Below, in pieces: positions 1-64,000 of a stretch of DNA of 64,000 bases. The stretch covers positions 145,419 through 209,418 of the forward strand of contig CAYSSR010000002.1 of NCBI GenBank assembly GCA_964433755.1, written 5' to 3'. Both the position numbers and the translations under genes were made by a program. The notes under the pieces are model-generated. The model was given only the letters and a program-made list of their open reading frames with translations, had not been told where the DNA came from and did not search any database. Numbering within the stretch: position 1 is the first letter of the stretch; each line of letters begins with the position of its first letter. The DNA is from an uncultured Anaerolineales bacterium. GTDB lineage: Bacteria; Chloroflexota; Anaerolineae; UBA7937; B3-Chlor.

Positions 1-698
1 TAGACGTCGCCGCTGAAGCAGCTGCTCACGACCTCACGCTGAACGATCACTTCCAGATCAAGTTCCAGGCCTACTCCGGCGAACCCATCGCCAGCTCTGG
101 AAACACCGAGGGCTACACCATCGACGCTATCTGGGTGGACTCCAGCCCGCACGGCGTGGCCACTGTGCCCTTCCACGATGGCTTCGAATCAGGTCTCCAA
201 CTACACGATGTGTGGCAAGAATACCAGCCCAACTACGGGAACGTCTCGGTCGTGCCATCTGAGTGGCCGGAACCTGCTTCCTACGAGGGAGCATACAGCT
301 TACTGCTGGAAGGCTCGGACACCTACTGGGGCTACGAGACGGCTGCCGCCATCTTGACCGTCGACCTCAGCGGGGAAGCGGGTGTGCTCCTCGACTTCTG
401 GTGGAGAGAGTGGAGCGACGAGAACCATCCTGAGGACGGAGTGTTCATCAGCGAGGATCAGGGCGACGCCTGGTACCAGGTCCTGTCCTTCAACAATGGT
501 CCGTCAACCTACCGGCACGACATCGTGGACCTGGCAGAGCAGGCCAGAATCCACGGCCTGACCTTCACCAACGTCTTCCAGATCAAGTTCCAGTTCTACG
601 ACGATGACGACCACCCGACGGACGGCTACTCCATAGACGAGGTCCGGATACGCAACGTCGGAAGCCTGCTGCCCCTGGTCGCCAAGCAGTATCAGTAG
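1..698 (+). CDS. Secreted beta-sandwich repeat protein, C-terminal part (5' end outside the window)
   Basis: Frame 3 is open from nt 3 to the TAG at 696-698, so the GTG at 135 in the ORF track is probably internal. Two copies of a domain-end motif are visible: HFQIKFQAYSG..GYTIDAIWV at the window edge and NVFQIKFQFYDDDD..DGYSIDEVRI near the C-terminus. These resemble MAM/jelly-roll modules. No firm family call by eye. Confidence 0.55.
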   Translation, partial: DVAAEAAAHDLTLNDHFQIKFQAYSGEPIASSGNTEGYTIDAIWVDSSPHGVATVPFHDGFESGLQLHDVWQEYQPNYGNVSVVPSEWPEPASYEGAYSLLLEGSDTYWGYETAAAILTVDLSGEAGVLLDFWWREWSDENHPEDGVFISEDQGDAWYQVLSFNNGPSTYRHDIVDLAEQARIHGLTFTNVFQIKFQFYDDDDHPTDGYSIDEVRIRNVGSLLPLVAKQYQ

Positions 699-701
699 AC
701 G

Positions 702-730
702 AGAAGAGGCTGGACGGACCAGCCTCTTCT
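702..730. terminator. Bidirectional hairpin between convergent genes
   Basis: Perfect 12-bp stem AGAAGAGGCTGG / CCAGCCTCTTCT with loop ACGGA. It sits between the stop at 698 (+) and the stop at 758 (-). Confidence 0.65.
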
Positions 731-757
731 TCGCTCCGTTACTGATCGGTCGACTGT

Positions 758-2983
758 CTAGACCGGCAACAGACTCATCACCCACTCTATGAACTGCGCC
801 AGGAAGTCCCAGGGACTCGCAGCCGACTCCGGTGACGGTGCGCTCTCCGGGATCTCGATCGACGGGAAGTCACCCTCCGATACCTGGTAGGCTGTCCCAT
901 CCAGCACCACGATCACCTCCTGGCCCACCGAGAAGTAGTACCCCCACTCCGGATGGGCCGCGACAAGCGCGAAGTAATCGTCGCTGCCGAACCCGACCTT
1001 CACCGTCTCCATGGAGCTATCGTAGGTGGTGTCGGTCCAGATACCATCCCTGAGCACGAAGACCTTGTCTCTGGCGTACTTGATCTGCTCGGTGCTGTCC
1101 GCCGCCTTATCCGTGGAGCGCAGCGCCTCACGGTTCTCCGCGTCGTCGACGGCACCAGCGCCGCTCGCGGGTGCGGGAACCTCTGTGGCCTCCATCCACA
1201 TCTCCTGGGCCGCCTCCTCCCTACCTTCAGAGGTGAAGATGTCCTGCTCCTCCTCCACCAGGAAGGACGTGTATGGGGTCATGATCCCGTAGCGGACGCT
1301 CAAGTCCACGATCTCGTCTATCAGCTCACGACCCTCGCCGTGAAGCCGGATCTCGTTGAGCAGGTAGCCGATCTTGCGCGTGGCCCATAGCCTGGGGATG
1401 AACTCGTCACCTCCCCTATCGGAGAAGCTCAGGTTCTCGTACACGAACTGCTGCTCCTCCCCGTTCACCTCGCCGCTCAGTACCACGTCCGTGCGCCCAC
1501 CTTCCCTGTAGCGCCCCACCACCACGAGCTGCGTCCCTGCGAAGAGATCGGGCAAAGGATAAGGATAACTCTCCTCGACTCGCAGATCGCCGAAATCGAG
1601 CTCTATGTCAGACAGGAGAGGCATGCTGATCTTGGCGTAGAAGGTGGAAACCTCTTCCTCGATGCTCTCGTACGGACGGACGTAGGAGCTGGCGCCCCGA
1701 TTGTCCTGGGCGATGGTGTCCAGGAGGAAAGTGTTCACGTCGTCGCCCACACCGAAGGTGAAGATGCGCACGTTCTCCGAAACCTGACGGCCAACGTTGT
1801 CGATGATCCTATCCGCCTCGGTAACGCCCTCCGTGGGCAACCCATCTGTCAGAAAGATGATGAGTTGCGGACGCTCGCCGTCGGCCATGGCCAGGGCCTC
1901 GGCCAGGGCCAGGTCGATGTTGGTGCCCCCTACCGCTCTCAGATCGTCTATGAATCTCCAGGCCTCGTCAGCCGCGGTCGCCGGCTCCGGCTCCCGGGCG
2001 TAGACCCTGACCCCAGTGCTGAAGGCCACGATGTTGAAGCGGTCCTCGGGGTTCAGGCTATCCAGGATGTACTCCAAAGCATCTTTGGCCTGTTCGATCT
2101 TCTCGTCGGCCATACTCCCCGAGGTGTCCAGCACGAAGACCACGTCCTTCGCCACTACGTCTTCCTCGTCCACGTCCACCTGCGGCGCCACCAGGAGCAG
2201 GAAGAAGCCATCCTCCCCGCTCTCACGGAAGCTCAGCAGGTTGAGCCCGAATTCGTCGTCGGACAAGGTGTAGTACAGCTCGAAGTCCCGGTCCGGCAGC
2301 ACGTTGGAGGCCTCGAAGCTGACGTTCACCGTGTGCTCATCCACCCGATCCACAGCCACGTCGTGGCTCGGCGAGTAGATGGCTCTGATGGCCTGGTCCG
2401 ATTCCACCCGTACCGAGATGACCACCTCTTCCAGTGGACGAGCCGAGAACCGTTCGGTGTCCAGAGGATAGACGTACTTCACGAGGCCGCCCTCGTTCTC
2501 CAGGATTTGCGTGTAAGCCAGTTCGACCCTGCGCTCATCGCCCGGCTCGATGGGGAAGATGCTGGCCTTGAAGGTGTCCCGGCCCACGTACTCCAGCAGA
2601 GCGGGATCCAGGCTGCGGCGTACGATCTCCTCGTAGATCGCACGTGCCTCGTCGCGGGGCAGGATCTCTCCTTCCCAGCGCTCGCCATCCACGTACATGG
2701 CGAACTCGGAGATAGCTGCCTCCTCTGGCAACGGGAAGATGTAGATACCTTCCAGATCGTACTCCGTGTCGTTGAGGAACACCTGATCCACCTCGGTGGT
2801 TGCCACCTGATTGGTGATGTCCACCTCCACGCGATGGTATTCGATAACCAGATTGGGGGCCTGGCCAGGCTCCACGCCCGGTGGGGGATCCACGATCACC
2901 ACACCGTCCGCCTGTGCCACTCCCGCGCTGCTCAGAAGCAAGCTGGCTGTCACCAGAACCATCAACACCACTCTCGTCTTCAT
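758..2983 (-). CDS. VIT domain + von Willebrand factor A domain secreted protein
   Basis: I moved the start to the internal ATG at 2983, which follows AAGGAGG and opens a signal peptide (MKTRVVLMVLVTASLLLSSAGVAQA). A VIT-like N-terminus is present (IEYHRVEVDITNQVATTEVDQVF). The vWA MIDAS motif VFVLDTSGSM is followed by GGTNI and FLTDGLPT. Confidence 0.85.
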   Translation of the reverse strand: MKTRVVLMVLVTASLLLSSAGVAQADGVVIVDPPPGVEPGQAPNLVIEYHRVEVDITNQVATTEVDQVFLNDTEYDLEGIYIFPLPEEAAISEFAMYVDGERWEGEILPRDEARAIYEEIVRRSLDPALLEYVGRDTFKASIFPIEPGDERRVELAYTQILENEGGLVKYVYPLDTERFSARPLEEVVISVRVESDQAIRAIYSPSHDVAVDRVDEHTVNVSFEASNVLPDRDFELYYTLSDDEFGLNLLSFRESGEDGFFLLLVAPQVDVDEEDVVAKDVVFVLDTSGSMADEKIEQAKDALEYILDSLNPEDRFNIVAFSTGVRVYAREPEPATAADEAWRFIDDLRAVGGTNIDLALAEALAMADGERPQLIIFLTDGLPTEGVTEADRIIDNVGRQVSENVRIFTFGVGDDVNTFLLDTIAQDNRGASSYVRPYESIEEEVSTFYAKISMPLLSDIELDFGDLRVEESYPYPLPDLFAGTQLVVVGRYREGGRTDVVLSGEVNGEEQQFVYENLSFSDRGGDEFIPRLWATRKIGYLLNEIRLHGEGRELIDEIVDLSVRYGIMTPYTSFLVEEEQDIFTSEGREEAAQEMWMEATEVPAPASGAGAVDDAENREALRSTDKAADSTEQIKYARDKVFVLRDGIWTDTTYDSSMETVKVGFGSDDYFALVAAHPEWGYYFSVGQEVIVVLDGTAYQVSEGDFPSIEIPESAPSPESAASPWDFLAQFIEWVMSLLPV

Positions 2984-3164
2984 CCTAGTGCCTCCTTTCA
3001 GTTCGCAGAGGTTCTGCCCCACTGTCCTACCCTTTCGACTACAAGACGCACGTGGGATCAAAAAGGTTCCTTGCCTTCCCTGCCATCGGCCGTGACAGCG
3101 TCACCTTTGCGCCTCCACTACCGTTATACACAATAGGTTGTCATAAGGAACGAAAGGTGATAAT

Positions 3165-4997
3165 ATGGGCCCTGGTAGAGCAGAGATGGTTGCCGAAGCC
3201 CCTTCGCCCGCCCAAACTGACACTCAGCCCGAGGAGAACCTCGGTCCGCTGTTGTCCCTGGCGCAGGTCAGTGCGACGCTTCTCTCCGAGGTCGAAATCG
3301 AGCGTCTCTACGAACTCATCCTCGAGGTCGTACAGCGTGAGACGGGTGCGGGCATGGTGTCCCTGATGCTACTCGACGAGGGCACGCAGGAGTTGTGCGT
3401 CGAGGCCGCCCTCGGTCTGCCCGCTGCGCTGGTCGGGGCCGCCAGAGTGAAGGTTGGAGAGAGGATTGCCGGCTGGGTGTTGGAGCACGAAGAGCCCCTG
3501 CTGCTCACGGATCGGAGTCCCGTCGACCAGGCGATACGCGAAGCGATGCACAGAGACGAGCTGACGTCTGCCCTCTGCGTGCCCCTCAAGATCAAGGGAC
3601 GGCTGATCGGCGTGCTCAACGCCAGCAAGACGACCACAGAGTCTCCGTTCGACCACCACGATCTCGAACTGCTCTCCATCCTGGCCAGCCAGGTAGCCAT
3701 CGCCATCGAGAACTCACGCGTCCACGAGGCAACCAGACAGAGAACCAGCCAACTAGATGCTCTGAATGAGTTGGGCCGCGTTGTGACCTCCACTCTGGAC
3801 CTCGACGAAGTGCTCCGACTGGCGATGCAGGGCATCAACCAGATCATCGAGGCCGAAGCTGGCTCCCTACTGCTCCTCGACGAGACCACCAGCCAGCTCG
3901 TCTTCCAGGTGAGTCTCCACGGAGACGCACAGCAATCCGCGCCGTTCGCGCTCCAGATCGGGCAGGGGATCGCCGGATGGGTGGTCAAAGAGGGAGAACC
4001 TCTCCTGGTTAGCGATGTGGACGAGGACCCCAGATACTACAAGGAGGCCAGCGAGGGGTTCGGCCTGCAGTGTCACTCCATTCTGTGCGTACCTCTGATC
4101 ATCAGAGAGCACGTGATCGGAGCCATAGAGCTCATCAACAAGCTAGGCGGGCAATTCACAGCCGAGGACCTCGAACTGTTGAACTCCATGGCTTCCACGA
4201 TCGCCATCGCCGTTGAGAATGCACGCCTGTACACCGAACTGGCCGAGTTCGCCCGTGAGTTGGAGAGATCCCAAGCCCAACTGGTCAAGGCAGAGAAGCT
4301 TGCGGCCACAGGGAAACTGGCGGCGTCACTGGCCCACGAGATCAACAATCCGCTACAGGCGATCCAGAACTGCCTCCACCTCGTCACCAGGAACCGTCCT
4401 CTGAGCGAGGCCAAACGACAGACGTACCTGTCCATGGCTCAGGAAGAGGTGCAGCGACTGATAGATCTCGTGCAACGGATGCTCGATTTCTACCGCCCCT
4501 CCAAGGAGAACGTAGAACCTGTGGAGGTCTCGGACGTCCTGGACGACGTGCTCTCTCTCGTTGGCAAGAGACTACAACACGGGGGTATCACCGTACACCG
4601 GACGGAGAGGTCGCCATCGCCTCCTGTAGACGGAGTGAGCAACCTGCTGAAGCAGGTCTTCCTGAACATCATCATCAACGCACTCGAGGCGATGACCGAG
4701 GGGGGTGATCTGTACATCGATACCTCCTGGGACGAGCAGCGAGAGGAAGTGGCTGTGAGTTTCACCGACACCGGACACGGCATTCCCGCTTCCGAACTCG
4801 CAAGCATCTTCGATCCCTTCTTCACATCTAAACCCAAGGGCACAGGCCTTGGACTATCCATAAGCCACGGGATCATCGAGAGACACGGCGGAAGAATAGA
4901 GGTCAAGAGCGAGGTGGGAAAGGGCTCTGCCTTCTCCGTGCATCTTCCCTGCCGACCTCTCGGCCCGCAACAAGCGGAACCACCACAGGCCTCATGA
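3165..4997 (+). CDS. Cytoplasmic GAF-GAF sensor histidine kinase (HisKA + HATPase_c)
   Basis: Two GAF-like blocks are present (..GERIAGWVLEHEEPLLLTD and ..GQGIAGWVVKEGEPLLVSDV). The H-box is KLAASLAHEINNPLQAI. The ATPase N/G boxes are NIIINALEAM, DTGHGIP and GTGLGLSISHGIIERHGG. No TM segments seen. Confidence 0.9.
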   Translation: MGPGRAEMVAEAPSPAQTDTQPEENLGPLLSLAQVSATLLSEVEIERLYELILEVVQRETGAGMVSLMLLDEGTQELCVEAALGLPAALVGAARVKVGERIAGWVLEHEEPLLLTDRSPVDQAIREAMHRDELTSALCVPLKIKGRLIGVLNASKTTTESPFDHHDLELLSILASQVAIAIENSRVHEATRQRTSQLDALNELGRVVTSTLDLDEVLRLAMQGINQIIEAEAGSLLLLDETTSQLVFQVSLHGDAQQSAPFALQIGQGIAGWVVKEGEPLLVSDVDEDPRYYKEASEGFGLQCHSILCVPLIIREHVIGAIELINKLGGQFTAEDLELLNSMASTIAIAVENARLYTELAEFARELERSQAQLVKAEKLAATGKLAASLAHEINNPLQAIQNCLHLVTRNRPLSEAKRQTYLSMAQEEVQRLIDLVQRMLDFYRPSKENVEPVEVSDVLDDVLSLVGKRLQHGGITVHRTERSPSPPVDGVSNLLKQVFLNIIINALEAMTEGGDLYIDTSWDEQREEVAVSFTDTGHGIPASELASIFDPFFTSKPKGTGLGLSISHGIIERHGGRIEVKSEVGKGSAFSVHLPCRPLGPQQAEPPQAS

Positions 4998-5038
4998 ACA
5001 CATGCGCCATAGCCGTTGCAGCAGGGGCGCCCAGTCCA

Positions 5039-5067
5039 TTGACAGATGCTAGGAAATGTGATATACT
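5039..5067 (+). promoter_or_regulatory. Near-consensus sigma-70 type promoter inside the operon-like array
   Basis: TTGACA (5039-5044), a 17-nt spacer ending TGTGA, then TATACT (5062-5067). It lies about 130 nt upstream of the ATG at 5201. Confidence 0.45.
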
Positions 5068-5200
5068 ACGATGGTGAAGCCCTCGCGTCTCCAACCCCGT
5101 GGGTGCTAAGTCCTGCCGAGGGGCCAGATCGTTGCCGGGTCAGCTTCTGTTGAGGTGGAATCGGGGGCTGGCCCGTTTGTGTTCTGCTAGAGCATAGGGG

Positions 5201-5812
5201 ATGCGCATGAAGCGAAAGGTCGTCTCGTCCTTGTCGGGAGAGTACCTCGAGGCCATCGGCAGAAGGCTGCGTGAGCTTCTGGTCGATGCCGATGCCGTTG
5301 CCGTGGTCATGGTCGACACCATGGGCCAGATCATCGCCCAGGCCGGGAATGCGGGTGACATGGACATCACCACGCTGGTTTCCCTTCTGGCGGCCAGTTT
5401 CGCGACCACCTCTGAGATGTCGCGCCAGCTACGGGAGAGCCGCAGGACGTTCAACCTCACCTTTCACGAAGGTGAGAGATACGACATCTATGCCTCCAAC
5501 ATCGCGAGAGGGCTCTTCCTCGTTCTCGTCTTCGACCGGGAGACCTACGCTCCGAAGATAGGAATGGTCTGGCTGTACATCAAGAGGAGTATCCAGGACT
5601 TGCTGCGCATAGCGGCCCAGACCGAAGTCGCCAAGCCCAGAGAAGCCCTGTCCTCCGATTTCGCGCAGTCTCTTAGCGATGAACTCGACAACCTCTTTTC
5701 TGAGAGGATGCCGTCGCCGCCGGCCGACAGCCGTTGGGACGAGGCGCGCATGCAGGAACTAATTCGCTGGAGACGCAGGGACCAACAAGCGCCGGAAGAA
5801 AGGAAACCGTAG
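5201..5812 (+). CDS. Long Roadblock/LC7 (MglB-like) protein
   Basis: Paralogous to the ORFs at 7712, 10446 and 13799 (LRELLVDADAVAVVMVDTMGQIIAQAGN..FHEGERYDIYASNI..LFLVLVFD). Its stop TAG directly abuts the next ATG at 5813. The start could be 5207. Confidence 0.75.
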   Translation: MRMKRKVVSSLSGEYLEAIGRRLRELLVDADAVAVVMVDTMGQIIAQAGNAGDMDITTLVSLLAASFATTSEMSRQLRESRRTFNLTFHEGERYDIYASNIARGLFLVLVFDRETYAPKIGMVWLYIKRSIQDLLRIAAQTEVAKPREALSSDFAQSLSDELDNLFSERMPSPPADSRWDEARMQELIRWRRRDQQAPEERKP

Positions 5813-6502
5813 ATGCCGCTGGAGGGGAGTCTCAAGGAACTGAGCCTGACGAACATCATACAGGTGAACTGCAACGAGATGAATACGGCGACGGTGCGCC
5901 TCGCGTACGAGGGCAAGAACGGCGTCATCTGCTTCGCTGAAGGGGGCATCGTGCACGCTGCGGCTGGGGACCTGGTGGGCGAGGAAGCCGTCTATGAGTT
6001 GCTCAGTTGGCCGGATGGTACTTTCGTCGTGGAGCAGGGCGAGGTGATTCCGCAGAGAACCATCGACAGCAGTTGGAATAGCCTCCTGCTGGAAGGCATA
6101 CGCCGAGTGGACGAGGGCGAAGTGCCGCCAGCGGAGTCACTCAACGTGGAGCCGATCGATCTTCCAGCACCAGACGAAGACGACATGAGCCGACTGGCTC
6201 GCGAGTTGAGGACGCTTGACGGCGTTGAAGGCTCAGTGATTATCTCACACGATGGCGTCGTCTTCGCCAGCAATCTCGAGGGCAATCCCGAGAAAGAAGG
6301 CGCGGTGGCAGTCTTCGTCGGTAACGCTGCCAAAGAGGTCGGACGGGCCATGGACCTCTCCCCTTTCGATTGGGGACTGGTTACCATGGGCAACGATAGA
6401 ATGCTCGTCCTCGAGCAGCCAACGTACTTTGTGGGGCTGCTCTTGGGTGAGAAAGCATCTCCAGCTTTGGTGAGCGCAGAGGTGGCCAAGGTCGTTAGAT
6501 AG
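5813..6502 (+). CDS. PATAN (DUF4388) domain fused to a Roadblock/LC7 domain
   Basis: N-terminus GSLKELSLTNIIQVNCNEMNTATVRL..GVICFAEGGIVHAAAGDLVGEEAVYELLSWPDGTFVVEQG matches the DUF4388 pattern. C-terminus LDGVEGSVIISHDGVVFASNLEG..MLVLEQ is Roadblock-like. Confidence 0.75.
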   Translation: MPLEGSLKELSLTNIIQVNCNEMNTATVRLAYEGKNGVICFAEGGIVHAAAGDLVGEEAVYELLSWPDGTFVVEQGEVIPQRTIDSSWNSLLLEGIRRVDEGEVPPAESLNVEPIDLPAPDEDDMSRLARELRTLDGVEGSVIISHDGVVFASNLEGNPEKEGAVAVFVGNAAKEVGRAMDLSPFDWGLVTMGNDRMLVLEQPTYFVGLLLGEKASPALVSAEVAKVVR

Positions 6503-6522
6503 CACAGCAGGAGGGATGACTC

Positions 6523-7686
6523 GTGCAACAGCTACTAAACGACATCAATGCCGTTGCCGGCGTGACGGGATCGTTCGTCTGTGATTCTGCGGGCGCGATT
6601 GTGGCGGAGGTATTGCCGCCGTCCTTCGAGGGGCCAACCGTCCAGTTGGCAGCCCGAACGCTGCTCCAGACCGTGGATGGACTCGAGACCACCAGGCGTC
6701 GCAGAGTGCACCAGCTCGACATAGTGTTCCGCGAGTCGAGGATCGTGGTCAAGAACCTGCGTGTCGGCTGTCTCTACGTGGTCTGCGCCCGTAACATCAA
6801 TGTACCTCTTCTGGACCTGACCGCCAACCTGGCAGCCAGGAAGCTGACTCAGGCGCTCAAGGAGACGCAGCAGAAGGCGGAGCCCGCTACCACCGTTGCC
6901 CCTGTGGCGAAGCCGGTGGTTGAGGCACCAGAGGAGGAGCTGCCAAGCGATCGTTCCGCACTGCTCTTGGCTCGGGCTCACGAGGTGATTGGAGCAGCAG
7001 TGAAGCGAGCGATCCTTCTGCGCCTCTTGGGCGGCACGGCCGTGAAGGCGACTTGTCCAAGTGCTGCCAGCATCACCTTGCCGGCCGAGGATCTTGACCT
7101 CGATCTAGCGGTCTACGGTAAACAGCGGGAGCATCTGGACGAGGCCATGGAGGGCTTGGGCTACGAGCCTCACCAGCGCTTCAACGCCCTTCACGGTCAC
7201 AGACGCCTCAAATACACGCATCCTGAGCAAGGCATTGCTCTCGACGTGTTTGTAGACACCTTCCACATGTGCCACAGACTTCCCTTCGCCAACCGACTAG
7301 AGTTGGCCGACCTGTGCATTCCGTCCGCCGACCTGCTCCTGTCCAAGCTTCAGATAGTGCGAATGGGAGAAAAGGACCTGAGAGACATCTATGCCATTCT
7401 GTGTGACCACGAGCTTGGGTCCGCTGGCGCGGTGGACGAGGTTGATACAGACTACATGGTCTCGGTATGTAGCGACGACTGGGGCTGGTACAAGACAGTC
7501 ACCATGAACCTGGAGAAGAGCATGGAATTGGCGGGTGAGTTCCTCGCCGACCAACAGCAAGAGATCTTCGGAGCCCGTGCCCGGAAACTGAGAGAAGCAA
7601 TCGAGGCGGCTCCCAAGTCCTTGCGCTGGCAGGCGAGAGCCGCAATCGGGGAAGCAAGGCGTTGGTACGACCTGCCCGAGGAGTAG
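6523..7686 (+). CDS. Roadblock/LC7 domain fused to a C-terminal nucleotidyltransferase-like domain (tentative)
   Basis: GTG start after GGAGGG. The N-terminus LLNDINAVAGVTGSFVCDSAGAIVAEVLP is paralogous to the ORF at 16182. The C-terminal half has LLGGTAV..(19 aa)..DLDLDLAV..IALDVFVD, which resembles a pol-beta-fold NTase acidic triad. That assignment is inference. Confidence 0.65.
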   Translation: MQQLLNDINAVAGVTGSFVCDSAGAIVAEVLPPSFEGPTVQLAARTLLQTVDGLETTRRRRVHQLDIVFRESRIVVKNLRVGCLYVVCARNINVPLLDLTANLAARKLTQALKETQQKAEPATTVAPVAKPVVEAPEEELPSDRSALLLARAHEVIGAAVKRAILLRLLGGTAVKATCPSAASITLPAEDLDLDLAVYGKQREHLDEAMEGLGYEPHQRFNALHGHRRLKYTHPEQGIALDVFVDTFHMCHRLPFANRLELADLCIPSADLLLSKLQIVRMGEKDLRDIYAILCDHELGSAGAVDEVDTDYMVSVCSDDWGWYKTVTMNLEKSMELAGEFLADQQQEIFGARARKLREAIEAAPKSLRWQARAAIGEARRWYDLPEE

Positions 7687-7711
7687 CAGACCAGCGGAGA
7701 GGAAGAGACCC

Positions 7712-8194
7712 ATGGAATCCCTGAACCCCCCGACGGAGTTGTTCATCCGCATTGAGGACTGCCTCGAACGCTTGCTCGACAGGAGTCGCGCGATCTGCGT
7801 CTTCCTGGCCGATATCAGCGGACAACTAATCAGTGAGAGAGGGAATGACGAGGGGCTGGATATCGCTGCTCTGGCGGCCGTGACGGCAAGCAACATGGCC
7901 GCGACTGGTGAGATGGCCAGGCAACTGGGCGAACCAGTGCCCTTTTCCTACCTTTTTCACGAGGGACGGAGACGCAATATCTACATCTCCGCAGTCGGCG
8001 AAAGCTTTCTGCTGGTGATCGTATTCGACGACATGACGCAGATAGGGTTGGTGCGCATCTTTGCCAGACTCGCGGTCAACGAACTGATCAAGGTCGCCGA
8101 GGAGATGGAGCCCTGGCTGGAGAGAGCAAGTTCGGTGGTGGATCGCGAGTTCGGCGGCGCGTTGGCCGAGGGACTGGATGAGGCCTTCATCTAG
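7712..8194 (+). CDS. mglB: MglB-like Roadblock/LC7 protein (putative MglA GAP)
   Basis: 160 aa, immediately upstream of an mglA gene as in mglBA operons. The Roadblock pattern is LERLLDRSRAICVFLADISGQLISERGN..LFHEGRRRNIYISAV..FLLVIVFD. Confidence 0.75.
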   Translation: MESLNPPTELFIRIEDCLERLLDRSRAICVFLADISGQLISERGNDEGLDIAALAAVTASNMAATGEMARQLGEPVPFSYLFHEGRRRNIYISAVGESFLLVIVFDDMTQIGLVRIFARLAVNELIKVAEEMEPWLERASSVVDREFGGALAEGLDEAFI

Positions 8195-8230
8195 CCCAGG
8201 CGAACGGCGCCGTTCGCGTCAGAGGACAGG

Positions 8231-8803
8231 ATGTTCATCAATTGGAAGATGCGCGAGATCAACCTCAAGATCGTGTACTACGGGCCAGCCCTCAGCGGCA
8301 AGACCACAAACCTCGAGTACGTGCACTCCAGGACGCACCCGAACCTGCGGGGAGAGCTCATCTCCCTAAAGACCAGAGGAGACCGTACTCTCTACTTCGA
8401 TTTCATGCAGCTGGAGCTGGGACAGATCAAGGGGCTCAAACCCAAGTTCAATCTGTATACCGTGCCCGGCCAACCGTGCTACATTGCCAGTCGAAGGCTC
8501 GTGCTGCAAGGGGCAGACGGCGTGGTGTACGTGGCTGACTCGCAACTCAGCAGGCTCAAAGCGAACATAGAGACTATGCACAGCCTCGAGGAGAACCTGC
8601 GGGAGCTTGGCACGAACCCACTGGACTTTCCAGTGGTACTCCAGTACAACAAGAGGGACCTACCCAGCATAGCCCCTGTGGCACTGCTGCGGATGCAATT
8701 GGCGAGGGACGGTGTACCTCAGTATCAATCGGTAGCCACCGAGGGCGTGGGAGTGCTGGAAACGCTCAAGGCAGCCATCAACCTAGTCGTGTCAAGGATA
8801 TGA
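8231..8803 (+). CDS. mglA: MglA-family Ras-like small GTPase (copy 1)
   Basis: MFINWKMREINLKIVYYGPALSGKTTNL (P-loop), DRTLYFDF (switch I with the MglA Arg/Thr), YTVPGQ (switch II), YNKRDL (G4). Collinear with Myxococcus MglA along its length as I recall that sequence. Confidence 0.9.
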   Translation: MFINWKMREINLKIVYYGPALSGKTTNLEYVHSRTHPNLRGELISLKTRGDRTLYFDFMQLELGQIKGLKPKFNLYTVPGQPCYIASRRLVLQGADGVVYVADSQLSRLKANIETMHSLEENLRELGTNPLDFPVVLQYNKRDLPSIAPVALLRMQLARDGVPQYQSVATEGVGVLETLKAAINLVVSRI

Positions 8804-8807
8804 CGAT

Positions 8808-9188
8808 ATGTCAAAGGTATCTTTCGAACAAGCCTTGGAGAGGATCAACCGCGACGGCAGTTTTGAGGCCTCAGTGCTCGCCAGCAGCGATGGTTTGCCC
8901 ATCGCCACGGTGCCCTCGGGGTATGATACAGATGTGACCGCTGCCATGGTCGCTCTCCTCCGAAGTGTTGCTCAGCAGACTCAGGACCACGTGGGCATGG
9001 CCCCACTGGACGAGGTCACGGTCAGGTCCAGCGATCATATACGACTGGTCTGTCGCTGCTTCCAGCTAGACGGCGAGGAGTTCGTCTTGGCCGTGGTCAT
9101 ACCCCGCAAGCAGCGCTACTACAGACAACTGACCAACCGGGCCATCCGCGAGCTCAGACTTGCGTGGCACGCCATGGTGGAGGACTAG
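8808..9188 (+). CDS. Short Roadblock/LC7 protein
   Basis: 126 aa: SFEASVLASSDGLPIATV..IRLVCRCFQLDGEEFVLAVVIP..YYRQLTNRAIRELRLAW. Paralogue of the convergent ORF at 9622-10020. Confidence 0.75.
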   Translation: MSKVSFEQALERINRDGSFEASVLASSDGLPIATVPSGYDTDVTAAMVALLRSVAQQTQDHVGMAPLDEVTVRSSDHIRLVCRCFQLDGEEFVLAVVIPRKQRYYRQLTNRAIRELRLAWHAMVED

Positions 9189-9621
9189 CCAGGTCGCCAC
9201 TCGCTGGCGGCCCGCACGGGACCGCGGAGTAGGCGCCAACTGACCACATCACCCCCGACCTAGGAGCCATCGAGAAATGCTACACCCTCCCCTGCCAGGA
9301 CGGGTAGTCCCTGTAGCAGCAAACCCGAAGGCTCCTCTCAAAAACCGTCCAGGACCGGAGCCCCCACCTCTGAGCCCGACGCTGCAGCAAAGGCATCCAG
9401 TTCGCGGGACTCTCACTCTCTCATGAGCATTTCGTCGTGGACCCGGAGTTGCTCCAATCGCGGTCCCCGAAGGCCCAACAGGCCAGCCAGCCTCTGAAGA
9501 AGAGAATCCAGGTCTTCTTTAGACCTGGACGCTGAGGCCACGCTCAACGGAACCCATCCTACGGCTCGCCACTTCCTCTCGACAGCCTCGACTACCACCG
9601 ATTCGATGGCGACGGCACTCT

Positions 9622-10020
9622 CTATGCCCGCCAAGCCCGTCTGATCCTGTTGATGGCGCGGTTGGTCAGTCGCCTGTAGGTCTGGTAGGGCGGGGCCACC
9701 ACCGCGAGCACGAGCTCTTCCTCCTCAACTCGGAAGCACCGACAGATGAAACGCATCCTGTCCGCTTGGACCACCGAGACCTCGTCGATCTCATCCAGCC
9801 CAATACTCTGCCGCGCACGCTCGATGGTGCTCCTGACCAGGCTAACCATCGCAGCCATCGTCTCCGCATCGAAGGGCGAAGAAACCGATGAAAGAGGAAG
9901 CCCCTCAGCACTGACCAGAACAGAGGCCTTGAAGTGGCCCTCTTCGTTCATCAGCCGCAGAATCCTCTCCAATCTGACCTCGAGATCCATGCCAGCCTGC
10001 CCGGCTCCCCGTTCCCCCAT
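9622..10020 (-). CDS. Short Roadblock/LC7 protein
   Basis: HFKASVLVSAEGLPLSSV..MRFICRCFRVEEEELVLAVVAP..TYRRLTNRAINRIRRAW. The ATG at 10020 follows GAAGGTGGGG, 13 nt after the upstream stop. Confidence 0.75.
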   Translation of the reverse strand: MGERGAGQAGMDLEVRLERILRLMNEEGHFKASVLVSAEGLPLSSVSSPFDAETMAAMVSLVRSTIERARQSIGLDEIDEVSVVQADRMRFICRCFRVEEEELVLAVVAPPYQTYRRLTNRAINRIRRAWRA

Positions 10021-10033
10021 TCGCGCCCCACCT

Positions 10034-10408
10034 TCAGTAGAGAAGACCGCGCATCTCCGCTGCGGTCTCCTTCATGGCCACAAGGAGCAAGCCCAGGACC
10101 ATCTCTCTGCCGGCCACTGCGGCCAGCACCGCACTGGGACCGGCGTTGACCATCACGATGTAGCTATCACGACTCTCCACGAGGACTCGCTCTACATCAC
10201 TCGAACCGAGCTCATCCGTCGCCTCCTGCCCCATCGTAAGCATGGCCATAGCCATGATGGTCACCTTCTTCTCGTAAGTCTCGTCGGGCAGGTCCGCAGC
10301 CACCACGAAACCATCTCCCGTCACCACGGCTGTCCCCACGACGTGCGGCGAAGCCCGCCTCAGGCCGCGCAGCGCCTCAGTGAGTTGAAGATCGATATCA
10401 TCGACCAT
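10034..10408 (-). CDS. Roadblock/LC7 protein
   Basis: I moved the start to the ATG at 10408, preceded by GGGAGGAG. The longer ORF-track start would overlap the upstream gene. Roadblock pattern: VVGTAVVTGDGFVVAADL..SYIVMVNAG..AVLAAVA. Confidence 0.7.
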   Translation of the reverse strand: MVDDIDLQLTEALRGLRRASPHVVGTAVVTGDGFVVAADLPDETYEKKVTIMAMAMLTMGQEATDELGSSDVERVLVESRDSYIVMVNAGPSAVLAAVAGREMVLGLLLVAMKETAAEMRGLLY

Positions 10409-10445
10409 CGGTACTCCTCCCAACATGGCACCCAGTGGTGACCTC

Positions 10446-10949
10446 TCAGCTCTGGGGCAGAAGCTCGTCCAATTGATCTGCCAGCGAATCACCGAACTCG
10501 CCATTCATGAGATCACGGACCGACTCATCCAGCGCATGCTCTCGCGCTTCGCGCAGTATGTCGCGAAGTTCCTTCACAGCTTCCTGAGCCAGCAGTCTCA
10601 CTAGCCCAGCCTTGGCACGGCTGTCGAAGGCGATGGTCAGAAGGTAGTCATCGGCTACGGCGGATGAGTGCACGTTGTATGCATCCCCCTCGAAGAAGAC
10701 CTGTGCGAAAGCACCTTCCTGCCCCAGTAGTTTGGCCATTGCCACCGTAGCGGCAAAGCTGCCTGCCGCGAGAGTAGAGAGCGCTATCTGGTCCTGGTCT
10801 TTCAGGCTGCCCACGTGTCCAACAGGCTGTCCCGTCGCATCGGCCAGAAGTACAGCAATTCCTTTGCTCTTGCTCAGCAGTCCCTCGAGACAGGACTGTA
10901 TCCTCGCCAGTTGGTCATCGTCGAAAACCACACCTTGCGTATTCATCAT
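10446..10949 (-). CDS. Long Roadblock/LC7 (MglB-like) protein
   Basis: The start moved to ATG 10949, which overlaps the TGA of the PilZ gene (GGATGATGAAT), indicating translational coupling. LEGLLSKSKGIAVLLADATGQPVGHVGS..FFEGDAYNVHSSAV..YLLTIAFD is paralogous to the ORFs at 7712 and 13799. Confidence 0.7.
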   Translation of the reverse strand: MMNTQGVVFDDDQLARIQSCLEGLLSKSKGIAVLLADATGQPVGHVGSLKDQDQIALSTLAAGSFAATVAMAKLLGQEGAFAQVFFEGDAYNVHSSAVADDYLLTIAFDSRAKAGLVRLLAQEAVKELRDILREAREHALDESVRDLMNGEFGDSLADQLDELLPQS

Positions 10950-11305
10950 CCCCGACCTCCACTGTTTCGGAACCTCGCAACCTCCTGAGCAATCGCAGCC
11001 AGGTCCTCGTCGGGGACCTCCGTGAACCGCACTCCGACGCGCCACCGGTCATCGTCCAAGGGGTTGCTGTAGACTACAGTCGCGGCGGCTTCCAGAATCT
11101 GGTCGCCGGTGACCATCTTGATCTTGAGATGCTCACCGACGTCCACGGGATGGGTCATCTCCAGCAGCATGCCACCCTCGCTCAAGTCGAGGGTGCGCGC
11201 CATGCCCTTAACGTCCGGTTCCCCGCGCTCATCGAAGTGAGCATAGGACACTAGATGCTCAGCCTGAATGCGGGCCCATCTTCTACGCTCTTTGCGCGTG
11301 CTCAC
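10946..11305 (-). CDS. PilZ domain protein (putative c-di-GMP receptor)
   Basis: 119 aa with GTG start after GGAGTAGGGAG. Both halves of the PilZ signature are present: RRRWAR (RRxxxR) and DLSEGG (DxSxxG). Confidence 0.8.
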   Translation of the reverse strand: MSTRKERRRWARIQAEHLVSYAHFDERGEPDVKGMARTLDLSEGGMLLEMTHPVDVGEHLKIKMVTGDQILEAAATVVYSNPLDDDRWRVGVRFTEVPDEDLAAIAQEVARFRNSGGRG

Positions 11306-11631
11306 GCTCCCTACTCCTGCGCCAGAGAGTCTCGTCTCTTGTCACGGTGCACGAGACAGGTGCCTCACTGCCTCGGTCGATCCATTGCGCACTCTCCTCC
11401 TGGGCCAGCTACCAAGGCATTCACCTTCAGTCAGCACCTTCCACTCCCTGCTCCGAAGGCGGGACACCCTGGTCCATGTCAGAGACACCGCCACCAAAGC
11501 AGGCTACTGAAGTGTGCCTCCCATGTCTCCGCTGCGACCAACATCACCGGCGTCGACAACGCCGGTCCCGCCAATGCGGCGGGGCTCGCCACCAAATGAT
11601 ATGCTCGCATTCTCGACACACGAGCGACCAC

Positions 11632-12204
11632 TCATATGCGGCTTATGACCAAGTTGATGGCCATCTTCAACGTCTCGAAGACCCCCGTGCCCTGGGTAGC
11701 CACGGACCCCAGACATGGAACGTGGTCCCGTGTGAGGCGCCCCCTCAGCTCCTCTGGGGAGAAGACATCGCGGAGGTCCTGCTTGTTACACTGCAGAACT
11801 AGAGGGTAGTCCGACAGACCCCGTACCGATCTGCCCAGATGCACGGCCAGGTTGTCGAGCAGAGCGACGTTCTCATCCAGTCGCCACTTCTGTGAATCTG
11901 CGACGAAGACCACACCATCGGCGCCTTCCAACACCAGCTTACGGGTGGCAGCGTAGATGACCTGGCCAGGCACCGTGTACAGATTGAACTTGGGCTTCAG
12001 TCCCCTGACTGGAGCCAATGCTAGCTGCAAGAAGTCGAAGAACAGGGTCCTGTCCTCCTGGGTCTTGAGGGAGATCAACTCACTTCGCAACCGCGGGTCA
12101 ATGGCACCGTATACGTACTCCAGGTTTGTGGTCTTTCCACCCAAAGGAGGGCCGTAGTAGACTATCTTGAGGTTCAGTTCACCCAGTTTGCGATTGATGA
12201 ACAT
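11632..12204 (-). CDS. mglA: MglA-family small GTPase (copy 2)
   Basis: MFINRKLGELNLKIVYYGPPLGGKTTNL, DRTLFFDF, YTVPGQ, CNKQDL. Confidence 0.9.
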   Translation of the reverse strand: MFINRKLGELNLKIVYYGPPLGGKTTNLEYVYGAIDPRLRSELISLKTQEDRTLFFDFLQLALAPVRGLKPKFNLYTVPGQVIYAATRKLVLEGADGVVFVADSQKWRLDENVALLDNLAVHLGRSVRGLSDYPLVLQCNKQDLRDVFSPEELRGRLTRDHVPCLGSVATQGTGVFETLKMAINLVISRI

Positions 12205-12295
12205 GCGGTTGCTTGCTCCCTTGGAGCATCGAGTTCTGGCAACTCATGGCGGTGCGCACTGACGCCCCGACTGCCTCCGTTTCCCCCGTTTTCGA

Positions 12296-12982
12296 CTAGT
12301 CACCACGAGGCTCCATGGGAACGGTCAGAGTGATACGAGTGCCCTGGCCCGGCTGCGAGTCTATTCCTACCTCACCGCCGATGGCCTTGGCCCGTTCCCG
12401 CATTCCTGCCAGGCCCATCCCCCGCCTAGGATAGTCCGACGTGACTCCCAAGACATTGAAGCCGCTGCCATCATCTTCAACCACCAACTCGATCTGGGAC
12501 TCACGTTGTTCCCCTTTGATCAGCACCCGCGAAGCTCCCGAGTGCCGATGGACATTGCGCAGGGCCTCCTGCACAATCCGGAAGACGGCCAGCCTCTGTT
12601 CTACGCCCAGCGATTCGTCAGCAAGCTGCGCCAGATCCGCGATAACTCGAACCCCTGCGCGCTCTTGGTAGTCACACACATAGGTTTCGATCATCTCTGC
12701 TGCGCCGAGTTCTTGCGACCCAGGGCAGCGCAATTCCACCATCAACTCCCTGATGCCCGCCACTACCTTGGTCAAATCGAGCCTCAGTTGACGCAACTCC
12801 TCTGCCAGGGCAGCCGATTCACTTGTACTCAGCAGCTCCCTGCAGAGATCGAGTCGCAGGCCCAGACCTGTCAGACCCTGCAAGGTCCCGTCATGGAGCT
12901 CGTGAACCAGGCGGTATCTCTCCTCCCTCATCGCGAGGAGATCCTGCTCGGATAGTCGTAGTCCCGAGAGCTGTCCGTACAT
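12296..12982 (-). CDS. Soluble HisKA_3-type histidine kinase without a sensor domain
   Basis: H-box ERYRLVHELHDGTLQGL (NarX/DesK-type dimerisation domain). HATPase boxes EALRNVHRH, DDGSGF and GMGLAGMRERA. Only about 15 aa precede the H-box. Confidence 0.85.
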   Translation of the reverse strand: MYGQLSGLRLSEQDLLAMREERYRLVHELHDGTLQGLTGLGLRLDLCRELLSTSESAALAEELRQLRLDLTKVVAGIRELMVELRCPGSQELGAAEMIETYVCDYQERAGVRVIADLAQLADESLGVEQRLAVFRIVQEALRNVHRHSGASRVLIKGEQRESQIELVVEDDGSGFNVLGVTSDYPRRGMGLAGMRERAKAIGGEVGIDSQPGQGTRITLTVPMEPRGD

Positions 12983-13180
12983 CTGTACGTGGACCTCAAC
13001 GTGGTCCGCCCACCCGCCAAGTCAGTCTACGCCCTTCTGGAAGCCACCCCGTCTCTGGGGACTCGGCAGCCGTGATGCCAGTGTCATCCAGTGGACCGGT
13101 TTCACCCCGCCCGCGTGGGACCCAGCTTCATCCTCCTTCCAGGGAGAATGCCGAGTGCCACGCCGCGATCCAACCTCAGG

Positions 13181-13783
13181 CTAGCGTCTGGGATTCGCCG
13201 GCATCTGCCTCCTCGTCTCCACCAAGACTAGTCTGATGATAGCCTTCAGTGTGTCGAATACACCCACCCCTTCAGTGGCGATCGAGGCCAGACAGGGTGC
13301 CCCGTTCCGTCCCAAGTCCGCACTCAACAACGCTTCAGGCACTATGTTGGGCAGGTCGCGTTTGTTGAACTGAACAACCATCGGGAACTCCGCCGGATCG
13401 TAGCCCAGCTCTCGCAGGTTCAGTCGCAGACTGCGCATAGCCAGGATGTTGCTCCGCCGCAGGTCGGCTTGGGAGTCTGCCACGAAGACGACGCCGTCGG
13501 CACCTTGCAGCACGAGCTTCCGGCTGGCCACGTACCGTACCTGCCCGGGCACAGTGTAGAGGTTGAAACGTGGCTTCAGCCCTTGGATGCGCCCAAGTTC
13601 GAGTTGCAGGAAGTCAAAGAATATAGTGCGATCCTCTCGCGTCTTCAGAGACACCAGGTCGCCGCGCATGTTGGGATCGACACGTGAGTGAATCTGGATC
13701 AGGTTGGTGGTCTTCCCACTCAAGGCCGGACCGTAGTACACGATCTTGATATTGATCTCCCGTCGCTTGGGATTGATGAACAC
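13181..13783 (-). CDS. mglA: MglA-family small GTPase (copy 3)
   Basis: GTG start. FINPKRREINIKIVYYGPALSGKTTNL, DRTIFFDF, YTVPGQ, FNKRDL. Confidence 0.9.
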   Translation of the reverse strand: MFINPKRREINIKIVYYGPALSGKTTNLIQIHSRVDPNMRGDLVSLKTREDRTIFFDFLQLELGRIQGLKPRFNLYTVPGQVRYVASRKLVLQGADGVVFVADSQADLRRSNILAMRSLRLNLRELGYDPAEFPMVVQFNKRDLPNIVPEALLSADLGRNGAPCLASIATEGVGVFDTLKAIIRLVLVETRRQMPANPRR

Positions 13784-13798
13784 GCCTCGTCCCCTTGA

Positions 13799-14290
13799 TT
13801 AGAGAGATCCAAAGACTTCGTCCAACTCGTCGAGCAGAGACTCGTCGAAGTCCTCACTCAACACTGCGCCGCCCTGATCCAGGGCCGTCTCGTACCTATC
13901 TGTCAGCGATTCGAGCTCCAGCGCAGCCCGCTCACTGAAGACGCGTACCAAGCCGATGGGTACGCGGGTCTCGAAGACCACGACTAGAATGAAGCTGTTG
14001 CCCACGTCCGAGAGATAGAGATGACGCCGCTCCCCCTCATGAAACAGAACCCGAAAGGGTTTGGCCTCACCCAACTGTCTCGCGAGTTCAGCGGTGGCCG
14101 ACATATCGCTTGCCGTCAATGCAGCGACCGATACGGCGTTGAAGCCCGACACCTGGCCGGCCGTGCAGATCAATTGGCCGCTGATGTCAGCGAGGAGAAC
14201 ACAGGTGACCTGAGTCTTCTGCTGTAGCTGACTCAGGATGCGCTCCATCTCGTCGAGCAGATTAGTTGGCAGGCATACTCCTCGCGTCAT
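13799..14290 (-). CDS. mglB: MglB-like Roadblock/LC7 protein
   Basis: The start moved to ATG 14290 after AGGAGG. MERILSQLQQKTQVTCVLLADISGQLICTAGQ..LFHEGERRHLYLSDV..FILVVVFE. It ends 15 nt upstream of mglA copy 3. Confidence 0.75.
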   Translation of the reverse strand: MTRGVCLPTNLLDEMERILSQLQQKTQVTCVLLADISGQLICTAGQVSGFNAVSVAALTASDMSATAELARQLGEAKPFRVLFHEGERRHLYLSDVGNSFILVVVFETRVPIGLVRVFSERAALELESLTDRYETALDQGGAVLSEDFDESLLDELDEVFGSL

Positions 14291-14527
14291 CTCACAAGCC
14301 TCCTGATCCCGCCGTAGGCTGCGTTGCCCACTGCGGGGATGATCCACCTAACCCCACAAACGCACTCCGGCGACCCGCGATCACCGAGTGAAGTATCCGG
14401 GCACTGGTCTTCTGGTGCAGTCGTTTCCTCGGCGATCCCTCGTCTGGACCGAACTCCCTACACTCCGGAAATCTAGGATACAGAACAACTCCGCAGGAAG
14501 AATCATCTCGCGCCCAATTCTCGGCGC

Positions 14528-15325
14528 TCATGTCCCAGCCGAGCGTCGGCGCAAGCGCTCAAACGCAGCCTTGAGGCTGGCCCTCATCCGCTCGATGGCC
14601 TCTGCCAGGTCTTGCATCTCGTCGCCTGTCCTCACCTCTATGGGAACATCCAGATCGCCTCGGCTGATGCTTTCCGCCGCTGCTGCGAGGTGCCTTGCAG
14701 CGCGAGTGATCCCCCTGCTGATGTAGTACGCCGACAGCACCGCTGCCACGAACGCCAGTGCGCCCGCACCGATGGCGACGAGGCGCATGGTGGCGAGCCG
14801 AGCCTCGACAGATTGCTCGGCTGCGTCAACCTGCGCGCCGATCACAGCCGCTACTTCGTCGCGAACGGGACCCAGCACCCCGATGTAGTACTGAGACCCG
14901 CCCAACTCTTCCAAGACTGTTGTTCGTTGGCTTGGATGCTCTTCGTACGACCCGACGGAACTAGCCAGGAGAGAGTGGTACGAGAACACCGCCTCCTCCA
15001 TAGCCGGGACCTCCTCGATCCCTTGCTCGGCGCCCCATTCCTGCACGATCCACCAGGCATCCCAGTGCGCAGACTGAGCTGCCAACGCGTCCGCCGCATA
15101 GTTGGCATCGCCTGTCGCGACGTACTGAACCATGAAAGTTCTTTCCAGCAGCAACTGCTCGGTGCTGCGGTCTAGAGCCTCTGCGATTCCGTGGAGCTCA
15201 ATCAGATTGGCTACGGAAGTACGCACCGAGTTCAGGGAATAGACCGCAAGCGCCGCGACAGCAACCAGAAGGACCAGTACGATGGCGAAAGCCAGCCACA
15301 GCTTCCTCGCAATCGTCAACCTCAT
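14528..15325 (-). CDS. Membrane sensor stub: TM, periplasmic helical domain, TM, HAMP, then stop
   Basis: The MCP-like N-terminus is MRLTIARKLWLAFAIVLVLLVAVAALAVYSL. A second TM (LVAIGAGALAFVAAVLSAYYI) is followed by a HAMP motif (SRGITRAARHLAAAAESISRGDLDVPIEVRTGDEMQDLAEAIERM). The protein ends about 25 aa after HAMP with no output domain. Confidence 0.7.
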   Translation of the reverse strand: MRLTIARKLWLAFAIVLVLLVAVAALAVYSLNSVRTSVANLIELHGIAEALDRSTEQLLLERTFMVQYVATGDANYAADALAAQSAHWDAWWIVQEWGAEQGIEEVPAMEEAVFSYHSLLASSVGSYEEHPSQRTTVLEELGGSQYYIGVLGPVRDEVAAVIGAQVDAAEQSVEARLATMRLVAIGAGALAFVAAVLSAYYISRGITRAARHLAAAAESISRGDLDVPIEVRTGDEMQDLAEAIERMRASLKAAFERLRRRSAGT

Positions 15326-15391
15326 CTCACCGCCTCCTCTACCTCTCAGCCTACTCTGGGCCTACATTCGCCTCAGCGCGTGTCTCTAGAG

Positions 15392-16189
15392 CTACATTTG
15401 GAAGCTTCTCAACAACCCCAAGATAGCCTGCTGGAAAAGCGCCCGCTTGCCCTCATCCTCGATGTCAGCACTGATACGCTCCACCAACTCTGCCGCTCTG
15501 GCCCGAGGGAAGTGCTCTCTTGTCTCCCCCATCGTGGCGATCTCATCGTCTATGATCACAGGGCCAAGCGGCCCCACTGCCTCCACGAACTGCTCGTCCA
15601 ATAGCCCGAAGAACCCTCCGTCCACGGCCGGCGTCGGGCCGGCCTGACGGCCGGTCGTCAATTCCAGAAGGCCATTCGTCACAAGTCTGACAAGCAGCTT
15701 GGAGACCAGGAGTTCATCCCAAGTCAACGCTTCGGCAATCTCCGAGACATCCCTCTCACCATCCACTTTGGCCAGGACCCGCCACTCCTCCGGCTCGAGA
15801 CTGACTGCACCATTGGCACCTGACGCAGAAAGCTGGAAGACCGCATCCGCGCTGGGGATCACACTCTTGATCGCCCTCCACTCCCTCGCATGCTTGCTTC
15901 CCTCATCAAGCAGCCGCTCCGTGGGCATGGTGATCGAACTCTCAGACGCCAGCACTTGCGGCGCGAAGTCGAAACTCCCTCTTTGCCAGGCCATCAAGGC
16001 GTAGACAGCGCTTTCCCCCATCTGCCCCTCAGTCACGGCGTGGATCAGATTCCCCTCTTTGACGAAGATCTCTCCCGTCCTGGCACCGTCGGCCACACGC
16101 AGAAGGCCCGTTTGCCGGCCGGAGGCCAGTAGCCTCAGAACGTCGACCAGTGACACCTGGGCAAGGTTGCCAACGAGCATCTCAGGCAT
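15392..16189 (-). CDS. PATAN (DUF4388) domain protein with an uncharacterised C-terminal domain
   Basis: GNLAQVSLVDVLRLLASGRQTGLLRV..GEIFVKEGNLIHAVTEGQMGESAVYALMAWQRGSFDF. It overlaps the upstream gene by 8 nt. Confidence 0.7.
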   Translation of the reverse strand: MPEMLVGNLAQVSLVDVLRLLASGRQTGLLRVADGARTGEIFVKEGNLIHAVTEGQMGESAVYALMAWQRGSFDFAPQVLASESSITMPTERLLDEGSKHAREWRAIKSVIPSADAVFQLSASGANGAVSLEPEEWRVLAKVDGERDVSEIAEALTWDELLVSKLLVRLVTNGLLELTTGRQAGPTPAVDGGFFGLLDEQFVEAVGPLGPVIIDDEIATMGETREHFPRARAAELVERISADIEDEGKRALFQQAILGLLRSFQM

Positions 16190-16637
16190 CGTTCGACTCC
16201 TTTCTCTCCAGGGCCTTCAGTAATTCCCAGGAGAGTTCATCGAGCTCACTCTCCAACACTTGCTTGACTTTGAGGCTGTCCCGCAAGCGGTCGCCCAGCT
16301 CCGGGTCGTCTCTCAACTGCGTTGCTGCAACGTTCAGTGTCATCCTGAGCATGGGAGTGTCTGCCTGATGGCCACACACCACTACGAGCAGACTGGCGCC
16401 CAGGTCCCGCACCACCAGTCGAATGCGCGCGGTCTGCAAGTCCAACTCCTCCCCAGACTCCCGCGTCGCGCTCAGGACCGCCACGGTTTGTGCTGCCTCA
16501 CGAGCGACGTCACGGATCCAGGTCATGTCGACGTCATCAGTGAGGGAACTGGCGATCACCCGCCCGCTGTTGTCGCAGACGAAAGAGCCAGTGACACCAG
16601 CTACCGCATTGATCTCGGCCAGTCTCTCGTCGATCAC
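16182..16637 (-). CDS. Roadblock/LC7 protein
   Basis: LAEINAVAGVTGSFVCDNSGRVIASSL..IRLVVRDLGASLLVVVC. Paralogue of the N-terminus of the ORF at 6523. Confidence 0.7.
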   Translation of the reverse strand: MIDERLAEINAVAGVTGSFVCDNSGRVIASSLTDDVDMTWIRDVAREAAQTVAVLSATRESGEELDLQTARIRLVVRDLGASLLVVVCGHQADTPMLRMTLNVAATQLRDDPELGDRLRDSLKVKQVLESELDELSWELLKALERKESNDA

Positions 16638-16640
16638 CTC

Positions 16641-17657
16641 TCACTCCGCCACGAACAGCTCCGGCATGACGTCCATCAGCCCGTACCTCTGGACGGCGTC
16701 GGCACGTTCCTCCACCACCAGAGCCAGTCCCTGCCTCACCTCGGCCACCAAGTCGACTCCGGGCAGGCCGTCCACCATCCTGCTCACGGTCGCACTCAGC
16801 GTCCGACCCAGTGCCCGGCTTAACCTTTCTGAGGCCGGTCCGGAATAGGTGATCAGTCCGTCCCTGTAGTCGAACTCGCCGGCAAATGGATCAAGAAAGG
16901 GATACTCCTCTGCACTCTCGATCAACGAGTCTCTCAAGGCATCAAGGAAGCTTCCCTTCCCAGCGTGGCCGTCGGCGATGCGCTCGACCGTGGCCACCAC
17001 GTTCTGCCATAGGATCAGGAGTTGAGGTAGTTCCAGCGCGACCAGGATCTCCTCCGTGTTCTCGAAAGCCTCCTCAAGCGCGGTTCGGTACACGTTGAAG
17101 ACCGCACCCACTGAGGAAGCGGCCTCCATGATATGCGGCAAAGCTTGGGTTCCAGAGAGCACCTCGCTGCCCGATGAGAGCATGCTTTCCACTACTTCTC
17201 CAGACCGAAACAGGATCATCGCGCTGCCCTTGCCGCCCTTCAAGGCTGCCTCCACGTAGCCTGTATGTCCGTCGCTCTGAAGCTTCGCCACGAGTTGTGC
17301 GAGGTCACTGAAGTCCGTATTCAGGTCCTTGTGTACTACTTCGCTCTTCAGCACGCTAGCCAGCATGGTCACCATGTCCGCCGCGAGCGAATAGACACTC
17401 ACGCTGCCGTTCTTCTCTTCCGCCTGGCGCATGATGCCGCTGACTGCTTCCTGGCCAGTGCTTCGCGCGTGTGTGGTCTCCTCGACACCATTGACGATGG
17501 TGCCGTTGTCGACGAACAGGACACCCTCGTACTCCCAGAAACTGACCTCGACGTATCCGGTGAAACCATTGGCCTTCAGGTCTTGTACCAGTCCGTCAAA
17601 GTCCACGAAGGAGGTGTTCAAGTTTGCATACTCCGCACGCCCCTTGGGTAGGATCAT
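16641..17657 (-). CDS. Protein with two tandem divergent PATAN-like repeats plus a helical C-terminal domain
   Basis: Internal repeat: NLNTSFVDFDGLVQDLKANGFTGYVEV..GVLFVDNGTIVNG..TGQEAVSGIM versus DLNTDFSDLAQLVAKLQSDGHTGYVEA..AMILFRSGEVVESM..SGTQALPHIM. The domain name is inference. Confidence 0.55.
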   Translation of the reverse strand: MILPKGRAEYANLNTSFVDFDGLVQDLKANGFTGYVEVSFWEYEGVLFVDNGTIVNGVEETTHARSTGQEAVSGIMRQAEEKNGSVSVYSLAADMVTMLASVLKSEVVHKDLNTDFSDLAQLVAKLQSDGHTGYVEAALKGGKGSAMILFRSGEVVESMLSSGSEVLSGTQALPHIMEAASSVGAVFNVYRTALEEAFENTEEILVALELPQLLILWQNVVATVERIADGHAGKGSFLDALRDSLIESAEEYPFLDPFAGEFDYRDGLITYSGPASERLSRALGRTLSATVSRMVDGLPGVDLVAEVRQGLALVVEERADAVQRYGLMDVMPELFVAE

Positions 17658-18733
17658 TGGCTCCCGCCTTTCACCTGAGGGTACCTTCGCAGCACATTCC
17701 TGACCTCAGTCGCGATGGATTCGGGCGAGGATCTCAGAGAGATCCACACGCCGACATAGTCTTCCCCGTAGGGAACAACGAGGACCCGCCCCCTTGCGCC
17801 GGTAAGGCAAACCGATCTGGGACGGCCTGCGTTGAGCACGAAAGCAAGGCTGCGGGACCTCTGCCCCAACAGCGCGGTCACAGCAGCTTTCCGCGTGGGT
17901 TCAGAGCACAGCGCCTCACTCAATAGGCCACCTCCCCGAGCGCACACGACTACGCTTTCTACACCCTCGACTGCCTTTAGAGCAGTCGCCATTCTCTGCA
18001 CACTGGGTTCTTCGGCAGCCGCGTCATACTCATCCTCCGGCTCCCACTCCTCCACGGCGTCGTCGATGCGACGCATCCCTTCCAGCAAGAGACCCGTCCA
18101 TCCCACTGCAACCGTTCGCTTGGGGGGCGGTACGCCTTGTTTGAGAGAGAAGCTGCCATCCTCCCAGGACAGCAGTTCATAGATCACCTGCTCGCCTTCC
18201 TCATCATCCAGGCTAGCGTGGACTATCCCGCCACTCTCGAAGTAGATTATCCCCACACGACCCTGGCGATGGATCACCAACTCAGCCTGGTTGTGCTCGC
18301 TACAGTTGACCGAAATGATGCTCGTGAGGGACAGATCCCGCAGACTCCCGTGGACTGCCTTCTCACCACGTTGTGCCACAACCTGGAGCACTCTTGCCGG
18401 CAGTTCCCCAGCAGCTAGGGGGCCCTCAATGAACTCCGCTGCCCCGGCTTTCAGAGCCTCGACCGCCAGGTCCACCGTGGCATGCGTGGACAGGACCACT
18501 GCGAGCGCCTCTGGGTCGTAGCTCATCAGGTCCGCGAGCACCTTGATCCCCTCCGCCCCGTGCGCCGGTACGTGGACGAGCACCAATTCGAAGGTCTCAG
18601 CTTGATAGGGTCCGAGCACCCCCGCGTCGTAGGTGACTCCTCGCGCCATCAATCCGCCCCGCTCCAACTCCTGTACCAGAGCGTGGACAGTCCCGATGTC
18701 GCCCCCAACGACAAGAACTCGCGTGTCCGCCAT
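17654..18733 (-). CDS. Degenerate receiver domain + PATAN (DUF4388) + Roadblock/LC7 three-domain protein
   Basis: Start set at ATG 18733. The receiver-like N-terminus (TRVLVVGGD..FELVLVHVPAHG..VVLST..FIEGP) has His where the phospho-Asp is expected and Gly at the conserved Lys position. The middle is GSLRDLSLTSIISVNCSEHNQAELVI..GIIYFESGGIVHASL..GEQVIYELLSWEDGSFSL. The C-terminus is LKAVEGVESVVVCARGGGLLSEAL. Confidence 0.7.
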   Translation of the reverse strand: MADTRVLVVGGDIGTVHALVQELERGGLMARGVTYDAGVLGPYQAETFELVLVHVPAHGAEGIKVLADLMSYDPEALAVVLSTHATVDLAVEALKAGAAEFIEGPLAAGELPARVLQVVAQRGEKAVHGSLRDLSLTSIISVNCSEHNQAELVIHRQGRVGIIYFESGGIVHASLDDEEGEQVIYELLSWEDGSFSLKQGVPPPKRTVAVGWTGLLLEGMRRIDDAVEEWEPEDEYDAAAEEPSVQRMATALKAVEGVESVVVCARGGGLLSEALCSEPTRKAAVTALLGQRSRSLAFVLNAGRPRSVCLTGARGRVLVVPYGEDYVGVWISLRSSPESIATEVRNVLRRYPQVKGGSQ

Positions 18734-18829
18734 TGATGCCTTTGCCCCGAGGTCGGGCCGCACGGCCTGTGTGACTGACAAGCACTACATCTGCCCTGCA
18801 GACAGTCCTGAGTCCTGCCTGGAACGTGA

Positions 18830-19534
18830 TCAGATACCCCGGGCGTTCCGCAGAGGTAGGGTCAGAGTCACGGCCGTCCCTCGTCCGGGTGTCGATTCAA
18901 CGACCAGTTGGCCGCCGAGGCCTTGAGATCTTTCCCACATGCCCGCCAACCCCAACCCCAGACGCGGATAGCCAGAGATCACACTAGTCGGATCGAAGCC
19001 AATGCCATCGTCCTCGATAGACATTTGAAGAGAGCCTACTCCGTTGACCGCTCGGACCACGACGCGCGAGGCGCCAGCATGGTGACAGGTGTTCCGCAGC
19101 GCCTCTTGGACGATGTAGAAGAGAGCCGTGCTCTGCTCACCATTCAACACGTGCTCGGGAAGATCGCCGAGATCGAGACTCACCTCGATCTGGAACTGTC
19201 TCTCGCATTCGAGGGCAAGGCAGCGTATTCCCTCGCGAAGGCTGGCGTGTTCCCCTGAACCCGGACCGACTTGCACCATCAGTTCCTTCACGGTGCTGAG
19301 GCTCTTTTCCCAGCAGCCTCTAAGCCGAGCTAGTTCGTCTTCCAGCGCGGTGGAGTCTCCATTGGAGGACAGTCGCCCGCATACGTCGATACTCAGCCGT
19401 AGAGCGGTGAGGGTTTGCAGGAGGTCGTCATGGAGTTCGCGAGCCAGACGATGTCGCTCCGCCTCCATGAGCATGATACGTCGGTTGGGCGTTTCCGCGG
19501 GAACGAGGTCGAAGTAGTCTCCTTGCATGGGCAC
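18830..19534 (-). CDS. Soluble HisKA_3-type histidine kinase without a sensor domain
   Basis: H-box ERHRLARELHDDLLQTL. HATPase boxes EALRNTCHH, DDGIGF and GLGLAGMWERS. Paralogue of the ORF at 12296-12982. Confidence 0.85.
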   Translation of the reverse strand: MPMQGDYFDLVPAETPNRRIMLMEAERHRLARELHDDLLQTLTALRLSIDVCGRLSSNGDSTALEDELARLRGCWEKSLSTVKELMVQVGPGSGEHASLREGIRCLALECERQFQIEVSLDLGDLPEHVLNGEQSTALFYIVQEALRNTCHHAGASRVVVRAVNGVGSLQMSIEDDGIGFDPTSVISGYPRLGLGLAGMWERSQGLGGQLVVESTPGRGTAVTLTLPLRNARGI

Positions 19535-19720
19535 CCGCCTGCGTCACTACGTTGCCAACCAGTACACGCAATGACAGTATACAGCAGAATGAGGTGCCCA
19601 ATTGTTCCAATACCGTCACGAGAATGTCCCGATTTCGTTATCAATACCGGTAGACGTGCACGGTCTACTGGAACGTCAGAAGCCACGACACCACCCAAAG
19701 CCTCCCGGTCTCGAGTCGAA

Positions 19721-20530
19721 TCACTCCGACTGGGACTCCAGCAATACGTAGCCCTCACCGCGGACATTCGCGATCTGGACTGGGCCTCGGCCCATGGAGT
19801 CAAGCTTGCGCCTGAGCCTCCATAGATGGGTACTGATGGCCTTCTTTGCTGTCGTGGCCTCACAGGAGACACCGTGGACCGCCTCTGCCAGCGCACCGAA
19901 GCTCACAGTGTTGCCGGCGTTCTCCATCAAACAGAGCAAAAGCTTGTACTCGCTGGACGTCAGAGCAACAGACTCACCGGCGGAGACGACGTTCAGCTTC
20001 GCTCGGTCCACCAAGAGATCGCCAACACGCAGATACCGAGTCCGTTCGTCACCACGGGGCTCAGTCTCTGTTGTTGTGACCTCTCCCTCCGCGAGTTCGC
20101 GTGCCAGGTTCCCCATCTGCCGTAGCAGATCCTCCTGCCGCCGAGATTGCTGGCGTTTGGCCAAGCCCTTCTCCACACTGGCCAGGATCTCATTCGGGGA
20201 AGATGGCTTCAGGAGATAGTCGTGTCCTCCGTGGCGCAGAGCTTCCACTGCCGAATCCAGGGTTGCGTAGGCAGTCAGCATGACCACGACCGTTCGGGGA
20301 GCCAGGTCGCGGGCAACTCGCATAACCTCGATGCCATCCATCCCCGGCATCTTCAGATCCAGCAGCATGAGATCGAAGGTGGCCTCCTCCAACATCGCCA
20401 GTGCCTCTTCGCCGCTAGCTGCCGTGGACACTTCATACCCTTGTTGGGTCAGTTCCTCAGACAGAAGGAAACGAACTGACGATTCATCGTCAACGACAAG
20501 TATCCTGGCTTCGTCAGTCAACAGGTTCAC
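19721..20530 (-). CDS. OmpR-family response regulator (receiver + winged-helix)
   Basis: RILVVDDE..DLMLLDLKMPGMDG..VMLTA..DYLLKP is an intact receiver. The C-terminus LTSSEYKLLLCLMEN..HLWRLRRKLD..VRGEGYVL is Trans_reg_C. A 4-nt overlap links it to the upstream kinase gene. Confidence 0.9.
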   Translation of the reverse strand: MNLLTDEARILVVDDESSVRFLLSEELTQQGYEVSTAASGEEALAMLEEATFDLMLLDLKMPGMDGIEVMRVARDLAPRTVVVMLTAYATLDSAVEALRHGGHDYLLKPSSPNEILASVEKGLAKRQQSRRQEDLLRQMGNLARELAEGEVTTTETEPRGDERTRYLRVGDLLVDRAKLNVVSAGESVALTSSEYKLLLCLMENAGNTVSFGALAEAVHGVSCEATTAKKAISTHLWRLRRKLDSMGRGPVQIANVRGEGYVLLESQSE

Positions 20531-22542
20531 CCCCCAACCGGCAACCTCACGCAGAAGCGAGTGCCTGCTCCCTCCTCGCTACCCACCTCCAGGGACCCTC
20601 CGTGCCTCTCCACGATGCTGTGGCTCACAGCCAGGCCCAGTCCGGCTGATCCCTCCCTCGACCAATAGAAAGGCTCGAAGACGTAGGGCAACTCCTCTGG
20701 CGGTATGCCTTCTCCAGTGTCGCTGAAGATGATTACCACCTGACCGTTGGCTCGATCCACATCAGTGCCCACCGTCAATTGCCCACCACCAGCCATTGCT
20801 TCCACATGGTGCAGGACGAGGTTGATGAAGACTTGCCTCAAATAGCTTACCTGCACAGCAACCAAGGGCAACGCTTCTGCGAACTCTCTCACAACCGAGA
20901 TCCCGCTATGCTCGATCTGCTTGCTGGCCAGAGCAAGCGTGTCCTCCAGCAAGTCGTTGACGTCGACCAGATCGCGCTCTTCACCGGCAGGTCTGTAGAA
21001 ATCCAACATGCGTCGCACGAGCTGGATGAGACGCTGCACCTCTCGGTCCGCGATGCTCACGTACCGCATGGTCTTCTCATCAGCATGGACATCGTTGGCG
21101 AGGAGGCTGATGCTGCTACGAAGAGCTTGCAGGGGGTTGTTGATCTCGTGAGCTAATGAGGCAGTGAGACGCCCTAGCGCGGCCAACTTCTCCGTGTGGA
21201 TGAGTCTTTGTTCCATCTCCCTCGTGGCACTCACGTCACGAATAACCACCTGAGCGAGGGCCACGTCTCCACGCGTCAGGCGATTGACGCGTACGCACAC
21301 GGGCACCGACCGGCCGTCTCTCCTCTCCAAGCTCAGATGATCAAAGCCACTCTCGCCAGTTGTCAGTACATCCCTCAGCGTAACCCTTACTGGGTGGTCT
21401 CCCTGCACGCAGTAGATGCGATCGGCGGTCTCGCTGAGCAGCCCTTCCAGGCCACAACCGGTCAACTCCCCCGCTTGGTCATTGGCCTCCACCACCCGCC
21501 AGTCTTCCAGGTCCACCACGCAGACTGCATCGCTCACGGTCTCCACCAACAGCCTGTATTCATGTTGGGCTGTCTCGAGCTCGCGGCGCAGATCGACGTT
21601 CTGGAGAGCCGCGGCAGTCTGACGGGCCAGAATCGTTAGCACCTCCTGGTGTGTCTCGTCAAAGGAATCAGCCCGTGCGCTCCCTAGACTCAGACCGCCA
21701 ACCGTCTTCCCTCGTATGACCAGAGGCGCGGTCACAGAGGATCTGAGATCTGGACTCATCTCGGGGCAGCAAGTATCCTCGCTGATCTGCCACTTAGAGG
21801 AGTTGAGTGGAGGAGACGAAGGAGTGTCCTTCTGTTGAGGCTGGCCCCGCCTAGCCGGGGACCCTGAGCTCGCGTCGGCCGGGTCTCTGACGAGCAGCCA
21901 CCCCTTCTCCGGGTCCATGACCTGGGCGATAGCCACGTCCACGTTTGGGATGGCATTGGTGGCGGCCTCTAGCGCAGACCTCAGAACCTCCTCAGCCCCA
22001 CCTGCTCTGCCGGCCGCTTCAGCCAAGGCATCCAGTGTGGTGAGTTCCCTCTCTCTGCTGCGAATCTCATCCCGAAGCCGGACCTGCTCCAATCTCGGGC
22101 TTTGCATGTCCAGCAGGCCAGCCAAGCTCTGGGGAAGAGAATCCAGGTCTTCTCCAGACCCGAAGAAGCAAACCACGGTGTTCCCCATCCCAGCCGCGTG
22201 ATGTCCCTGCTCGCCGTATGCCCCGGCCAATACCACGATGGGGATTCCACAACCTGTTGTCGCGATCCGACGGAGAAGACTCAGGTCATCGGGCCCCGGG
22301 GGATCAAGATCGAGGATGACTGCGTCATACGTCTGGCCGTCAAGCTGCCGGATCGCCTCCGACGGCTCTGCCACGACCACGACCTGCCAGGTTGGGCAGT
22401 TCCGAGCGAATGCCCCCCTCACATCCGCGGCACGATGGTGGCTTGCCTCCAACAGCAAGACACTGCGGCCGTGAAAACCACGAAGTTGGGTCGGCGCCAC
22501 GCCACTCCCTCCGAGCGGAAGGAAAATGCATCGACAGCCCAA
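20527..22542 (-). CDS. Hybrid sensor kinase: receiver-like + GAF + PAS + HisKA + HATPase_c
   Basis: Receiver-like N-terminus (VLLLEAS..YDAVILDLDPPG). GAF/PAS-like middle section. The H-box RLTASLAHEINNPLQAL is almost identical to that of the kinase at 3165. HATPase boxes DTGEGIP and GLGLAVSHSIVERHGG. Confidence 0.85.
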   Translation of the reverse strand: MGCRCIFLPLGGSGVAPTQLRGFHGRSVLLLEASHHRAADVRGAFARNCPTWQVVVVAEPSEAIRQLDGQTYDAVILDLDPPGPDDLSLLRRIATTGCGIPIVVLAGAYGEQGHHAAGMGNTVVCFFGSGEDLDSLPQSLAGLLDMQSPRLEQVRLRDEIRSRERELTTLDALAEAAGRAGGAEEVLRSALEAATNAIPNVDVAIAQVMDPEKGWLLVRDPADASSGSPARRGQPQQKDTPSSPPLNSSKWQISEDTCCPEMSPDLRSSVTAPLVIRGKTVGGLSLGSARADSFDETHQEVLTILARQTAAALQNVDLRRELETAQHEYRLLVETVSDAVCVVDLEDWRVVEANDQAGELTGCGLEGLLSETADRIYCVQGDHPVRVTLRDVLTTGESGFDHLSLERRDGRSVPVCVRVNRLTRGDVALAQVVIRDVSATREMEQRLIHTEKLAALGRLTASLAHEINNPLQALRSSISLLANDVHADEKTMRYVSIADREVQRLIQLVRRMLDFYRPAGEERDLVDVNDLLEDTLALASKQIEHSGISVVREFAEALPLVAVQVSYLRQVFINLVLHHVEAMAGGGQLTVGTDVDRANGQVVIIFSDTGEGIPPEELPYVFEPFYWSREGSAGLGLAVSHSIVERHGGSLEVGSEEGAGTRFCVRLPVGG

Positions 22543-22803
22543 TCCGAGGATTCATTAAAGCATAGCGTGCCAGCAACGTCAAGCCAGAGACCAGAGGCGT
22601 CTAAGCCCAAGGCTCTCCACGGCGCTAGAGCGGATGACAGGAGTGGACAGAGGCGTCACGGACTCCGACCAAGGGCTGCCGGAGGACAAGAAGTGCCACG
22701 CACCGTGAGTCAACGACTCGGCACCTCGAGGTCTGCACACGTACCTCGACCTGACAAACCTGCCGGCCTCAGCCCGGAACCCACAGCTCCAGTCGAGAGT
22801 GTG

Positions 22804-23451
22804 TCAGTCCTCCTGGGATACCGTGGCGGTCGCGGTACCGCTCACCGCCGACGTCTCGGTCTCCGTCGTCACTGTGGACATTGCCGTCTCGGTGGGCTCC
22901 GGAGTCGGGGTCGGCTTCTCTGGCGGATCGCTTATCAACCCCTCCACGTCATCGATGGTGGACGAAGAGACGAGGTACACTCGCTCCTCACCCTCGCGCT
23001 GTGCATAGCGCGAATACCCAGACGGGTTCTCACTGCCCACCAGCAGCACTTGGTCGTCGCCCTCCTCCAGTCCGACCTCCACCCGTAGGGCCGGCACGGA
23101 GAGGCCAAAGGCCTCCAGGTCGACATCCTCACCCTCTATGGTCCGAGTGGACAACAACCAGGAGAGACTGTTCAGCACACTCTCCACACGTGCGTCGTCG
23201 CCGTCAGCCTGGAAAGGATCGGTGATACCCCAAGCGCCATCGACACCTCTCTCGACTGTCACCGACTGCTGGGTCGTCAGGTCCGTCACCTTCAGGAGGG
23301 CAACCTCACTGGTCGAGAAGGCAAACACGGAGGTATCATCCTCTTCGCTCGAGGTGTCTTGGTCTGTCCTCATCTCCACCAAGTAGACGAACGCCGCCAG
23401 GACAGCAAACACGGCGACTACAATGATTGTAGTCCGCTGTTGCAGTCTCAT
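22804..23451 (-). CDS. Membrane-anchored DUF4340-like accessory protein of the GldG-type ABC system
   Basis: N-terminal anchor MRLQQRTTIIVVAVFAVLAAFVYLV, an acidic Thr/Pro-rich tail, and a position directly downstream of the GldG-like gene. The start could be 23472. The family name is inference. Confidence 0.5.
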   Translation of the reverse strand: MRLQQRTTIIVVAVFAVLAAFVYLVEMRTDQDTSSEEDDTSVFAFSTSEVALLKVTDLTTQQSVTVERGVDGAWGITDPFQADGDDARVESVLNSLSWLLSTRTIEGEDVDLEAFGLSVPALRVEVGLEEGDDQVLLVGSENPSGYSRYAQREGEERVYLVSSSTIDDVEGLISDPPEKPTPTPEPTETAMSTVTTETETSAVSGTATATVSQED

Positions 23452-23456
23452 CGCCG

Positions 23457-24989
23457 CTACCTCCGCCTCCACCAGACGGCCAGACCCACCAACAGCACGA
23501 CGGCCGGCAAGAAGATGATGCTGGAATACTGGAGGAAACGAGCCTGCCCGGCTGAGAGGATGATCTCGCGGGACACCTCAGCCACAGGCCGGATGGAGAT
23601 CAGTTCTTCCTCCTCGGCCAGCCAGTTCACAGTGTTGAGGAAGAGATCGAGGTTCCCGCCCAGCGACATGTTGCCATTGGCCACGAAATCGGAATCCCCA
23701 AAGACCACCAGGCGGGTCCCCACTGCGCCCTCATCTTCGCCGTAGGCCTCCATGCTCATGGCCATGGCCAGAGGGCCTTCCAGGTCCGCACCCTCATCGT
23801 AGGCGGCCTCCTGTCTCGTCAACGCCTCGAAGTCCGTCTCACCCCAGCCTGAATCGCTGGATTCTAGCAGGGCCAGGATCGACACGTCCTCAGGCTGCTC
23901 CGTCGTGCGGGTCACCGACCGGGCCGTCACGATCACCACAGCGGGCAAGTCTCTAGTAATCTCACTGTAGGTGAAGCTCTCCACGACGGGCGACAACGGG
24001 TCCATACCAAAGAGAGCACGTTCTGGATCGACGATCACGTCGTCTGCGTATCCCAGACCCCACTCCGCTAGAACGTCGGTCAAGACCGCATCATCGCCCG
24101 GTTCCTGCATGATCAGCGCCTTGCCGCCGCCCTGAACGTAAGTCTGAATGGCACTATTCTCCTGCTCCAATAGGGGCGACTGAGGGGCCGCCACGATCAG
24201 CACTGAGGCGTCGGTGGGCACAGTACCACTGATGGCCAGGTTGAGCGTACTCACGATGTAGTTGTCTCTCTCCAGATAGTCCCCTACCTCGCTGTAGCCT
24301 ACCTCGTCGTAGCCGCTGATGTCCCGCTCTCCGTGCCCTGTGAGGAAGTAGACCACCTTCTGAGTCTCGCGAGTGACCTTCAGGATTGCCCCCGTGATCT
24401 CCTGCTCATCCACCGTGAAGATGTCCTGGCGCTTTCCGCTGCTCTCGAAAACGACGGTGCCATAGGAACCTATCTCGTATTGCTGTGCCACGAAGGGATC
24501 TAGGTCAGGATCCACAAACTCATAGCTGATCTTGTCGGTATGGTAGGAGTACTCGGCGAGCAAATCCTGGAGTTCCTGTTCTCCGTAGTCGCCCTCTTGG
24601 AAGAAGGCCGTTACCTTCACCGGCTGGTCCAAGTCGGACAGAATCTGAATGGTCTGAGAGGAAAGCGTGTATTCCCCAGTCTCAGTCAGATCCACACGGT
24701 GGTGGTGGCGATTGGCGAGGAAGTTGGCCAGGACGAGGATACCAAGGAAAGCCACAACGGCCACTCCTGCGTTCGATCCGTACCTGGCTGTGCGTCCGGT
24801 GAGCGCAGCTCTGAACATCTCTGGCCTGCCTACGACTGAGAGCAGCACCAGGACCACCCCCACGCCCACCAGGGCCTCCACACGCAGATCCAGCTCCCGG
24901 GTGAGCGACCAAATGGTCAAAGCCAGCACCAGGGCCACCAAACCGATTGCCCCCAGGGGAATGGCCAGTCTTCTCATCCACGCACGCAT
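23457..24989 (-). CDS. GldG-like ABC-transport auxiliary protein (ABC_transp_aux)
   Basis: N-terminal TMs followed by RVDLTETGEYTLSSQTIQILSDLDQPVKVTAFF, typical of GldG-family proteins, and a C-terminal TM. It abuts the permease gene at 24989/24990. Confidence 0.7.
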   Translation of the reverse strand: MRAWMRRLAIPLGAIGLVALVLALTIWSLTRELDLRVEALVGVGVVLVLLSVVGRPEMFRAALTGRTARYGSNAGVAVVAFLGILVLANFLANRHHHRVDLTETGEYTLSSQTIQILSDLDQPVKVTAFFQEGDYGEQELQDLLAEYSYHTDKISYEFVDPDLDPFVAQQYEIGSYGTVVFESSGKRQDIFTVDEQEITGAILKVTRETQKVVYFLTGHGERDISGYDEVGYSEVGDYLERDNYIVSTLNLAISGTVPTDASVLIVAAPQSPLLEQENSAIQTYVQGGGKALIMQEPGDDAVLTDVLAEWGLGYADDVIVDPERALFGMDPLSPVVESFTYSEITRDLPAVVIVTARSVTRTTEQPEDVSILALLESSDSGWGETDFEALTRQEAAYDEGADLEGPLAMAMSMEAYGEDEGAVGTRLVVFGDSDFVANGNMSLGGNLDLFLNTVNWLAEEEELISIRPVAEVSREIILSAGQARFLQYSSIIFLPAVVLLVGLAVWWRRR

Positions 24990-25700
24990 CTATCTCCACC
25001 TCCTCAACTGCAAGGCCTGCACCGACAGGAAAAGAAAGGCTGCCATCACGCTGAGGTAGTAGACCACGTCTTTGGTGTCGACGACACCCCGCAGGAAGTC
25101 ATAGTAATGGCCAGACATCGACAGGTAGGTCACAAAGTCACTCACTGGAGCTCCAAAGAGATTCCCAGCAACGTCAACGAGCCACAGGATGATCATCGTT
25201 CCGAATCCCAAGAGCGCGGCGACAGCCTGATTCCGGCTCAAGGCCGAAGCGAACACGCCAATGGAGAGGAAGGCACCTCCCAACAACACCTGACCCAGAT
25301 ACGTACTGAGCATGGGCCCGCGATCGGGGGTGCCCAACCACACCAAGAGGAACGCGTAGTAGAGAGTCAGAGCGAGCATCACACCATAAACGGCCAGACT
25401 GGCCAGGAACTTGCCGACCACCACCTGCCAGTCTCGTACAGGCAGGGTGAGCAGGAGCTCTATAGTCCCCGATCGCTGCTCCTCAGCCAGCAATCGCATG
25501 GTCAGCGCAGGACACACGAAAAGGAGGACCACCGCCATATTGGCGAACACGTTCCCGAGAGAGGCTTCGCGCGTGATGTAGACTATGAGCGCGAAGAAGA
25601 AGCCCATGATTGCCAGGAAGGCCGCCGTCACCACGTAAGCTATGGGAGACGCGAAGTAGACCCGCAACTCCTTCTTCGCAATATAGAACATGTTCCTCAT
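24990..25700 (-). CDS. ABC-2 type transporter permease (GldF-like)
   Basis: 236 aa with six predicted TM stretches. N-terminus KELRVYFASPIAYVV. It sits directly downstream of the ATPase gene at 25700/25701. Confidence 0.75.
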   Translation of the reverse strand: MRNMFYIAKKELRVYFASPIAYVVTAAFLAIMGFFFALIVYITREASLGNVFANMAVVLLFVCPALTMRLLAEEQRSGTIELLLTLPVRDWQVVVGKFLASLAVYGVMLALTLYYAFLLVWLGTPDRGPMLSTYLGQVLLGGAFLSIGVFASALSRNQAVAALLGFGTMIILWLVDVAGNLFGAPVSDFVTYLSMSGHYYDFLRGVVDTKDVVYYLSVMAAFLFLSVQALQLRRWR

Positions 25701-26642
25701 CTATGCCGCCTCCTCCACTTCCTGATCCTGCTCGTGTGTGGTCAGTTGCAGGAAGATCTCTTCCAGGCTCATACCCACCGGCCGCAGTTCGACCAACCCC
25801 CAGTCTTCCTGCACCGACGCTTTGGCTATCTCTTCCCGCCGGTCAGTACCTTCGGTGCATACAACCTCATACTGTCCCTCTCCTCTGACCTGTACATCCG
25901 TCACACCGTCCAGCCGACGCAGCCGCTCTGACACGTCTGGCGACGGACGCTGGAGCTGGACAAACACCCGTTGCGTTGGCTGGAGCCTGGCTTCCAGCAT
26001 CTGAGGCGGACCGTCCGCCACGACTCGTCCCTCGTTGATGATCACTACACGACTACAGACCTCGCTGACCTCTGGAAGGATGTGTGTGCTCAGAACCACG
26101 GTGTGGGCTCCACCCAGGCTCTTGATGAGCTGTCTCACCTCCCGGATCTGCTTGGGATCCAGACCGATCGTAGGCTCGTCGAGAATGAGGACTTGAGGAT
26201 CGTGCACCAGAGCCTGTGCCAACCCCACCCGCTGTCTGTATCCCTTGGACAGCCTGCCGATCAACGTGTGAGCGAAGTTGGAGAGGCCGCACGTCTCCAG
26301 AATCTCCTCCACCTTCTCTCTTCGATCCGGCACGTCACGCACGCTGGCTACGAAATCCAGGTACGAAGACACCGCCATCTCGGAATAGAGAGGCACAGTC
26401 TCCGGCATGTAGCCGATTCGTCTGCGCACCTCGAGAGAGTCGTCGAAGACATCGAACCCGGCTACTCGCGCGGAGCCGGCGCTTGGTGGCATGAAGGCCG
26501 TCAGGATGCGCATGGTGGTCGTCTTGCCCGCGGCATTGGGTCCCAGCAGCCCCAGGATTTCTCCCTCCTCCACCTTGAACGTCACATCCTTGATGGCCGC
26601 CAGGTTGCCATAGTACTTGGTCAGATTCTCGACCTCTATCAT
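25701..26642 (-). CDS. ABC transporter ATP-binding protein (GldA-like)
   Basis: Start moved to ATG 26642 after AGGAGG. Walker A GPNAAGKTT, signature LSKGYRQR, Walker B LILDEPTIGLD. Confidence 0.9.
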   Translation of the reverse strand: MIEVENLTKYYGNLAAIKDVTFKVEEGEILGLLGPNAAGKTTTMRILTAFMPPSAGSARVAGFDVFDDSLEVRRRIGYMPETVPLYSEMAVSSYLDFVASVRDVPDRREKVEEILETCGLSNFAHTLIGRLSKGYRQRVGLAQALVHDPQVLILDEPTIGLDPKQIREVRQLIKSLGGAHTVVLSTHILPEVSEVCSRVVIINEGRVVADGPPQMLEARLQPTQRVFVQLQRPSPDVSERLRRLDGVTDVQVRGEGQYEVVCTEGTDRREEIAKASVQEDWGLVELRPVGMSLEEIFLQLTTHEQDQEVEEAA

Positions 26643-26932
26643 TCCCATCCTCCTGCACCTCTGTCCTTTCGCCCCCACAAAACGGAAAGCACCATGCTCG
26701 GCTTTGCCCCGCGTCACAAAGTGCTTTCGATGAAGCCCAGTATTAACATAGAGTGTCGCTCAGAAACCTCTGGTTGTCAAGCCTACACACCACCATTGGG
26801 GGCAGCGCCGCACACGATGGTGACCGCATGATCCGTGGTGCCGGACAGGGACAAACCGCCCTTGCCTCGCCCGGCGTAGAGGGCCGCCACAGCGCGCCTG
26901 CACCCTGCTCCGCTTATCGCGCCCGTACTACA

Positions 26933-28330
26933 TCAGATGGCGGCCTTATCCCGCAGGAAGGTGAAGGCGGTTCTGATGAGGATCTTCAGATCGAAGAAGA
27001 TGGACCAGTTCTCGATGTAGTAGAGGTCATACTTGGTCCTCTCCACGATGGAGGTGTCACCGCGCAAGCCGTTCACCTGGGCCCAGCCGGTCATGCCAGC
27101 CTTCTCCTGATGCCTCTCCACGTAGCGAGGGATGACCTGCTTGAACTGCTCCACGAACATCGGCCGTTCAGGCCTGGGGCCGACCAGACTCATCTCTCCC
27201 AAAAAGACGTTGATGAACTGGGGCAGCTCGTCCAGTGAGAACCTACGGAGGAATGCCCCGAATCTGGTGCGGCGAGGATCTTCCTTGGTGGCCCAGACTG
27301 GCCCGGTTTCGTCCTCGGCGCCCTCCTTCATGGACCTGAACTTGATCACCTGAAATCGCTTCTCGTCGAGTCCCATGCGCTCCTGAGTGTAGAAGGCTGG
27401 GCCTGCCGAATCCAACTTGATCAACAGAGCCAAGAGGAGCAGGAAGGGCGACAGCACAACCAATCCCACGGCGCTGCCCACCACGTCCATCGCCCTCTTG
27501 AGGGTCAGTCTCCAGCCCCTGAGAACCGTGTCCCTCACTGTGAGCAGCGGGAGACCACCCAGATGCCCGATACTCAGATCGGAGGTTATGAGTTGAAATG
27601 CGCTGGGATATACCCTCGTAGCCACCTTCGCCCTGTGGCAATCGGAGATGATGGGGAGCATCTCTCCGCTCGTGGCTTCCGGCAAGGCGATGATCACCTC
27701 GTCTATGGCCTCCGAAGCGATGAGAGAAGGCAACTCCTCGGTGGTTCCGAGGACTGGAACATCAGCCTTCTCCGCCTTGGAATCCTGGGTGACCATCCCC
27801 ACCACCTCGTACCCCAAGCCTGGGGATCGCCGAATCGCACGTAGCACCATACGGCCCGTGTCGCCGGTCCCTACGATGAGGACCCTGGCCGCGCCAACTC
27901 CTTGACTCTGAAGACTCCATCTGAGTCGCGAGTTCAGGAGTCGCCCCAATGTTACGAGAACGATGGTGAAGGCCCAACTCCAGACGATCATCTTCCGGGT
28001 ATAGTCAGGACCGTTTCGTATGATCACGGAGTTGAAGGCCACGGACATGATCGTCCCCACGGATACGGCCACGAACACGGAATAGAACTCGTCCACGTGC
28101 GACAGGCCCCGCTGCCTGTGATAGAGCTTGGCGAAGAAGAAGACGCCGACGAGCGTAAGAACCTGGATGACAATCATGCCCAGATAGTTGCCCAGCGAGC
28201 CGATATCTGCCGGCGACAGTCCCTCGGTCCGAAGTCGCAGATAGTACGAAAAGACGAAGGCAAGAAACATCATCACCATATCGATGATGACCAAGAGAAC
28301 GGCGAAGAGCACTGTGCCCTTGTCCTTCAT
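26933..28330 (-). CDS. Polyprenyl-phosphate glycosyl-1-phosphate transferase (WbaP/bacterial sugar transferase family)
   Basis: Multi-TM N-terminus, a Rossmann-like middle (RVLIVGTGDTG), and a C-terminal sugar-transferase motif DELPQFINVFLGEMSLVGPRPERP. Confidence 0.85.
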   Translation of the reverse strand: MKDKGTVLFAVLLVIIDMVMMFLAFVFSYYLRLRTEGLSPADIGSLGNYLGMIVIQVLTLVGVFFFAKLYHRQRGLSHVDEFYSVFVAVSVGTIMSVAFNSVIIRNGPDYTRKMIVWSWAFTIVLVTLGRLLNSRLRWSLQSQGVGAARVLIVGTGDTGRMVLRAIRRSPGLGYEVVGMVTQDSKAEKADVPVLGTTEELPSLIASEAIDEVIIALPEATSGEMLPIISDCHRAKVATRVYPSAFQLITSDLSIGHLGGLPLLTVRDTVLRGWRLTLKRAMDVVGSAVGLVVLSPFLLLLALLIKLDSAGPAFYTQERMGLDEKRFQVIKFRSMKEGAEDETGPVWATKEDPRRTRFGAFLRRFSLDELPQFINVFLGEMSLVGPRPERPMFVEQFKQVIPRYVERHQEKAGMTGWAQVNGLRGDTSIVERTKYDLYYIENWSIFFDLKILIRTAFTFLRDKAAI

Positions 28331-28332
28331 CG

Positions 28333-29304
28333 CTAAGCCTCCCCAGTAGCACGCTGTCTTTCGGCGCGCACAATCGTACGCAACATCCTCCCGCGCCCAC
28401 GCACGCTCAACCCCCCGAGCACCAGGTAGTGTAGCCAGAGGGGAGTCTCATGGGCATAGTGCTTGCGATAGAATACATACATCGCGCGCCAGAACTCGTA
28501 GTCGGACCTGTCCTTGCTCTGCTGGCTGGACTGTCTCTTGTAGTGAAGCACGGTGACTTCAGGATAGTAGTACACCTTCCAGCCAGCTCGCTTCGCACGG
28601 AGGGCCCAGTCGAGATCCTCAGCGTACATGAAGTACTGCTCGTCCAGACAGCCCACCTCCTCCACGACTTCACTTCGTACCATCATGAAGGCCCCCACCA
28701 CGGAGTCCACCTCGGCGACCTGGTCCGGATCGAGGTACGTCAGGTTGTAGCGGCCGAAGCGCTCGCTGTTGGGGAAGAGGCGGCTCAGCCCGAAGAGCTT
28801 GTAGAAGGAGTTCTCAGGAGTAGGGAAGCTCCGGCGGCAGGCCAGGTCCAGTTCTCCGTCGGCCATGACCAGCTTGGGTCCAGCTATCCCCACCTCAGGG
28901 TGACTGTCCAGAAACTCCAGCATCCTCCGCAGGGCATCTGGAGGAAGGACAGTGTCGGGGTTCAGGAGCAGGTAGTAGCGCGCCTGGAAGCACCGCAGAC
29001 CCTGGTTGTTCGCGTAGGCGTATCCGCCGTTGATCTCGCTATCGATGAGGTGCACCTGCGGGAACTCTTCGCGCACCATCTCAGCACTGGCATCGCTCGA
29101 GCAGTTGTCCACAACGACAGTCTCGAAGGAGAAATCCCCCTCGCTGTCGTAGAGCGAGGTCAGGCAGCCACGGAGCAGGTCCTTGGTGTTCCAGTTCACG
29201 ATGACCACGGAGAGGTCGAGCACGTTGCTCCTCACGATCCGTTCACGGGGCCTGAATAGATCGTGCACCGCAGCACATCTGCCCTCGAGGCGTCGTAGTA
29301 ACAA
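28333..29304 (-). CDS. Family 2 glycosyltransferase
   Basis: LSVVIVNWNTKDLL..VVDNCSSD..GGYAYANN..YAEDLDW. The start may be an internal GTG. Confidence 0.8.
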   Translation of the reverse strand: MLLRRLEGRCAAVHDLFRPRERIVRSNVLDLSVVIVNWNTKDLLRGCLTSLYDSEGDFSFETVVVDNCSSDASAEMVREEFPQVHLIDSEINGGYAYANNQGLRCFQARYYLLLNPDTVLPPDALRRMLEFLDSHPEVGIAGPKLVMADGELDLACRRSFPTPENSFYKLFGLSRLFPNSERFGRYNLTYLDPDQVAEVDSVVGAFMMVRSEVVEEVGCLDEQYFMYAEDLDWALRAKRAGWKVYYYPEVTVLHYKRQSSQQSKDRSDYEFWRAMYVFYRKHYAHETPLWLHYLVLGGLSVRGRGRMLRTIVRAERQRATGEA

Positions 29305-29323
29305 TGGGGGTCATAGAGAAACA

Positions 29324-29998
29324 TCAGCTCGTCTCGGAGGTTGCTTCCTGGCCTTGCTTGCCCAGGGCCAGCAGCACGTGCTGCACCAACAGAGCCTCGG
29401 GCACCATTCCTTCCACGGAATGGGTTTCGTTGATCACCGTGCGAGGCACGCCGCGCACCTGGTAGTTGACAGCCAGGTGGGGGAACTCCGTCGCCTCTAC
29501 CATGTCCGCTGTGACGTACTCGTTCTCGATCGCCATCCTGTGTGCAAGTACAACCATGCCGGGACAGTATGGACAGGTAGGGGTCACGAACACCTGAAAG
29601 TGGAGGGCCTCGTCGATCTGCTCCAGCGCTTCTCTCGTGGCCTCGGATAGCTCCGCCTGCCCTGCTGAGACCATCTTGATGGCCTCGATCAACGAAGCGA
29701 ACTCGTAGCCCGCCGGTATCCCGTAGAAGCGGATTCCATAGTCCGTCTCACCAATCACGGCTATGGCTGGGATCTTGTCCACGCCGTACTCTTCGGCCTT
29801 GTCCTTGTCCGTGACGAAGTTGTAGATGATCGCCTCTACCTGGTCCGAGAGGGATGCCACCTCCTCCACCAGCTCTCGCGTTTCCTCGCAGAACTCACAT
29901 TCGATGGTCTGGGTGAACATGATCAACTGGACCGGGCTGGCTAGCTCCGCCAGTTGCTTTCCGACTTCCTCCTTGTCCTCTTCCTTCAGCATAGCCAT
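29324..29998 (-). CDS. Two-domain thioredoxin-fold protein disulfide oxidoreductase (PDO-like)
   Basis: Two CxxC sites in separate halves (CEFCEE and CPYCPG). The size and layout match thermophile PDO/glutaredoxin-like proteins. Confidence 0.7.
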   Translation of the reverse strand: MAMLKEEDKEEVGKQLAELASPVQLIMFTQTIECEFCEETRELVEEVASLSDQVEAIIYNFVTDKDKAEEYGVDKIPAIAVIGETDYGIRFYGIPAGYEFASLIEAIKMVSAGQAELSEATREALEQIDEALHFQVFVTPTCPYCPGMVVLAHRMAIENEYVTADMVEATEFPHLAVNYQVRGVPRTVINETHSVEGMVPEALLVQHVLLALGKQGQEATSETS

Positions 29999-30031
29999 GA
30001 TTGCACCTCACTCTGCGACAAGCGAGGTCCG

Positions 30032-30796
30032 TCACCCGGATGCCGGCGCTGGCTTTCTTCCCAGCGCCCAGAAGTTGGGCACAAAGATCAGACGTGCCCC
30101 CTCCCGCACCGCTGTCCTCGCTTTGTCTTTGAACGCTCGGAGTTGCGCATCACCCGCCACGTTCCCTAACGTTCTCAAGATGAAGTCCCACTCTGCCTCG
30201 AACTCCTCTGCCAATTGTCGGTCGTCCCAGATGGAGGCGATCACCCCAGTCTGCACCTCCAGACCAGCCGCAGAGAACATGGCCTTCAAGCGGCGACCGA
30301 TGCGAGGATGCCCCCCGTCGCGGCGCACCGATTCCTCCATCAACGGCCCAAGGGCAATCTCCTCCGGGTAGTCTACGCGTCCACCGTAGTCCGGCTCTGT
30401 CGTGGCGAGGACTACACCCCCCTCCCTGACCACACGAGCCATCTCCTCCACCACCAGCTCCGGTTCTTCCGTCCACATCAGCAGGAAGCTACACAGCACC
30501 ACGTCGTAGCTATTGGTCTCAAACGGCAGACAGTGGGCGTCCCCTATCAGCCAGTCGATCTGCCCCGCGCTCCGGGCTGCAAAGCCGATCATCGCCGGGT
30601 CCAGATCCAGCCCTGTTACGCGGCCCCTGGTGCCCTCCGCTACCTCCTGGGTGACCGCGCCGGTGCCGCATCCTACGTCCAGAACTGCTTCCGCCCTCCA
30701 CAATCCAGCTTGCCGATAGAGATGGGAGCGGATACCGCGAGTCCAACCAGCCTGCCGCAGGAACTGCTGGTGCCACTGTTCTACCGAGAGGCCCAC
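30032..30796 (-). CDS. Class I SAM-dependent methyltransferase
   Basis: Motif I VLDVGCGTGAVT, motif II YDVVLCSFLLMW. Confidence 0.8.
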   Translation of the reverse strand: MGLSVEQWHQQFLRQAGWTRGIRSHLYRQAGLWRAEAVLDVGCGTGAVTQEVAEGTRGRVTGLDLDPAMIGFAARSAGQIDWLIGDAHCLPFETNSYDVVLCSFLLMWTEEPELVVEEMARVVREGGVVLATTEPDYGGRVDYPEEIALGPLMEESVRRDGGHPRIGRRLKAMFSAAGLEVQTGVIASIWDDRQLAEEFEAEWDFILRTLGNVAGDAQLRAFKDKARTAVREGARLIFVPNFWALGRKPAPASG

Positions 30797-30861
30797 CGAT
30801 GCTACTCCGCTGTGCGAAGCCGTCCTTCATGCTGAGAGATCCGGGCCGCTGGCGCTCCGCC

Positions 30862-32232
30862 CTAGACTGCCGTGGAGCTGCTTTCGACGCAGAGCGCGCC
30901 CTCGTTCTGCAAGTAGAGAGGGCATCCCCCACCACACAGCGGCAACTCGTCACAGGAACGGCATTTCTCCATCACCCAGTCCCTGTTTCTGAGACTCTCG
31001 GCAGTGGGATGGTTCCAGATGGACTCCCAATCATCCCGAAGGATGTTCCCCAGGCTCGAGTAGTAGCTCTGGCAGGGGATGACGTCCCCATTCGGCTCGA
31101 CGCACATGTTGTACCTGGCTGCGGTGCAGAACTTGGCCCCCAGCTCCAGCTCCACGGGGTGGAATTCACAGTACTGCGTGGGGGTATACCAGATCAGTCT
31201 CATGCCGTTGGCGATAGCCTTGTCCCGCACCTTGACCATCAGGGACTCCAACTCCTGCTCCGGGATACCGATGCCGCTCGATGGTCCTTTTCCGCTGTAG
31301 ATCAGGCTGTTGCAGGCAAAGGTCTCGATACCGAGCCCCTTCAGGAAGTCTATCGTCTGCTCGACGTATGGAGCATTCAGAGTCGTGAGGGTGGTATTGG
31401 TGATCGTATAGACGTCTGTGGCTACCGCATTCTTGATCCCCTGCACGGTCTGCTTCCAGGCGTCCGCCCCCACCATCTGATTGTGTATCTCTTCATCGTG
31501 GGACTCCAGGGTGATCTGGATGTGATCCAGTCCTGCCTCCACCAGTTCTCCCAGATAGCGGTCGTCGGCCAGCTTGATGCCATTGGTCAGCAGACCGGAG
31601 ACCAATCCGACGTCCTCTGCGTGGCGGACCAACTCTGGCAGATGAGGATACACCGTGGCGTCTCCGCCTGTGAAGACCACGTGCGGGATGCCCAGGTCCC
31701 ATAGTTTCTCGAGCACCTGCTTCCACTCTTCCAGGCTCAGGCTCTCCATGTCCCTCGGCCGTCCCACGTAACAGTGCCCGCAGTTGGCGTTGCATTGGTA
31801 AGTCAAGGCCAGGTCCATCCGATACGGAGCGGAGACCGGCGTATCGAAGGGCTCGATCCTCTTCACATCCAGATAGGAGATGGGGCAGATGTCATCCGTG
31901 GTGGCCAAGGTAAGGATGGTATCCTTCAGATGCTCGTAGTCCGCCCGGGCTGTCTCCGCAGGTACTTTGTACCGCCGCCTGAGCTCTTCGACGGCCGCGT
32001 CCGTGCCCTTGTCCTCCAGAACCAGCTTCGCAAGTTCCGTCGCGGTCTGGTTGAGATGGAGAACCTTGGCCGCGTTGATGACCAGGATTCCCTCGCCATC
32101 GCCTTCGACCCGCAGGTGCAGCCGGAACCTCTCTTCGGCTCCGTCCGGAGTCATGTAGTGAAACAACCCCTTACTGAGGGGCTGCGGCGTCGAGGGGAAG
32201 AATACCTCTTTGAAGGAATTCCACACGCTCAT
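30862..32232 (-). CDS. Radical SAM/SPASM enzyme with PqqD-like (RRE-type) N-terminal domain
   Basis: Start moved to ATG 32232 after GGGAGTGAG. The longer ORF would run into the terminator and promoter of the upstream region. CNANCGHCY is the CxxxCxxC cluster. The Cys-rich C-terminus (CTAARYNMC..CQSYY..CRSCDELPLCGGGCP) is SPASM-like. The N-terminus ILVINAAKVLHLNQTATELAKLVLEDKGTDAAVEELRRRYKVPAETARADYEHL resembles PqqD. Confidence 0.85.
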   Translation of the reverse strand: MSVWNSFKEVFFPSTPQPLSKGLFHYMTPDGAEERFRLHLRVEGDGEGILVINAAKVLHLNQTATELAKLVLEDKGTDAAVEELRRRYKVPAETARADYEHLKDTILTLATTDDICPISYLDVKRIEPFDTPVSAPYRMDLALTYQCNANCGHCYVGRPRDMESLSLEEWKQVLEKLWDLGIPHVVFTGGDATVYPHLPELVRHAEDVGLVSGLLTNGIKLADDRYLGELVEAGLDHIQITLESHDEEIHNQMVGADAWKQTVQGIKNAVATDVYTITNTTLTTLNAPYVEQTIDFLKGLGIETFACNSLIYSGKGPSSGIGIPEQELESLMVKVRDKAIANGMRLIWYTPTQYCEFHPVELELGAKFCTAARYNMCVEPNGDVIPCQSYYSSLGNILRDDWESIWNHPTAESLRNRDWVMEKCRSCDELPLCGGGCPLYLQNEGALCVESSSTAV

Positions 32233-32420
32233 TTTCTCACTCCCTGGCGGCTCACCGCAGACACGTCGATCCCACAGCTTCCGAGATATCAGGACGCGGG
32301 CCTCACTTCGCGGATCTCCAGCCCGCGTCTCTTCCACCCATGCGGCGCCAGCCCGGTCCCGAGACCACCCAGGGCCGGCGTCCGTTCCTCGCGCTAGTAT
32401 ACCATAACGAATACACCGAC

Positions 32421-32458
32421 GCAAAAGGAGCCATCTCCACCAGGAATGAGATGGCCCC
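32421..32458 (-). terminator. Rho-independent terminator after the SIMPL gene
   Basis: On the minus strand: GGGGCCATCTC, a 10-nt loop, GAGATGGCTCC, then TTTTGCG (one mismatch in an 11-bp stem). Confidence 0.6.
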
Positions 32459-32496
32459 TTTGTCCGTTATAGCGAACGTAGTCGTGCTGCCGAGGC

Positions 32497-33237
32497 TTAG
32501 CCAATATCGTAGGTGATTTGAACCTGGACCGTGACCTCTAACTGACCAGTCGACACGGAGGTTCCTCCACCCATCCCACTCTCTGCCATGGCATATACGG
32601 AGTCCAAGTAGTAGGGCGGCGTCTCGTACGTAGACTCGCTGATGGTCCGCGGAGCGCCCAGCCGTACCCCACCCAACTCAGCCAGGGCCTCTGCTTTCTT
32701 CCGCGCTTCGTCCATGGCCTCGGCTCGCGCCTGCTCTTGCAGCGCAGAGGGATCGTCGAAAGTGAACTGTATGCCGTACACGTTGTTGGCTCCGGCCTCG
32801 GTCACGGCATCCAGCACATCCCCCACTCTCTCCATGTCGCGCATCTTCACCCGCACGGAGTTGTTGACTACGTAGCCGATAACTCGATGTTCGTCATCGT
32901 CCCAGTCGATCTCGGGCTGGATGCTGTAGTCGACCGTCTGGATGTCCTCATCCGCGATCTCCAGTTGCCGCAGAGCACCCATCACCTCGCTCATACGATC
33001 CGCGTTCTCTGCAGCGGCCAACGCCGCAGTGCTCTCCCTGGTCTCAACGCCTATCGTGATCATCGCCAGGTCGGGATCGGCAGACACCTCACCCTGAGCC
33101 ATGACCGTGATCCCTCTGGACTCTTGACTGGTTCCGGCCGTCGAGGCGCCCGGCAGCACCACCAGCAACTGGAGCGCCAGCACCACCGCCAGCAGTACCA
33201 AGCCGACCGCTCCTATGATCGTACCCGCTTTCGACAT
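32497..33237 (-). CDS. SIMPL/DUF541 family periplasmic protein (BP26-like)
   Basis: Signal anchor followed by GITVMAQGEVSADPDLAMITIGVETR..AAENADRMSEVMGAL..IQTVDYSIQPE, typical of SIMPL proteins. Confidence 0.75.
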   Translation of the reverse strand: MSKAGTIIGAVGLVLLAVVLALQLLVVLPGASTAGTSQESRGITVMAQGEVSADPDLAMITIGVETRESTAALAAAENADRMSEVMGALRQLEIADEDIQTVDYSIQPEIDWDDDEHRVIGYVVNNSVRVKMRDMERVGDVLDAVTEAGANNVYGIQFTFDDPSALQEQARAEAMDEARKKAEALAELGGVRLGAPRTISESTYETPPYYLDSVYAMAESGMGGGTSVSTGQLEVTVQVQITYDIG

Positions 33238-33378
33238 CTTGACTCATCCTCCTGTGATACCTTGTTCGTGTCGGTGTCCGTGGAGACACCTTTCTCACAA
33301 TGAAGACGAAACACGGAGGAGATTGGTTCCCGACGCTCGAGCGCCCGATCCGAGGCACAGACAGACGTGGCAACCATA

Positions 33379-33404
33379 CAAAAACGCCCCGACCAGAGTC
33401 GGGG
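33379..33404 (-). terminator. Rho-independent terminator after tRNA-Leu
   Basis: Minus strand: GCCCCGAC, loop TCTG, GTCGGGGC (perfect 8-bp stem), then G TTTTT. Confidence 0.7.
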
Positions 33405-33416
33405 CCTCATTGCTCA

Positions 33417-33500
33417 GTGCCGAGAAAGGGACTCGAACCCTTACGGGGTTGCCCCCACTGCGCCCTGAACGCAGCGCGTCTACCTGTTCCGCCATCTCGG
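33417..33500 (-). tRNA. tRNA-Leu (anticodon CAG)
   Basis: Manual cloverleaf fold. Acceptor GCCGAGA/TCTCGGC, discriminator A. Anticodon stem CTGCG/CGCAG with loop TTCAGGG. Long variable arm GGGG..CCCC. T-arm AAGGG TTCGAGT CCCTT. CCA is not encoded. Confidence 0.9.
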
Positions 33501-33548
33501 CCTGCCACCAAGGAGAGTATATGCACACTCTCTCCGCTTGTCAAGTCA

Positions 33549-35198
33549 TTACTCGCCTGCCTCGCTGACCACTACCCTGCGTGTCTTGATGTACCACTCG
33601 GCCACCGTCCGGAAGCGGTCGCTGGGATTCATCATCGGGCTCAACTGTACGCCCTTCACCATGTCATCCACGGCGTAGTTGTACACCGGATAGTACAGGA
33701 GGAGCGAGGGAACTTCCTCTGCGAAGAGATCCTGGAAGTCGCGGTACAGCCGCGTACGCTCTGTGTGATCGGTGCTCTGCCGCGCCTCCTCCAGCAACTG
33801 GTCCATTTCGATGCTATTGAGGCCCGCGAAGTTCTGCCCGTCTCCGCCAATCTGAGTGGAGTGCCACATCAGATAGGGATCGGGGTCGCTTGGCAGGTTG
33901 CCCCAGCTATACAGCAGGGCATCGAAGTTCCGCGGTCGCAGCGCTTCGTTCACCACCCACGAGCTATCCTCCACCACAGGCACCACTCTCACGCCCAGTT
34001 CCCACAACTGGCGGGCGATCTCCTCGATGATCTGCCGCCGCACCGGATCCTTGTTAGTGAGAAGGGTGAACTCCAGGCGCATGCCCTCCTTGTCACGCAC
34101 CCCATCCCCGTCTGTATCGGCCCAGCCGACTTCAGCGAGCAAATCAGCGGCCTCGTAGGGATCGTAGGCGTACTGCATCACGTCGTGGTTGTAGGCCCAG
34201 GAATCAGGCATGATGGGGCTGTGTGCCACCACCCCCTGGCCGTCGAGGATCTGGTCGATGATGCGCTGCCGGTCGATGCCCCACAACAGGGCCTGCCTGA
34301 CCTCCTTCTCCTCGAAGATGGGCAGGTCCAGATTGAGAAAGATCAGCGTGTACCCCGAGAGGCGCGCCGTGTACAGGTTCAAGTACTCTTCCTCTCGGAC
34401 ACTCACGAGGTCCTCGGGCAACACCTCACTTATGCCCTCAACCTCGCCCTGCTGATAAGCAGCGAACACGCTCTGATAGTCGGGATAGAACTTGAACTCT
34501 ATCTTCGACAGCGCCGGCTGCTCCCCGTGATAGTCTGGGTAGGCCTCGAGGATCACGTAGTCACCGCTCACCTCTCCGATCTTGAACATGCCCGTGCCTA
34601 CCGGGCGTACGTTGAACTGATCCGTGGGCAGCTCACTGGCTGGCACGTTGCTCAGAATGTGCTGGGGCAAGACGCCGATGGTGGTGAAATCGAGAAACGT
34701 AGCCAAGGGAGCCTGGAGCGTGAAGGTAAGCGTGTAGTCGTTGATCGCGTCCGCCTCGACTGTGCGCCACTGCTCGGCTAGCTCGGGCGGCCCTTGATAG
34801 TCCTCGTCCTGGATAGCCTCCACAGTGAACAGCACGTCGGCGCTGGTGAAGGGCTCCCCATCGTGCCAGAGCACGTCTCGGCGCAGATAGAACGTGTACA
34901 CCAGGCCGTCCTCCGAGACGTCCCACTCCCTGGCCAGCGAAGGCACGATCTCCCCCCGCTCGTTGATGTCTGTGAGGCCAGAGAAGATGAGGGATACCAG
35001 GTCCTGGTCCACCTGGTTATACTGGCACAGCAAGGGGTTAATGTAGCTGGGACGCCCGGCAACACCTTCGACGTACGTGCCGCCCACGTCGGGTACGATG
35101 ACCGTGGTGGTGGTATAGGCCACGTAGCCCAGCAGACCCACGATCAGCACCACGCCCAGGACGGCAACGATGGCCTGCCAGCGGATGTGTCTCGTCAA
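33549..35198 (-). CDS. ABC transporter substrate-binding protein, family 5 (peptide/nickel type)
   Basis: 549 aa with an N-terminal anchor. The length and blocks resemble DppA/OppA-type SBPs (YVEGVAG.PSYINPL, WHDGEPFTADV, LRQALLWGIDRQ). Confidence 0.85.
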   Translation of the reverse strand: MTRHIRWQAIVAVLGVVLIVGLLGYVAYTTTTVIVPDVGGTYVEGVAGRPSYINPLLCQYNQVDQDLVSLIFSGLTDINERGEIVPSLAREWDVSEDGLVYTFYLRRDVLWHDGEPFTSADVLFTVEAIQDEDYQGPPELAEQWRTVEADAINDYTLTFTLQAPLATFLDFTTIGVLPQHILSNVPASELPTDQFNVRPVGTGMFKIGEVSGDYVILEAYPDYHGEQPALSKIEFKFYPDYQSVFAAYQQGEVEGISEVLPEDLVSVREEEYLNLYTARLSGYTLIFLNLDLPIFEEKEVRQALLWGIDRQRIIDQILDGQGVVAHSPIMPDSWAYNHDVMQYAYDPYEAADLLAEVGWADTDGDGVRDKEGMRLEFTLLTNKDPVRRQIIEEIARQLWELGVRVVPVVEDSSWVVNEALRPRNFDALLYSWGNLPSDPDPYLMWHSTQIGGDGQNFAGLNSIEMDQLLEEARQSTDHTERTRLYRDFQDLFAEEVPSLLLYYPVYNYAVDDMVKGVQLSPMMNPSDRFRTVAEWYIKTRRVVVSEAGE

Positions 35199-35258
35199 AG
35201 GCGGTACTAGTCTCCTTCCGGGAGTCTACGACGCGGGGACTGGTCCTGCACCAGGGCT

Positions 35259-35504
35259 TTAACCCTGAACGAACACCGAGATCAGTGCGAAGACGAAGAA
35301 CAGCACGACCAGGACGATGGTCAGATTGAACAACGTCCTCTCCGCACCACGGCGGGTCTTGTATATTCCAGAGTCGCTGCCGCCGAAGATCCCTCCCAGG
35401 CCGCTGCCCTTGACCTGGAGCAGGATGGCAGTGATCAGGCACACCGAGACTATGATTTGAACTACCTGCAAGTAGAAAAGCACGCCAATACCTCCAAACG
35501 CCAA
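35259..35504 (-). CDS. secG: Preprotein translocase subunit SecG
   Basis: 81 aa with two TMs and the SecG core [16 protein letters not shown]. Confidence 0.8.
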
Positions 35505-35574
35505 GCATTATAACACCCGGATGTCCCCTTTGTCAAACACCGCTCTGGAGAGCATCGAAAGACCGCATCGACCT

Positions 35575-35602
35575 TTCGAATCGTGCTCGATTCAAGTATA
35601 AT
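35575..35602 (+). promoter_or_regulatory. Candidate promoter of lepA
   Basis: TTCGAA, a 16-nt spacer, then TATAAT (35597-35602), about 58 nt upstream of the lepA ATG. Confidence 0.35.
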
Positions 35603-35659
35603 GAGATCAATACACTGTACAGACACGATGAGGGCACGAGCCACTCCCACCCTTGGACT

Positions 35660-37462
35660 ATGGACCAGCAACGAATCAGGAATTTCAGTATCATCGCCCA
35701 CATAGACCACGGCAAGTCCACTCTGGCGGACCGCCTGCTGGAATACACCGGGACTATCTCGCCCCGAGAGATGGCCGATCAGGTGCTGGACCAGATGGAC
35801 CTGGAGCGCGAGAGGGGGGTGACCATCAAGGCCTCGGCGGTGCGGATGCTGTATCGAGCCGACGATGGACAGGAGTACGAGCTCAACCTCATTGACACCC
35901 CCGGTCACGTGGACTTCTCCTACGAGGTCTCCAGGGCCCTCGCCGCGTGCGAGGGCGCAGTGCTGGTGGTGGACGCCAGCCAGGGCGTGGAGGCGCAAAC
36001 CCTGGCCAATCTTTATCTGGCGCTCGACAACGATCTGAACATCGTTCCCGTGGCCAACAAGATCGACATGGACCGAGCACGCCCTGACGAGGTGGCCCAG
36101 GAGATGGAGGAGCTCCTGGGGGTCGCCGAGGGGGACGTGATCCGTGCCTCCGCCCGAGAAGGCACCGGCACCAAGGAAGTCCTGGAGGCCATCGTCAAGA
36201 ACGTGCCTCCACCGCGGGGACTGCCCGAGTCTCCCCTGCGAGCGTTGATCTTCGACTCCCACTACGATTCGTACAAAGGCGTCGTGGCCTACGTGCGGAT
36301 CGTGGACGGTGAGTTGACCAGGGACCAGACTCTCAAGCTGATGTCCAATGGCAGAACGTTCGAGCCTCTGGAGATGGGTGTCTTCACGCCGGGGATGACC
36401 TCGGTGGATCGTCTCGACACTGCCGAGGTGGGCTACGTGGCGACCGGCCTCAAGAACGTCCGCGATTGCACCGTGGGTGACACCATCACCAGGGCCACCG
36501 GTGCGGCGACTGAACCCCTGCCTGGATACCGTCCCATCAAGCCCATGGTCTTCGCCGGCCTGTACCCCGCCGACTCTGAGGACTATCACCTCTTGAGAGA
36601 CGCCCTGGACAAGCTGCACCTCAATGACGCCTCGCTGACCTACCAGCCAGAGGATTCGCAAGCTCTGGGCTTCGGCTTCCGCTGCGGCTTCCTGGGCCTC
36701 TTTCACATGGAGATAGTGCAAGAGAGGCTGGAGAGGGAGTACGGTCTGAACCTCCTGGCTACGGCCCCTAGCGTAGAATACCACGTCCTCACCAACGACG
36801 GTGGGGTCCTGGAGGTAGACCGTCCATCCGATCTCCCACCTTCCATGGAGATCGAAGCTATCGAAGAGCCCTGGGTCAAGCTCAGCATCTTCAGCCCCGA
36901 TGACTACATCGGCCCGATCATGGAACTGGTCATCTCCAGAAGGGGCGAATACGAATCGATGGAATACCTGGATCCGCAGAGGGTGCTGCTCAGCTATCAG
37001 ATGCCCTTGGGAGAGTTGATCGTGGACTTCTACGACCAGCTCAAGTCCCGTACTAGAGGCTATGCGTCTCTGGACTACAGCCTCTCCGGTTACCGGCAAG
37101 GGGATCTGGTCAGGCTGGACATCCTGGTGAACCAACAGACGGTCGATGCCTTGTCTCTCATTGTGCACAAGGACCAGGCATACGGCAAGGGCAGCGCCCT
37201 GGTTAGCAGACTGAAGGAAGTCATCCCTCGACAACTGTTCCCCGTGCCCATCCAGGCCGGCATCGGCAGCCAGGTCATCGCCCGCGAGACGGTGAAGGCC
37301 CTGCGCAAGAACGTCCTCTCCAAATGCTACGGAGGTGACGTCACCCGCAAAAGGAAACTGCTGGAACGCCAGAGGGAAGGCAAGAAGAGAATGAAGCAGG
37401 TCGGCCAGGTGAGTATCCCCCAGGAAGCGTTCATGGCCGTCCTGAACTTGCACAAGGACTAG
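35660..37462 (+). CDS. lepA: Translation elongation factor 4 (LepA)
   Basis: [35 protein letters not shown]. The C-terminal block [23 protein letters not shown] is LepA-specific. Confidence 0.97.
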
Positions 37463-37478
37463 GACAGCGATCGATCGC

Positions 37479-38912
37479 ATGGCCACAGGCACCACACGTC
37501 TGACCATCCTCCACACCAATGACTTGCACGCGCGCGTCGAGCAACTGCCCTTCATCAGCGCCATGGTCCGGCGCATCCGCGAGGAGGTGTCCAGCCAGGG
37601 TGGCTACACGCTGCTCTGGGACGCGGGAGACGCGGAGGATCGCGTTCTGCTGGAGAGCGATGTGACCAAAGGCACGGCCATCGCACGCATCCTGAGCGCC
37701 GTAGGGTACGACGCCGTCGCACTGGGCAATTCGGCAGGCGTCACCTACGGTCCGGAGAACATCGCCAACCTGGCCAAGGCCGCCTCCTACCCCATCCTGG
37801 CAGCGAATCTCGTCTGGTCCGCGACGGGCCAACTGGTGGAGGGAGCGACGCCCTATCAACTGCTGGAGTTGGGTCCCATCAGGTTGGGTCTCGTGGGTCT
37901 CACCGCCACGTCCGACTTCTACTCCAGCTTCGGCGCTCGCAGCTACCAGCCCCAGGCCATCGTGACCGAGTTGGTCCAGCATCTCCGCGAGAGCGGAGCG
38001 CACGTCGTCGCGGTATTGTCACATCTAGGGCTGCAAGAGGACGAGGATCTGGCCCGGTCTGTTGACGGCATCGATCTGATCGTCGGTGGTCATACCCACG
38101 ACGTGCTCGAGAACCCATTGGTGCTCAACGGAGCGCTGATCGTCCAGGCCGGATCCTACGGGAGCCACCTCGGCCACGTAGACCTGGCGGTCGATAGTCA
38201 GTCCGGCCAGATCCGTAGTCGCGAGGCGCGGCTGCTCCCGGTGGACACATCGGAGGTGGACGCCAAGGTCGTGAGGGCCATCGAGGAGCAGGTTCACGAA
38301 GTCCAGCAGCTTCTGGGGCGATTCGTCGGGCAAACGGTCACCTTCCTCGACCTCAACTACTCCCAGGAGTGCGCACTGGGCAACTTCCTGGCCGACGTAC
38401 TGAGAGACAGGATGGGCACCGATCTCGCGTTCGTGGTGACCGGCATGCTGGACGAGGCGATAAAGGAAGGCCCCATCACCCTGGGAGACCTGTGCAGGGC
38501 AACGTCGTCCACAGCTAACCCCGGCCGCACAGAGTTGACGGGCCAGGAGATACTCCACGCCCTGAACTACTCACTGCGGCCCGACGTGGCGCAGGATCGT
38601 CCCGCTGCCATGCGCGGGAACCCTCAAGGCGTCCTGCAAGTATCCGGGCTCCAGGTCCAGTACGATCCCTACGGAGATCCTGACGCACAGGTGGTGCGGG
38701 TCCTGGTGGGGGGAGAACCGCTCGACCTGGAGCGGACCTACAGTGTGGTCTCGACGGACTGGGAGTTGGGCTATCTCACCGAGTACACCCACCTCGATCC
38801 GGGGCGCGTGACCTACGACGTACCTACGATTCTACGCGAAGCGATGGAGGAGTATCTGGCCGAGCACTCTCCCATCTCCACCACGGTCGAGGGGAGAGTG
38901 CAGCCCGTATGA
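37479..38912 (+). CDS. Metallophosphoesterase/5'-nucleotidase family protein (UshA-like) with an atypical third motif
   Basis: ILHTNDLHARV, GDAED and GGHTHD are present. The usual GNHE(F/D) motif reads GNSAG. The C-terminal 5'-nucleotidase substrate domain is present. A 4-nt overlap links it to the MFS gene. Confidence 0.8.
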   Translation: MATGTTRLTILHTNDLHARVEQLPFISAMVRRIREEVSSQGGYTLLWDAGDAEDRVLLESDVTKGTAIARILSAVGYDAVALGNSAGVTYGPENIANLAKAASYPILAANLVWSATGQLVEGATPYQLLELGPIRLGLVGLTATSDFYSSFGARSYQPQAIVTELVQHLRESGAHVVAVLSHLGLQEDEDLARSVDGIDLIVGGHTHDVLENPLVLNGALIVQAGSYGSHLGHVDLAVDSQSGQIRSREARLLPVDTSEVDAKVVRAIEEQVHEVQQLLGRFVGQTVTFLDLNYSQECALGNFLADVLRDRMGTDLAFVVTGMLDEAIKEGPITLGDLCRATSSTANPGRTELTGQEILHALNYSLRPDVAQDRPAAMRGNPQGVLQVSGLQVQYDPYGDPDAQVVRVLVGGEPLDLERTYSVVSTDWELGYLTEYTHLDPGRVTYDVPTILREAMEEYLAEHSPISTTVEGRVQPV

Positions 38913-40102
38913 AGCGCGTCCCGCTTCCAGGCGGACACAGTCCCGCCTTCTACCTCGCTTTTCTGGCCAGCTTCATGTTCTTCTCCAGTGCCCATCTGCT
39001 GGTGGCCCCTCTACCCCTGTACGTGCAAGAGTTGGGCGGGAGCGCCGCGCAGGTGGGACTGGCCCAGACCGTTTTCGCCGCCTCATCGATCATCGTTCGC
39101 CCCTACATCGGGCGCCTGGTCGACGTCCGAGGTCGGAAGCCTGCCTTACTCATCGGGACGGCCATCTTCGCCCTCGCTCCACTCTGCTATGCTCAAGTCA
39201 GCACCGTTGCTTCGCTCCAGGTAGCCCGTATGTTCCACGGCATCGGCATCGCCGCGTTCACGAGCGGATACTACCCCCTGATTGCCGACGTCACACCGTC
39301 CTCTCGCTGGGGCGCGGCTCTGGGCCTGGGTGGGATCGCCGCCCCTCTAGCCATGGTCCTGGCCTCACCAGCAGGGGCCAGTCTGCTCCAGCACTCCGGC
39401 TTCGCGACAGTCTTCCTCACAGCGAGTCTCACGGCGCTGGCCGGGCTTCTCATAGCCCTCACTGTGCGGGAGCCCCAGCGGCAGCATTCCCCTTCACCTG
39501 CTGCGGATTCCGGCGATGTCGGTTTCCTGGACGTGCTCAAGCTCCGTGGGGTGCTAGCGCCGGCGCTGGCTACACTGACTATGGGTGTGACTTACGGCAC
39601 CGTCTATGCTTTCCTACCCCTCTTCGCCGTGGAGCGCGGTTTGGGCAATTCGGGGCTGTTCTTCACAGCCTTCAGTCTGTTCCAGGTGGCCTCCAGAACT
39701 GCGACCGGTCGACTTTCAGATAGGTGGGGGCGGCTGGCCCTGGTCCTGCCGATGATGGGGGTTCTGGCCATGAGCGTCGTGGGACTGAACTGGGCCTACG
39801 GCGGAGCCACGCTCCTGGCCTTGGCCGTGCTCCAGGGGACGGGATACGGGGGCGCCGCGGTCGGACTGGAGACCACGGTGGTAGACACTGCTCCCGCCCA
39901 TGCGCGAGGAAGAGCACTCAGCCTCGTCTACCTCTGTTTCGACGTGGGCATCGCTGCCGGGTCCCTGGCCCTTGGTGCTGTGGCTGACTTGATGGGCTAT
40001 GGGACAGGATACCTCTTCGTGGGTGGCCTATGCCTACTCACCCTCGTCCTCTTTGGGGGGGCGATGAGAAAGCCGCCGCGCGTAGGATCGCCGGTGTGGT
40101 GA
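38909..40102 (+). CDS. MFS transporter (copy 1)
   Basis: About 12 TM segments. MFS motif A-like GRLVDVRGRKPALL. Confidence 0.85.
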   Translation: MKRVPLPGGHSPAFYLAFLASFMFFSSAHLLVAPLPLYVQELGGSAAQVGLAQTVFAASSIIVRPYIGRLVDVRGRKPALLIGTAIFALAPLCYAQVSTVASLQVARMFHGIGIAAFTSGYYPLIADVTPSSRWGAALGLGGIAAPLAMVLASPAGASLLQHSGFATVFLTASLTALAGLLIALTVREPQRQHSPSPAADSGDVGFLDVLKLRGVLAPALATLTMGVTYGTVYAFLPLFAVERGLGNSGLFFTAFSLFQVASRTATGRLSDRWGRLALVLPMMGVLAMSVVGLNWAYGGATLLALAVLQGTGYGGAAVGLETTVVDTAPAHARGRALSLVYLCFDVGIAAGSLALGAVADLMGYGTGYLFVGGLCLLTLVLFGGAMRKPPRVGSPVW

Positions 40103-40204
40103 GTGGCGGGTGAACCCCCGGCCCAAGGACTGCGAGATGGAATGGGCACAGTAATGGCTATCGTGGAATCGGGTATGTCGGACGAGGCCGTAGGGCAAGA
40201 CCCC

Positions 40205-40477
40205 ATGGATCCCGGCGACCCGTGCAGAGAGACGTCGTCTATGACGAACCCCAGCCCCGCAGAGCCGCCGGTCGCGGACATACTCCACGCCCTGCCGCCC
40301 GAGGCGGCGCGGGATCGTCCCGCCCTTGTGCGCGGGGACCCTCAGGGTAACCTCCAAGGGCGGGGCCTTGAGCTACGGCGCGCCACCCACGAGGATGCCG
40401 ACGAACATGTGGTGGAGTATCTGGCCGAGCGCTCTCCCATCTCCACAGCGGTAGAAGGGAGAATGCAGGTCGTATGA
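40205..40477 (+). pseudogene. Remnant of the 5'-nucleotidase 3' end created by tandem duplication
   Basis: DILHALPPEAARDRPALVRGDPQGNLQ..VVEYLAERSPISTAVEGRMQVV is collinear with EILHALNYSLRPDVAQDRPAAMRGNPQGVLQ..EEYLAEHSPISTTVEGRVQPV at 38540-38912, apart from an internal deletion. No N-terminal catalytic domain precedes it. Confidence 0.6.
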
Positions 40478-41661
40478 AGCGTATCCCGCTCCCGGGGGGA
40501 TATAGCCCCGCCTTCTATCTCGCCTTTCTGGCCTGTTTTCTCTTCTTCGCCAGCATGCACCTGCTGATCACGCCCTTGCCCCTCTACATACAGGAATTGG
40601 GTGGAAGCGCCTCCCAGGTGGGCTTGGCCCAAACGACTTTCGCCATCTCTGCCATCGTTCTTCGTCCCTACCTGGGGCGTCTGGTAGATCTCCGGGGACG
40701 GAAGCCCGCCCTGCTCATCGGGACGGCCATCTTCGCCCTCGGTCCACTCTGCTACACTCAGGTCAGCACCATCCCTTCGCTCCAGGTGGCTCGCTTCTTC
40801 CACGGCATCGGTATCGCGGCCTTCACCAGTGGCTACTACCCCCTGATCGCCGACGTCACGCCGTCCTCTCGCTGGGGCGCGGCGCTCGGCGTGGGCGGGA
40901 TCGCGCCCTTCCTTGCCATGCTCGTGGCTTCGCCGGCGGGGGCAAGCCTGCTCCAGCATTCCAGCTTCACCGTTGTCTTCTTGATAGCGAGTCTAACGGC
41001 AGCGGCAGGTCTTCTCGTAGCCCTGGTCATCGGTGAGCCAACTGTGCCGCAAACCTCCTCTCCCACCGATGATTCCGGCGGCGCCGGGCTGGTGGAGGTG
41101 ATCAAGCTGCGTGGGGTAGTGGCTCCGGCGCTGGCCACGCTGACGATGGGGGTGACCTACGGCGCCACCTATGCCTTCCTGCCCCTCTTCGCCGTCGAAC
41201 GTGGTCTCGGCAATTCGGGGCTGTTCTTCACGGCCCTGGGCCTGGCCCTGGTCGTGTCTAGGTCTACAGTCGGCCGGCTCTCTGACAAATGGGGACGGTT
41301 AGCTGTGATCCTGCCCATGATGGGCGTCCTGGCCGCAAGCATGGCCGGACTGAACTGGGCCTACGGTCTACCCACGCTCCTGGCCTTGGCCGTTCTTCAG
41401 GGGGCAGGATTCGGGGGCACCCGGGTCGGTCTGGAGACCATGGCCGTAGACGCCGCCCCTGCCGAAGCGCGAGGCAGGGCGCTCAGTGTCGTCTACTTCT
41501 GTCTGGACCTCGGCATCGCTGTCGGATCGCTGGCCCTGGGTGCGGTAGCTGAGCTGACGGGCTATGGAGAGGGATACCTGTTCGTGGGCATCCTGCTGCT
41601 GCTCACCCTCCTCCTCTTCGGAGCGGCCATGAGAAAGCCGGAGGGCGCCCCGGGACGCTAA
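40474..41661 (+). CDS. MFS transporter (copy 2, paralogue of 38909-40102)
   Basis: Collinear and highly similar to copy 1 from MKRIPLPGGYSPAFYLAFLA onward. It has the same ATGA overlap with the upstream (remnant) reading frame. Confidence 0.85.
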   Translation: MKRIPLPGGYSPAFYLAFLACFLFFASMHLLITPLPLYIQELGGSASQVGLAQTTFAISAIVLRPYLGRLVDLRGRKPALLIGTAIFALGPLCYTQVSTIPSLQVARFFHGIGIAAFTSGYYPLIADVTPSSRWGAALGVGGIAPFLAMLVASPAGASLLQHSSFTVVFLIASLTAAAGLLVALVIGEPTVPQTSSPTDDSGGAGLVEVIKLRGVVAPALATLTMGVTYGATYAFLPLFAVERGLGNSGLFFTALGLALVVSRSTVGRLSDKWGRLAVILPMMGVLAASMAGLNWAYGLPTLLALAVLQGAGFGGTRVGLETMAVDAAPAEARGRALSVVYFCLDLGIAVGSLALGAVAELTGYGEGYLFVGILLLLTLLLFGAAMRKPEGAPGR

Positions 41662-42773
41662 CCAGGTGCCTGGCGGGCCGCTTGCTCCAGCACCTCCAGC
41701 ACCCTGGACGCCGTGTTCTCCCATCGGAACTCGCCCACTCGCTCGTAGCCCCGCTGCACGTTGCGCGACCGCAATTGAGCATCCCCGATCAACTGCTGAA
41801 TGGCGGCTGCGATGTCCTCCACGTGGAGCGGGTCCACCAGTAGCGCAGCATCCCCTGCCACCTCGGCCAGCGAAGAGGAATGCGAGGTGACGATGGGCGT
41901 GCCATAGCCAGCCGCCTCCAGGATGGGGAATCCGAAGCCCTCGTAGAGAGAGGGGAACACGAAAACTTCCGCGCCCGAGTACAGGTCGGCCTTCTCCTCC
42001 CCCACGTAGCCGGTAAGGATCACGTCCTTACCAAAGGGCGAGCCCTCCACCAGACGTCTCACCTCGGCGAAGCCCACGCCGGGGGTTCCTCCTAACACCA
42101 ACTGGTGGGGGAGCCCTCGCTCCTTCAGCCTGAAGAACGCCTCCACGATGCGGGCCACGTTCTTCTTCGTCTCCAACCGCCCCAGGAAGAGAAGGTATGG
42201 AGCGGTGATGCCATGGCGTTCCAGCGTACGCGCTACCTGCTCCTGTGGCGATCGTTCCTTCTTCGCCGCAGGCACCCCAGAATAGATGACCTCCACCCGC
42301 TCGGGGTCGGCGTGGTAGACGCGGACCAGGTCATCCTTGGTGGCCTGGGATACCGCGATGACCCTCAGGGCAGTGCGCAGGGCGAAGCGGGTGGTCAGCT
42401 CCAGATACCAGCGTGTCAGAAGAGAGTAGCTCTCCGGGAAGTAGTGGAAGGCCACGTCGTGGATGGTCGTCACACATGTGGGTGGGTGCACGAAGGGAAT
42501 CACGTTCGCCGGGGCGAAGAACACGTCGGGCTGCTCTGTCCGTAGCTCCCTGGGCAACCTGGTCTGCGCCCAGAGCCGCCGCTGTGGCAGGAGACGGAGC
42601 GCGAAGTTGTCGGGCAGGTCCTCGAACTCGTCGGGTACCCTGTCGTTGAGCAGAATGGTATAGTCGTTCGTGGTGTCCAGCCGGGCCAGCGCCTGGACCA
42701 GAAACAACGTGTATAGCTCCGTGCCAGTGCGCCGCTCCTTGCCCGCAGGCGAGGCGTCGATGGCGATCCTCAT
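41658..42773 (-). CDS. Family 4 (GT-B) glycosyltransferase
   Basis: C-terminal EGFGFPILEAAGYGTPIVTS (E-x7-E motif). 371 aa. Confidence 0.85.
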   Translation of the reverse strand: MRIAIDASPAGKERRTGTELYTLFLVQALARLDTTNDYTILLNDRVPDEFEDLPDNFALRLLPQRRLWAQTRLPRELRTEQPDVFFAPANVIPFVHPPTCVTTIHDVAFHYFPESYSLLTRWYLELTTRFALRTALRVIAVSQATKDDLVRVYHADPERVEVIYSGVPAAKKERSPQEQVARTLERHGITAPYLLFLGRLETKKNVARIVEAFFRLKERGLPHQLVLGGTPGVGFAEVRRLVEGSPFGKDVILTGYVGEEKADLYSGAEVFVFPSLYEGFGFPILEAAGYGTPIVTSHSSSLAEVAGDAALLVDPLHVEDIAAAIQQLIGDAQLRSRNVQRGYERVGEFRWENTASRVLEVLEQAARQAPG

Positions 42774-43837
42774 CGCGTCCCTGCCTCGGCCCGCTTCTCA
42801 GCCACGGCGGTCAGCCCATACTCCAGGAAGAGCAGGCCCATCAGGTTTGCCCATTGGGAGCGAAGCGCCCGGCGCAGCACGGAGTTCCGCCACATCGCGC
42901 GTCCCAGCCCGAGCAGCCTTTCTCTTCTCCGGCCCAACTTCGCTGAGGGGCTCTGCTCCTCGAGCATGGCCAGCACGGCCCCAGGGAGAGAGAACGTGGT
43001 CTTCAGTCCACTCTGCCCAAAGGCCCTCCTGTAGTCGAGGAGGTTGTACACGTGCTCGCTGATCCCCGCTTGCGTCTCCTCGTTGTCCACCCGTTTCTCT
43101 TTCCACACCGCCACACACGGCTCGCTGGTCAGCGCCAGCCTGCCCCCAGGTGTGAGGACCCGGCTCGCCTCCCCCACCACCTGGCCCAGGAACGGGCTAT
43201 GGTGGATGCTGGCCACGGAGAGCACAACGTCGAAGGTGCCCTGGCGGAAGGGCAGCGTCTCCATGGAGGCCAGGATTCGGTCGAAGTGAGGCGTGCCGTG
43301 GTCCAGATAGATCGCCCCCGTCTCCAACCCCCCTGCTTGTTTGAGACGTACCACGTCCAGCGCCACCACCTGACACCCCAGTCGCGACAGGTAGGCACTG
43401 GCCCAGCACCGTCCGGCGCCCAGCTCCAGGACCCTTTCACCTCCAGTGAGATGGAGCAAGTCCAGGAGGTGGAAGAAGTTGTCCGCCTGCCTCTTCCAGT
43501 GGGCGATGCTACCGGCTTTCGAGGATACCCCCGCGTGGATGCGGGGCAAGGCCAGAATCCAGGCCTCGTCGAGCTCGTCGGAGGCGCCCTCCAGAAACCT
43601 CTCCCAACCGGCCCTCTCGCAAAGGACCGCTTCGCCCGGCTCCGGGAGCAGGTCCAGGATGCCCTCGCTGATGGAGTAGCGCGCATCGCAGGCGGCGCAG
43701 CTCAGCCATCCCGCCTCTACCACGCCTGCCTCGCTGGCCTCCGTCGATTCCAGCCGCCAATCGGCCTGCTGGCACCCGGGACAGACCAGCCACTCCATTA
43801 GCTCCCTTCGCATGGTGAGCCTATCATATCTCCCCAA
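42770..43837 (-). CDS. Trm112-like zinc-ribbon + class I SAM-dependent methyltransferase
   Basis: The N-terminal LVCPGCQ..LSCAACDARYSISEGILDLLP is a Trm112-type ribbon. It is followed by VLELGAGRCWAS and FDVVLSVASIHH. Confidence 0.75.
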   Translation of the reverse strand: MGRYDRLTMRRELMEWLVCPGCQQADWRLESTEASEAGVVEAGWLSCAACDARYSISEGILDLLPEPGEAVLCERAGWERFLEGASDELDEAWILALPRIHAGVSSKAGSIAHWKRQADNFFHLLDLLHLTGGERVLELGAGRCWASAYLSRLGCQVVALDVVRLKQAGGLETGAIYLDHGTPHFDRILASMETLPFRQGTFDVVLSVASIHHSPFLGQVVGEASRVLTPGGRLALTSEPCVAVWKEKRVDNEETQAGISEHVYNLLDYRRAFGQSGLKTTFSLPGAVLAMLEEQSPSAKLGRRRERLLGLGRAMWRNSVLRRALRSQWANLMGLLFLEYGLTAVAEKRAEAGTR

Positions 43838-43875
43838 TGGGCCGAAGTCAAGGCAACGCGACCGTGGGTGCTTTC

Positions 43876-43901
43876 GTAGGACAAGCTTAAGCTTGTCCTA
43901 C
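43876..43901. repeat. Perfect 26-bp palindrome GTAGGACAAGCTT|AAGCTTGTCCTAC
   Basis: Read directly from the sequence. It shares the GTAGG...CCTAC ends with the GC-rich palindromes listed below. Confidence 0.85.
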
Positions 43902-43917
43902 AGTGTGATTGCCGTGT

Positions 43918-44012
43918 GGCTACGATTGTCCCGCCAGAGGTTGCACTGGCCTCACTGGTTCAGGCGACAAGAGCCTCCGTAGGGGCGGGTCTCAGACCCG
44001 CCCCTACAAACC
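43918..44012 (+). repeat. Intergenic repeat unit, copy 1 (contains a full GC-rich palindrome)
   Basis: GGCTACGATTGTCCCGCCAGAGGTTGCACTGGCCT.A.TGGTTCAG.CGACAAGA...CCCGCCCCTACAAACC recurs at 44162-44232. Copy 1 carries the complete palindrome GTAGGGGCGGGTCTCAGACCCGCCCCTAC (43979-44007). Confidence 0.8.
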
Positions 44013-44161
44013 CTCAAAGCACTTCACCTTGCCACCACCCTCAGACTCCCACCGCGAACCCGCGAGGCAGCCACAGCTCAGTCTGCCCTACGAACGGTGC
44101 ACCCCGCCCAGCTTCAGTCCCGCCACCACCCATCCCTCTGTAGCCGCACGGCATGCCGCGC

Positions 44162-44232
44162 GGCTACGATTGTCCCGCCAGAGGTTGCACTGGCCTTAGT
44201 GGTTCAGACGACAAGACCCGCCCCTACAAACC
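44162..44232 (+). repeat. Intergenic repeat unit, copy 2 (palindrome left arm missing)
   Basis: Same unit as 43918-44012, but only the right arm CCCGCCCCTAC is retained. It is preceded by the 25-mer CCCTCTGTAGCCGCACGGCATGCCG (44134-44158), which recurs exactly at 45822-45846. Confidence 0.8.
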
Positions 44233-44320
44233 GCCAGGAACAAACCGGTGGTTTTCAGCACCCCACGACTTCAGTGGCCCCTCGCCTCGACCACGCGAGT
44301 CGACAGCGGGCCCCCCGCGC

Positions 44321-45592
44321 TCAGCCCCCTCTGGAGTCGCCACGGAAGCCTCTGTAGGCGAAAGCCAGCACGTTCACCATCAGCAGGCCCGACACCAGCC
44401 CCAGGGTCAGCGCGCCCACCAGCTCGACCCCGGTTCCATGCCGCAAAACCATACCCACGAGGGCCACCACCGGGCCTGCGATCAGCCCGTACAGCGGTCG
44501 TGTATACCTGCTAGCCAGCAAGTAGTGAACCTCAACGTAGAGCAGCGCCAAGATCAGCATGGCCACCGAGTAGAACAGGACCAGACCGGCGGTGTCCGGT
44601 GACGCGTAGCTACTCCCAAAGAGGATGGAGATCACTTGCTGCGGGAACAGCGCGTAGACGAGGACCACGCTGGCACTGGCAGCCAGCGTCCCCAGAAACG
44701 CAAACCCCAGATACCGCCTCGTCGCTCGGCCCGAGGCGCTGGCGCTCGCCACCCTCGGCACCATGACGATCACCAGAAAGCCCGGCAAGTAGTACGCGAT
44801 CTTGCCCAGGAGGGCGGCTATGGCGTAATACGCCGATTCAGTTGCCGACAGATAGTGGCGGGCCAGGGTCACGTCCACGTTCATCAGCAGGACCACCGCG
44901 GCGTAGGTGACCAGAGTCGGCCATATATCCTTGGGATAGGCCGCTTCCTCGTCCCCCGTGGCGCCAGCCTCCGAGCCTTCCGCCTTCCCCGTCGAGGCCA
45001 CCACTGCGAACCAGTACGTCGCCTGTGCCGCCGTGGCCAGGAACAGTGCCGCCAGGGCGCCCTCCACGCCCAAACCCACCATCACCAGAAGCGCTCCAAG
45101 CGCAAGCTTTCCGACGTACCTGGTGAGGATGCCCGCCGCCATGACGTTGAAACGCTGCATACCCTGTAGCACGCCCTCGGCGAATGGAACGTACAGAGAA
45201 GCCAGGCACAGCGCACCCACCAGCCAGATGGGCGCCAGGGACGTGTGGAAGAAAGTGGAGAGGTAGGGGGCAAGAAGGACGTAGCCAACGATGCCCGCCA
45301 GGATGATCAGTGTGGTCCGGCGCAGGTCTTCGCGCACAAAGCGGCGTACCTGGTCGTACCCCCCTCGCACGACCATCTCCGCTGTCTGGCGAGCTACCGT
45401 GAGCTTGATGGTGCTCACGGGGATGGTCATCAACAGCGAAAACGACATCAGGCCGTTCAGCAGCCCGAAATCCGAGGCGGTGAGACGTCTACTCATGACG
45501 AGCTGGAAGAGGTAGCTCAACACGTAGCTAGCCAGCGTGGCCACGACCAGCCCCGAAGACTGCGCGATCTGAGCGGGGAGTGTTCTCTTCAT
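44321..45592 (-). CDS. Polysaccharide biosynthesis/flippase-type (MOP/Wzx-like) membrane protein
   Basis: Start moved to ATG 45592 (MKRTLPAQIAQSSGLVVATLASYVLSYLFQLVMSRRL..). The 127-codon upstream extension in the ORF track runs through repeat elements. The protein has about 12-14 TM segments. Confidence 0.65.
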   Translation of the reverse strand: MKRTLPAQIAQSSGLVVATLASYVLSYLFQLVMSRRLTASDFGLLNGLMSFSLLMTIPVSTIKLTVARQTAEMVVRGGYDQVRRFVREDLRRTTLIILAGIVGYVLLAPYLSTFFHTSLAPIWLVGALCLASLYVPFAEGVLQGMQRFNVMAAGILTRYVGKLALGALLVMVGLGVEGALAALFLATAAQATYWFAVVASTGKAEGSEAGATGDEEAAYPKDIWPTLVTYAAVVLLMNVDVTLARHYLSATESAYYAIAALLGKIAYYLPGFLVIVMVPRVASASASGRATRRYLGFAFLGTLAASASVVLVYALFPQQVISILFGSSYASPDTAGLVLFYSVAMLILALLYVEVHYLLASRYTRPLYGLIAGPVVALVGMVLRHGTGVELVGALTLGLVSGLLMVNVLAFAYRGFRGDSRGG

Positions 45593-45764
45593 CGTTGCCA
45601 GGGTCCGAGGGCCGCTATCGCCGAGCATAAACCGCCTCGTGACCAGCGGAGATCCGCTCGCCGGTCCTTTGGCCCGATTGTAGCATTGGCCCTTGACCGG
45701 CACAACCGGCCCCTGCGACCGCCTGCGGCACATGACGACGGAGTGGAAGGACCGCGCCGGACAC

Positions 45765-45793
45765 GTAGGGGCGGGTCTGAGATCCGCCCCTGC
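45765..45793. repeat. GC-rich REP-like palindrome (degenerate copy)
   Basis: GTAGGGGCGGGTCTGAGATCCGCCCCTGC. It is followed at 45822-45846 by the exact 25-mer also found at 44134-44158. Confidence 0.75.
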
Positions 45794-45879
45794 CAACGTA
45801 TCTGATCGCGCGAGCACGCCCCCCTCTGTAGCCGCACGGCATGCCGTGCAGTTACGGTCAATACCCCGCTCCGCGAAAG

Positions 45880-45908
45880 ATGACAACACCCCAGAAAAGT
45901 GGTACAAT
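45880..45908 (+). promoter_or_regulatory. Candidate promoter of the R-M gene
   Basis: ATGACA, a 17-nt spacer ending TGG, then TACAAT (45903-45908), about 40 nt upstream of the proposed GTG start. Confidence 0.45.
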
Positions 45909-45948
45909 ACGAAATGACAGCGGGCGTCCGCTAGCAGAGGAGGGAGCC

Positions 45949-48777
45949 GTGAGCGCGGAGCAGGACCGGACACAAGTTCGCGCCCCCGAGAAAGCTCGTC
46001 GAGACATCGAAGAGCTGGTCGAGCGCTTCGCCCGCAACCGCGACGTCTACACCCGCCCCGACTACAAAGAGACCCAGGTCCGCGTAGAGTTCATCGACCC
46101 CTTCTTCGAGGCCCTGGGCTGGGACGTGCGCAACGTCCAGGGGTACGCCGAGGCCTACAAGGACGTGGTCCACGAGGACGCCATCAAGGTCAGCGGGGCC
46201 ACCAAAGCCCCCGACTACTCCTTCCGCGTGGGGGGCGTACGGAAGTTCTTCCTCGAAGCCAAGAAGCCCTCCACGGCGGTCAAGGGCGACGTAGGCCCGG
46301 CCTACCAATTACGTCGCTACGTGTGGAGCTCTCACCTGCCCCTGGGCATCCTCACCGACTTCGAGGAGTTCGCCGTCTACGACTGCCGCCAGCGCCCCCA
46401 GCCCGCCGACAAGGCCAGCGTGGGCCGGGTGATGTACCTGACCTTCGACGAGTATCTGGACCAGATCGACGACATCTACACCATCTTCGCCAGGGAGTCG
46501 GTGCTCAAAGGCTCCTTCGACCGCTACGTGGAGGACACCAAGCGCAAGCGCGGCACCAGCGAGGTAGACGTGGAGTTCCTCAAAGAGATCGAGGGCTGGA
46601 GGGACGAGCTGGCCCGCAACCTGGCCCTGCGCAACGCAGAGCTGTCGGTCCACGAGCTCAACTTCGCCGTACAGCGCACCATTGACCGCATCATCTTCCT
46701 GCGCATGTGCGAGGATCGGGGCATCGAGGGTTACGGTCGCCTGCTGGGGCTGACCGGGGGACCCCACATCTACACGCGTCTGGGGGAGCTGTACCGCGAG
46801 GCCGACGAGAGGTACAACTCCGATCTCTTCGACTTCCAGGAAGACACTCTGACCAAGTCTCTTTCCATCGACGACAAGACCCTCAAGCCCATCCTGTCGG
46901 GCCTCTACTACCCCGACTCTCCCTACGAGTTCTCCGTGCTCCCGGCAGAGATCCTGGGCCAGGTCTACGAGCAGTTCCTGGGCAAGGTCATCCGCCTCAC
47001 CCCCGGCCACCGGGCCAAGGTGGAGGAGAAGCCCGAGGTCAAGAAGGCGGGCGGCGTCTACTACACCCCCTCCTACATCGTGGACTACATCGTGGAGCAG
47101 ACGGTGGGTCGGCTGATCGAGGGCAAGACCCCCAAGCAGATCTCCAGGCTGCGGATTCTGGACCCGGCCTGCGGCTCTGGATCCTTCCTCCTGGGCGCGT
47201 ACCAGCGGCTGCTGGACTACCACCGCCAGTGGTACGAGGAGCACGACCCGGAGAAGGAGGCCCGTTCCAAGCGCCCCGCCATCCGGCAAGGGCGCGGGGG
47301 AGAGTGGCGGCTGACCACAGGAGAGAAGAAACGTATCCTGTTGAACAACATCTACGGGGTGGACATCGACCGCCAGGCCGTGGAGGTGACCAAGCTCAGC
47401 CTCCTGCTCAAGGTACTGGAGGGCGAGAACCAGGAGACCCTGGGCCAGCAGCTCAGACTGTGGCGGGAGAGGGCCCTGCCGGACCTGGGGGACAACGTCA
47501 AGTGCGGCAACTCCCTCATCAGACCGGACTACTTCGAGGGGCAGTTGATCCCCGACGAGGAGGAGATGCGCCGCGTCAATCCCTTCGACTGGGAGAAGGA
47601 GTTCCCGGAGATTATGAAGGCCGGTGGTTTCGACGCGGTGATCGGGAATCCGCCATATGTGTTTGGCGAGTACCTAGACGCCCAAGTCAAGTCCTACTTC
47701 AAGAGCCACTGTAGCTCGGCCATCGGGCAATATGACACATACTGGCTTTTCGCCGAACGCGGAACGGCGTTGACAAGTGCGACCGGCTCTTTCAGCATGA
47801 TCGTGCCCGACGCCCTTCTGGCGCGTGATGAGGCAGCGGTGGTTCGGCGACTTCTCTTGAGCAACGGATTGGCTTCCCTGTACCACTGCGGGCAAGTCTT
47901 CAGCGGGACAGGCGTCTCCGCACTGGTCTATACCCTTTGCAAAGCGCAGCCTGCAACAGCCCGGATACAGGTCTTTGTGCGCGAAGACCATGAGGCCAAG
48001 TTGCTCCAAGAGTGCGATCCAGCATGGTTCGCCGGGGACACACTAGCGCGGTTCACCATATACCTGACGGATCGGGAACGAAAGATCATACAGAGAATCC
48101 AGGACAAAGCTGTCGCGCTTGGAAGCTTGGCTGGAATCTCCCGTGGCGAAGAAAGCGGCAAGAAGAGCCTGCAGTCCAAGGGCTCCATTCCCATCCTCGT
48201 GGGAGAAGATATCACGAGATACCATGTATCCCAGCCTTCTCGATACATCGGCAAGGTGTCCAAAGCCGCCGGGAACTACCGCGGACCGAAGATAGTAATC
48301 GTCAAGACGGGGCAATCAGTGGTAGCGGCGGCGGAGCGAGACGGCCTCGTAACGCTCCAGTCTCTCTACAACATACACGCCAAGACCACGACGCGCATGA
48401 GACTTGAGTACATCCTCGGTCATATAAACAGCGCCCTAGTGACGTTCTACGCTCGCAAGGAGTTCACGAGCTACAAGCAGCTGTTCCCCCAGTTCAACCA
48501 GACAACCGTGAAGCAGCTGCCAATTCGCACCATCGACTTCGACGACCCCGAGGACGCACCCCAGCACGACAAGATGGTCGGCCTCGTGCAACGCATGCTG
48601 GACCTGCACAAGAAGCTGGCCGCCGCGACCGTCCCCGCCGACAAGAAGCTCTACCAGCGCCAGATCGACGCCACCGACGCGGAGATCGACGCGCTGGTCT
48701 ATGAGTTGTATGGGTTGACCGAGGAAGAGATCGCGATTGTGGAGGGGCGGGATCACCCAGCGTACAAAACCAGCTGA
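45949..48777 (+). CDS. Type IIG (MmeI/Eco57I-like) fused restriction endonuclease / N6-adenine DNA methyltransferase
   Basis: GTG start at 45949 after GGAGGGAG. The N-terminus KETQVRVEFIDPFFEALGWDV and PDYSF..(12 aa)..FLEAKKP form a PD-(D/E)xK-like motif. Methyltransferase motif I is ILDPACGSGSFLLGAY and motif IV is VIGNPPYV. The C-terminal TaqI-like specificity region ends with DALVYELYGLTEEEIAIVEG. Confidence 0.85.
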   Translation: MSAEQDRTQVRAPEKARRDIEELVERFARNRDVYTRPDYKETQVRVEFIDPFFEALGWDVRNVQGYAEAYKDVVHEDAIKVSGATKAPDYSFRVGGVRKFFLEAKKPSTAVKGDVGPAYQLRRYVWSSHLPLGILTDFEEFAVYDCRQRPQPADKASVGRVMYLTFDEYLDQIDDIYTIFARESVLKGSFDRYVEDTKRKRGTSEVDVEFLKEIEGWRDELARNLALRNAELSVHELNFAVQRTIDRIIFLRMCEDRGIEGYGRLLGLTGGPHIYTRLGELYREADERYNSDLFDFQEDTLTKSLSIDDKTLKPILSGLYYPDSPYEFSVLPAEILGQVYEQFLGKVIRLTPGHRAKVEEKPEVKKAGGVYYTPSYIVDYIVEQTVGRLIEGKTPKQISRLRILDPACGSGSFLLGAYQRLLDYHRQWYEEHDPEKEARSKRPAIRQGRGGEWRLTTGEKKRILLNNIYGVDIDRQAVEVTKLSLLLKVLEGENQETLGQQLRLWRERALPDLGDNVKCGNSLIRPDYFEGQLIPDEEEMRRVNPFDWEKEFPEIMKAGGFDAVIGNPPYVFGEYLDAQVKSYFKSHCSSAIGQYDTYWLFAERGTALTSATGSFSMIVPDALLARDEAAVVRRLLLSNGLASLYHCGQVFSGTGVSALVYTLCKAQPATARIQVFVREDHEAKLLQECDPAWFAGDTLARFTIYLTDRERKIIQRIQDKAVALGSLAGISRGEESGKKSLQSKGSIPILVGEDITRYHVSQPSRYIGKVSKAAGNYRGPKIVIVKTGQSVVAAAERDGLVTLQSLYNIHAKTTTRMRLEYILGHINSALVTFYARKEFTSYKQLFPQFNQTTVKQLPIRTIDFDDPEDAPQHDKMVGLVQRMLDLHKKLAAATVPADKKLYQRQIDATDAEIDALVYELYGLTEEEIAIVEGRDHPAYKTS
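48626..48753 (+). repeat. R0: master copy of the R repeat (3' end of the R-M CDS)
   Basis: CGACCGTCCCCGCCGACAAGAAGCTCTACCAGCGCCAGATCGACGCCACCGACGCGGAGATCGACGCGCTGGTCTATGAGTTGTATGGGTTGACCGAGGAAGAGATCGCGATTGTGGAGGGGCGGGAT. Copies R1-R9 follow downstream in the same orientation. Confidence 0.9.
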
Positions 48778-48883
48778 TTCCACTTGGACCTCTCTAGATG
48801 CGCCGAGGGAGCCCATAGGAGGCAAGTAGCGGGCGCAAACGTCGCCTTGCTGAGCCGGGCGGCGCGACAAATGGAGGACTCAC

Positions 48884-49636
48884 ATGCCGACAGAACCCCG
48901 GCGCAAGACGCAGATGTGGTGGTACTTCGTATCCCTCGTCAGGTTTGTCGTTCTGCCACTGGTGCTCATCGCGCTAGTTGCCTGCATCGTGTACGCACGC
49001 GTCGATAGGACAGCTGGAGTTGCCCTACTTGTGTCCATCGCACTCGGCTATATTGCCACCGTCGAACGACTACTTAGGAAGCCGTATCTGGCCTCGTTCT
49101 TGCCTGACCCCCAGTGCTCCAAGCCTAGCGACGAAAACGATGCGGCCAGTTGGTTCATCAGGGTAGGGGTCGTCAACTACGGTCTGACCCCAGCAAAGGA
49201 GTGCGTCGGCAGACTGTTGGAGGTCCGGAGTGCCGACGGTCAACACCTGGCCAAGTTCGATCCCCTTACTCTTTTCTGGGCGAGGCAGGACAGGGAGAAC
49301 ACTGGCTTCAGTCCCGCGGTCATTCAGGGTGGTGGTGATTTCGAGTATCTTGACATAGCGCAGGTCAAGAGAGCAGACACAACTCCCCTAGCCTTGCGAG
49401 TGGTAGTTCCGCGGCGAATGAGCTTGACGCAATGGCCTGCTGACTACCCATCACCAGGACATGACCCGGTGCTCAAGCCGGGCACCTACAATCTCCTGAT
49501 CGGTGTTCATGCCGCGGATGCGTACGTCAGGCCGTGTTGGTTTGAGATCACCTGTGACGCGGACGTGCCAGACTCGTGCGGCGACAAGGTACCGTGTCGG
49601 ATTCGAAAAACGACACATCGGTGTGAGCGAGGATAG
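48884..49636 (+). CDS. Cassette 1: hypothetical protein with 2-TM N-terminus and a beta-rich C-terminal domain
   Basis: The ATG follows GGAGGA. TM stretches are WWYFVSLVRFVVLPLVLIALVACIVYA and GVALLVSIALGYIA. I recognise no motif in the soluble part. Confidence 0.6.
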   Translation: MPTEPRRKTQMWWYFVSLVRFVVLPLVLIALVACIVYARVDRTAGVALLVSIALGYIATVERLLRKPYLASFLPDPQCSKPSDENDAASWFIRVGVVNYGLTPAKECVGRLLEVRSADGQHLAKFDPLTLFWARQDRENTGFSPAVIQGGGDFEYLDIAQVKRADTTPLALRVVVPRRMSLTQWPADYPSPGHDPVLKPGTYNLLIGVHAADAYVRPCWFEITCDADVPDSCGDKVPCRIRKTTHRCERG

Positions 49637-49647
49637 GGAGCTTCGGC

Positions 49648-49767
49648 CCAGCCGACAAGAAGCTCTACCACCGCCAGATCGAGGCCACCGACGCGGAGGT
49701 CGACGCGCTGGTGTATGAGTTGTATGGGTTGACCGAGGAGCAGATCGCGATTGTGGAGGGGCGGGAT
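49648..49767 (+). repeat. R1: direct repeat of the R-M 3' end
   Basis: About 120 bp collinear with R0 with a handful of substitutions, ending at the same ..ATTGTGGAGGGGCGGGAT boundary. It starts 12 nt after the cassette 1 stop. Confidence 0.9.
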
Positions 49768-49892
49768 GGGCAATTGCACTGAACGCATCGACTCCACCGG
49801 GAGGCGGCTCTTCATCTCGGTGGCGGACGGATCCGACGTGATCGCCGATCCAGACATGGGTATGCGAGTTGTGCGTCTAGGTCGACCGGACA

Positions 49893-51227
49893 GTGGCACC
49901 GGGCATGAGGGACGACTGGGACCACGACGGAGGGATACGGATCGTGTCCAATAGCGCTTCAAGCATACTGCTGAACCTCGTGGCCACGGCGATCATCGCG
50001 ATGGTAGTGTACGCTCTGTCGCTAGCCTACCCGGCTATGCCCGTCGAGTTGAGAGCGCTCCTTTCATCTCTTATGGCCATCGTCCTAGTACTGGCGTGGC
50101 ATTTGGCAATTGCCAGGGTGTACGTGAGGTTTGCACCCTGGGTTGTTGAGACCACGCAGAGAGTGCGCAAAGGTTGGACGGCGAGGCTACAGCGGGTCGG
50201 GATACAGGCGGTTCGCCTTCGCGCCTACCTAGGAGGTGAGATGGAACAAATGCACTCAGACTTAAGGCTCGAGACAGAGAAGTATGCAGCCGAAAAGGCC
50301 AACGTGGAGCAACTCACGCTCGCGCTGGTGACTCTGAGCGACCACACACTGAGACTCTTTGACCGCCGCGTAGAAAGACCCCAGGACTTGGAATGGGGTG
50401 GCGCTATGGCGGCGAGCGAACAGGCTCTCGAGTGCGTTGCCGCTGCGTTGTGGCATCACGTGACCAAGATCATATACTACGACCCGCACTACCCCGTGTC
50501 GTGGGTGGGAGAAGAGAATGCGAGGGAGGCCCGGAACTACTTCGTGCGGAGGTTCTTCGTAGAGAAGAACGCTCAACAGTTGCAGACATGGATTGTCGAG
50601 GCCCTGAAGAGCGACCTGGCTCACAGGTCTCTGATCGTCTTTGCCCAGGATGTAGTACCTGACACTGTCGCCGAGGTGCGCAACGACACCTGCTTGATCA
50701 GGAAGTACCTTGATGCCGGAGGGCGGGTGGTATGGAGGGGAGACATCCCATTCTGGTACCAAGGGAAGGCCGGTGGTGCACGCGACAATTGGCACGGCAC
50801 TGATCCGTTCGAGTGCGGGCCTTGGAAGATACTCGGCGTCTACTACCACAACTATGTCGTCAAATGGGTGGCGCCGCGAGAGGGTGCGGGAACGTTGTGG
50901 GGAGCCGATCTGCCACTACGCACTACCGCTGCAGGGAGGGACATTGGCTTGGACTACCCTCGTCAGGGGGTTGACATACGACCGGCACCGCGCGATGACG
51001 TCGACGTCAGCTATCTCTCACTGCCGCAGGAGGGTTTCAGGGTATTCGGGTCCAACCAACACGGCAGTGCAGGTGAGTTCGCCCTGTCTTGGAAGAAGAA
51101 CTTCAACGAGCGTTACCCCCATAGTGGATTCATGCAATACATCCTCGGCGACTTCGTGTGGAACGACGTCAACGATGACTTCTTTCGATTCGCTGTCTCT
51201 GGCTGGCCACTTCTGTTCGACGAATAG
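49893..51227 (+). CDS. Cassette 2: hypothetical protein with 2-TM N-terminus, coiled-coil segment and a large unknown C-terminal domain
   Basis: TM stretches are ILLNLVATAIIAMVVYALSLAY and LLSSLMAIVLVLAWHLAIA. The start is uncertain (GTG 49893 or ATG 49905) and no strong RBS is visible. Confidence 0.55.
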   Translation: MAPGMRDDWDHDGGIRIVSNSASSILLNLVATAIIAMVVYALSLAYPAMPVELRALLSSLMAIVLVLAWHLAIARVYVRFAPWVVETTQRVRKGWTARLQRVGIQAVRLRAYLGGEMEQMHSDLRLETEKYAAEKANVEQLTLALVTLSDHTLRLFDRRVERPQDLEWGGAMAASEQALECVAAALWHHVTKIIYYDPHYPVSWVGEENAREARNYFVRRFFVEKNAQQLQTWIVEALKSDLAHRSLIVFAQDVVPDTVAEVRNDTCLIRKYLDAGGRVVWRGDIPFWYQGKAGGARDNWHGTDPFECGPWKILGVYYHNYVVKWVAPREGAGTLWGADLPLRTTAAGRDIGLDYPRQGVDIRPAPRDDVDVSYLSLPQEGFRVFGSNQHGSAGEFALSWKKNFNERYPHSGFMQYILGDFVWNDVNDDFFRFAVSGWPLLFDE

Positions 51228-51270
51228 TAGCAGACACTCATGAGCACAGAACGTACGCGGCCGAGATGCT

Positions 51271-51367
51271 CTGCCAGCGCCGGATCAAGGCCGCCGACGC
51301 GGAGATCGGTGCGCTGGTGTATGAGTTGTATGGGTTGACCGAGGAGGAGATCGCGATTGTGGAGGGC
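51271..51367 (+). repeat. R2: direct repeat of the R-M 3' end
   Basis: CTGCCAGCGCCGGATCAAGGCCGCCGACGCGGAGATCGGTGCGCTGGTGTATGAGTTGTATGGGTTGACCGAGGAGGAGATCGCGATTGTGGAGGGC. Weaker homology extends left to about 51259. Confidence 0.9.
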
Positions 51368-51483
51368 AGACGGCCTTCAACTTGATGACATGACGCCAGC
51401 AAAGGGACGTGACCTCACGAATAGCCTGTGGGCCATGTTGTCCGCGACTGGAGGCATGGCGGGTGATCTTGAGGGAGCGAGAA

Positions 51484-52989
51484 ATGGGCAACGATAGTCG
51501 CTATGCGCTCCAATTCCTATTCGATGCCTCTCAGATCACACCTGATCAGCTTGACGAGAGAGCACGAGCCCTCCTGCGAAAGCATCTACCCAAGATAGAC
51601 CTTCACGTCAAGTCGATCAAGCCCGGGGGCGTGGAACTCTCGATCACAGGATCACTCAAGGATGTAGACGCCTGTCACGGCAAGGTCAATGAGGAGCTGT
51701 TCGAGCGCCATTCCTGCGTGAGGGTTCTCGACGAGGCGGGCGACCAGATCAGGCAACGAGCATACCCTATCCTCGCTCAAATCGAACAGGGACTGCGAAC
51801 CTTCCTGAACCGCGCCATGGCCGAGGTCATAGGCTTTGATTGGTGGGACTCTATGAGCCCGCCCGATCTGCGAACGAGCGTGGAACTGATCGAAAGGAAA
51901 GCGGGAAAGGTCTCGGCAATCCACCATCCCCTTGACCTAACATACTTCGAGCAGCTAGTGGACATGGTCACGGCGTCAGTCCAGGAATGGGACGCCGATA
52001 GAGCGCTCTCTGCAGCTGACCTGGCAGATCTCCTCTGCGATAGTGATTCGATGGACGAAGTGCAAGAGAAACTGGCGGGCAAAACGCGCAAGATCTCGCT
52101 ATGGGACGAGGTTTTTGCGCGCTATTTCGACCAACAGGGCGAATGGAGCGACCTTGCCAAGCAGCTGCATGACTCAGTGATTCCTGCTCGGAACAAGGTC
52201 ATGCATCACCGACCGATCCGGCTTTACGAACTCCAGCACCTATCGGAGATTCACGCCACTGTCCGCACTCTGCTGTCTTCAGCGAAGCCGGAGTTGCCGC
52301 AGGAAGAGCGCGCGGAGGCACGCCAAGTCAGCATGGACTTCATTGACGTCACGCGAGAACAGGCGCAGAGTTGGGCGACACTCCAGCGGGCCGCGCTTGA
52401 GCCGATCGGACAACAACAGACGCAGGGGACGCTCTTGCAGAAAGCCGTGCTTGAGTCGATCCGGCAGGAAGAGGCCCAGGGGACACCACTGCAGCGAGCC
52501 GTACTTGAGGTCGTCCAACGACAGGAGGCGCAGTGGACGCCACTGCAGAGAGCCGTACTTGAGCTCGTCCAACGACAGGAGGCGCAGTGGACGTCACTGC
52601 AACGAGCCGTACTTGAGCTCGTCCAACGACCGGAGGCGCAGTGGACGTCACTGCAGCAAGCCGTGCTTGAGCTTTGTCGCCAGCCCTCAGAGCAGATGGC
52701 ACTTGCGCTCCAAGGACTGGCGAAACCTCCATCGTCTGAAGTCGATGGCTGGGAAGGGGAGAGTCGCGTGACCTACCGAGTCTACGAGAATTGGTCTGCA
52801 AGACCCGACAAGGCCATCATACACCGCGCTGACTGCTCCTATGCCAATGACGGGCCGATCCGTCCTCCAACCAAGAACGGTCAGTGGCACGGTCCGTTTG
52901 CCACCTTTGAAGAGGCGCTCGAAGCCGCCAAGGGCACTGGCCGCAAGGACGTGCGTGGGTGCAAGTATTGCAGTCCCAGCAGACCATGA
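51484..52989 (+). CDS. Cassette 3: Swt1-like HEPN domain protein with 19-aa tandem repeats and a Cys/His-rich C-terminal module
   Basis: ATG at 51484 after GGAGCGAG. ILAQIEQGLRTFLNRAMAEVIGFDWWDSM.. followed by ..VIPARNKVMHHRP gives an RNxxxH (Rx4H) HEPN signature. About six QRAVLELVQRQEAQWT(P/S)L repeats follow. The C-terminus is IHRADCSY..GQWHGPFATFEEA..GCKYCSP. Confidence 0.65.
   Translation: MGNDSRYALQFLFDASQITPDQLDERARALLRKHLPKIDLHVKSIKPGGVELSITGSLKDVDACHGKVNEELFERHSCVRVLDEAGDQIRQRAYPILAQIEQGLRTFLNRAMAEVIGFDWWDSMSPPDLRTSVELIERKAGKVSAIHHPLDLTYFEQLVDMVTASVQEWDADRALSAADLADLLCDSDSMDEVQEKLAGKTRKISLWDEVFARYFDQQGEWSDLAKQLHDSVIPARNKVMHHRPIRLYELQHLSEIHATVRTLLSSAKPELPQEERAEARQVSMDFIDVTREQAQSWATLQRAALEPIGQQQTQGTLLQKAVLESIRQEEAQGTPLQRAVLEVVQRQEAQWTPLQRAVLELVQRQEAQWTSLQRAVLELVQRPEAQWTSLQQAVLELCRQPSEQMALALQGLAKPPSSEVDGWEGESRVTYRVYENWSARPDKAIIHRADCSYANDGPIRPPTKNGQWHGPFATFEEALEAAKGTGRKDVRGCKYCSPSRP
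52366..52690 (+). repeat. 57-bp in-frame tandem repeat (about 5-6 units) inside the cassette 3 CDS
   Basis: Units such as CTGCAGAGAGCCGTACTTGAGCTCGTCCAACGACAGGAGGCGCAGTGGACGTCA recur head to tail. The central units are nearly identical and the outer ones have diverged. Confidence 0.85.
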
Positions 52990-52990
52990 G

Positions 52991-53113
52991 CCACCGTCCC
53001 CGCCGACAAGCAGCTCTCCCAGCGCCAGATCGAGGCCACCGACCAGGAGATCGACGCGCTGGTGTATGAGTTGTATGGGCTGACGGAGGAAGAGATCGCG
53101 ATTGTGGAGGGGC
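52991..53113 (+). repeat. R3: direct repeat of the R-M 3' end
   Basis: It starts immediately after the cassette 3 stop codon. CCACCGTCCCCGCCGACAAGCAGCTCTCCCAGCGCCAGATCGAGGCCACCGACCAGGAGATCGACGCGCTGGTGTATGAGTTGTATGGGCTGACGGAGGAAGAGATCGCGATTGTGGAGGGGC. Confidence 0.9.
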
Positions 53114-53143
53114 AGAATCACTGAAACACTGAGAACACTGATT

Positions 53144-53165
53144 CCACTGAAGGAGACTTCAGTGG
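53144..53165 (+). other. Perfect hairpin CCACTGAAG-GAGA-CTTCAGTGG
   Basis: 9-bp stem with a 4-nt loop between R3 and R4, embedded in a run of CACTGA/CAGTGG words. No T-tract follows, so a terminator function is uncertain. Confidence 0.4.
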
Positions 53166-53205
53166 TCTCAGCCCTCCAGTGGCCTCAGTCATTCAAGGGC
53201 CTCGG

Positions 53206-53270
53206 AAGATCGACGTGTTGGTGTATGAATCGCAAGGACTGATAGAGGAGGAGATCGCTGTTGTGAGCGA
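53206..53270 (+). repeat. R4: degenerate copy of the R repeat
   Basis: AAGATCGACGTGTTGGTGTATGAATCGCAAGGACTGATAGAGGAGGAGATCGCTGTTGTGAGCGA aligns with GAGATCGACGCGCTGGTCTATGAGTTGTATGGGTTGACCGAGGAAGAGATCGCGATTGTGGAGGG. Confidence 0.7.
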
Positions 53271-53465
53271 GGCGTCAAGGAGGCGACCGCGAATGGCACC
53301 CGTCCCGCGGCGCTCGCGAGGTACGTTGCTTTGAGGGCGTATGCGGGAGCTTTCACTAGGCACGACGCAAGAGTGCATTCCTGCGGACAACCCTGGACGA
53401 CATCCTACGGAGAGAGAGTACGCACGGGAAACGCTTGGAGGTCGCGTCCGAGAATGGGGGAATAG

Positions 53466-54440
53466 ATGAACGTCTTCATCGACACTAACATCTTGTTGAA
53501 CTTCTTTCACTTCACGGCAGATGAGCTAGATGGACTGAACAATGTCTTCGCCTCGCAGGAGCAGGGCGCGGCAATGGTCCACCTCACCGATCAAGTGCGC
53601 GATGAATTCCGAAGGAATCGGGAGTCCAGGATAATAGATGCTCTCAAGCGATTCGGGCAGCTTGAACCCTCCGTGCAGCTGCCATCATTCATGCGTGGCT
53701 ATGAAGAGTACGATGAGATCCGCGAGCTGGCCGGAGCCCTGAGCGAGAAACTCAAAGCCATCCGTCAGAAGGCCACAGATGACATCCGCCGGAAGAACCT
53801 AACCGCTGACCATCTGATCGGGGACATCTTCGAGCGCTCCGCGATAACACAGACCTCTAGCGCCGTATACGACAGCGCTCGCATGAGAATGGACATAGGT
53901 AACCCGCCGGGCAAGCGTGGGTCAATTGGCGATGCAATCAACTGGCTTCTCCTGTTGCAGGCTGTTCCGAACGGAGAGGACCTTCACATCATCAGCGAAG
54001 ATGGCGACTTCTACTCTACGTTGGATGAAACGGCCATAAACCCGTTCTTGGAGGAAGAGTGGCGCGAGCAGAAGCAATCTTCGGTTAGGGTGTATCGAAC
54101 ACTCAGCGAGTTCACGAGAGAGCACTTCGACGGCGTCGCCCTCTCCTTTGACCAAGAGAAGAAGGCTCTCATAGACGCGCTCGCGGACAGCCCCACCTTC
54201 GCCGCCACACACGCACTGATTGCCAACCTCAACAAGTATGGCTACTTCTCCCTCGGAGAAGCGAGGGCGATCCTTGATGCTGCGGATCGCAACAACCAGC
54301 TTGGGATGATCATTACCGACCAAGACATCTCCGATTTCCTGGCTAAGGCCGTCATACCGCACCGGTCCAACTTGGACGAGACAGCGCATCAGGAGATCAT
54401 CGATGCCATCCTGGCGGATCAGGCAGGACGGGACAACTGA
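53466..54440 (+). CDS. Cassette 4: PIN-like (DUF4935-type) domain protein
   Basis: ATG after TGGGGGA. The N-terminus MNVFIDTNILLNFFHF and the later GSIGDAINWLLLL..LHIISEDGDF match the acidic-residue layout of PIN-like nucleases. The C-terminal third is unknown. The segment is visibly AT-richer. Confidence 0.6.
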   Translation: MNVFIDTNILLNFFHFTADELDGLNNVFASQEQGAAMVHLTDQVRDEFRRNRESRIIDALKRFGQLEPSVQLPSFMRGYEEYDEIRELAGALSEKLKAIRQKATDDIRRKNLTADHLIGDIFERSAITQTSSAVYDSARMRMDIGNPPGKRGSIGDAINWLLLLQAVPNGEDLHIISEDGDFYSTLDETAINPFLEEEWREQKQSSVRVYRTLSEFTREHFDGVALSFDQEKKALIDALADSPTFAATHALIANLNKYGYFSLGEARAILDAADRNNQLGMIITDQDISDFLAKAVIPHRSNLDETAHQEIIDAILADQAGRDN

Positions 54441-54608
54441 CAAGACCGCCCAGCCCAGACTCGTAGATCGCGGGGCTGGCTTGCCAAGGTGAAAGAAGCG
54501 CTGCCCCACACGTTGCACCGCAACTCGCGGATTGTCTGACAAAGAACCATCGGGCCACACATGCGGGGCCCGGCAGTCGGTCCAGGCCTCCCGCATCGGG
54601 GCACAAAT

Positions 54609-54627
54609 GCGGAGATCGACGCGCTGG
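54609..54627 (+). repeat. R5: short remnant of the R repeat
   Basis: GCGGAGATCGACGCGCTGG is an exact 19-mer match to R0 (48679-48697). The flanks have decayed. Confidence 0.55.
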
Positions 54628-54698
54628 GCCAGATAGGATGATCAGGCGGAGTTGTACCTGCCAAGTCGGTAGGTACCTCCCCAAGGAGCGCTTCAGCA

Positions 54699-62307: not shown

Positions 62308-63534
62308 ATGAAGTACGACTTCGACGGAGAGGTTGACCGCCGAGACACCAACTCCCTGAAATGGGAGTTTCTACAGAGCGAGGAAGATCCCCTGAAGTGG
62401 GAGCTCACGGACCGTTTCTTCGGAGAAGACCGCATCCTCCCATTGTGGGTGGCGGACATGGACTTCCCTTGTCCAAAGCCGGTAGTGGACGCGCTTGTCG
62501 CCAGGGCGCAGCACGGGATCTACGGGTACACTATGCCCACTCCAGAGTTCTATCAAGCCGTGGTCGGCTGGATGCAGAGGCGCCACGGCTGGGAGGTGGC
62601 ACCGGAATGGATCTGTATCACCCCTGGAGTGGTGCCCGCCGTCAATATGCTGGTGCGTGCCTTCGTCCCTCCTGGTGACAAGGTGTTGATCCAGCCTCCA
62701 GTCTACTATCCCTTCTACTCCGCCATCGAGAACAACGGCGCGGAGTTGGCTCTCAATCCCTTGATCTACGAGGATGGTCGATATCGAATGGACTTCGCGG
62801 ACCTGGAGGCCAAGTGCGCCGATCCTAAGGTCAAGCTGGCCATCTTGTGCAGCCCCCACAACCCCGTGGGACGCGTGTGGACCGAGGACGAACTGGCCCA
62901 CTTTGGCGAGATATGTATCGACAACGGCGTACTGGTGGTATCGGACGAGATCCACAGCGACCTGATCTTCAAAGGTCACACGTTTACGCCCTTCGCCAAG
63001 GTCAGCGAGGCCTTCGCCCAGAACTCCATCACCTGCACCGCGCCCAGCAAGACTTTCAACCTGGCTGGCCTGCTAACGTCCTGCATCGTCATACCCAATC
63101 AGGAGCTCCGCTCTGCGTTCGAAAGAATCGTGGAGAGTGACGGGCTGGTCACCATTGGCGTCTTCGGCGCGGTTGCCCTTCAGGCCGCATACGATCATGG
63201 AGAGGAGTGGCTGGGGCAGCTTCTCGAGTATCTCCAGGGTAATCTCGAATACCTCGAGCAGTACGTGGTCGCACACATCCCGCAGCTAACCGTGGTCCGG
63301 CCGGAAGGGACCTTTCTCGTCTGGCTTGACTGTCGCAGGCTTGGGCTTAACAAGTGGGAGCTACAGCAACTCATGCTCAAGCGGGCGAGAGTCTATCTGG
63401 ATGAGGGTTTCGTGTTCGGCCCCGAAGGTGAGGGCTTCGAACGTATAAACATCGCCTGCCCCCGAGCAGTTCTGGCTGAGGCCCTCGATCGCATCAGGCA
63501 GGCCGTCGGAAGGGTATCACACCGTTCCGAGTAG
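62308..63534 (+). CDS. PLP-dependent aminotransferase class I/II, MalY/PatB-type cystathionine beta-lyase
   Basis: The N-terminus KYDFDGEVDRRDTNSLKWE is typical of MalY/PatB. SPHNPVGRVW, SDEIHSDL and APSKTFNLAGL (PLP lysine) are present. Confidence 0.85.
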   Translation: MKYDFDGEVDRRDTNSLKWEFLQSEEDPLKWELTDRFFGEDRILPLWVADMDFPCPKPVVDALVARAQHGIYGYTMPTPEFYQAVVGWMQRRHGWEVAPEWICITPGVVPAVNMLVRAFVPPGDKVLIQPPVYYPFYSAIENNGAELALNPLIYEDGRYRMDFADLEAKCADPKVKLAILCSPHNPVGRVWTEDELAHFGEICIDNGVLVVSDEIHSDLIFKGHTFTPFAKVSEAFAQNSITCTAPSKTFNLAGLLTSCIVIPNQELRSAFERIVESDGLVTIGVFGAVALQAAYDHGEEWLGQLLEYLQGNLEYLEQYVVAHIPQLTVVRPEGTFLVWLDCRRLGLNKWELQQLMLKRARVYLDEGFVFGPEGEGFERINIACPRAVLAEALDRIRQAVGRVSHRSE

Positions 63535-63608
63535 GTCCCTTCACGACAAGGGGGCTGCTGCTGCGCGGCTCGCTTGAGCCGGAGTGTATGCGGAGGATAG
63601 CAGCGCGA

Positions 63609-64000
63609 ATGCCAACAGATGTCGCGCACAGGAGTTGGTTGCAGATCTTCGAGGTCGTCTTTGGCATCCCGTTTCTTGCTGCCATCGCCTTGCAACTGGC
63701 TGTGCCTCTCTCGTTCTCCTGGGGGTTGCTTGCGCCAGCCGTCGCCGCCGTGGGCGTTGCTCTCGTTGGCGCAGGCACGGCCCTGGTTGTCTTCGCTCGC
63801 CGGGAGCTTCGCCATCATGGCCAGCCAGCCGATCCAGGGCTGCCTACCACCAAGGTCGTGACCACGGGGGTCTTCTCCATCTCACGGAATCCCATCTATC
63901 TCGGCGGCGTTTGCATCCTGGTGGGCTTGACACTGGCGGTCAACCTGCCCTGGGTCTTGGTGGTCCTCCTACCGGCCCTTGTAGCCTGCCACTACGTTCT
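63609..64000 (+). CDS. Isoprenylcysteine carboxyl / phospholipid methyltransferase-like membrane protein (3' end outside the window)
   Basis: This reading frame is open to the window end and is absent from the ORF track. TM helices are followed by TTGVFSISRNPIYLGGV (the ICMT/PEMT family motif G.Y...R.P.Y.G). The start could be ATG 63588 instead. Confidence 0.6.
   Translation, partial: MPTDVAHRSWLQIFEVVFGIPFLAAIALQLAVPLSFSWGLLAPAVAAVGVALVGAGTALVVFARRELRHHGQPADPGLPTTKVVTTGVFSISRNPIYLGGVCILVGLTLAVNLPWVLVVLLPALVACHYV

Follow-up and report, generated by a model that had tools for sequence, protein, structure and literature searches.

An Anaerolineae gene cluster combining three MglA GTPase modules with Roadblock, PATAN and kinase proteins

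Gene neighbourhoods that unite MglA, MglB and PATAN proteins in Chloroflexi were catalogued in 2014 (PMC4316618, text and Table S2) and have also been noted elsewhere (bioRxiv 10.1101/2021.06.11.447907), and were never characterised. In Synechocystis, PATAN serves as an output domain and binds the pilus motor (bioRxiv 10.1101/2021.06.11.447907), and PATAN proteins are among the SgmX/MglA-proximal candidates of M. xanthus. Here, we describe a 19-kb cluster from an uncultured Anaerolineae (Chloroflexota) bacterium, located at positions 3165-22542 of the window (the whole stretch of DNA analysed, 64,000 nucleotides). It encodes three group-1 MglA GTPases and four MglB-like Roadblock proteins. Alongside these are seven more Roadblock domains, of which four are sub-threshold, together with PATAN domains, four histidine kinases, one OmpR regulator, one c-di-GMP-type PilZ protein and one HAMP-only membrane sensor. 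We infer that it is probably a signalling island, in which three MglB-gated MglA switches on multi-Roadblock/PATAN platforms integrate kinase, c-di-GMP and membrane signals. Both PATAN observations argue for this reading.

The original prediction, made from the DNA letters, described MglA/MglB modules with embedded PATAN proteins and kinases. These are genuine, and their parts recur across the phylum. All predicted genes are present, at the coordinates given for them, in the open reading frame list and its translations (Table 1). The statement that most genes are linked by overlaps or gaps below 20 nt was too strong: measured after gene starts had been refined against orthologues, just 10 of the 21 junctions are 20 nt or shorter, 14 are 50 nt or shorter, and five gaps span 186-326 nt. 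A promoter-like site in the gap before module A matches 11 of 12 consensus positions; it amounts to a consensus match only, and relative to shuffles the region shows no enrichment of such sites. The two arms of the cluster are paralogous, as proposed, with the cores of the GAF kinases 48% identical (H-boxes LAASLAHEINNPLQA and LTASLAHEINNPLQA in the translations) and the terminal short Roadblock proteins RoblS1 and RoblS2 47% identical. At their convergence point lies a kinase pseudogene fragment absent from the original prediction, whose similarity runs on beyond an in-frame stop. It shares 74% DNA identity with positions 21996-22160 (165 bp) and 64% protein identity with residues 129-164 of HK_GAF2; a related locus, L003, keeps an intact kinase gene at this position. 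Elsewhere in the window, a defence-like islet is found.

Table 1. Features of the cluster, with positions in the window.
Feature	Position	Strand	Description
HK_GAF1	3165..4997	+	Cytoplasmic GAF-GAF-HisKA-HATPase histidine kinase
Promoter-like site	5039..5067	+	TTGACA-17-TATACT with TG, in 203-nt gap before module A
RoblL1	5201..5812	+	Fourth MglB-like Roadblock protein; acidic C-terminal motif, long basic tail
PATAN-Roadblock fusion	5813..6502	+	DUF4388 75 bits; C-terminal Robl 16.6-18 bits, hhalign P=1.8e-4
Roadblock-NTase-like fusion	6523..7686	+	N-terminal Roadblock, disordered linker, C-terminal pol-beta nucleotidyltransferase-fold domain
MglB1	7712..8194	+	Predicted Roadblock GAP-type partner of MglA1, 36 nt upstream of it
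MglA1	8231..8803	+	Group-1 MglA small GTPase; type-A clade
RoblS1	8808..9188	+	Short Roadblock, last gene of module A; Pfam 36 bits
Kinase pseudogene fragment	9362..9634	-	Remnant of third GAF-PAS kinase; 73-aa ORF
RoblS2	9622..10020	-	Short Roadblock, paralogue of RoblS1; Pfam 27.6 bits
RoblM	10034..10408	-	124-aa Roadblock; Pfam 45.9 bits; start refined against orthologues
MglB2	10446..10949	-	MglB-like; Pfam 30, NF052242 57 bits
PilZ protein	10946..11305	-	Pfam PilZ 53.2 bits; c-di-GMP-binding motifs RxxxR and DxSxxG readable in translation
MglA2	11632..12204	-	Group-1 MglA paralogue; all motifs present
HK3a	12296..12982	-	Sensor-less HisKA_3 + HATPase kinase, 228 aa; HisKA_3 38.6, HATPase_c 60.4 bits
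MglA3	13181..13783	-	Group-1 MglA paralogue
MglB3	13799..14290	-	MglB partner of MglA3, 15 nt upstream; Pfam 49.7, NF052242 71.2 bits
4HB(TarH-like)-HAMP sensor	14528..15325	-	Membrane protein without output domain; HAMP 52.5, TarH 28.4 bits
PATAN + wHTH protein	15392..16189	-	DUF4388 82.9 bits; L008 orthologue annotated PatA_N+DUF8082
Robl151	16182..16637	-	Roadblock protein; Pfam 21.3 bits, hhalign P=7e-5; paralogue of Roadblock-NTase N-terminus
Tandem DUF2226/degenerate PATAN-like	16641..17657	-	DUF2226 40 bits, two stretches; DUF4388 21-23 bits
Pseudo-receiver-PATAN-Roadblock	17654..18781	-	REC 31.7 bits; DUF4388 71.5 bits
HK3b	18830..19534	-	Sensor-less HisKA_3 kinase; HisKA_3 46, HATPase_c 53.3 bits
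OmpR-type response regulator	19721..20530	-	Canonical receiver; Response_reg 108, Trans_reg_C 58.8 bits
HK_GAF2	20527..22542	-	(REC-like)-GAF-PAS-HisKA-HATPase kinase; paralogue of HK_GAF1

The three predicted GTPases all match the MglA family and carry the group-1 catalytic motifs, with GxxxxGKTT, the DRT arginine, TVPGQ and NKxD kept in all three. MglA1 matches the MglA proteins of M. xanthus (E=7.6e-65; structure 6hjh) and T. thermophilus (E=6.5e-62), and M. xanthus MglA is 51-55% identical to the three. Among themselves, they share about 54-67% pairwise identity; MglA1 is 61% identical to MglA2 and 67.4% (MAFFT alignment) or 68.4% (BLASTP) identical to MglA3. In neighbour-joining trees, which carry no support values, MglA2 forms its own clade together with the L001 and L008 orthologues, MglA3 clusters with MglAs of HAMP/DUF8082-type modules, MglB2 is placed in a PilZ-associated MglB clade and RoblL1 stands in a clade of its own; the MglA and MglB trees split the three modules in parallel. 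The earlier description of the cluster as triplicated is thus misleading, as there are three separate MglA/MglB clades, each with a different conserved module type. Instead of a recent triplication, the locus thus brings old paralogous modules of three kinds together, and MglA1-3 are old paralogues in three anciently diverged switches.

An MglB-type Roadblock gene adjoins each MglA or lies nearby. Module type A comprises MglB-like, PATAN-Roadblock, Roadblock-NTase-like, MglB, MglA and short Roadblock; type B comprises (REC)-PATAN-Roadblock, Roadblock, PATAN/Roadblock-wHTH, HAMP-only sensor, MglB and MglA; type C comprises PilZ, MglB, Roadblock and Roadblock, preceded in this locus by a HisKA_3 kinase and MglA. 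All three types recur in Chloroflexota MAGs. The gene order of module A is unchanged in more than 15 of these, the PilZ-MglB-Robl-Robl order is kept in L001, L003 and L008, and the HAMP-only gene recurs in type-B modules (L006, L008, L047, L052, L054, L058). The full three-MglA composite is found in L008 and, for the most part, in L001. A short Roadblock gene directly follows 28 of the 35 MglA genes surveyed, and 26 of the 35 form an MglB-MglA-short-Roadblock triad. Natural fusions (PATAN-Roadblock, REC-PATAN-Roadblock, REC-MglB-like, Roadblock-NTase and Roadblock-wHTH) tie the domains into one functional network. The PATAN-Roadblock gene lies at most 2.6 kb upstream of the Roadblock-NTase gene in 34 of 34 loci, and MglA is within 5 kb in 19 of 28. 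These patterns, the parallel trees and the MglA and MglB identities all favour our reading of the cluster. However, in about one-third of loci this pair has no MglA nearby, which counts against that reading; it may therefore serve a role that does not depend on MglA.

Seven of the eleven predicted Roadblock domains pass the Pfam gathering score (RoblL1, MglB1, RoblS1, RoblS2, RoblM, MglB2, MglB3). The other four fall below it and are supported by other evidence: Robl151, the C-termini of the PATAN-Roadblock fusion and the pseudo-receiver protein (14 bits for the latter), and the N-terminus of the Roadblock-NTase protein (13.5 bits). All four align to the short-Roadblock profile (hhalign P from 2e-6 to 1.8e-4), and some homologues have precomputed PF03259 matches. 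Robl151 is 40% identical to the Roadblock-NTase N-terminus over 108 aa, and the PATAN-Roadblock and pseudo-receiver proteins are 35% identical over 229 aa. The four long proteins are MglB-like, as predicted (NF052242 55-71 bits). RoblL1 scores 24.7 bits with Pfam Robl_LC7 and 55.5 bits with the MglB profile NF052242, while MglB1 scores 32.7 and 68.4 bits, respectively, and matches M. xanthus MglB with E=1.1e-23. The RoblM orthologues in L001, L003 and L008 are likewise 124 aa long, and MglB2 and PilZ share an ATGA start/stop overlap (gap -4).

The three PATAN domains of the original prediction are borne out by DUF4388 scores (75, 83 and 71.5 bits), and its degenerate tandem pair by a protein conserved in L008 that matches DUF2226 in two stretches and DUF4388 weakly. 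The PATAN-Roadblock family has at least 318 members, some with precomputed PF03259 and PF14332. A feature absent from the original prediction is the wHTH similarity in residues 127-182 of the second PATAN protein. Cultured members of the Anaerolineae are generally regarded as non-motile, which, together with this wHTH, would suit modules that control mainly transcription or development, with the MglA state read by PATAN-wHTH, Roadblock-wHTH (DUF8082) and the OmpR regulator. We consider this unlikely. The Roadblock-DUF8082 fusions of type-B modules, the translational coupling of HK_GAF2 with the OmpR gene (4-nt overlap) and the REC-wHTH partners predicted for group-3 MglA systems (PMC4316618) are consistent with it, but the wHTH similarity is weak (14-24 bits), module A has no DNA-binding domain, and cyanobacterial PATAN has been argued not to bind DNA (bioRxiv 10.1101/2021.06.11.447907).

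The NTase-fold C-terminal domain of the Roadblock-NTase-like protein was also absent from the original prediction. AF2 modelled the full-length protein with pLDDT 87 and this domain with pLDDT 93 and pTM 0.91. Among the 50 Foldseek matches listed, solved Roadblock structures have target-normalised TM-scores of 0.66-0.84 (query-normalised 0.23-0.28); the NTase domain matches MenT1/ANT(2'')-Ia/LnuA (E=4e-5 to 1e-3), with MenT1 toxin structures on top. NTP_transf_5 scores 19-20 bits, below its cutoff. The catalytic residues GG, D192xD194 and D241 are intact here and in relatives at least 60% identical, and nearly invariant (128-129 of 131) in a large stand-alone NTase family; stand-alone NTase genes adjoin Roadblock genes in L041 and L056. 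With the fold predicted at high confidence, the protein might be an active enzyme, delivered via its Roadblock domain, that nucleotidylylates MglA, MglB or another partner, or makes or consumes a nucleotide signal; the MglA switch would thereby gain a covalent or metabolic layer. We regard such activity as improbable: TM-scores of the NTase matches are just 0.36-0.55, and most of the more distantly related Roadblock-fused orthologues have a degenerate DxD although their gene context is unchanged, so catalysis is not essential to the conserved role. Likeness to MenT/AbiEii-type nucleotidyltransferase toxins, headed by the MenT1 matches, and the islet mentioned above would also fit a cluster or NTase gene serving as a toxin-antitoxin or anti-phage system. 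The chance of this seems very slight, as PADLOC matched no module protein except for a generic wHTH match, gene order with MglA/MglB is conserved phylum-wide in a chromosomal context, and an antitoxin-like partner is absent.

Pfam confirmed the four kinases, OmpR regulator, PilZ protein and HAMP stub, the last being a 4HB+HAMP protein. HK_GAF1 (GAF_2 152.8, HisKA 46.8, HATPase_c 90.5 bits) has no adjacent cognate receiver in the locus; its orthologues precede module A in L001, L003, L008-L013, L015, L016, L018 and L019. HK3a is 43% identical to HK3b, and the H, N and G boxes can be read in its translation. The OmpR regulator holds the sole canonical receiver in the locus of this genome, which weighs against our main reading. 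The receiver of the pseudo-receiver-PATAN-Roadblock protein, absent from the original prediction, has neither the DD pair nor the phospho-acceptor Asp (replaced by His) nor the conserved Lys, whereas orthologous REC fusions elsewhere are canonical. In some relatives, the MglB-like and PATAN-Roadblock proteins bear fused canonical receivers; the corresponding receivers of this genome's module proteins are lost or degenerate. The canonical fusions point to kinase input by classical His-Asp phosphotransfer rather than by regulator-less conservon logic.

In a signalling island of MglB-gated switches, MglB dimers would act as GAPs in the manner known from Thermus and Myxococcus, positioning the Arg and Gln that MglA itself supplies. 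The additional proteins with Roadblock domains may pair through these domains, most clearly in the always-linked PATAN-Roadblock and Roadblock-NTase proteins, and the pairs could serve as a platform for recruiting or tuning MglA/MglB, with PATAN displayed as an adaptor or output domain. Signals might enter from the GAF/PAS kinases (in relatives via the receivers fused to MglB-like and PATAN-Roadblock proteins), from c-di-GMP via PilZ, whose canonical binding motifs favour this reading, and from the membrane HAMP sensor. The output may, by analogy, lie in controlling where an envelope machine acts, for example type IV pili or gliding. It counts against our reading that neither the window nor the annotated flanks of L001-L008 showed genes for type IV pili, gliding or known MglA effectors (SgmX, RomR/RomX, AglZ).

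The cluster had also been called conservon-style. As a claim of membership this fails, because the GTPases belong to group 1, DUF742 is absent and LPxR is not conserved; the REC fusions of relatives also speak against it. The locus MglAs have the group-1 Arg finger, TVPGQ and NKxD, whereas conservon GTPases are of group 2 (GTPGQ, NxFD, no Arg). A Pfam search across the locus found no DUF742/CvnC. The kinases, set against those of conservons, are cytoplasmic GAF/PAS or sensor-less HisKA_3 types; two have an LPxR-like C-terminus, but their orthologues do not conserve it. It is doubtful, given these same differences, the REC fusions and the lack of HisKA_3 kinases in most module copies elsewhere, that the kinases (especially the HisKA_3 ones by MglA2 and inside module B) and the HAMP protein form conservon-like complexes by binding Roadblock proteins and MglA directly. 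Such complexes, in which the kinase output would be a GTPase instead of a response regulator, as proposed for Streptomyces CvnA-D, would agree with the kinases embedded in all three modules, the HK3a-MglA2 adjacency kept in L001 and L008, the GAF kinase that precedes module A in at least 12 loci, HisKA_3 kinases without a NarL-type partner in the locus and the decay of module-protein receivers in this genome. Consistent with the original prediction, we found no characterised equivalent in the literature. Relative to the catalogued Chloroflexi neighbourhoods, the composite, the fusion proteins and the Roadblock-NTase partner, with catalytic residues intact in this lineage, are new.

The gene inventory originally predicted for window 3165-22542 was reproduced by an ORF map, translations and Pfam scans. 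Genes without a name of their own are referred to below by their first coordinate.

Genes of the locus, in the order of the plus arm and then of the minus arm from its 5' end
Feature	Coordinates	Strand	Basis	Remark
GAF-GAF histidine kinase (HK_GAF1)	3165-4997	+	Pfam	first gene of plus arm
Long Roadblock protein (RoblL1)	5201-5812	+	Pfam	
PATAN with weak C-terminal Roadblock	5813-6502	+	Pfam	
387-aa protein (Roadblock-NTase)	6523-7686	+		
MglB-like protein (MglB1)	7712-8194	+	Pfam	
GTPase (MglA1)	8231-8803	+		
Short Roadblock	8808-9188	+	Pfam	last gene of plus arm
REC-like-GAF-PAS kinase (HK_GAF2)	20527-22542	-	Pfam	5'-most gene of minus arm
OmpR regulator	19721-20530	-	Pfam	
HisKA_3 kinase (HK3b)	18830-19534	-	Pfam	
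REC-PATAN-(Roadblock)	17654-18781	-	Pfam	
Tandem DUF2226/PATAN-like protein	16641-17657	-	Pfam	
Roadblock	16182-16637	-	Pfam, sub-threshold	
PATAN protein	15392-16189	-	Pfam	
4HB-HAMP protein without output domain	14528-15325	-	Pfam	
MglB-like protein (MglB3)	13799-14347	-	Pfam	ORF extent
GTPase (MglA3)	13181-13783	-		
HisKA_3 kinase (HK3a)	12296-12982	-	Pfam	
GTPase (MglA2)	11632-12204	-		
PilZ	10946-11305	-	Pfam	
MglB-like protein (MglB2)	10446-11045	-	Pfam	ORF extent
Two Roadblocks	10034-10504, 9622-10020	-	Pfam	3' end of minus arm; ORF extents

The three GTPases are genuine MglA proteins, as their motifs had suggested, and a search of PDB sequences together with an alignment found the group-1 sequence features present. 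Group-1 MglA is defined by the P-loop, the DRT arginine, TVPGQ and NKxD (Wuichet & Sogaard-Andersen, 2014; PMC4316618), and the alignment showed these to be kept in all three. DRT aligns in each with Arg53 of M. xanthus MglA, the intrinsic arginine finger that adjoins the G2 threonine, and the G3 motif is YTVPGQ, not DxxGQ or GTPGQ. Among PDB sequences, MglA1 matched M. xanthus MglA with E = 7.6e-65 and T. thermophilus MglA with 6.5e-62; Pfam and NCBIfam returned merely weak Arf/small-GTP similarity for the three proteins. Their lengths (190, 190 and 200 aa) fit the single-domain Ras-superfamily criterion (<240 aa), and pairwise identity among the paralogues is 54-67%. Each MglA also has an MglB homologue within four genes, the context used to define group 1: MglB1 lies 36 nt upstream of MglA1, MglB3 15 nt upstream of MglA3, and MglB2 two genes downstream of MglA2. 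In neighbour-joining trees without support values, the MglAs formed three separate clades by module type and the MglB-like proteins split in parallel. This pattern is indicative of old paralogues, whose three modules would have been brought together in this lineage.

Of the eleven Roadblock domains counted, seven pass the Pfam gathering score and four fall below it (21.3, 18, 14 and 13.5 bits). The weakest is the N-terminus of 6523. In an AlphaFold2 model of this protein (pLDDT 87), the N-terminus matched solved Roadblock structures, namely Asgard Roadblock, LAMTOR and MglB, with target TM-scores to about 0.84, and its 40% identity to the 16182 protein is a paralogy that supports the Roadblock call in 16182. 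Profile-profile comparison of the sub-threshold with the short Roadblocks gave P from 2e-6 to 1.8e-4, and some homologues carry precomputed PF03259 matches. 5813 and 17654 are likewise backed by paralogy, being 35% identical across the whole PATAN-Roadblock length. The four long Roadblock proteins (RoblL1 and MglB1 to MglB3) all exceed the Robl_LC7 gathering score, are mutually 31-46% identical and share an acidic C-terminal motif, (D/E)Fxx(S/A)Lx(D/E)xLD; MglB1 matched M. xanthus MglB with E = 1.1e-23. Their matches to the Thermus-type MglB model NF052242 cover almost its whole length and reach 55-71 bits, short of the 200-bit equivalog cutoff; they are MglB homologues and not equivalogs by the curated threshold.

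The C-terminal 248 residues of 6523 were predicted with high confidence (pLDDT 93, pTM 0.91). The model resembles pol-beta-type nucleotidyltransferases (MenT1 toxin, ANT(2'')-Ia, LnuA and JHP933; E from 4e-5 to 1e-3, TM 0.36-0.55), and the predicted fold agrees with consistent sub-threshold matches to NTP_transf_5 (19-20 bits in 6523, cutoff 31.2). The hG[GS] and [DE]x[DE] motifs and the third carboxylate correspond to G170-G171, D192xD194 and D241. An exhaustive profile-free search with the NTase domain (window 6940-7683) gave 1861 representative relatives at E <= 1e-3, mostly stand-alone proteins of ~250 aa, and in this stand-alone family the same residues, in window numbering, are nearly invariant (128-129 of 131). 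They are also all kept in the window protein and in relatives at least 60% identical to it. More distant Roadblock-fused orthologues have lost DxD in an unchanged gene context, so that what is conserved in the fusion is probably a structural role. The idea that DxD is conserved throughout the Roadblock-fused family was rejected, as the motif degenerates below about 55% identity; it was partly revived by the stand-alone family, which retains the motif.

Judged from its residues, the Roadblock-NTase protein of this lineage may possibly be catalytic. A further-reaching reading, which we consider improbable, is that it is an active nucleotidyltransferase that docks on MglA/MglB through its Roadblock domain and nucleotidylylates the GTPase or the GAP, within a Ragulator-like multi-Roadblock platform with a PATAN adaptor. 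If true, it would amount to an endogenous equivalent, in bacteria, of the AMPylation of host small GTPases by pathogens. Sampled members of the stand-alone NTase-fold family had no Pfam model above threshold; NTP_transf_5 matched seven of them at 17.8-30.2 bits and left three without a match. A defence or toxin-antitoxin reading of the cluster was rejected after a PADLOC search.

Three proteins exceed the PF14332 (PATAN) cutoff of 25 bits: 5813 (75), 15392 (82.9) and 17654 (71.5). 16641 reaches just 21-23 bits, and 40 bits for DUF2226. After its PATAN domain, 15392 carries a weak winged helix (residues 127-182; Csa3/CasR-like in PADLOC, 23.7 bits; weak Rrf2/MarR in Pfam), a region that is annotated as DUF8082 in orthologues and is fused to Roadblock in other loci.

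Signal input was assessed from domain architecture. The domain order of 17654 is REC-PATAN-Roadblock, not the PATAN-REC order of phosphorylatable PatA-type proteins, and its receiver has degenerated: GG replaces the DD pair, His the acceptor Asp and Gly the Lys. RoblL1 has no receiver at all; the only canonical one in the locus belongs to the OmpR regulator, whose gene and that of HK_GAF2 are translationally coupled. Among homologous Chloroflexota loci, N-terminal receivers are found on MglB-like and/or PATAN-Roadblock proteins in L007, L023, L051-L054, L058, L060 and L063. These receivers have canonical DD, Asp, Thr and Lys residues, and several of the loci also encode REC-GAF kinases. Such canonical fusions are direct architectural evidence that two-component phosphorylation would act on these Roadblock and PATAN proteins. 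By Pfam, the four kinases of the window are of cytoplasmic GAF/PAS or sensor-less HisKA_3 types. The PilZ protein (PF07238, 53.2 bits) reads RKERR (RxxxR) and DLSEGG ((D/N)xSxxG) in translation, motifs canonical for its predicted c-di-GMP binding. A HAMP-only sensor adjoins MglB repeatedly in type-B modules.

The 387-aa protein has at least 512 homologues and the PATAN-Roadblock protein at least 318, nearly all from Anaerolineae/Chloroflexota metagenome bins. A scan of species-representative genomes found 56 loci, every one in Chloroflexota (Anaerolineae/-ales, Thermoflexus, Ca. Aquidulcis and Chloroflexia MAGs), and the closest relatives, an Anaerolineae bin and JGI metagenome contigs, are 88-92% identical. 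An exact-match search for MglA1 in public assemblies gave no result, and the source was deduced from these homologues. Every ORF of 64 loci was annotated by phmmer with domain-level window queries and checked against precomputed Pfam, and three types of module recurred. Type A consists of (GAF kinase), MglB-like, PATAN-Roadblock, Roadblock-NTase, MglB, MglA and short Roadblock, in identical order in more than 15 genomes. Type B comprises (REC-)MglB-like, (REC-)PATAN-Roadblock, Roadblock, Roadblock/PATAN-DUF8082, HAMP-only, MglB, MglA and short Roadblock (for example L047, L052, L054, L058 and L006), and type C PilZ, MglB, Roadblock and Roadblock (L001, L003 and L008). PATAN-Roadblock is linked to Roadblock-NTase in all 34 loci having upstream sequence, MglA lies at most 5 kb away in 19 of the 28 loci with both flanks, and the MglB-MglA-short-Roadblock triad is present at 26 of 35 MglA genes. 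Of the relatives, only the closest, L008 and L001, showed the complete composite of three MglAs. All carriers are uncultured.

The point at which the two arms converge is unstable. It holds four tandem V4R genes and an extra Roadblock in the 92% relative (L001 11018-14298), and an intact GAF-PAS kinase in L003. In the window it holds a fragment of a third GAF-PAS histidine kinase (9362-9634, minus strand), with 74% DNA identity to 21996-22160, part of HK_GAF2, and the similarity runs past an in-frame stop. Eukaryotic Rab-GEF complexes contain a fold, TRAPPC3/Bet3, to which prokaryotic V4R is related. In other Chloroflexota, Roadblock-V4R fusions lie beside stand-alone NTase-like genes (L041 13026-13859 and L056 9807-10721).

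Most genes had been described as linked by overlaps or gaps under 20 nt. With gene starts refined against orthologues, this was not borne out: 10 of the 21 junctions are 20 nt or shorter, 14 are 50 nt or shorter, and five intergenic gaps measure 186-326 nt. The locus is therefore probably divided into several transcription units. A strong promoter-like site lies at 5039-5067, ahead of module A; across the region, promoter- and terminator-like sites showed no enrichment over shuffled sequences. Two apparent terminators (9530-9506 and 22164-22142) were ruled out, being paralogous coding sequence. An Rfam scan detected no riboswitch (e.g. for c-di-GMP) upstream of PilZ and returned only a tRNA, distant from the locus. 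The 326-nt gap between MglA2 and PilZ (11306-11631) has 82-84% DNA identity to L001. An 80-aa gene called there in L001 was discarded because its frame is not kept as an ORF in the window; the stretch was hence treated as intergenic, and its conservation points to what is probably a regulatory region.

The identity, conservation, linkage and fusions of the parts are established, and from them we infer how the system might work. MglB dimers would gate each MglA, while the accessory Roadblock proteins would pair via their Roadblock domains into a platform on which PATAN and the NTase-like domain are displayed. Modulation of this platform would come from kinases, c-di-GMP and the membrane sensor. 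By analogy only, the output could be spatial control of a surface machine. The analogy draws on what MglA does in Myxococcus and Thermus, on PATAN proteins among the SgmX-proximal candidates in M. xanthus, and on the binding of PATAN to PilB1/PilC in Synechocystis (bioRxiv 10.1101/2021.06.11.447907). No pilus, gliding or known effector genes were found in the window or the inspected flanks.

A DUF4340 gene and an ABC transporter adjoin the locus (22804-26717, minus strand). The best NCBIfam matches of the transporter are the gliding-associated GldG (83.6 bits), GldF (157.5) and GldA (324). These matches are suggestive of a gliding link; since the scores lie below all three equivalog cutoffs, it was not used as gliding evidence. 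On the other side, a gene for a secreted VIT+VWA protein (758-3061, minus strand; best NCBIfam match a sortase-target family, sub-cutoff) is divergent from the GAF kinase and is kept beside module A even in relatives with as little as 65% identity (L001 1566-3830, L003 4238-6463 and L008 4232-6457). Elsewhere, the window encodes a radical SAM/SPASM enzyme whose N-terminal domain is PqqD-like (30862-32424, minus strand; RiPP-maturase-like), beside a methyltransferase and a double thioredoxin protein, and a tRNA (33418-33501, minus strand). G+C is 0.64-0.65 at 38000-46000, compared with about 0.60 elsewhere, in a stretch that encodes a pair of paralogous MFS transporters and also carries genes of polysaccharide synthesis. 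A defence-like islet (45841-56498) contains an Eco57I/MmeI-type restriction-modification fusion (978 aa), a weak Swt1-like HEPN protein, a PIN_12 protein and a Schlafen AlbA_2 protein, interspersed with unannotated ORFs.

Among bacterial polarity switches based on small GTPases, MglA/MglB has been studied most. Outside Myxococcus, most of its regulators have, as far as we are aware, yet to be identified, and we know of a single tested role for the widespread PATAN domain, pilus-motor binding in one cyanobacterium. The locus is real and well conserved; what makes it valuable are its natural fusions and the prospect of reconstituting a compact operon. The 'Rosetta-stone' fusions of the locus and its relatives (PATAN-Roadblock, REC-PATAN-Roadblock, REC-MglB-like, Roadblock-NTase, Roadblock-wHTH and Roadblock-V4R) argue that PATAN, receiver and NTase-fold domains may act physically on Roadblock/MglA complexes. 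Module A, a compact operon of six genes, could be reconstituted in vitro, which would make testable the connection of PATAN to small GTPases, the gating of an MglB-type GAP by phosphorylation, and bacterial multi-Roadblock GTPase platforms akin to eukaryotic Ragulator.

The original prediction had called the locus conservon-style. Like the actinobacterial conservon (CvnA-D), it combines a histidine kinase, Roadblock and an MglA-family GTPase per operon, multiplied in the genome. The comparison fails, however, on GTPase group, DUF742, kinase type and LPxR, and the locus is therefore not a conservon. Conservon GTPases belong to group 2, with GTPGQ and NxFD and without the arginine (PMC4316618), whereas those of the window have TVPGQ, NK(R/Q)D and the arginine finger. 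No ORF of the locus gave a Pfam match to DUF742/CvnC at E <= 0.01, and the HAMP protein lacks a kinase domain, unlike the membrane HAMP kinase with LPxR of conservons. LPxR was rejected as a link, as it is not conserved in the orthologues of HK_GAF1 and HK3b, the two kinases that carry it.

The locus resembles the Myxococcus/Thermus MglA/MglB switch in its MglAs, 51-55% identical to that of M. xanthus and with the arginine finger and TVPGQ, and in a neighbouring MglB homologue (E = 1e-23). The extra Roadblock proteins and the PilZ protein recall MglC and PlpA. In contrast to that switch, there are three MglA paralogues per locus here, up to five Roadblock-domain proteins per MglA, and PATAN-Roadblock and Roadblock-NTase partners; RomR/RomX, Frz and effector genes are not nearby, and the host is a member of filamentous-lineage Chloroflexota. 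The cyanobacterial PATAN-REC proteins PixG, PixE and LsiR likewise combine PATAN, as an output domain binding PilB1/PilC, with a receiver, but here the order is REC-PATAN-Roadblock, the receiver is degenerate, the chemosensory (Tax/Pil-Chp) operon is absent and a small GTPase and Roadblock proteins serve as partners. With Ragulator-Rag and TRAPP of eukaryotes and Asgard archaea, the locus shares several Roadblock-fold proteins encoded with a small GTPase. The modelled N-terminal domain of 6523 has LAMTOR subunits among its best structural matches, and TRAPPC3-like V4R genes and Roadblock-V4R fusions occur in the 92% relative and in other Chloroflexota, respectively. The GTPase here is nevertheless MglA-type, not Rag or Rab, and the resemblance is confined to fold and logic.

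Precedents exist in the PATAN-MglA-MglB neighbourhoods tabulated for Chloroflexi, such as '<PATAN>MglA<MglB-MglB' in Chloroflexus and Herpetosiphon and 'MglB>MglA>PATAN>' in Roseiflexus (PMC4316618, Table S2); an MglB-PATAN gene context, according to other papers, was also noted by Makarova et al. (2006). In our literature searches no study turned up that had characterised the Chloroflexota composite, the PATAN-Roadblock fusion or the Roadblock-NTase family. The tabulated entries come from the same families and phylum, span 3-4 genes and are listed without analysis, whereas the module here has 6-7 genes, PATAN fused to Roadblock, a Roadblock-NTase gene, REC fusions in relatives, embedded kinases and three module types joined together. 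The locus is thus an elaboration of group-1 MglA-MglB-PATAN neighbourhoods that had already been catalogued.
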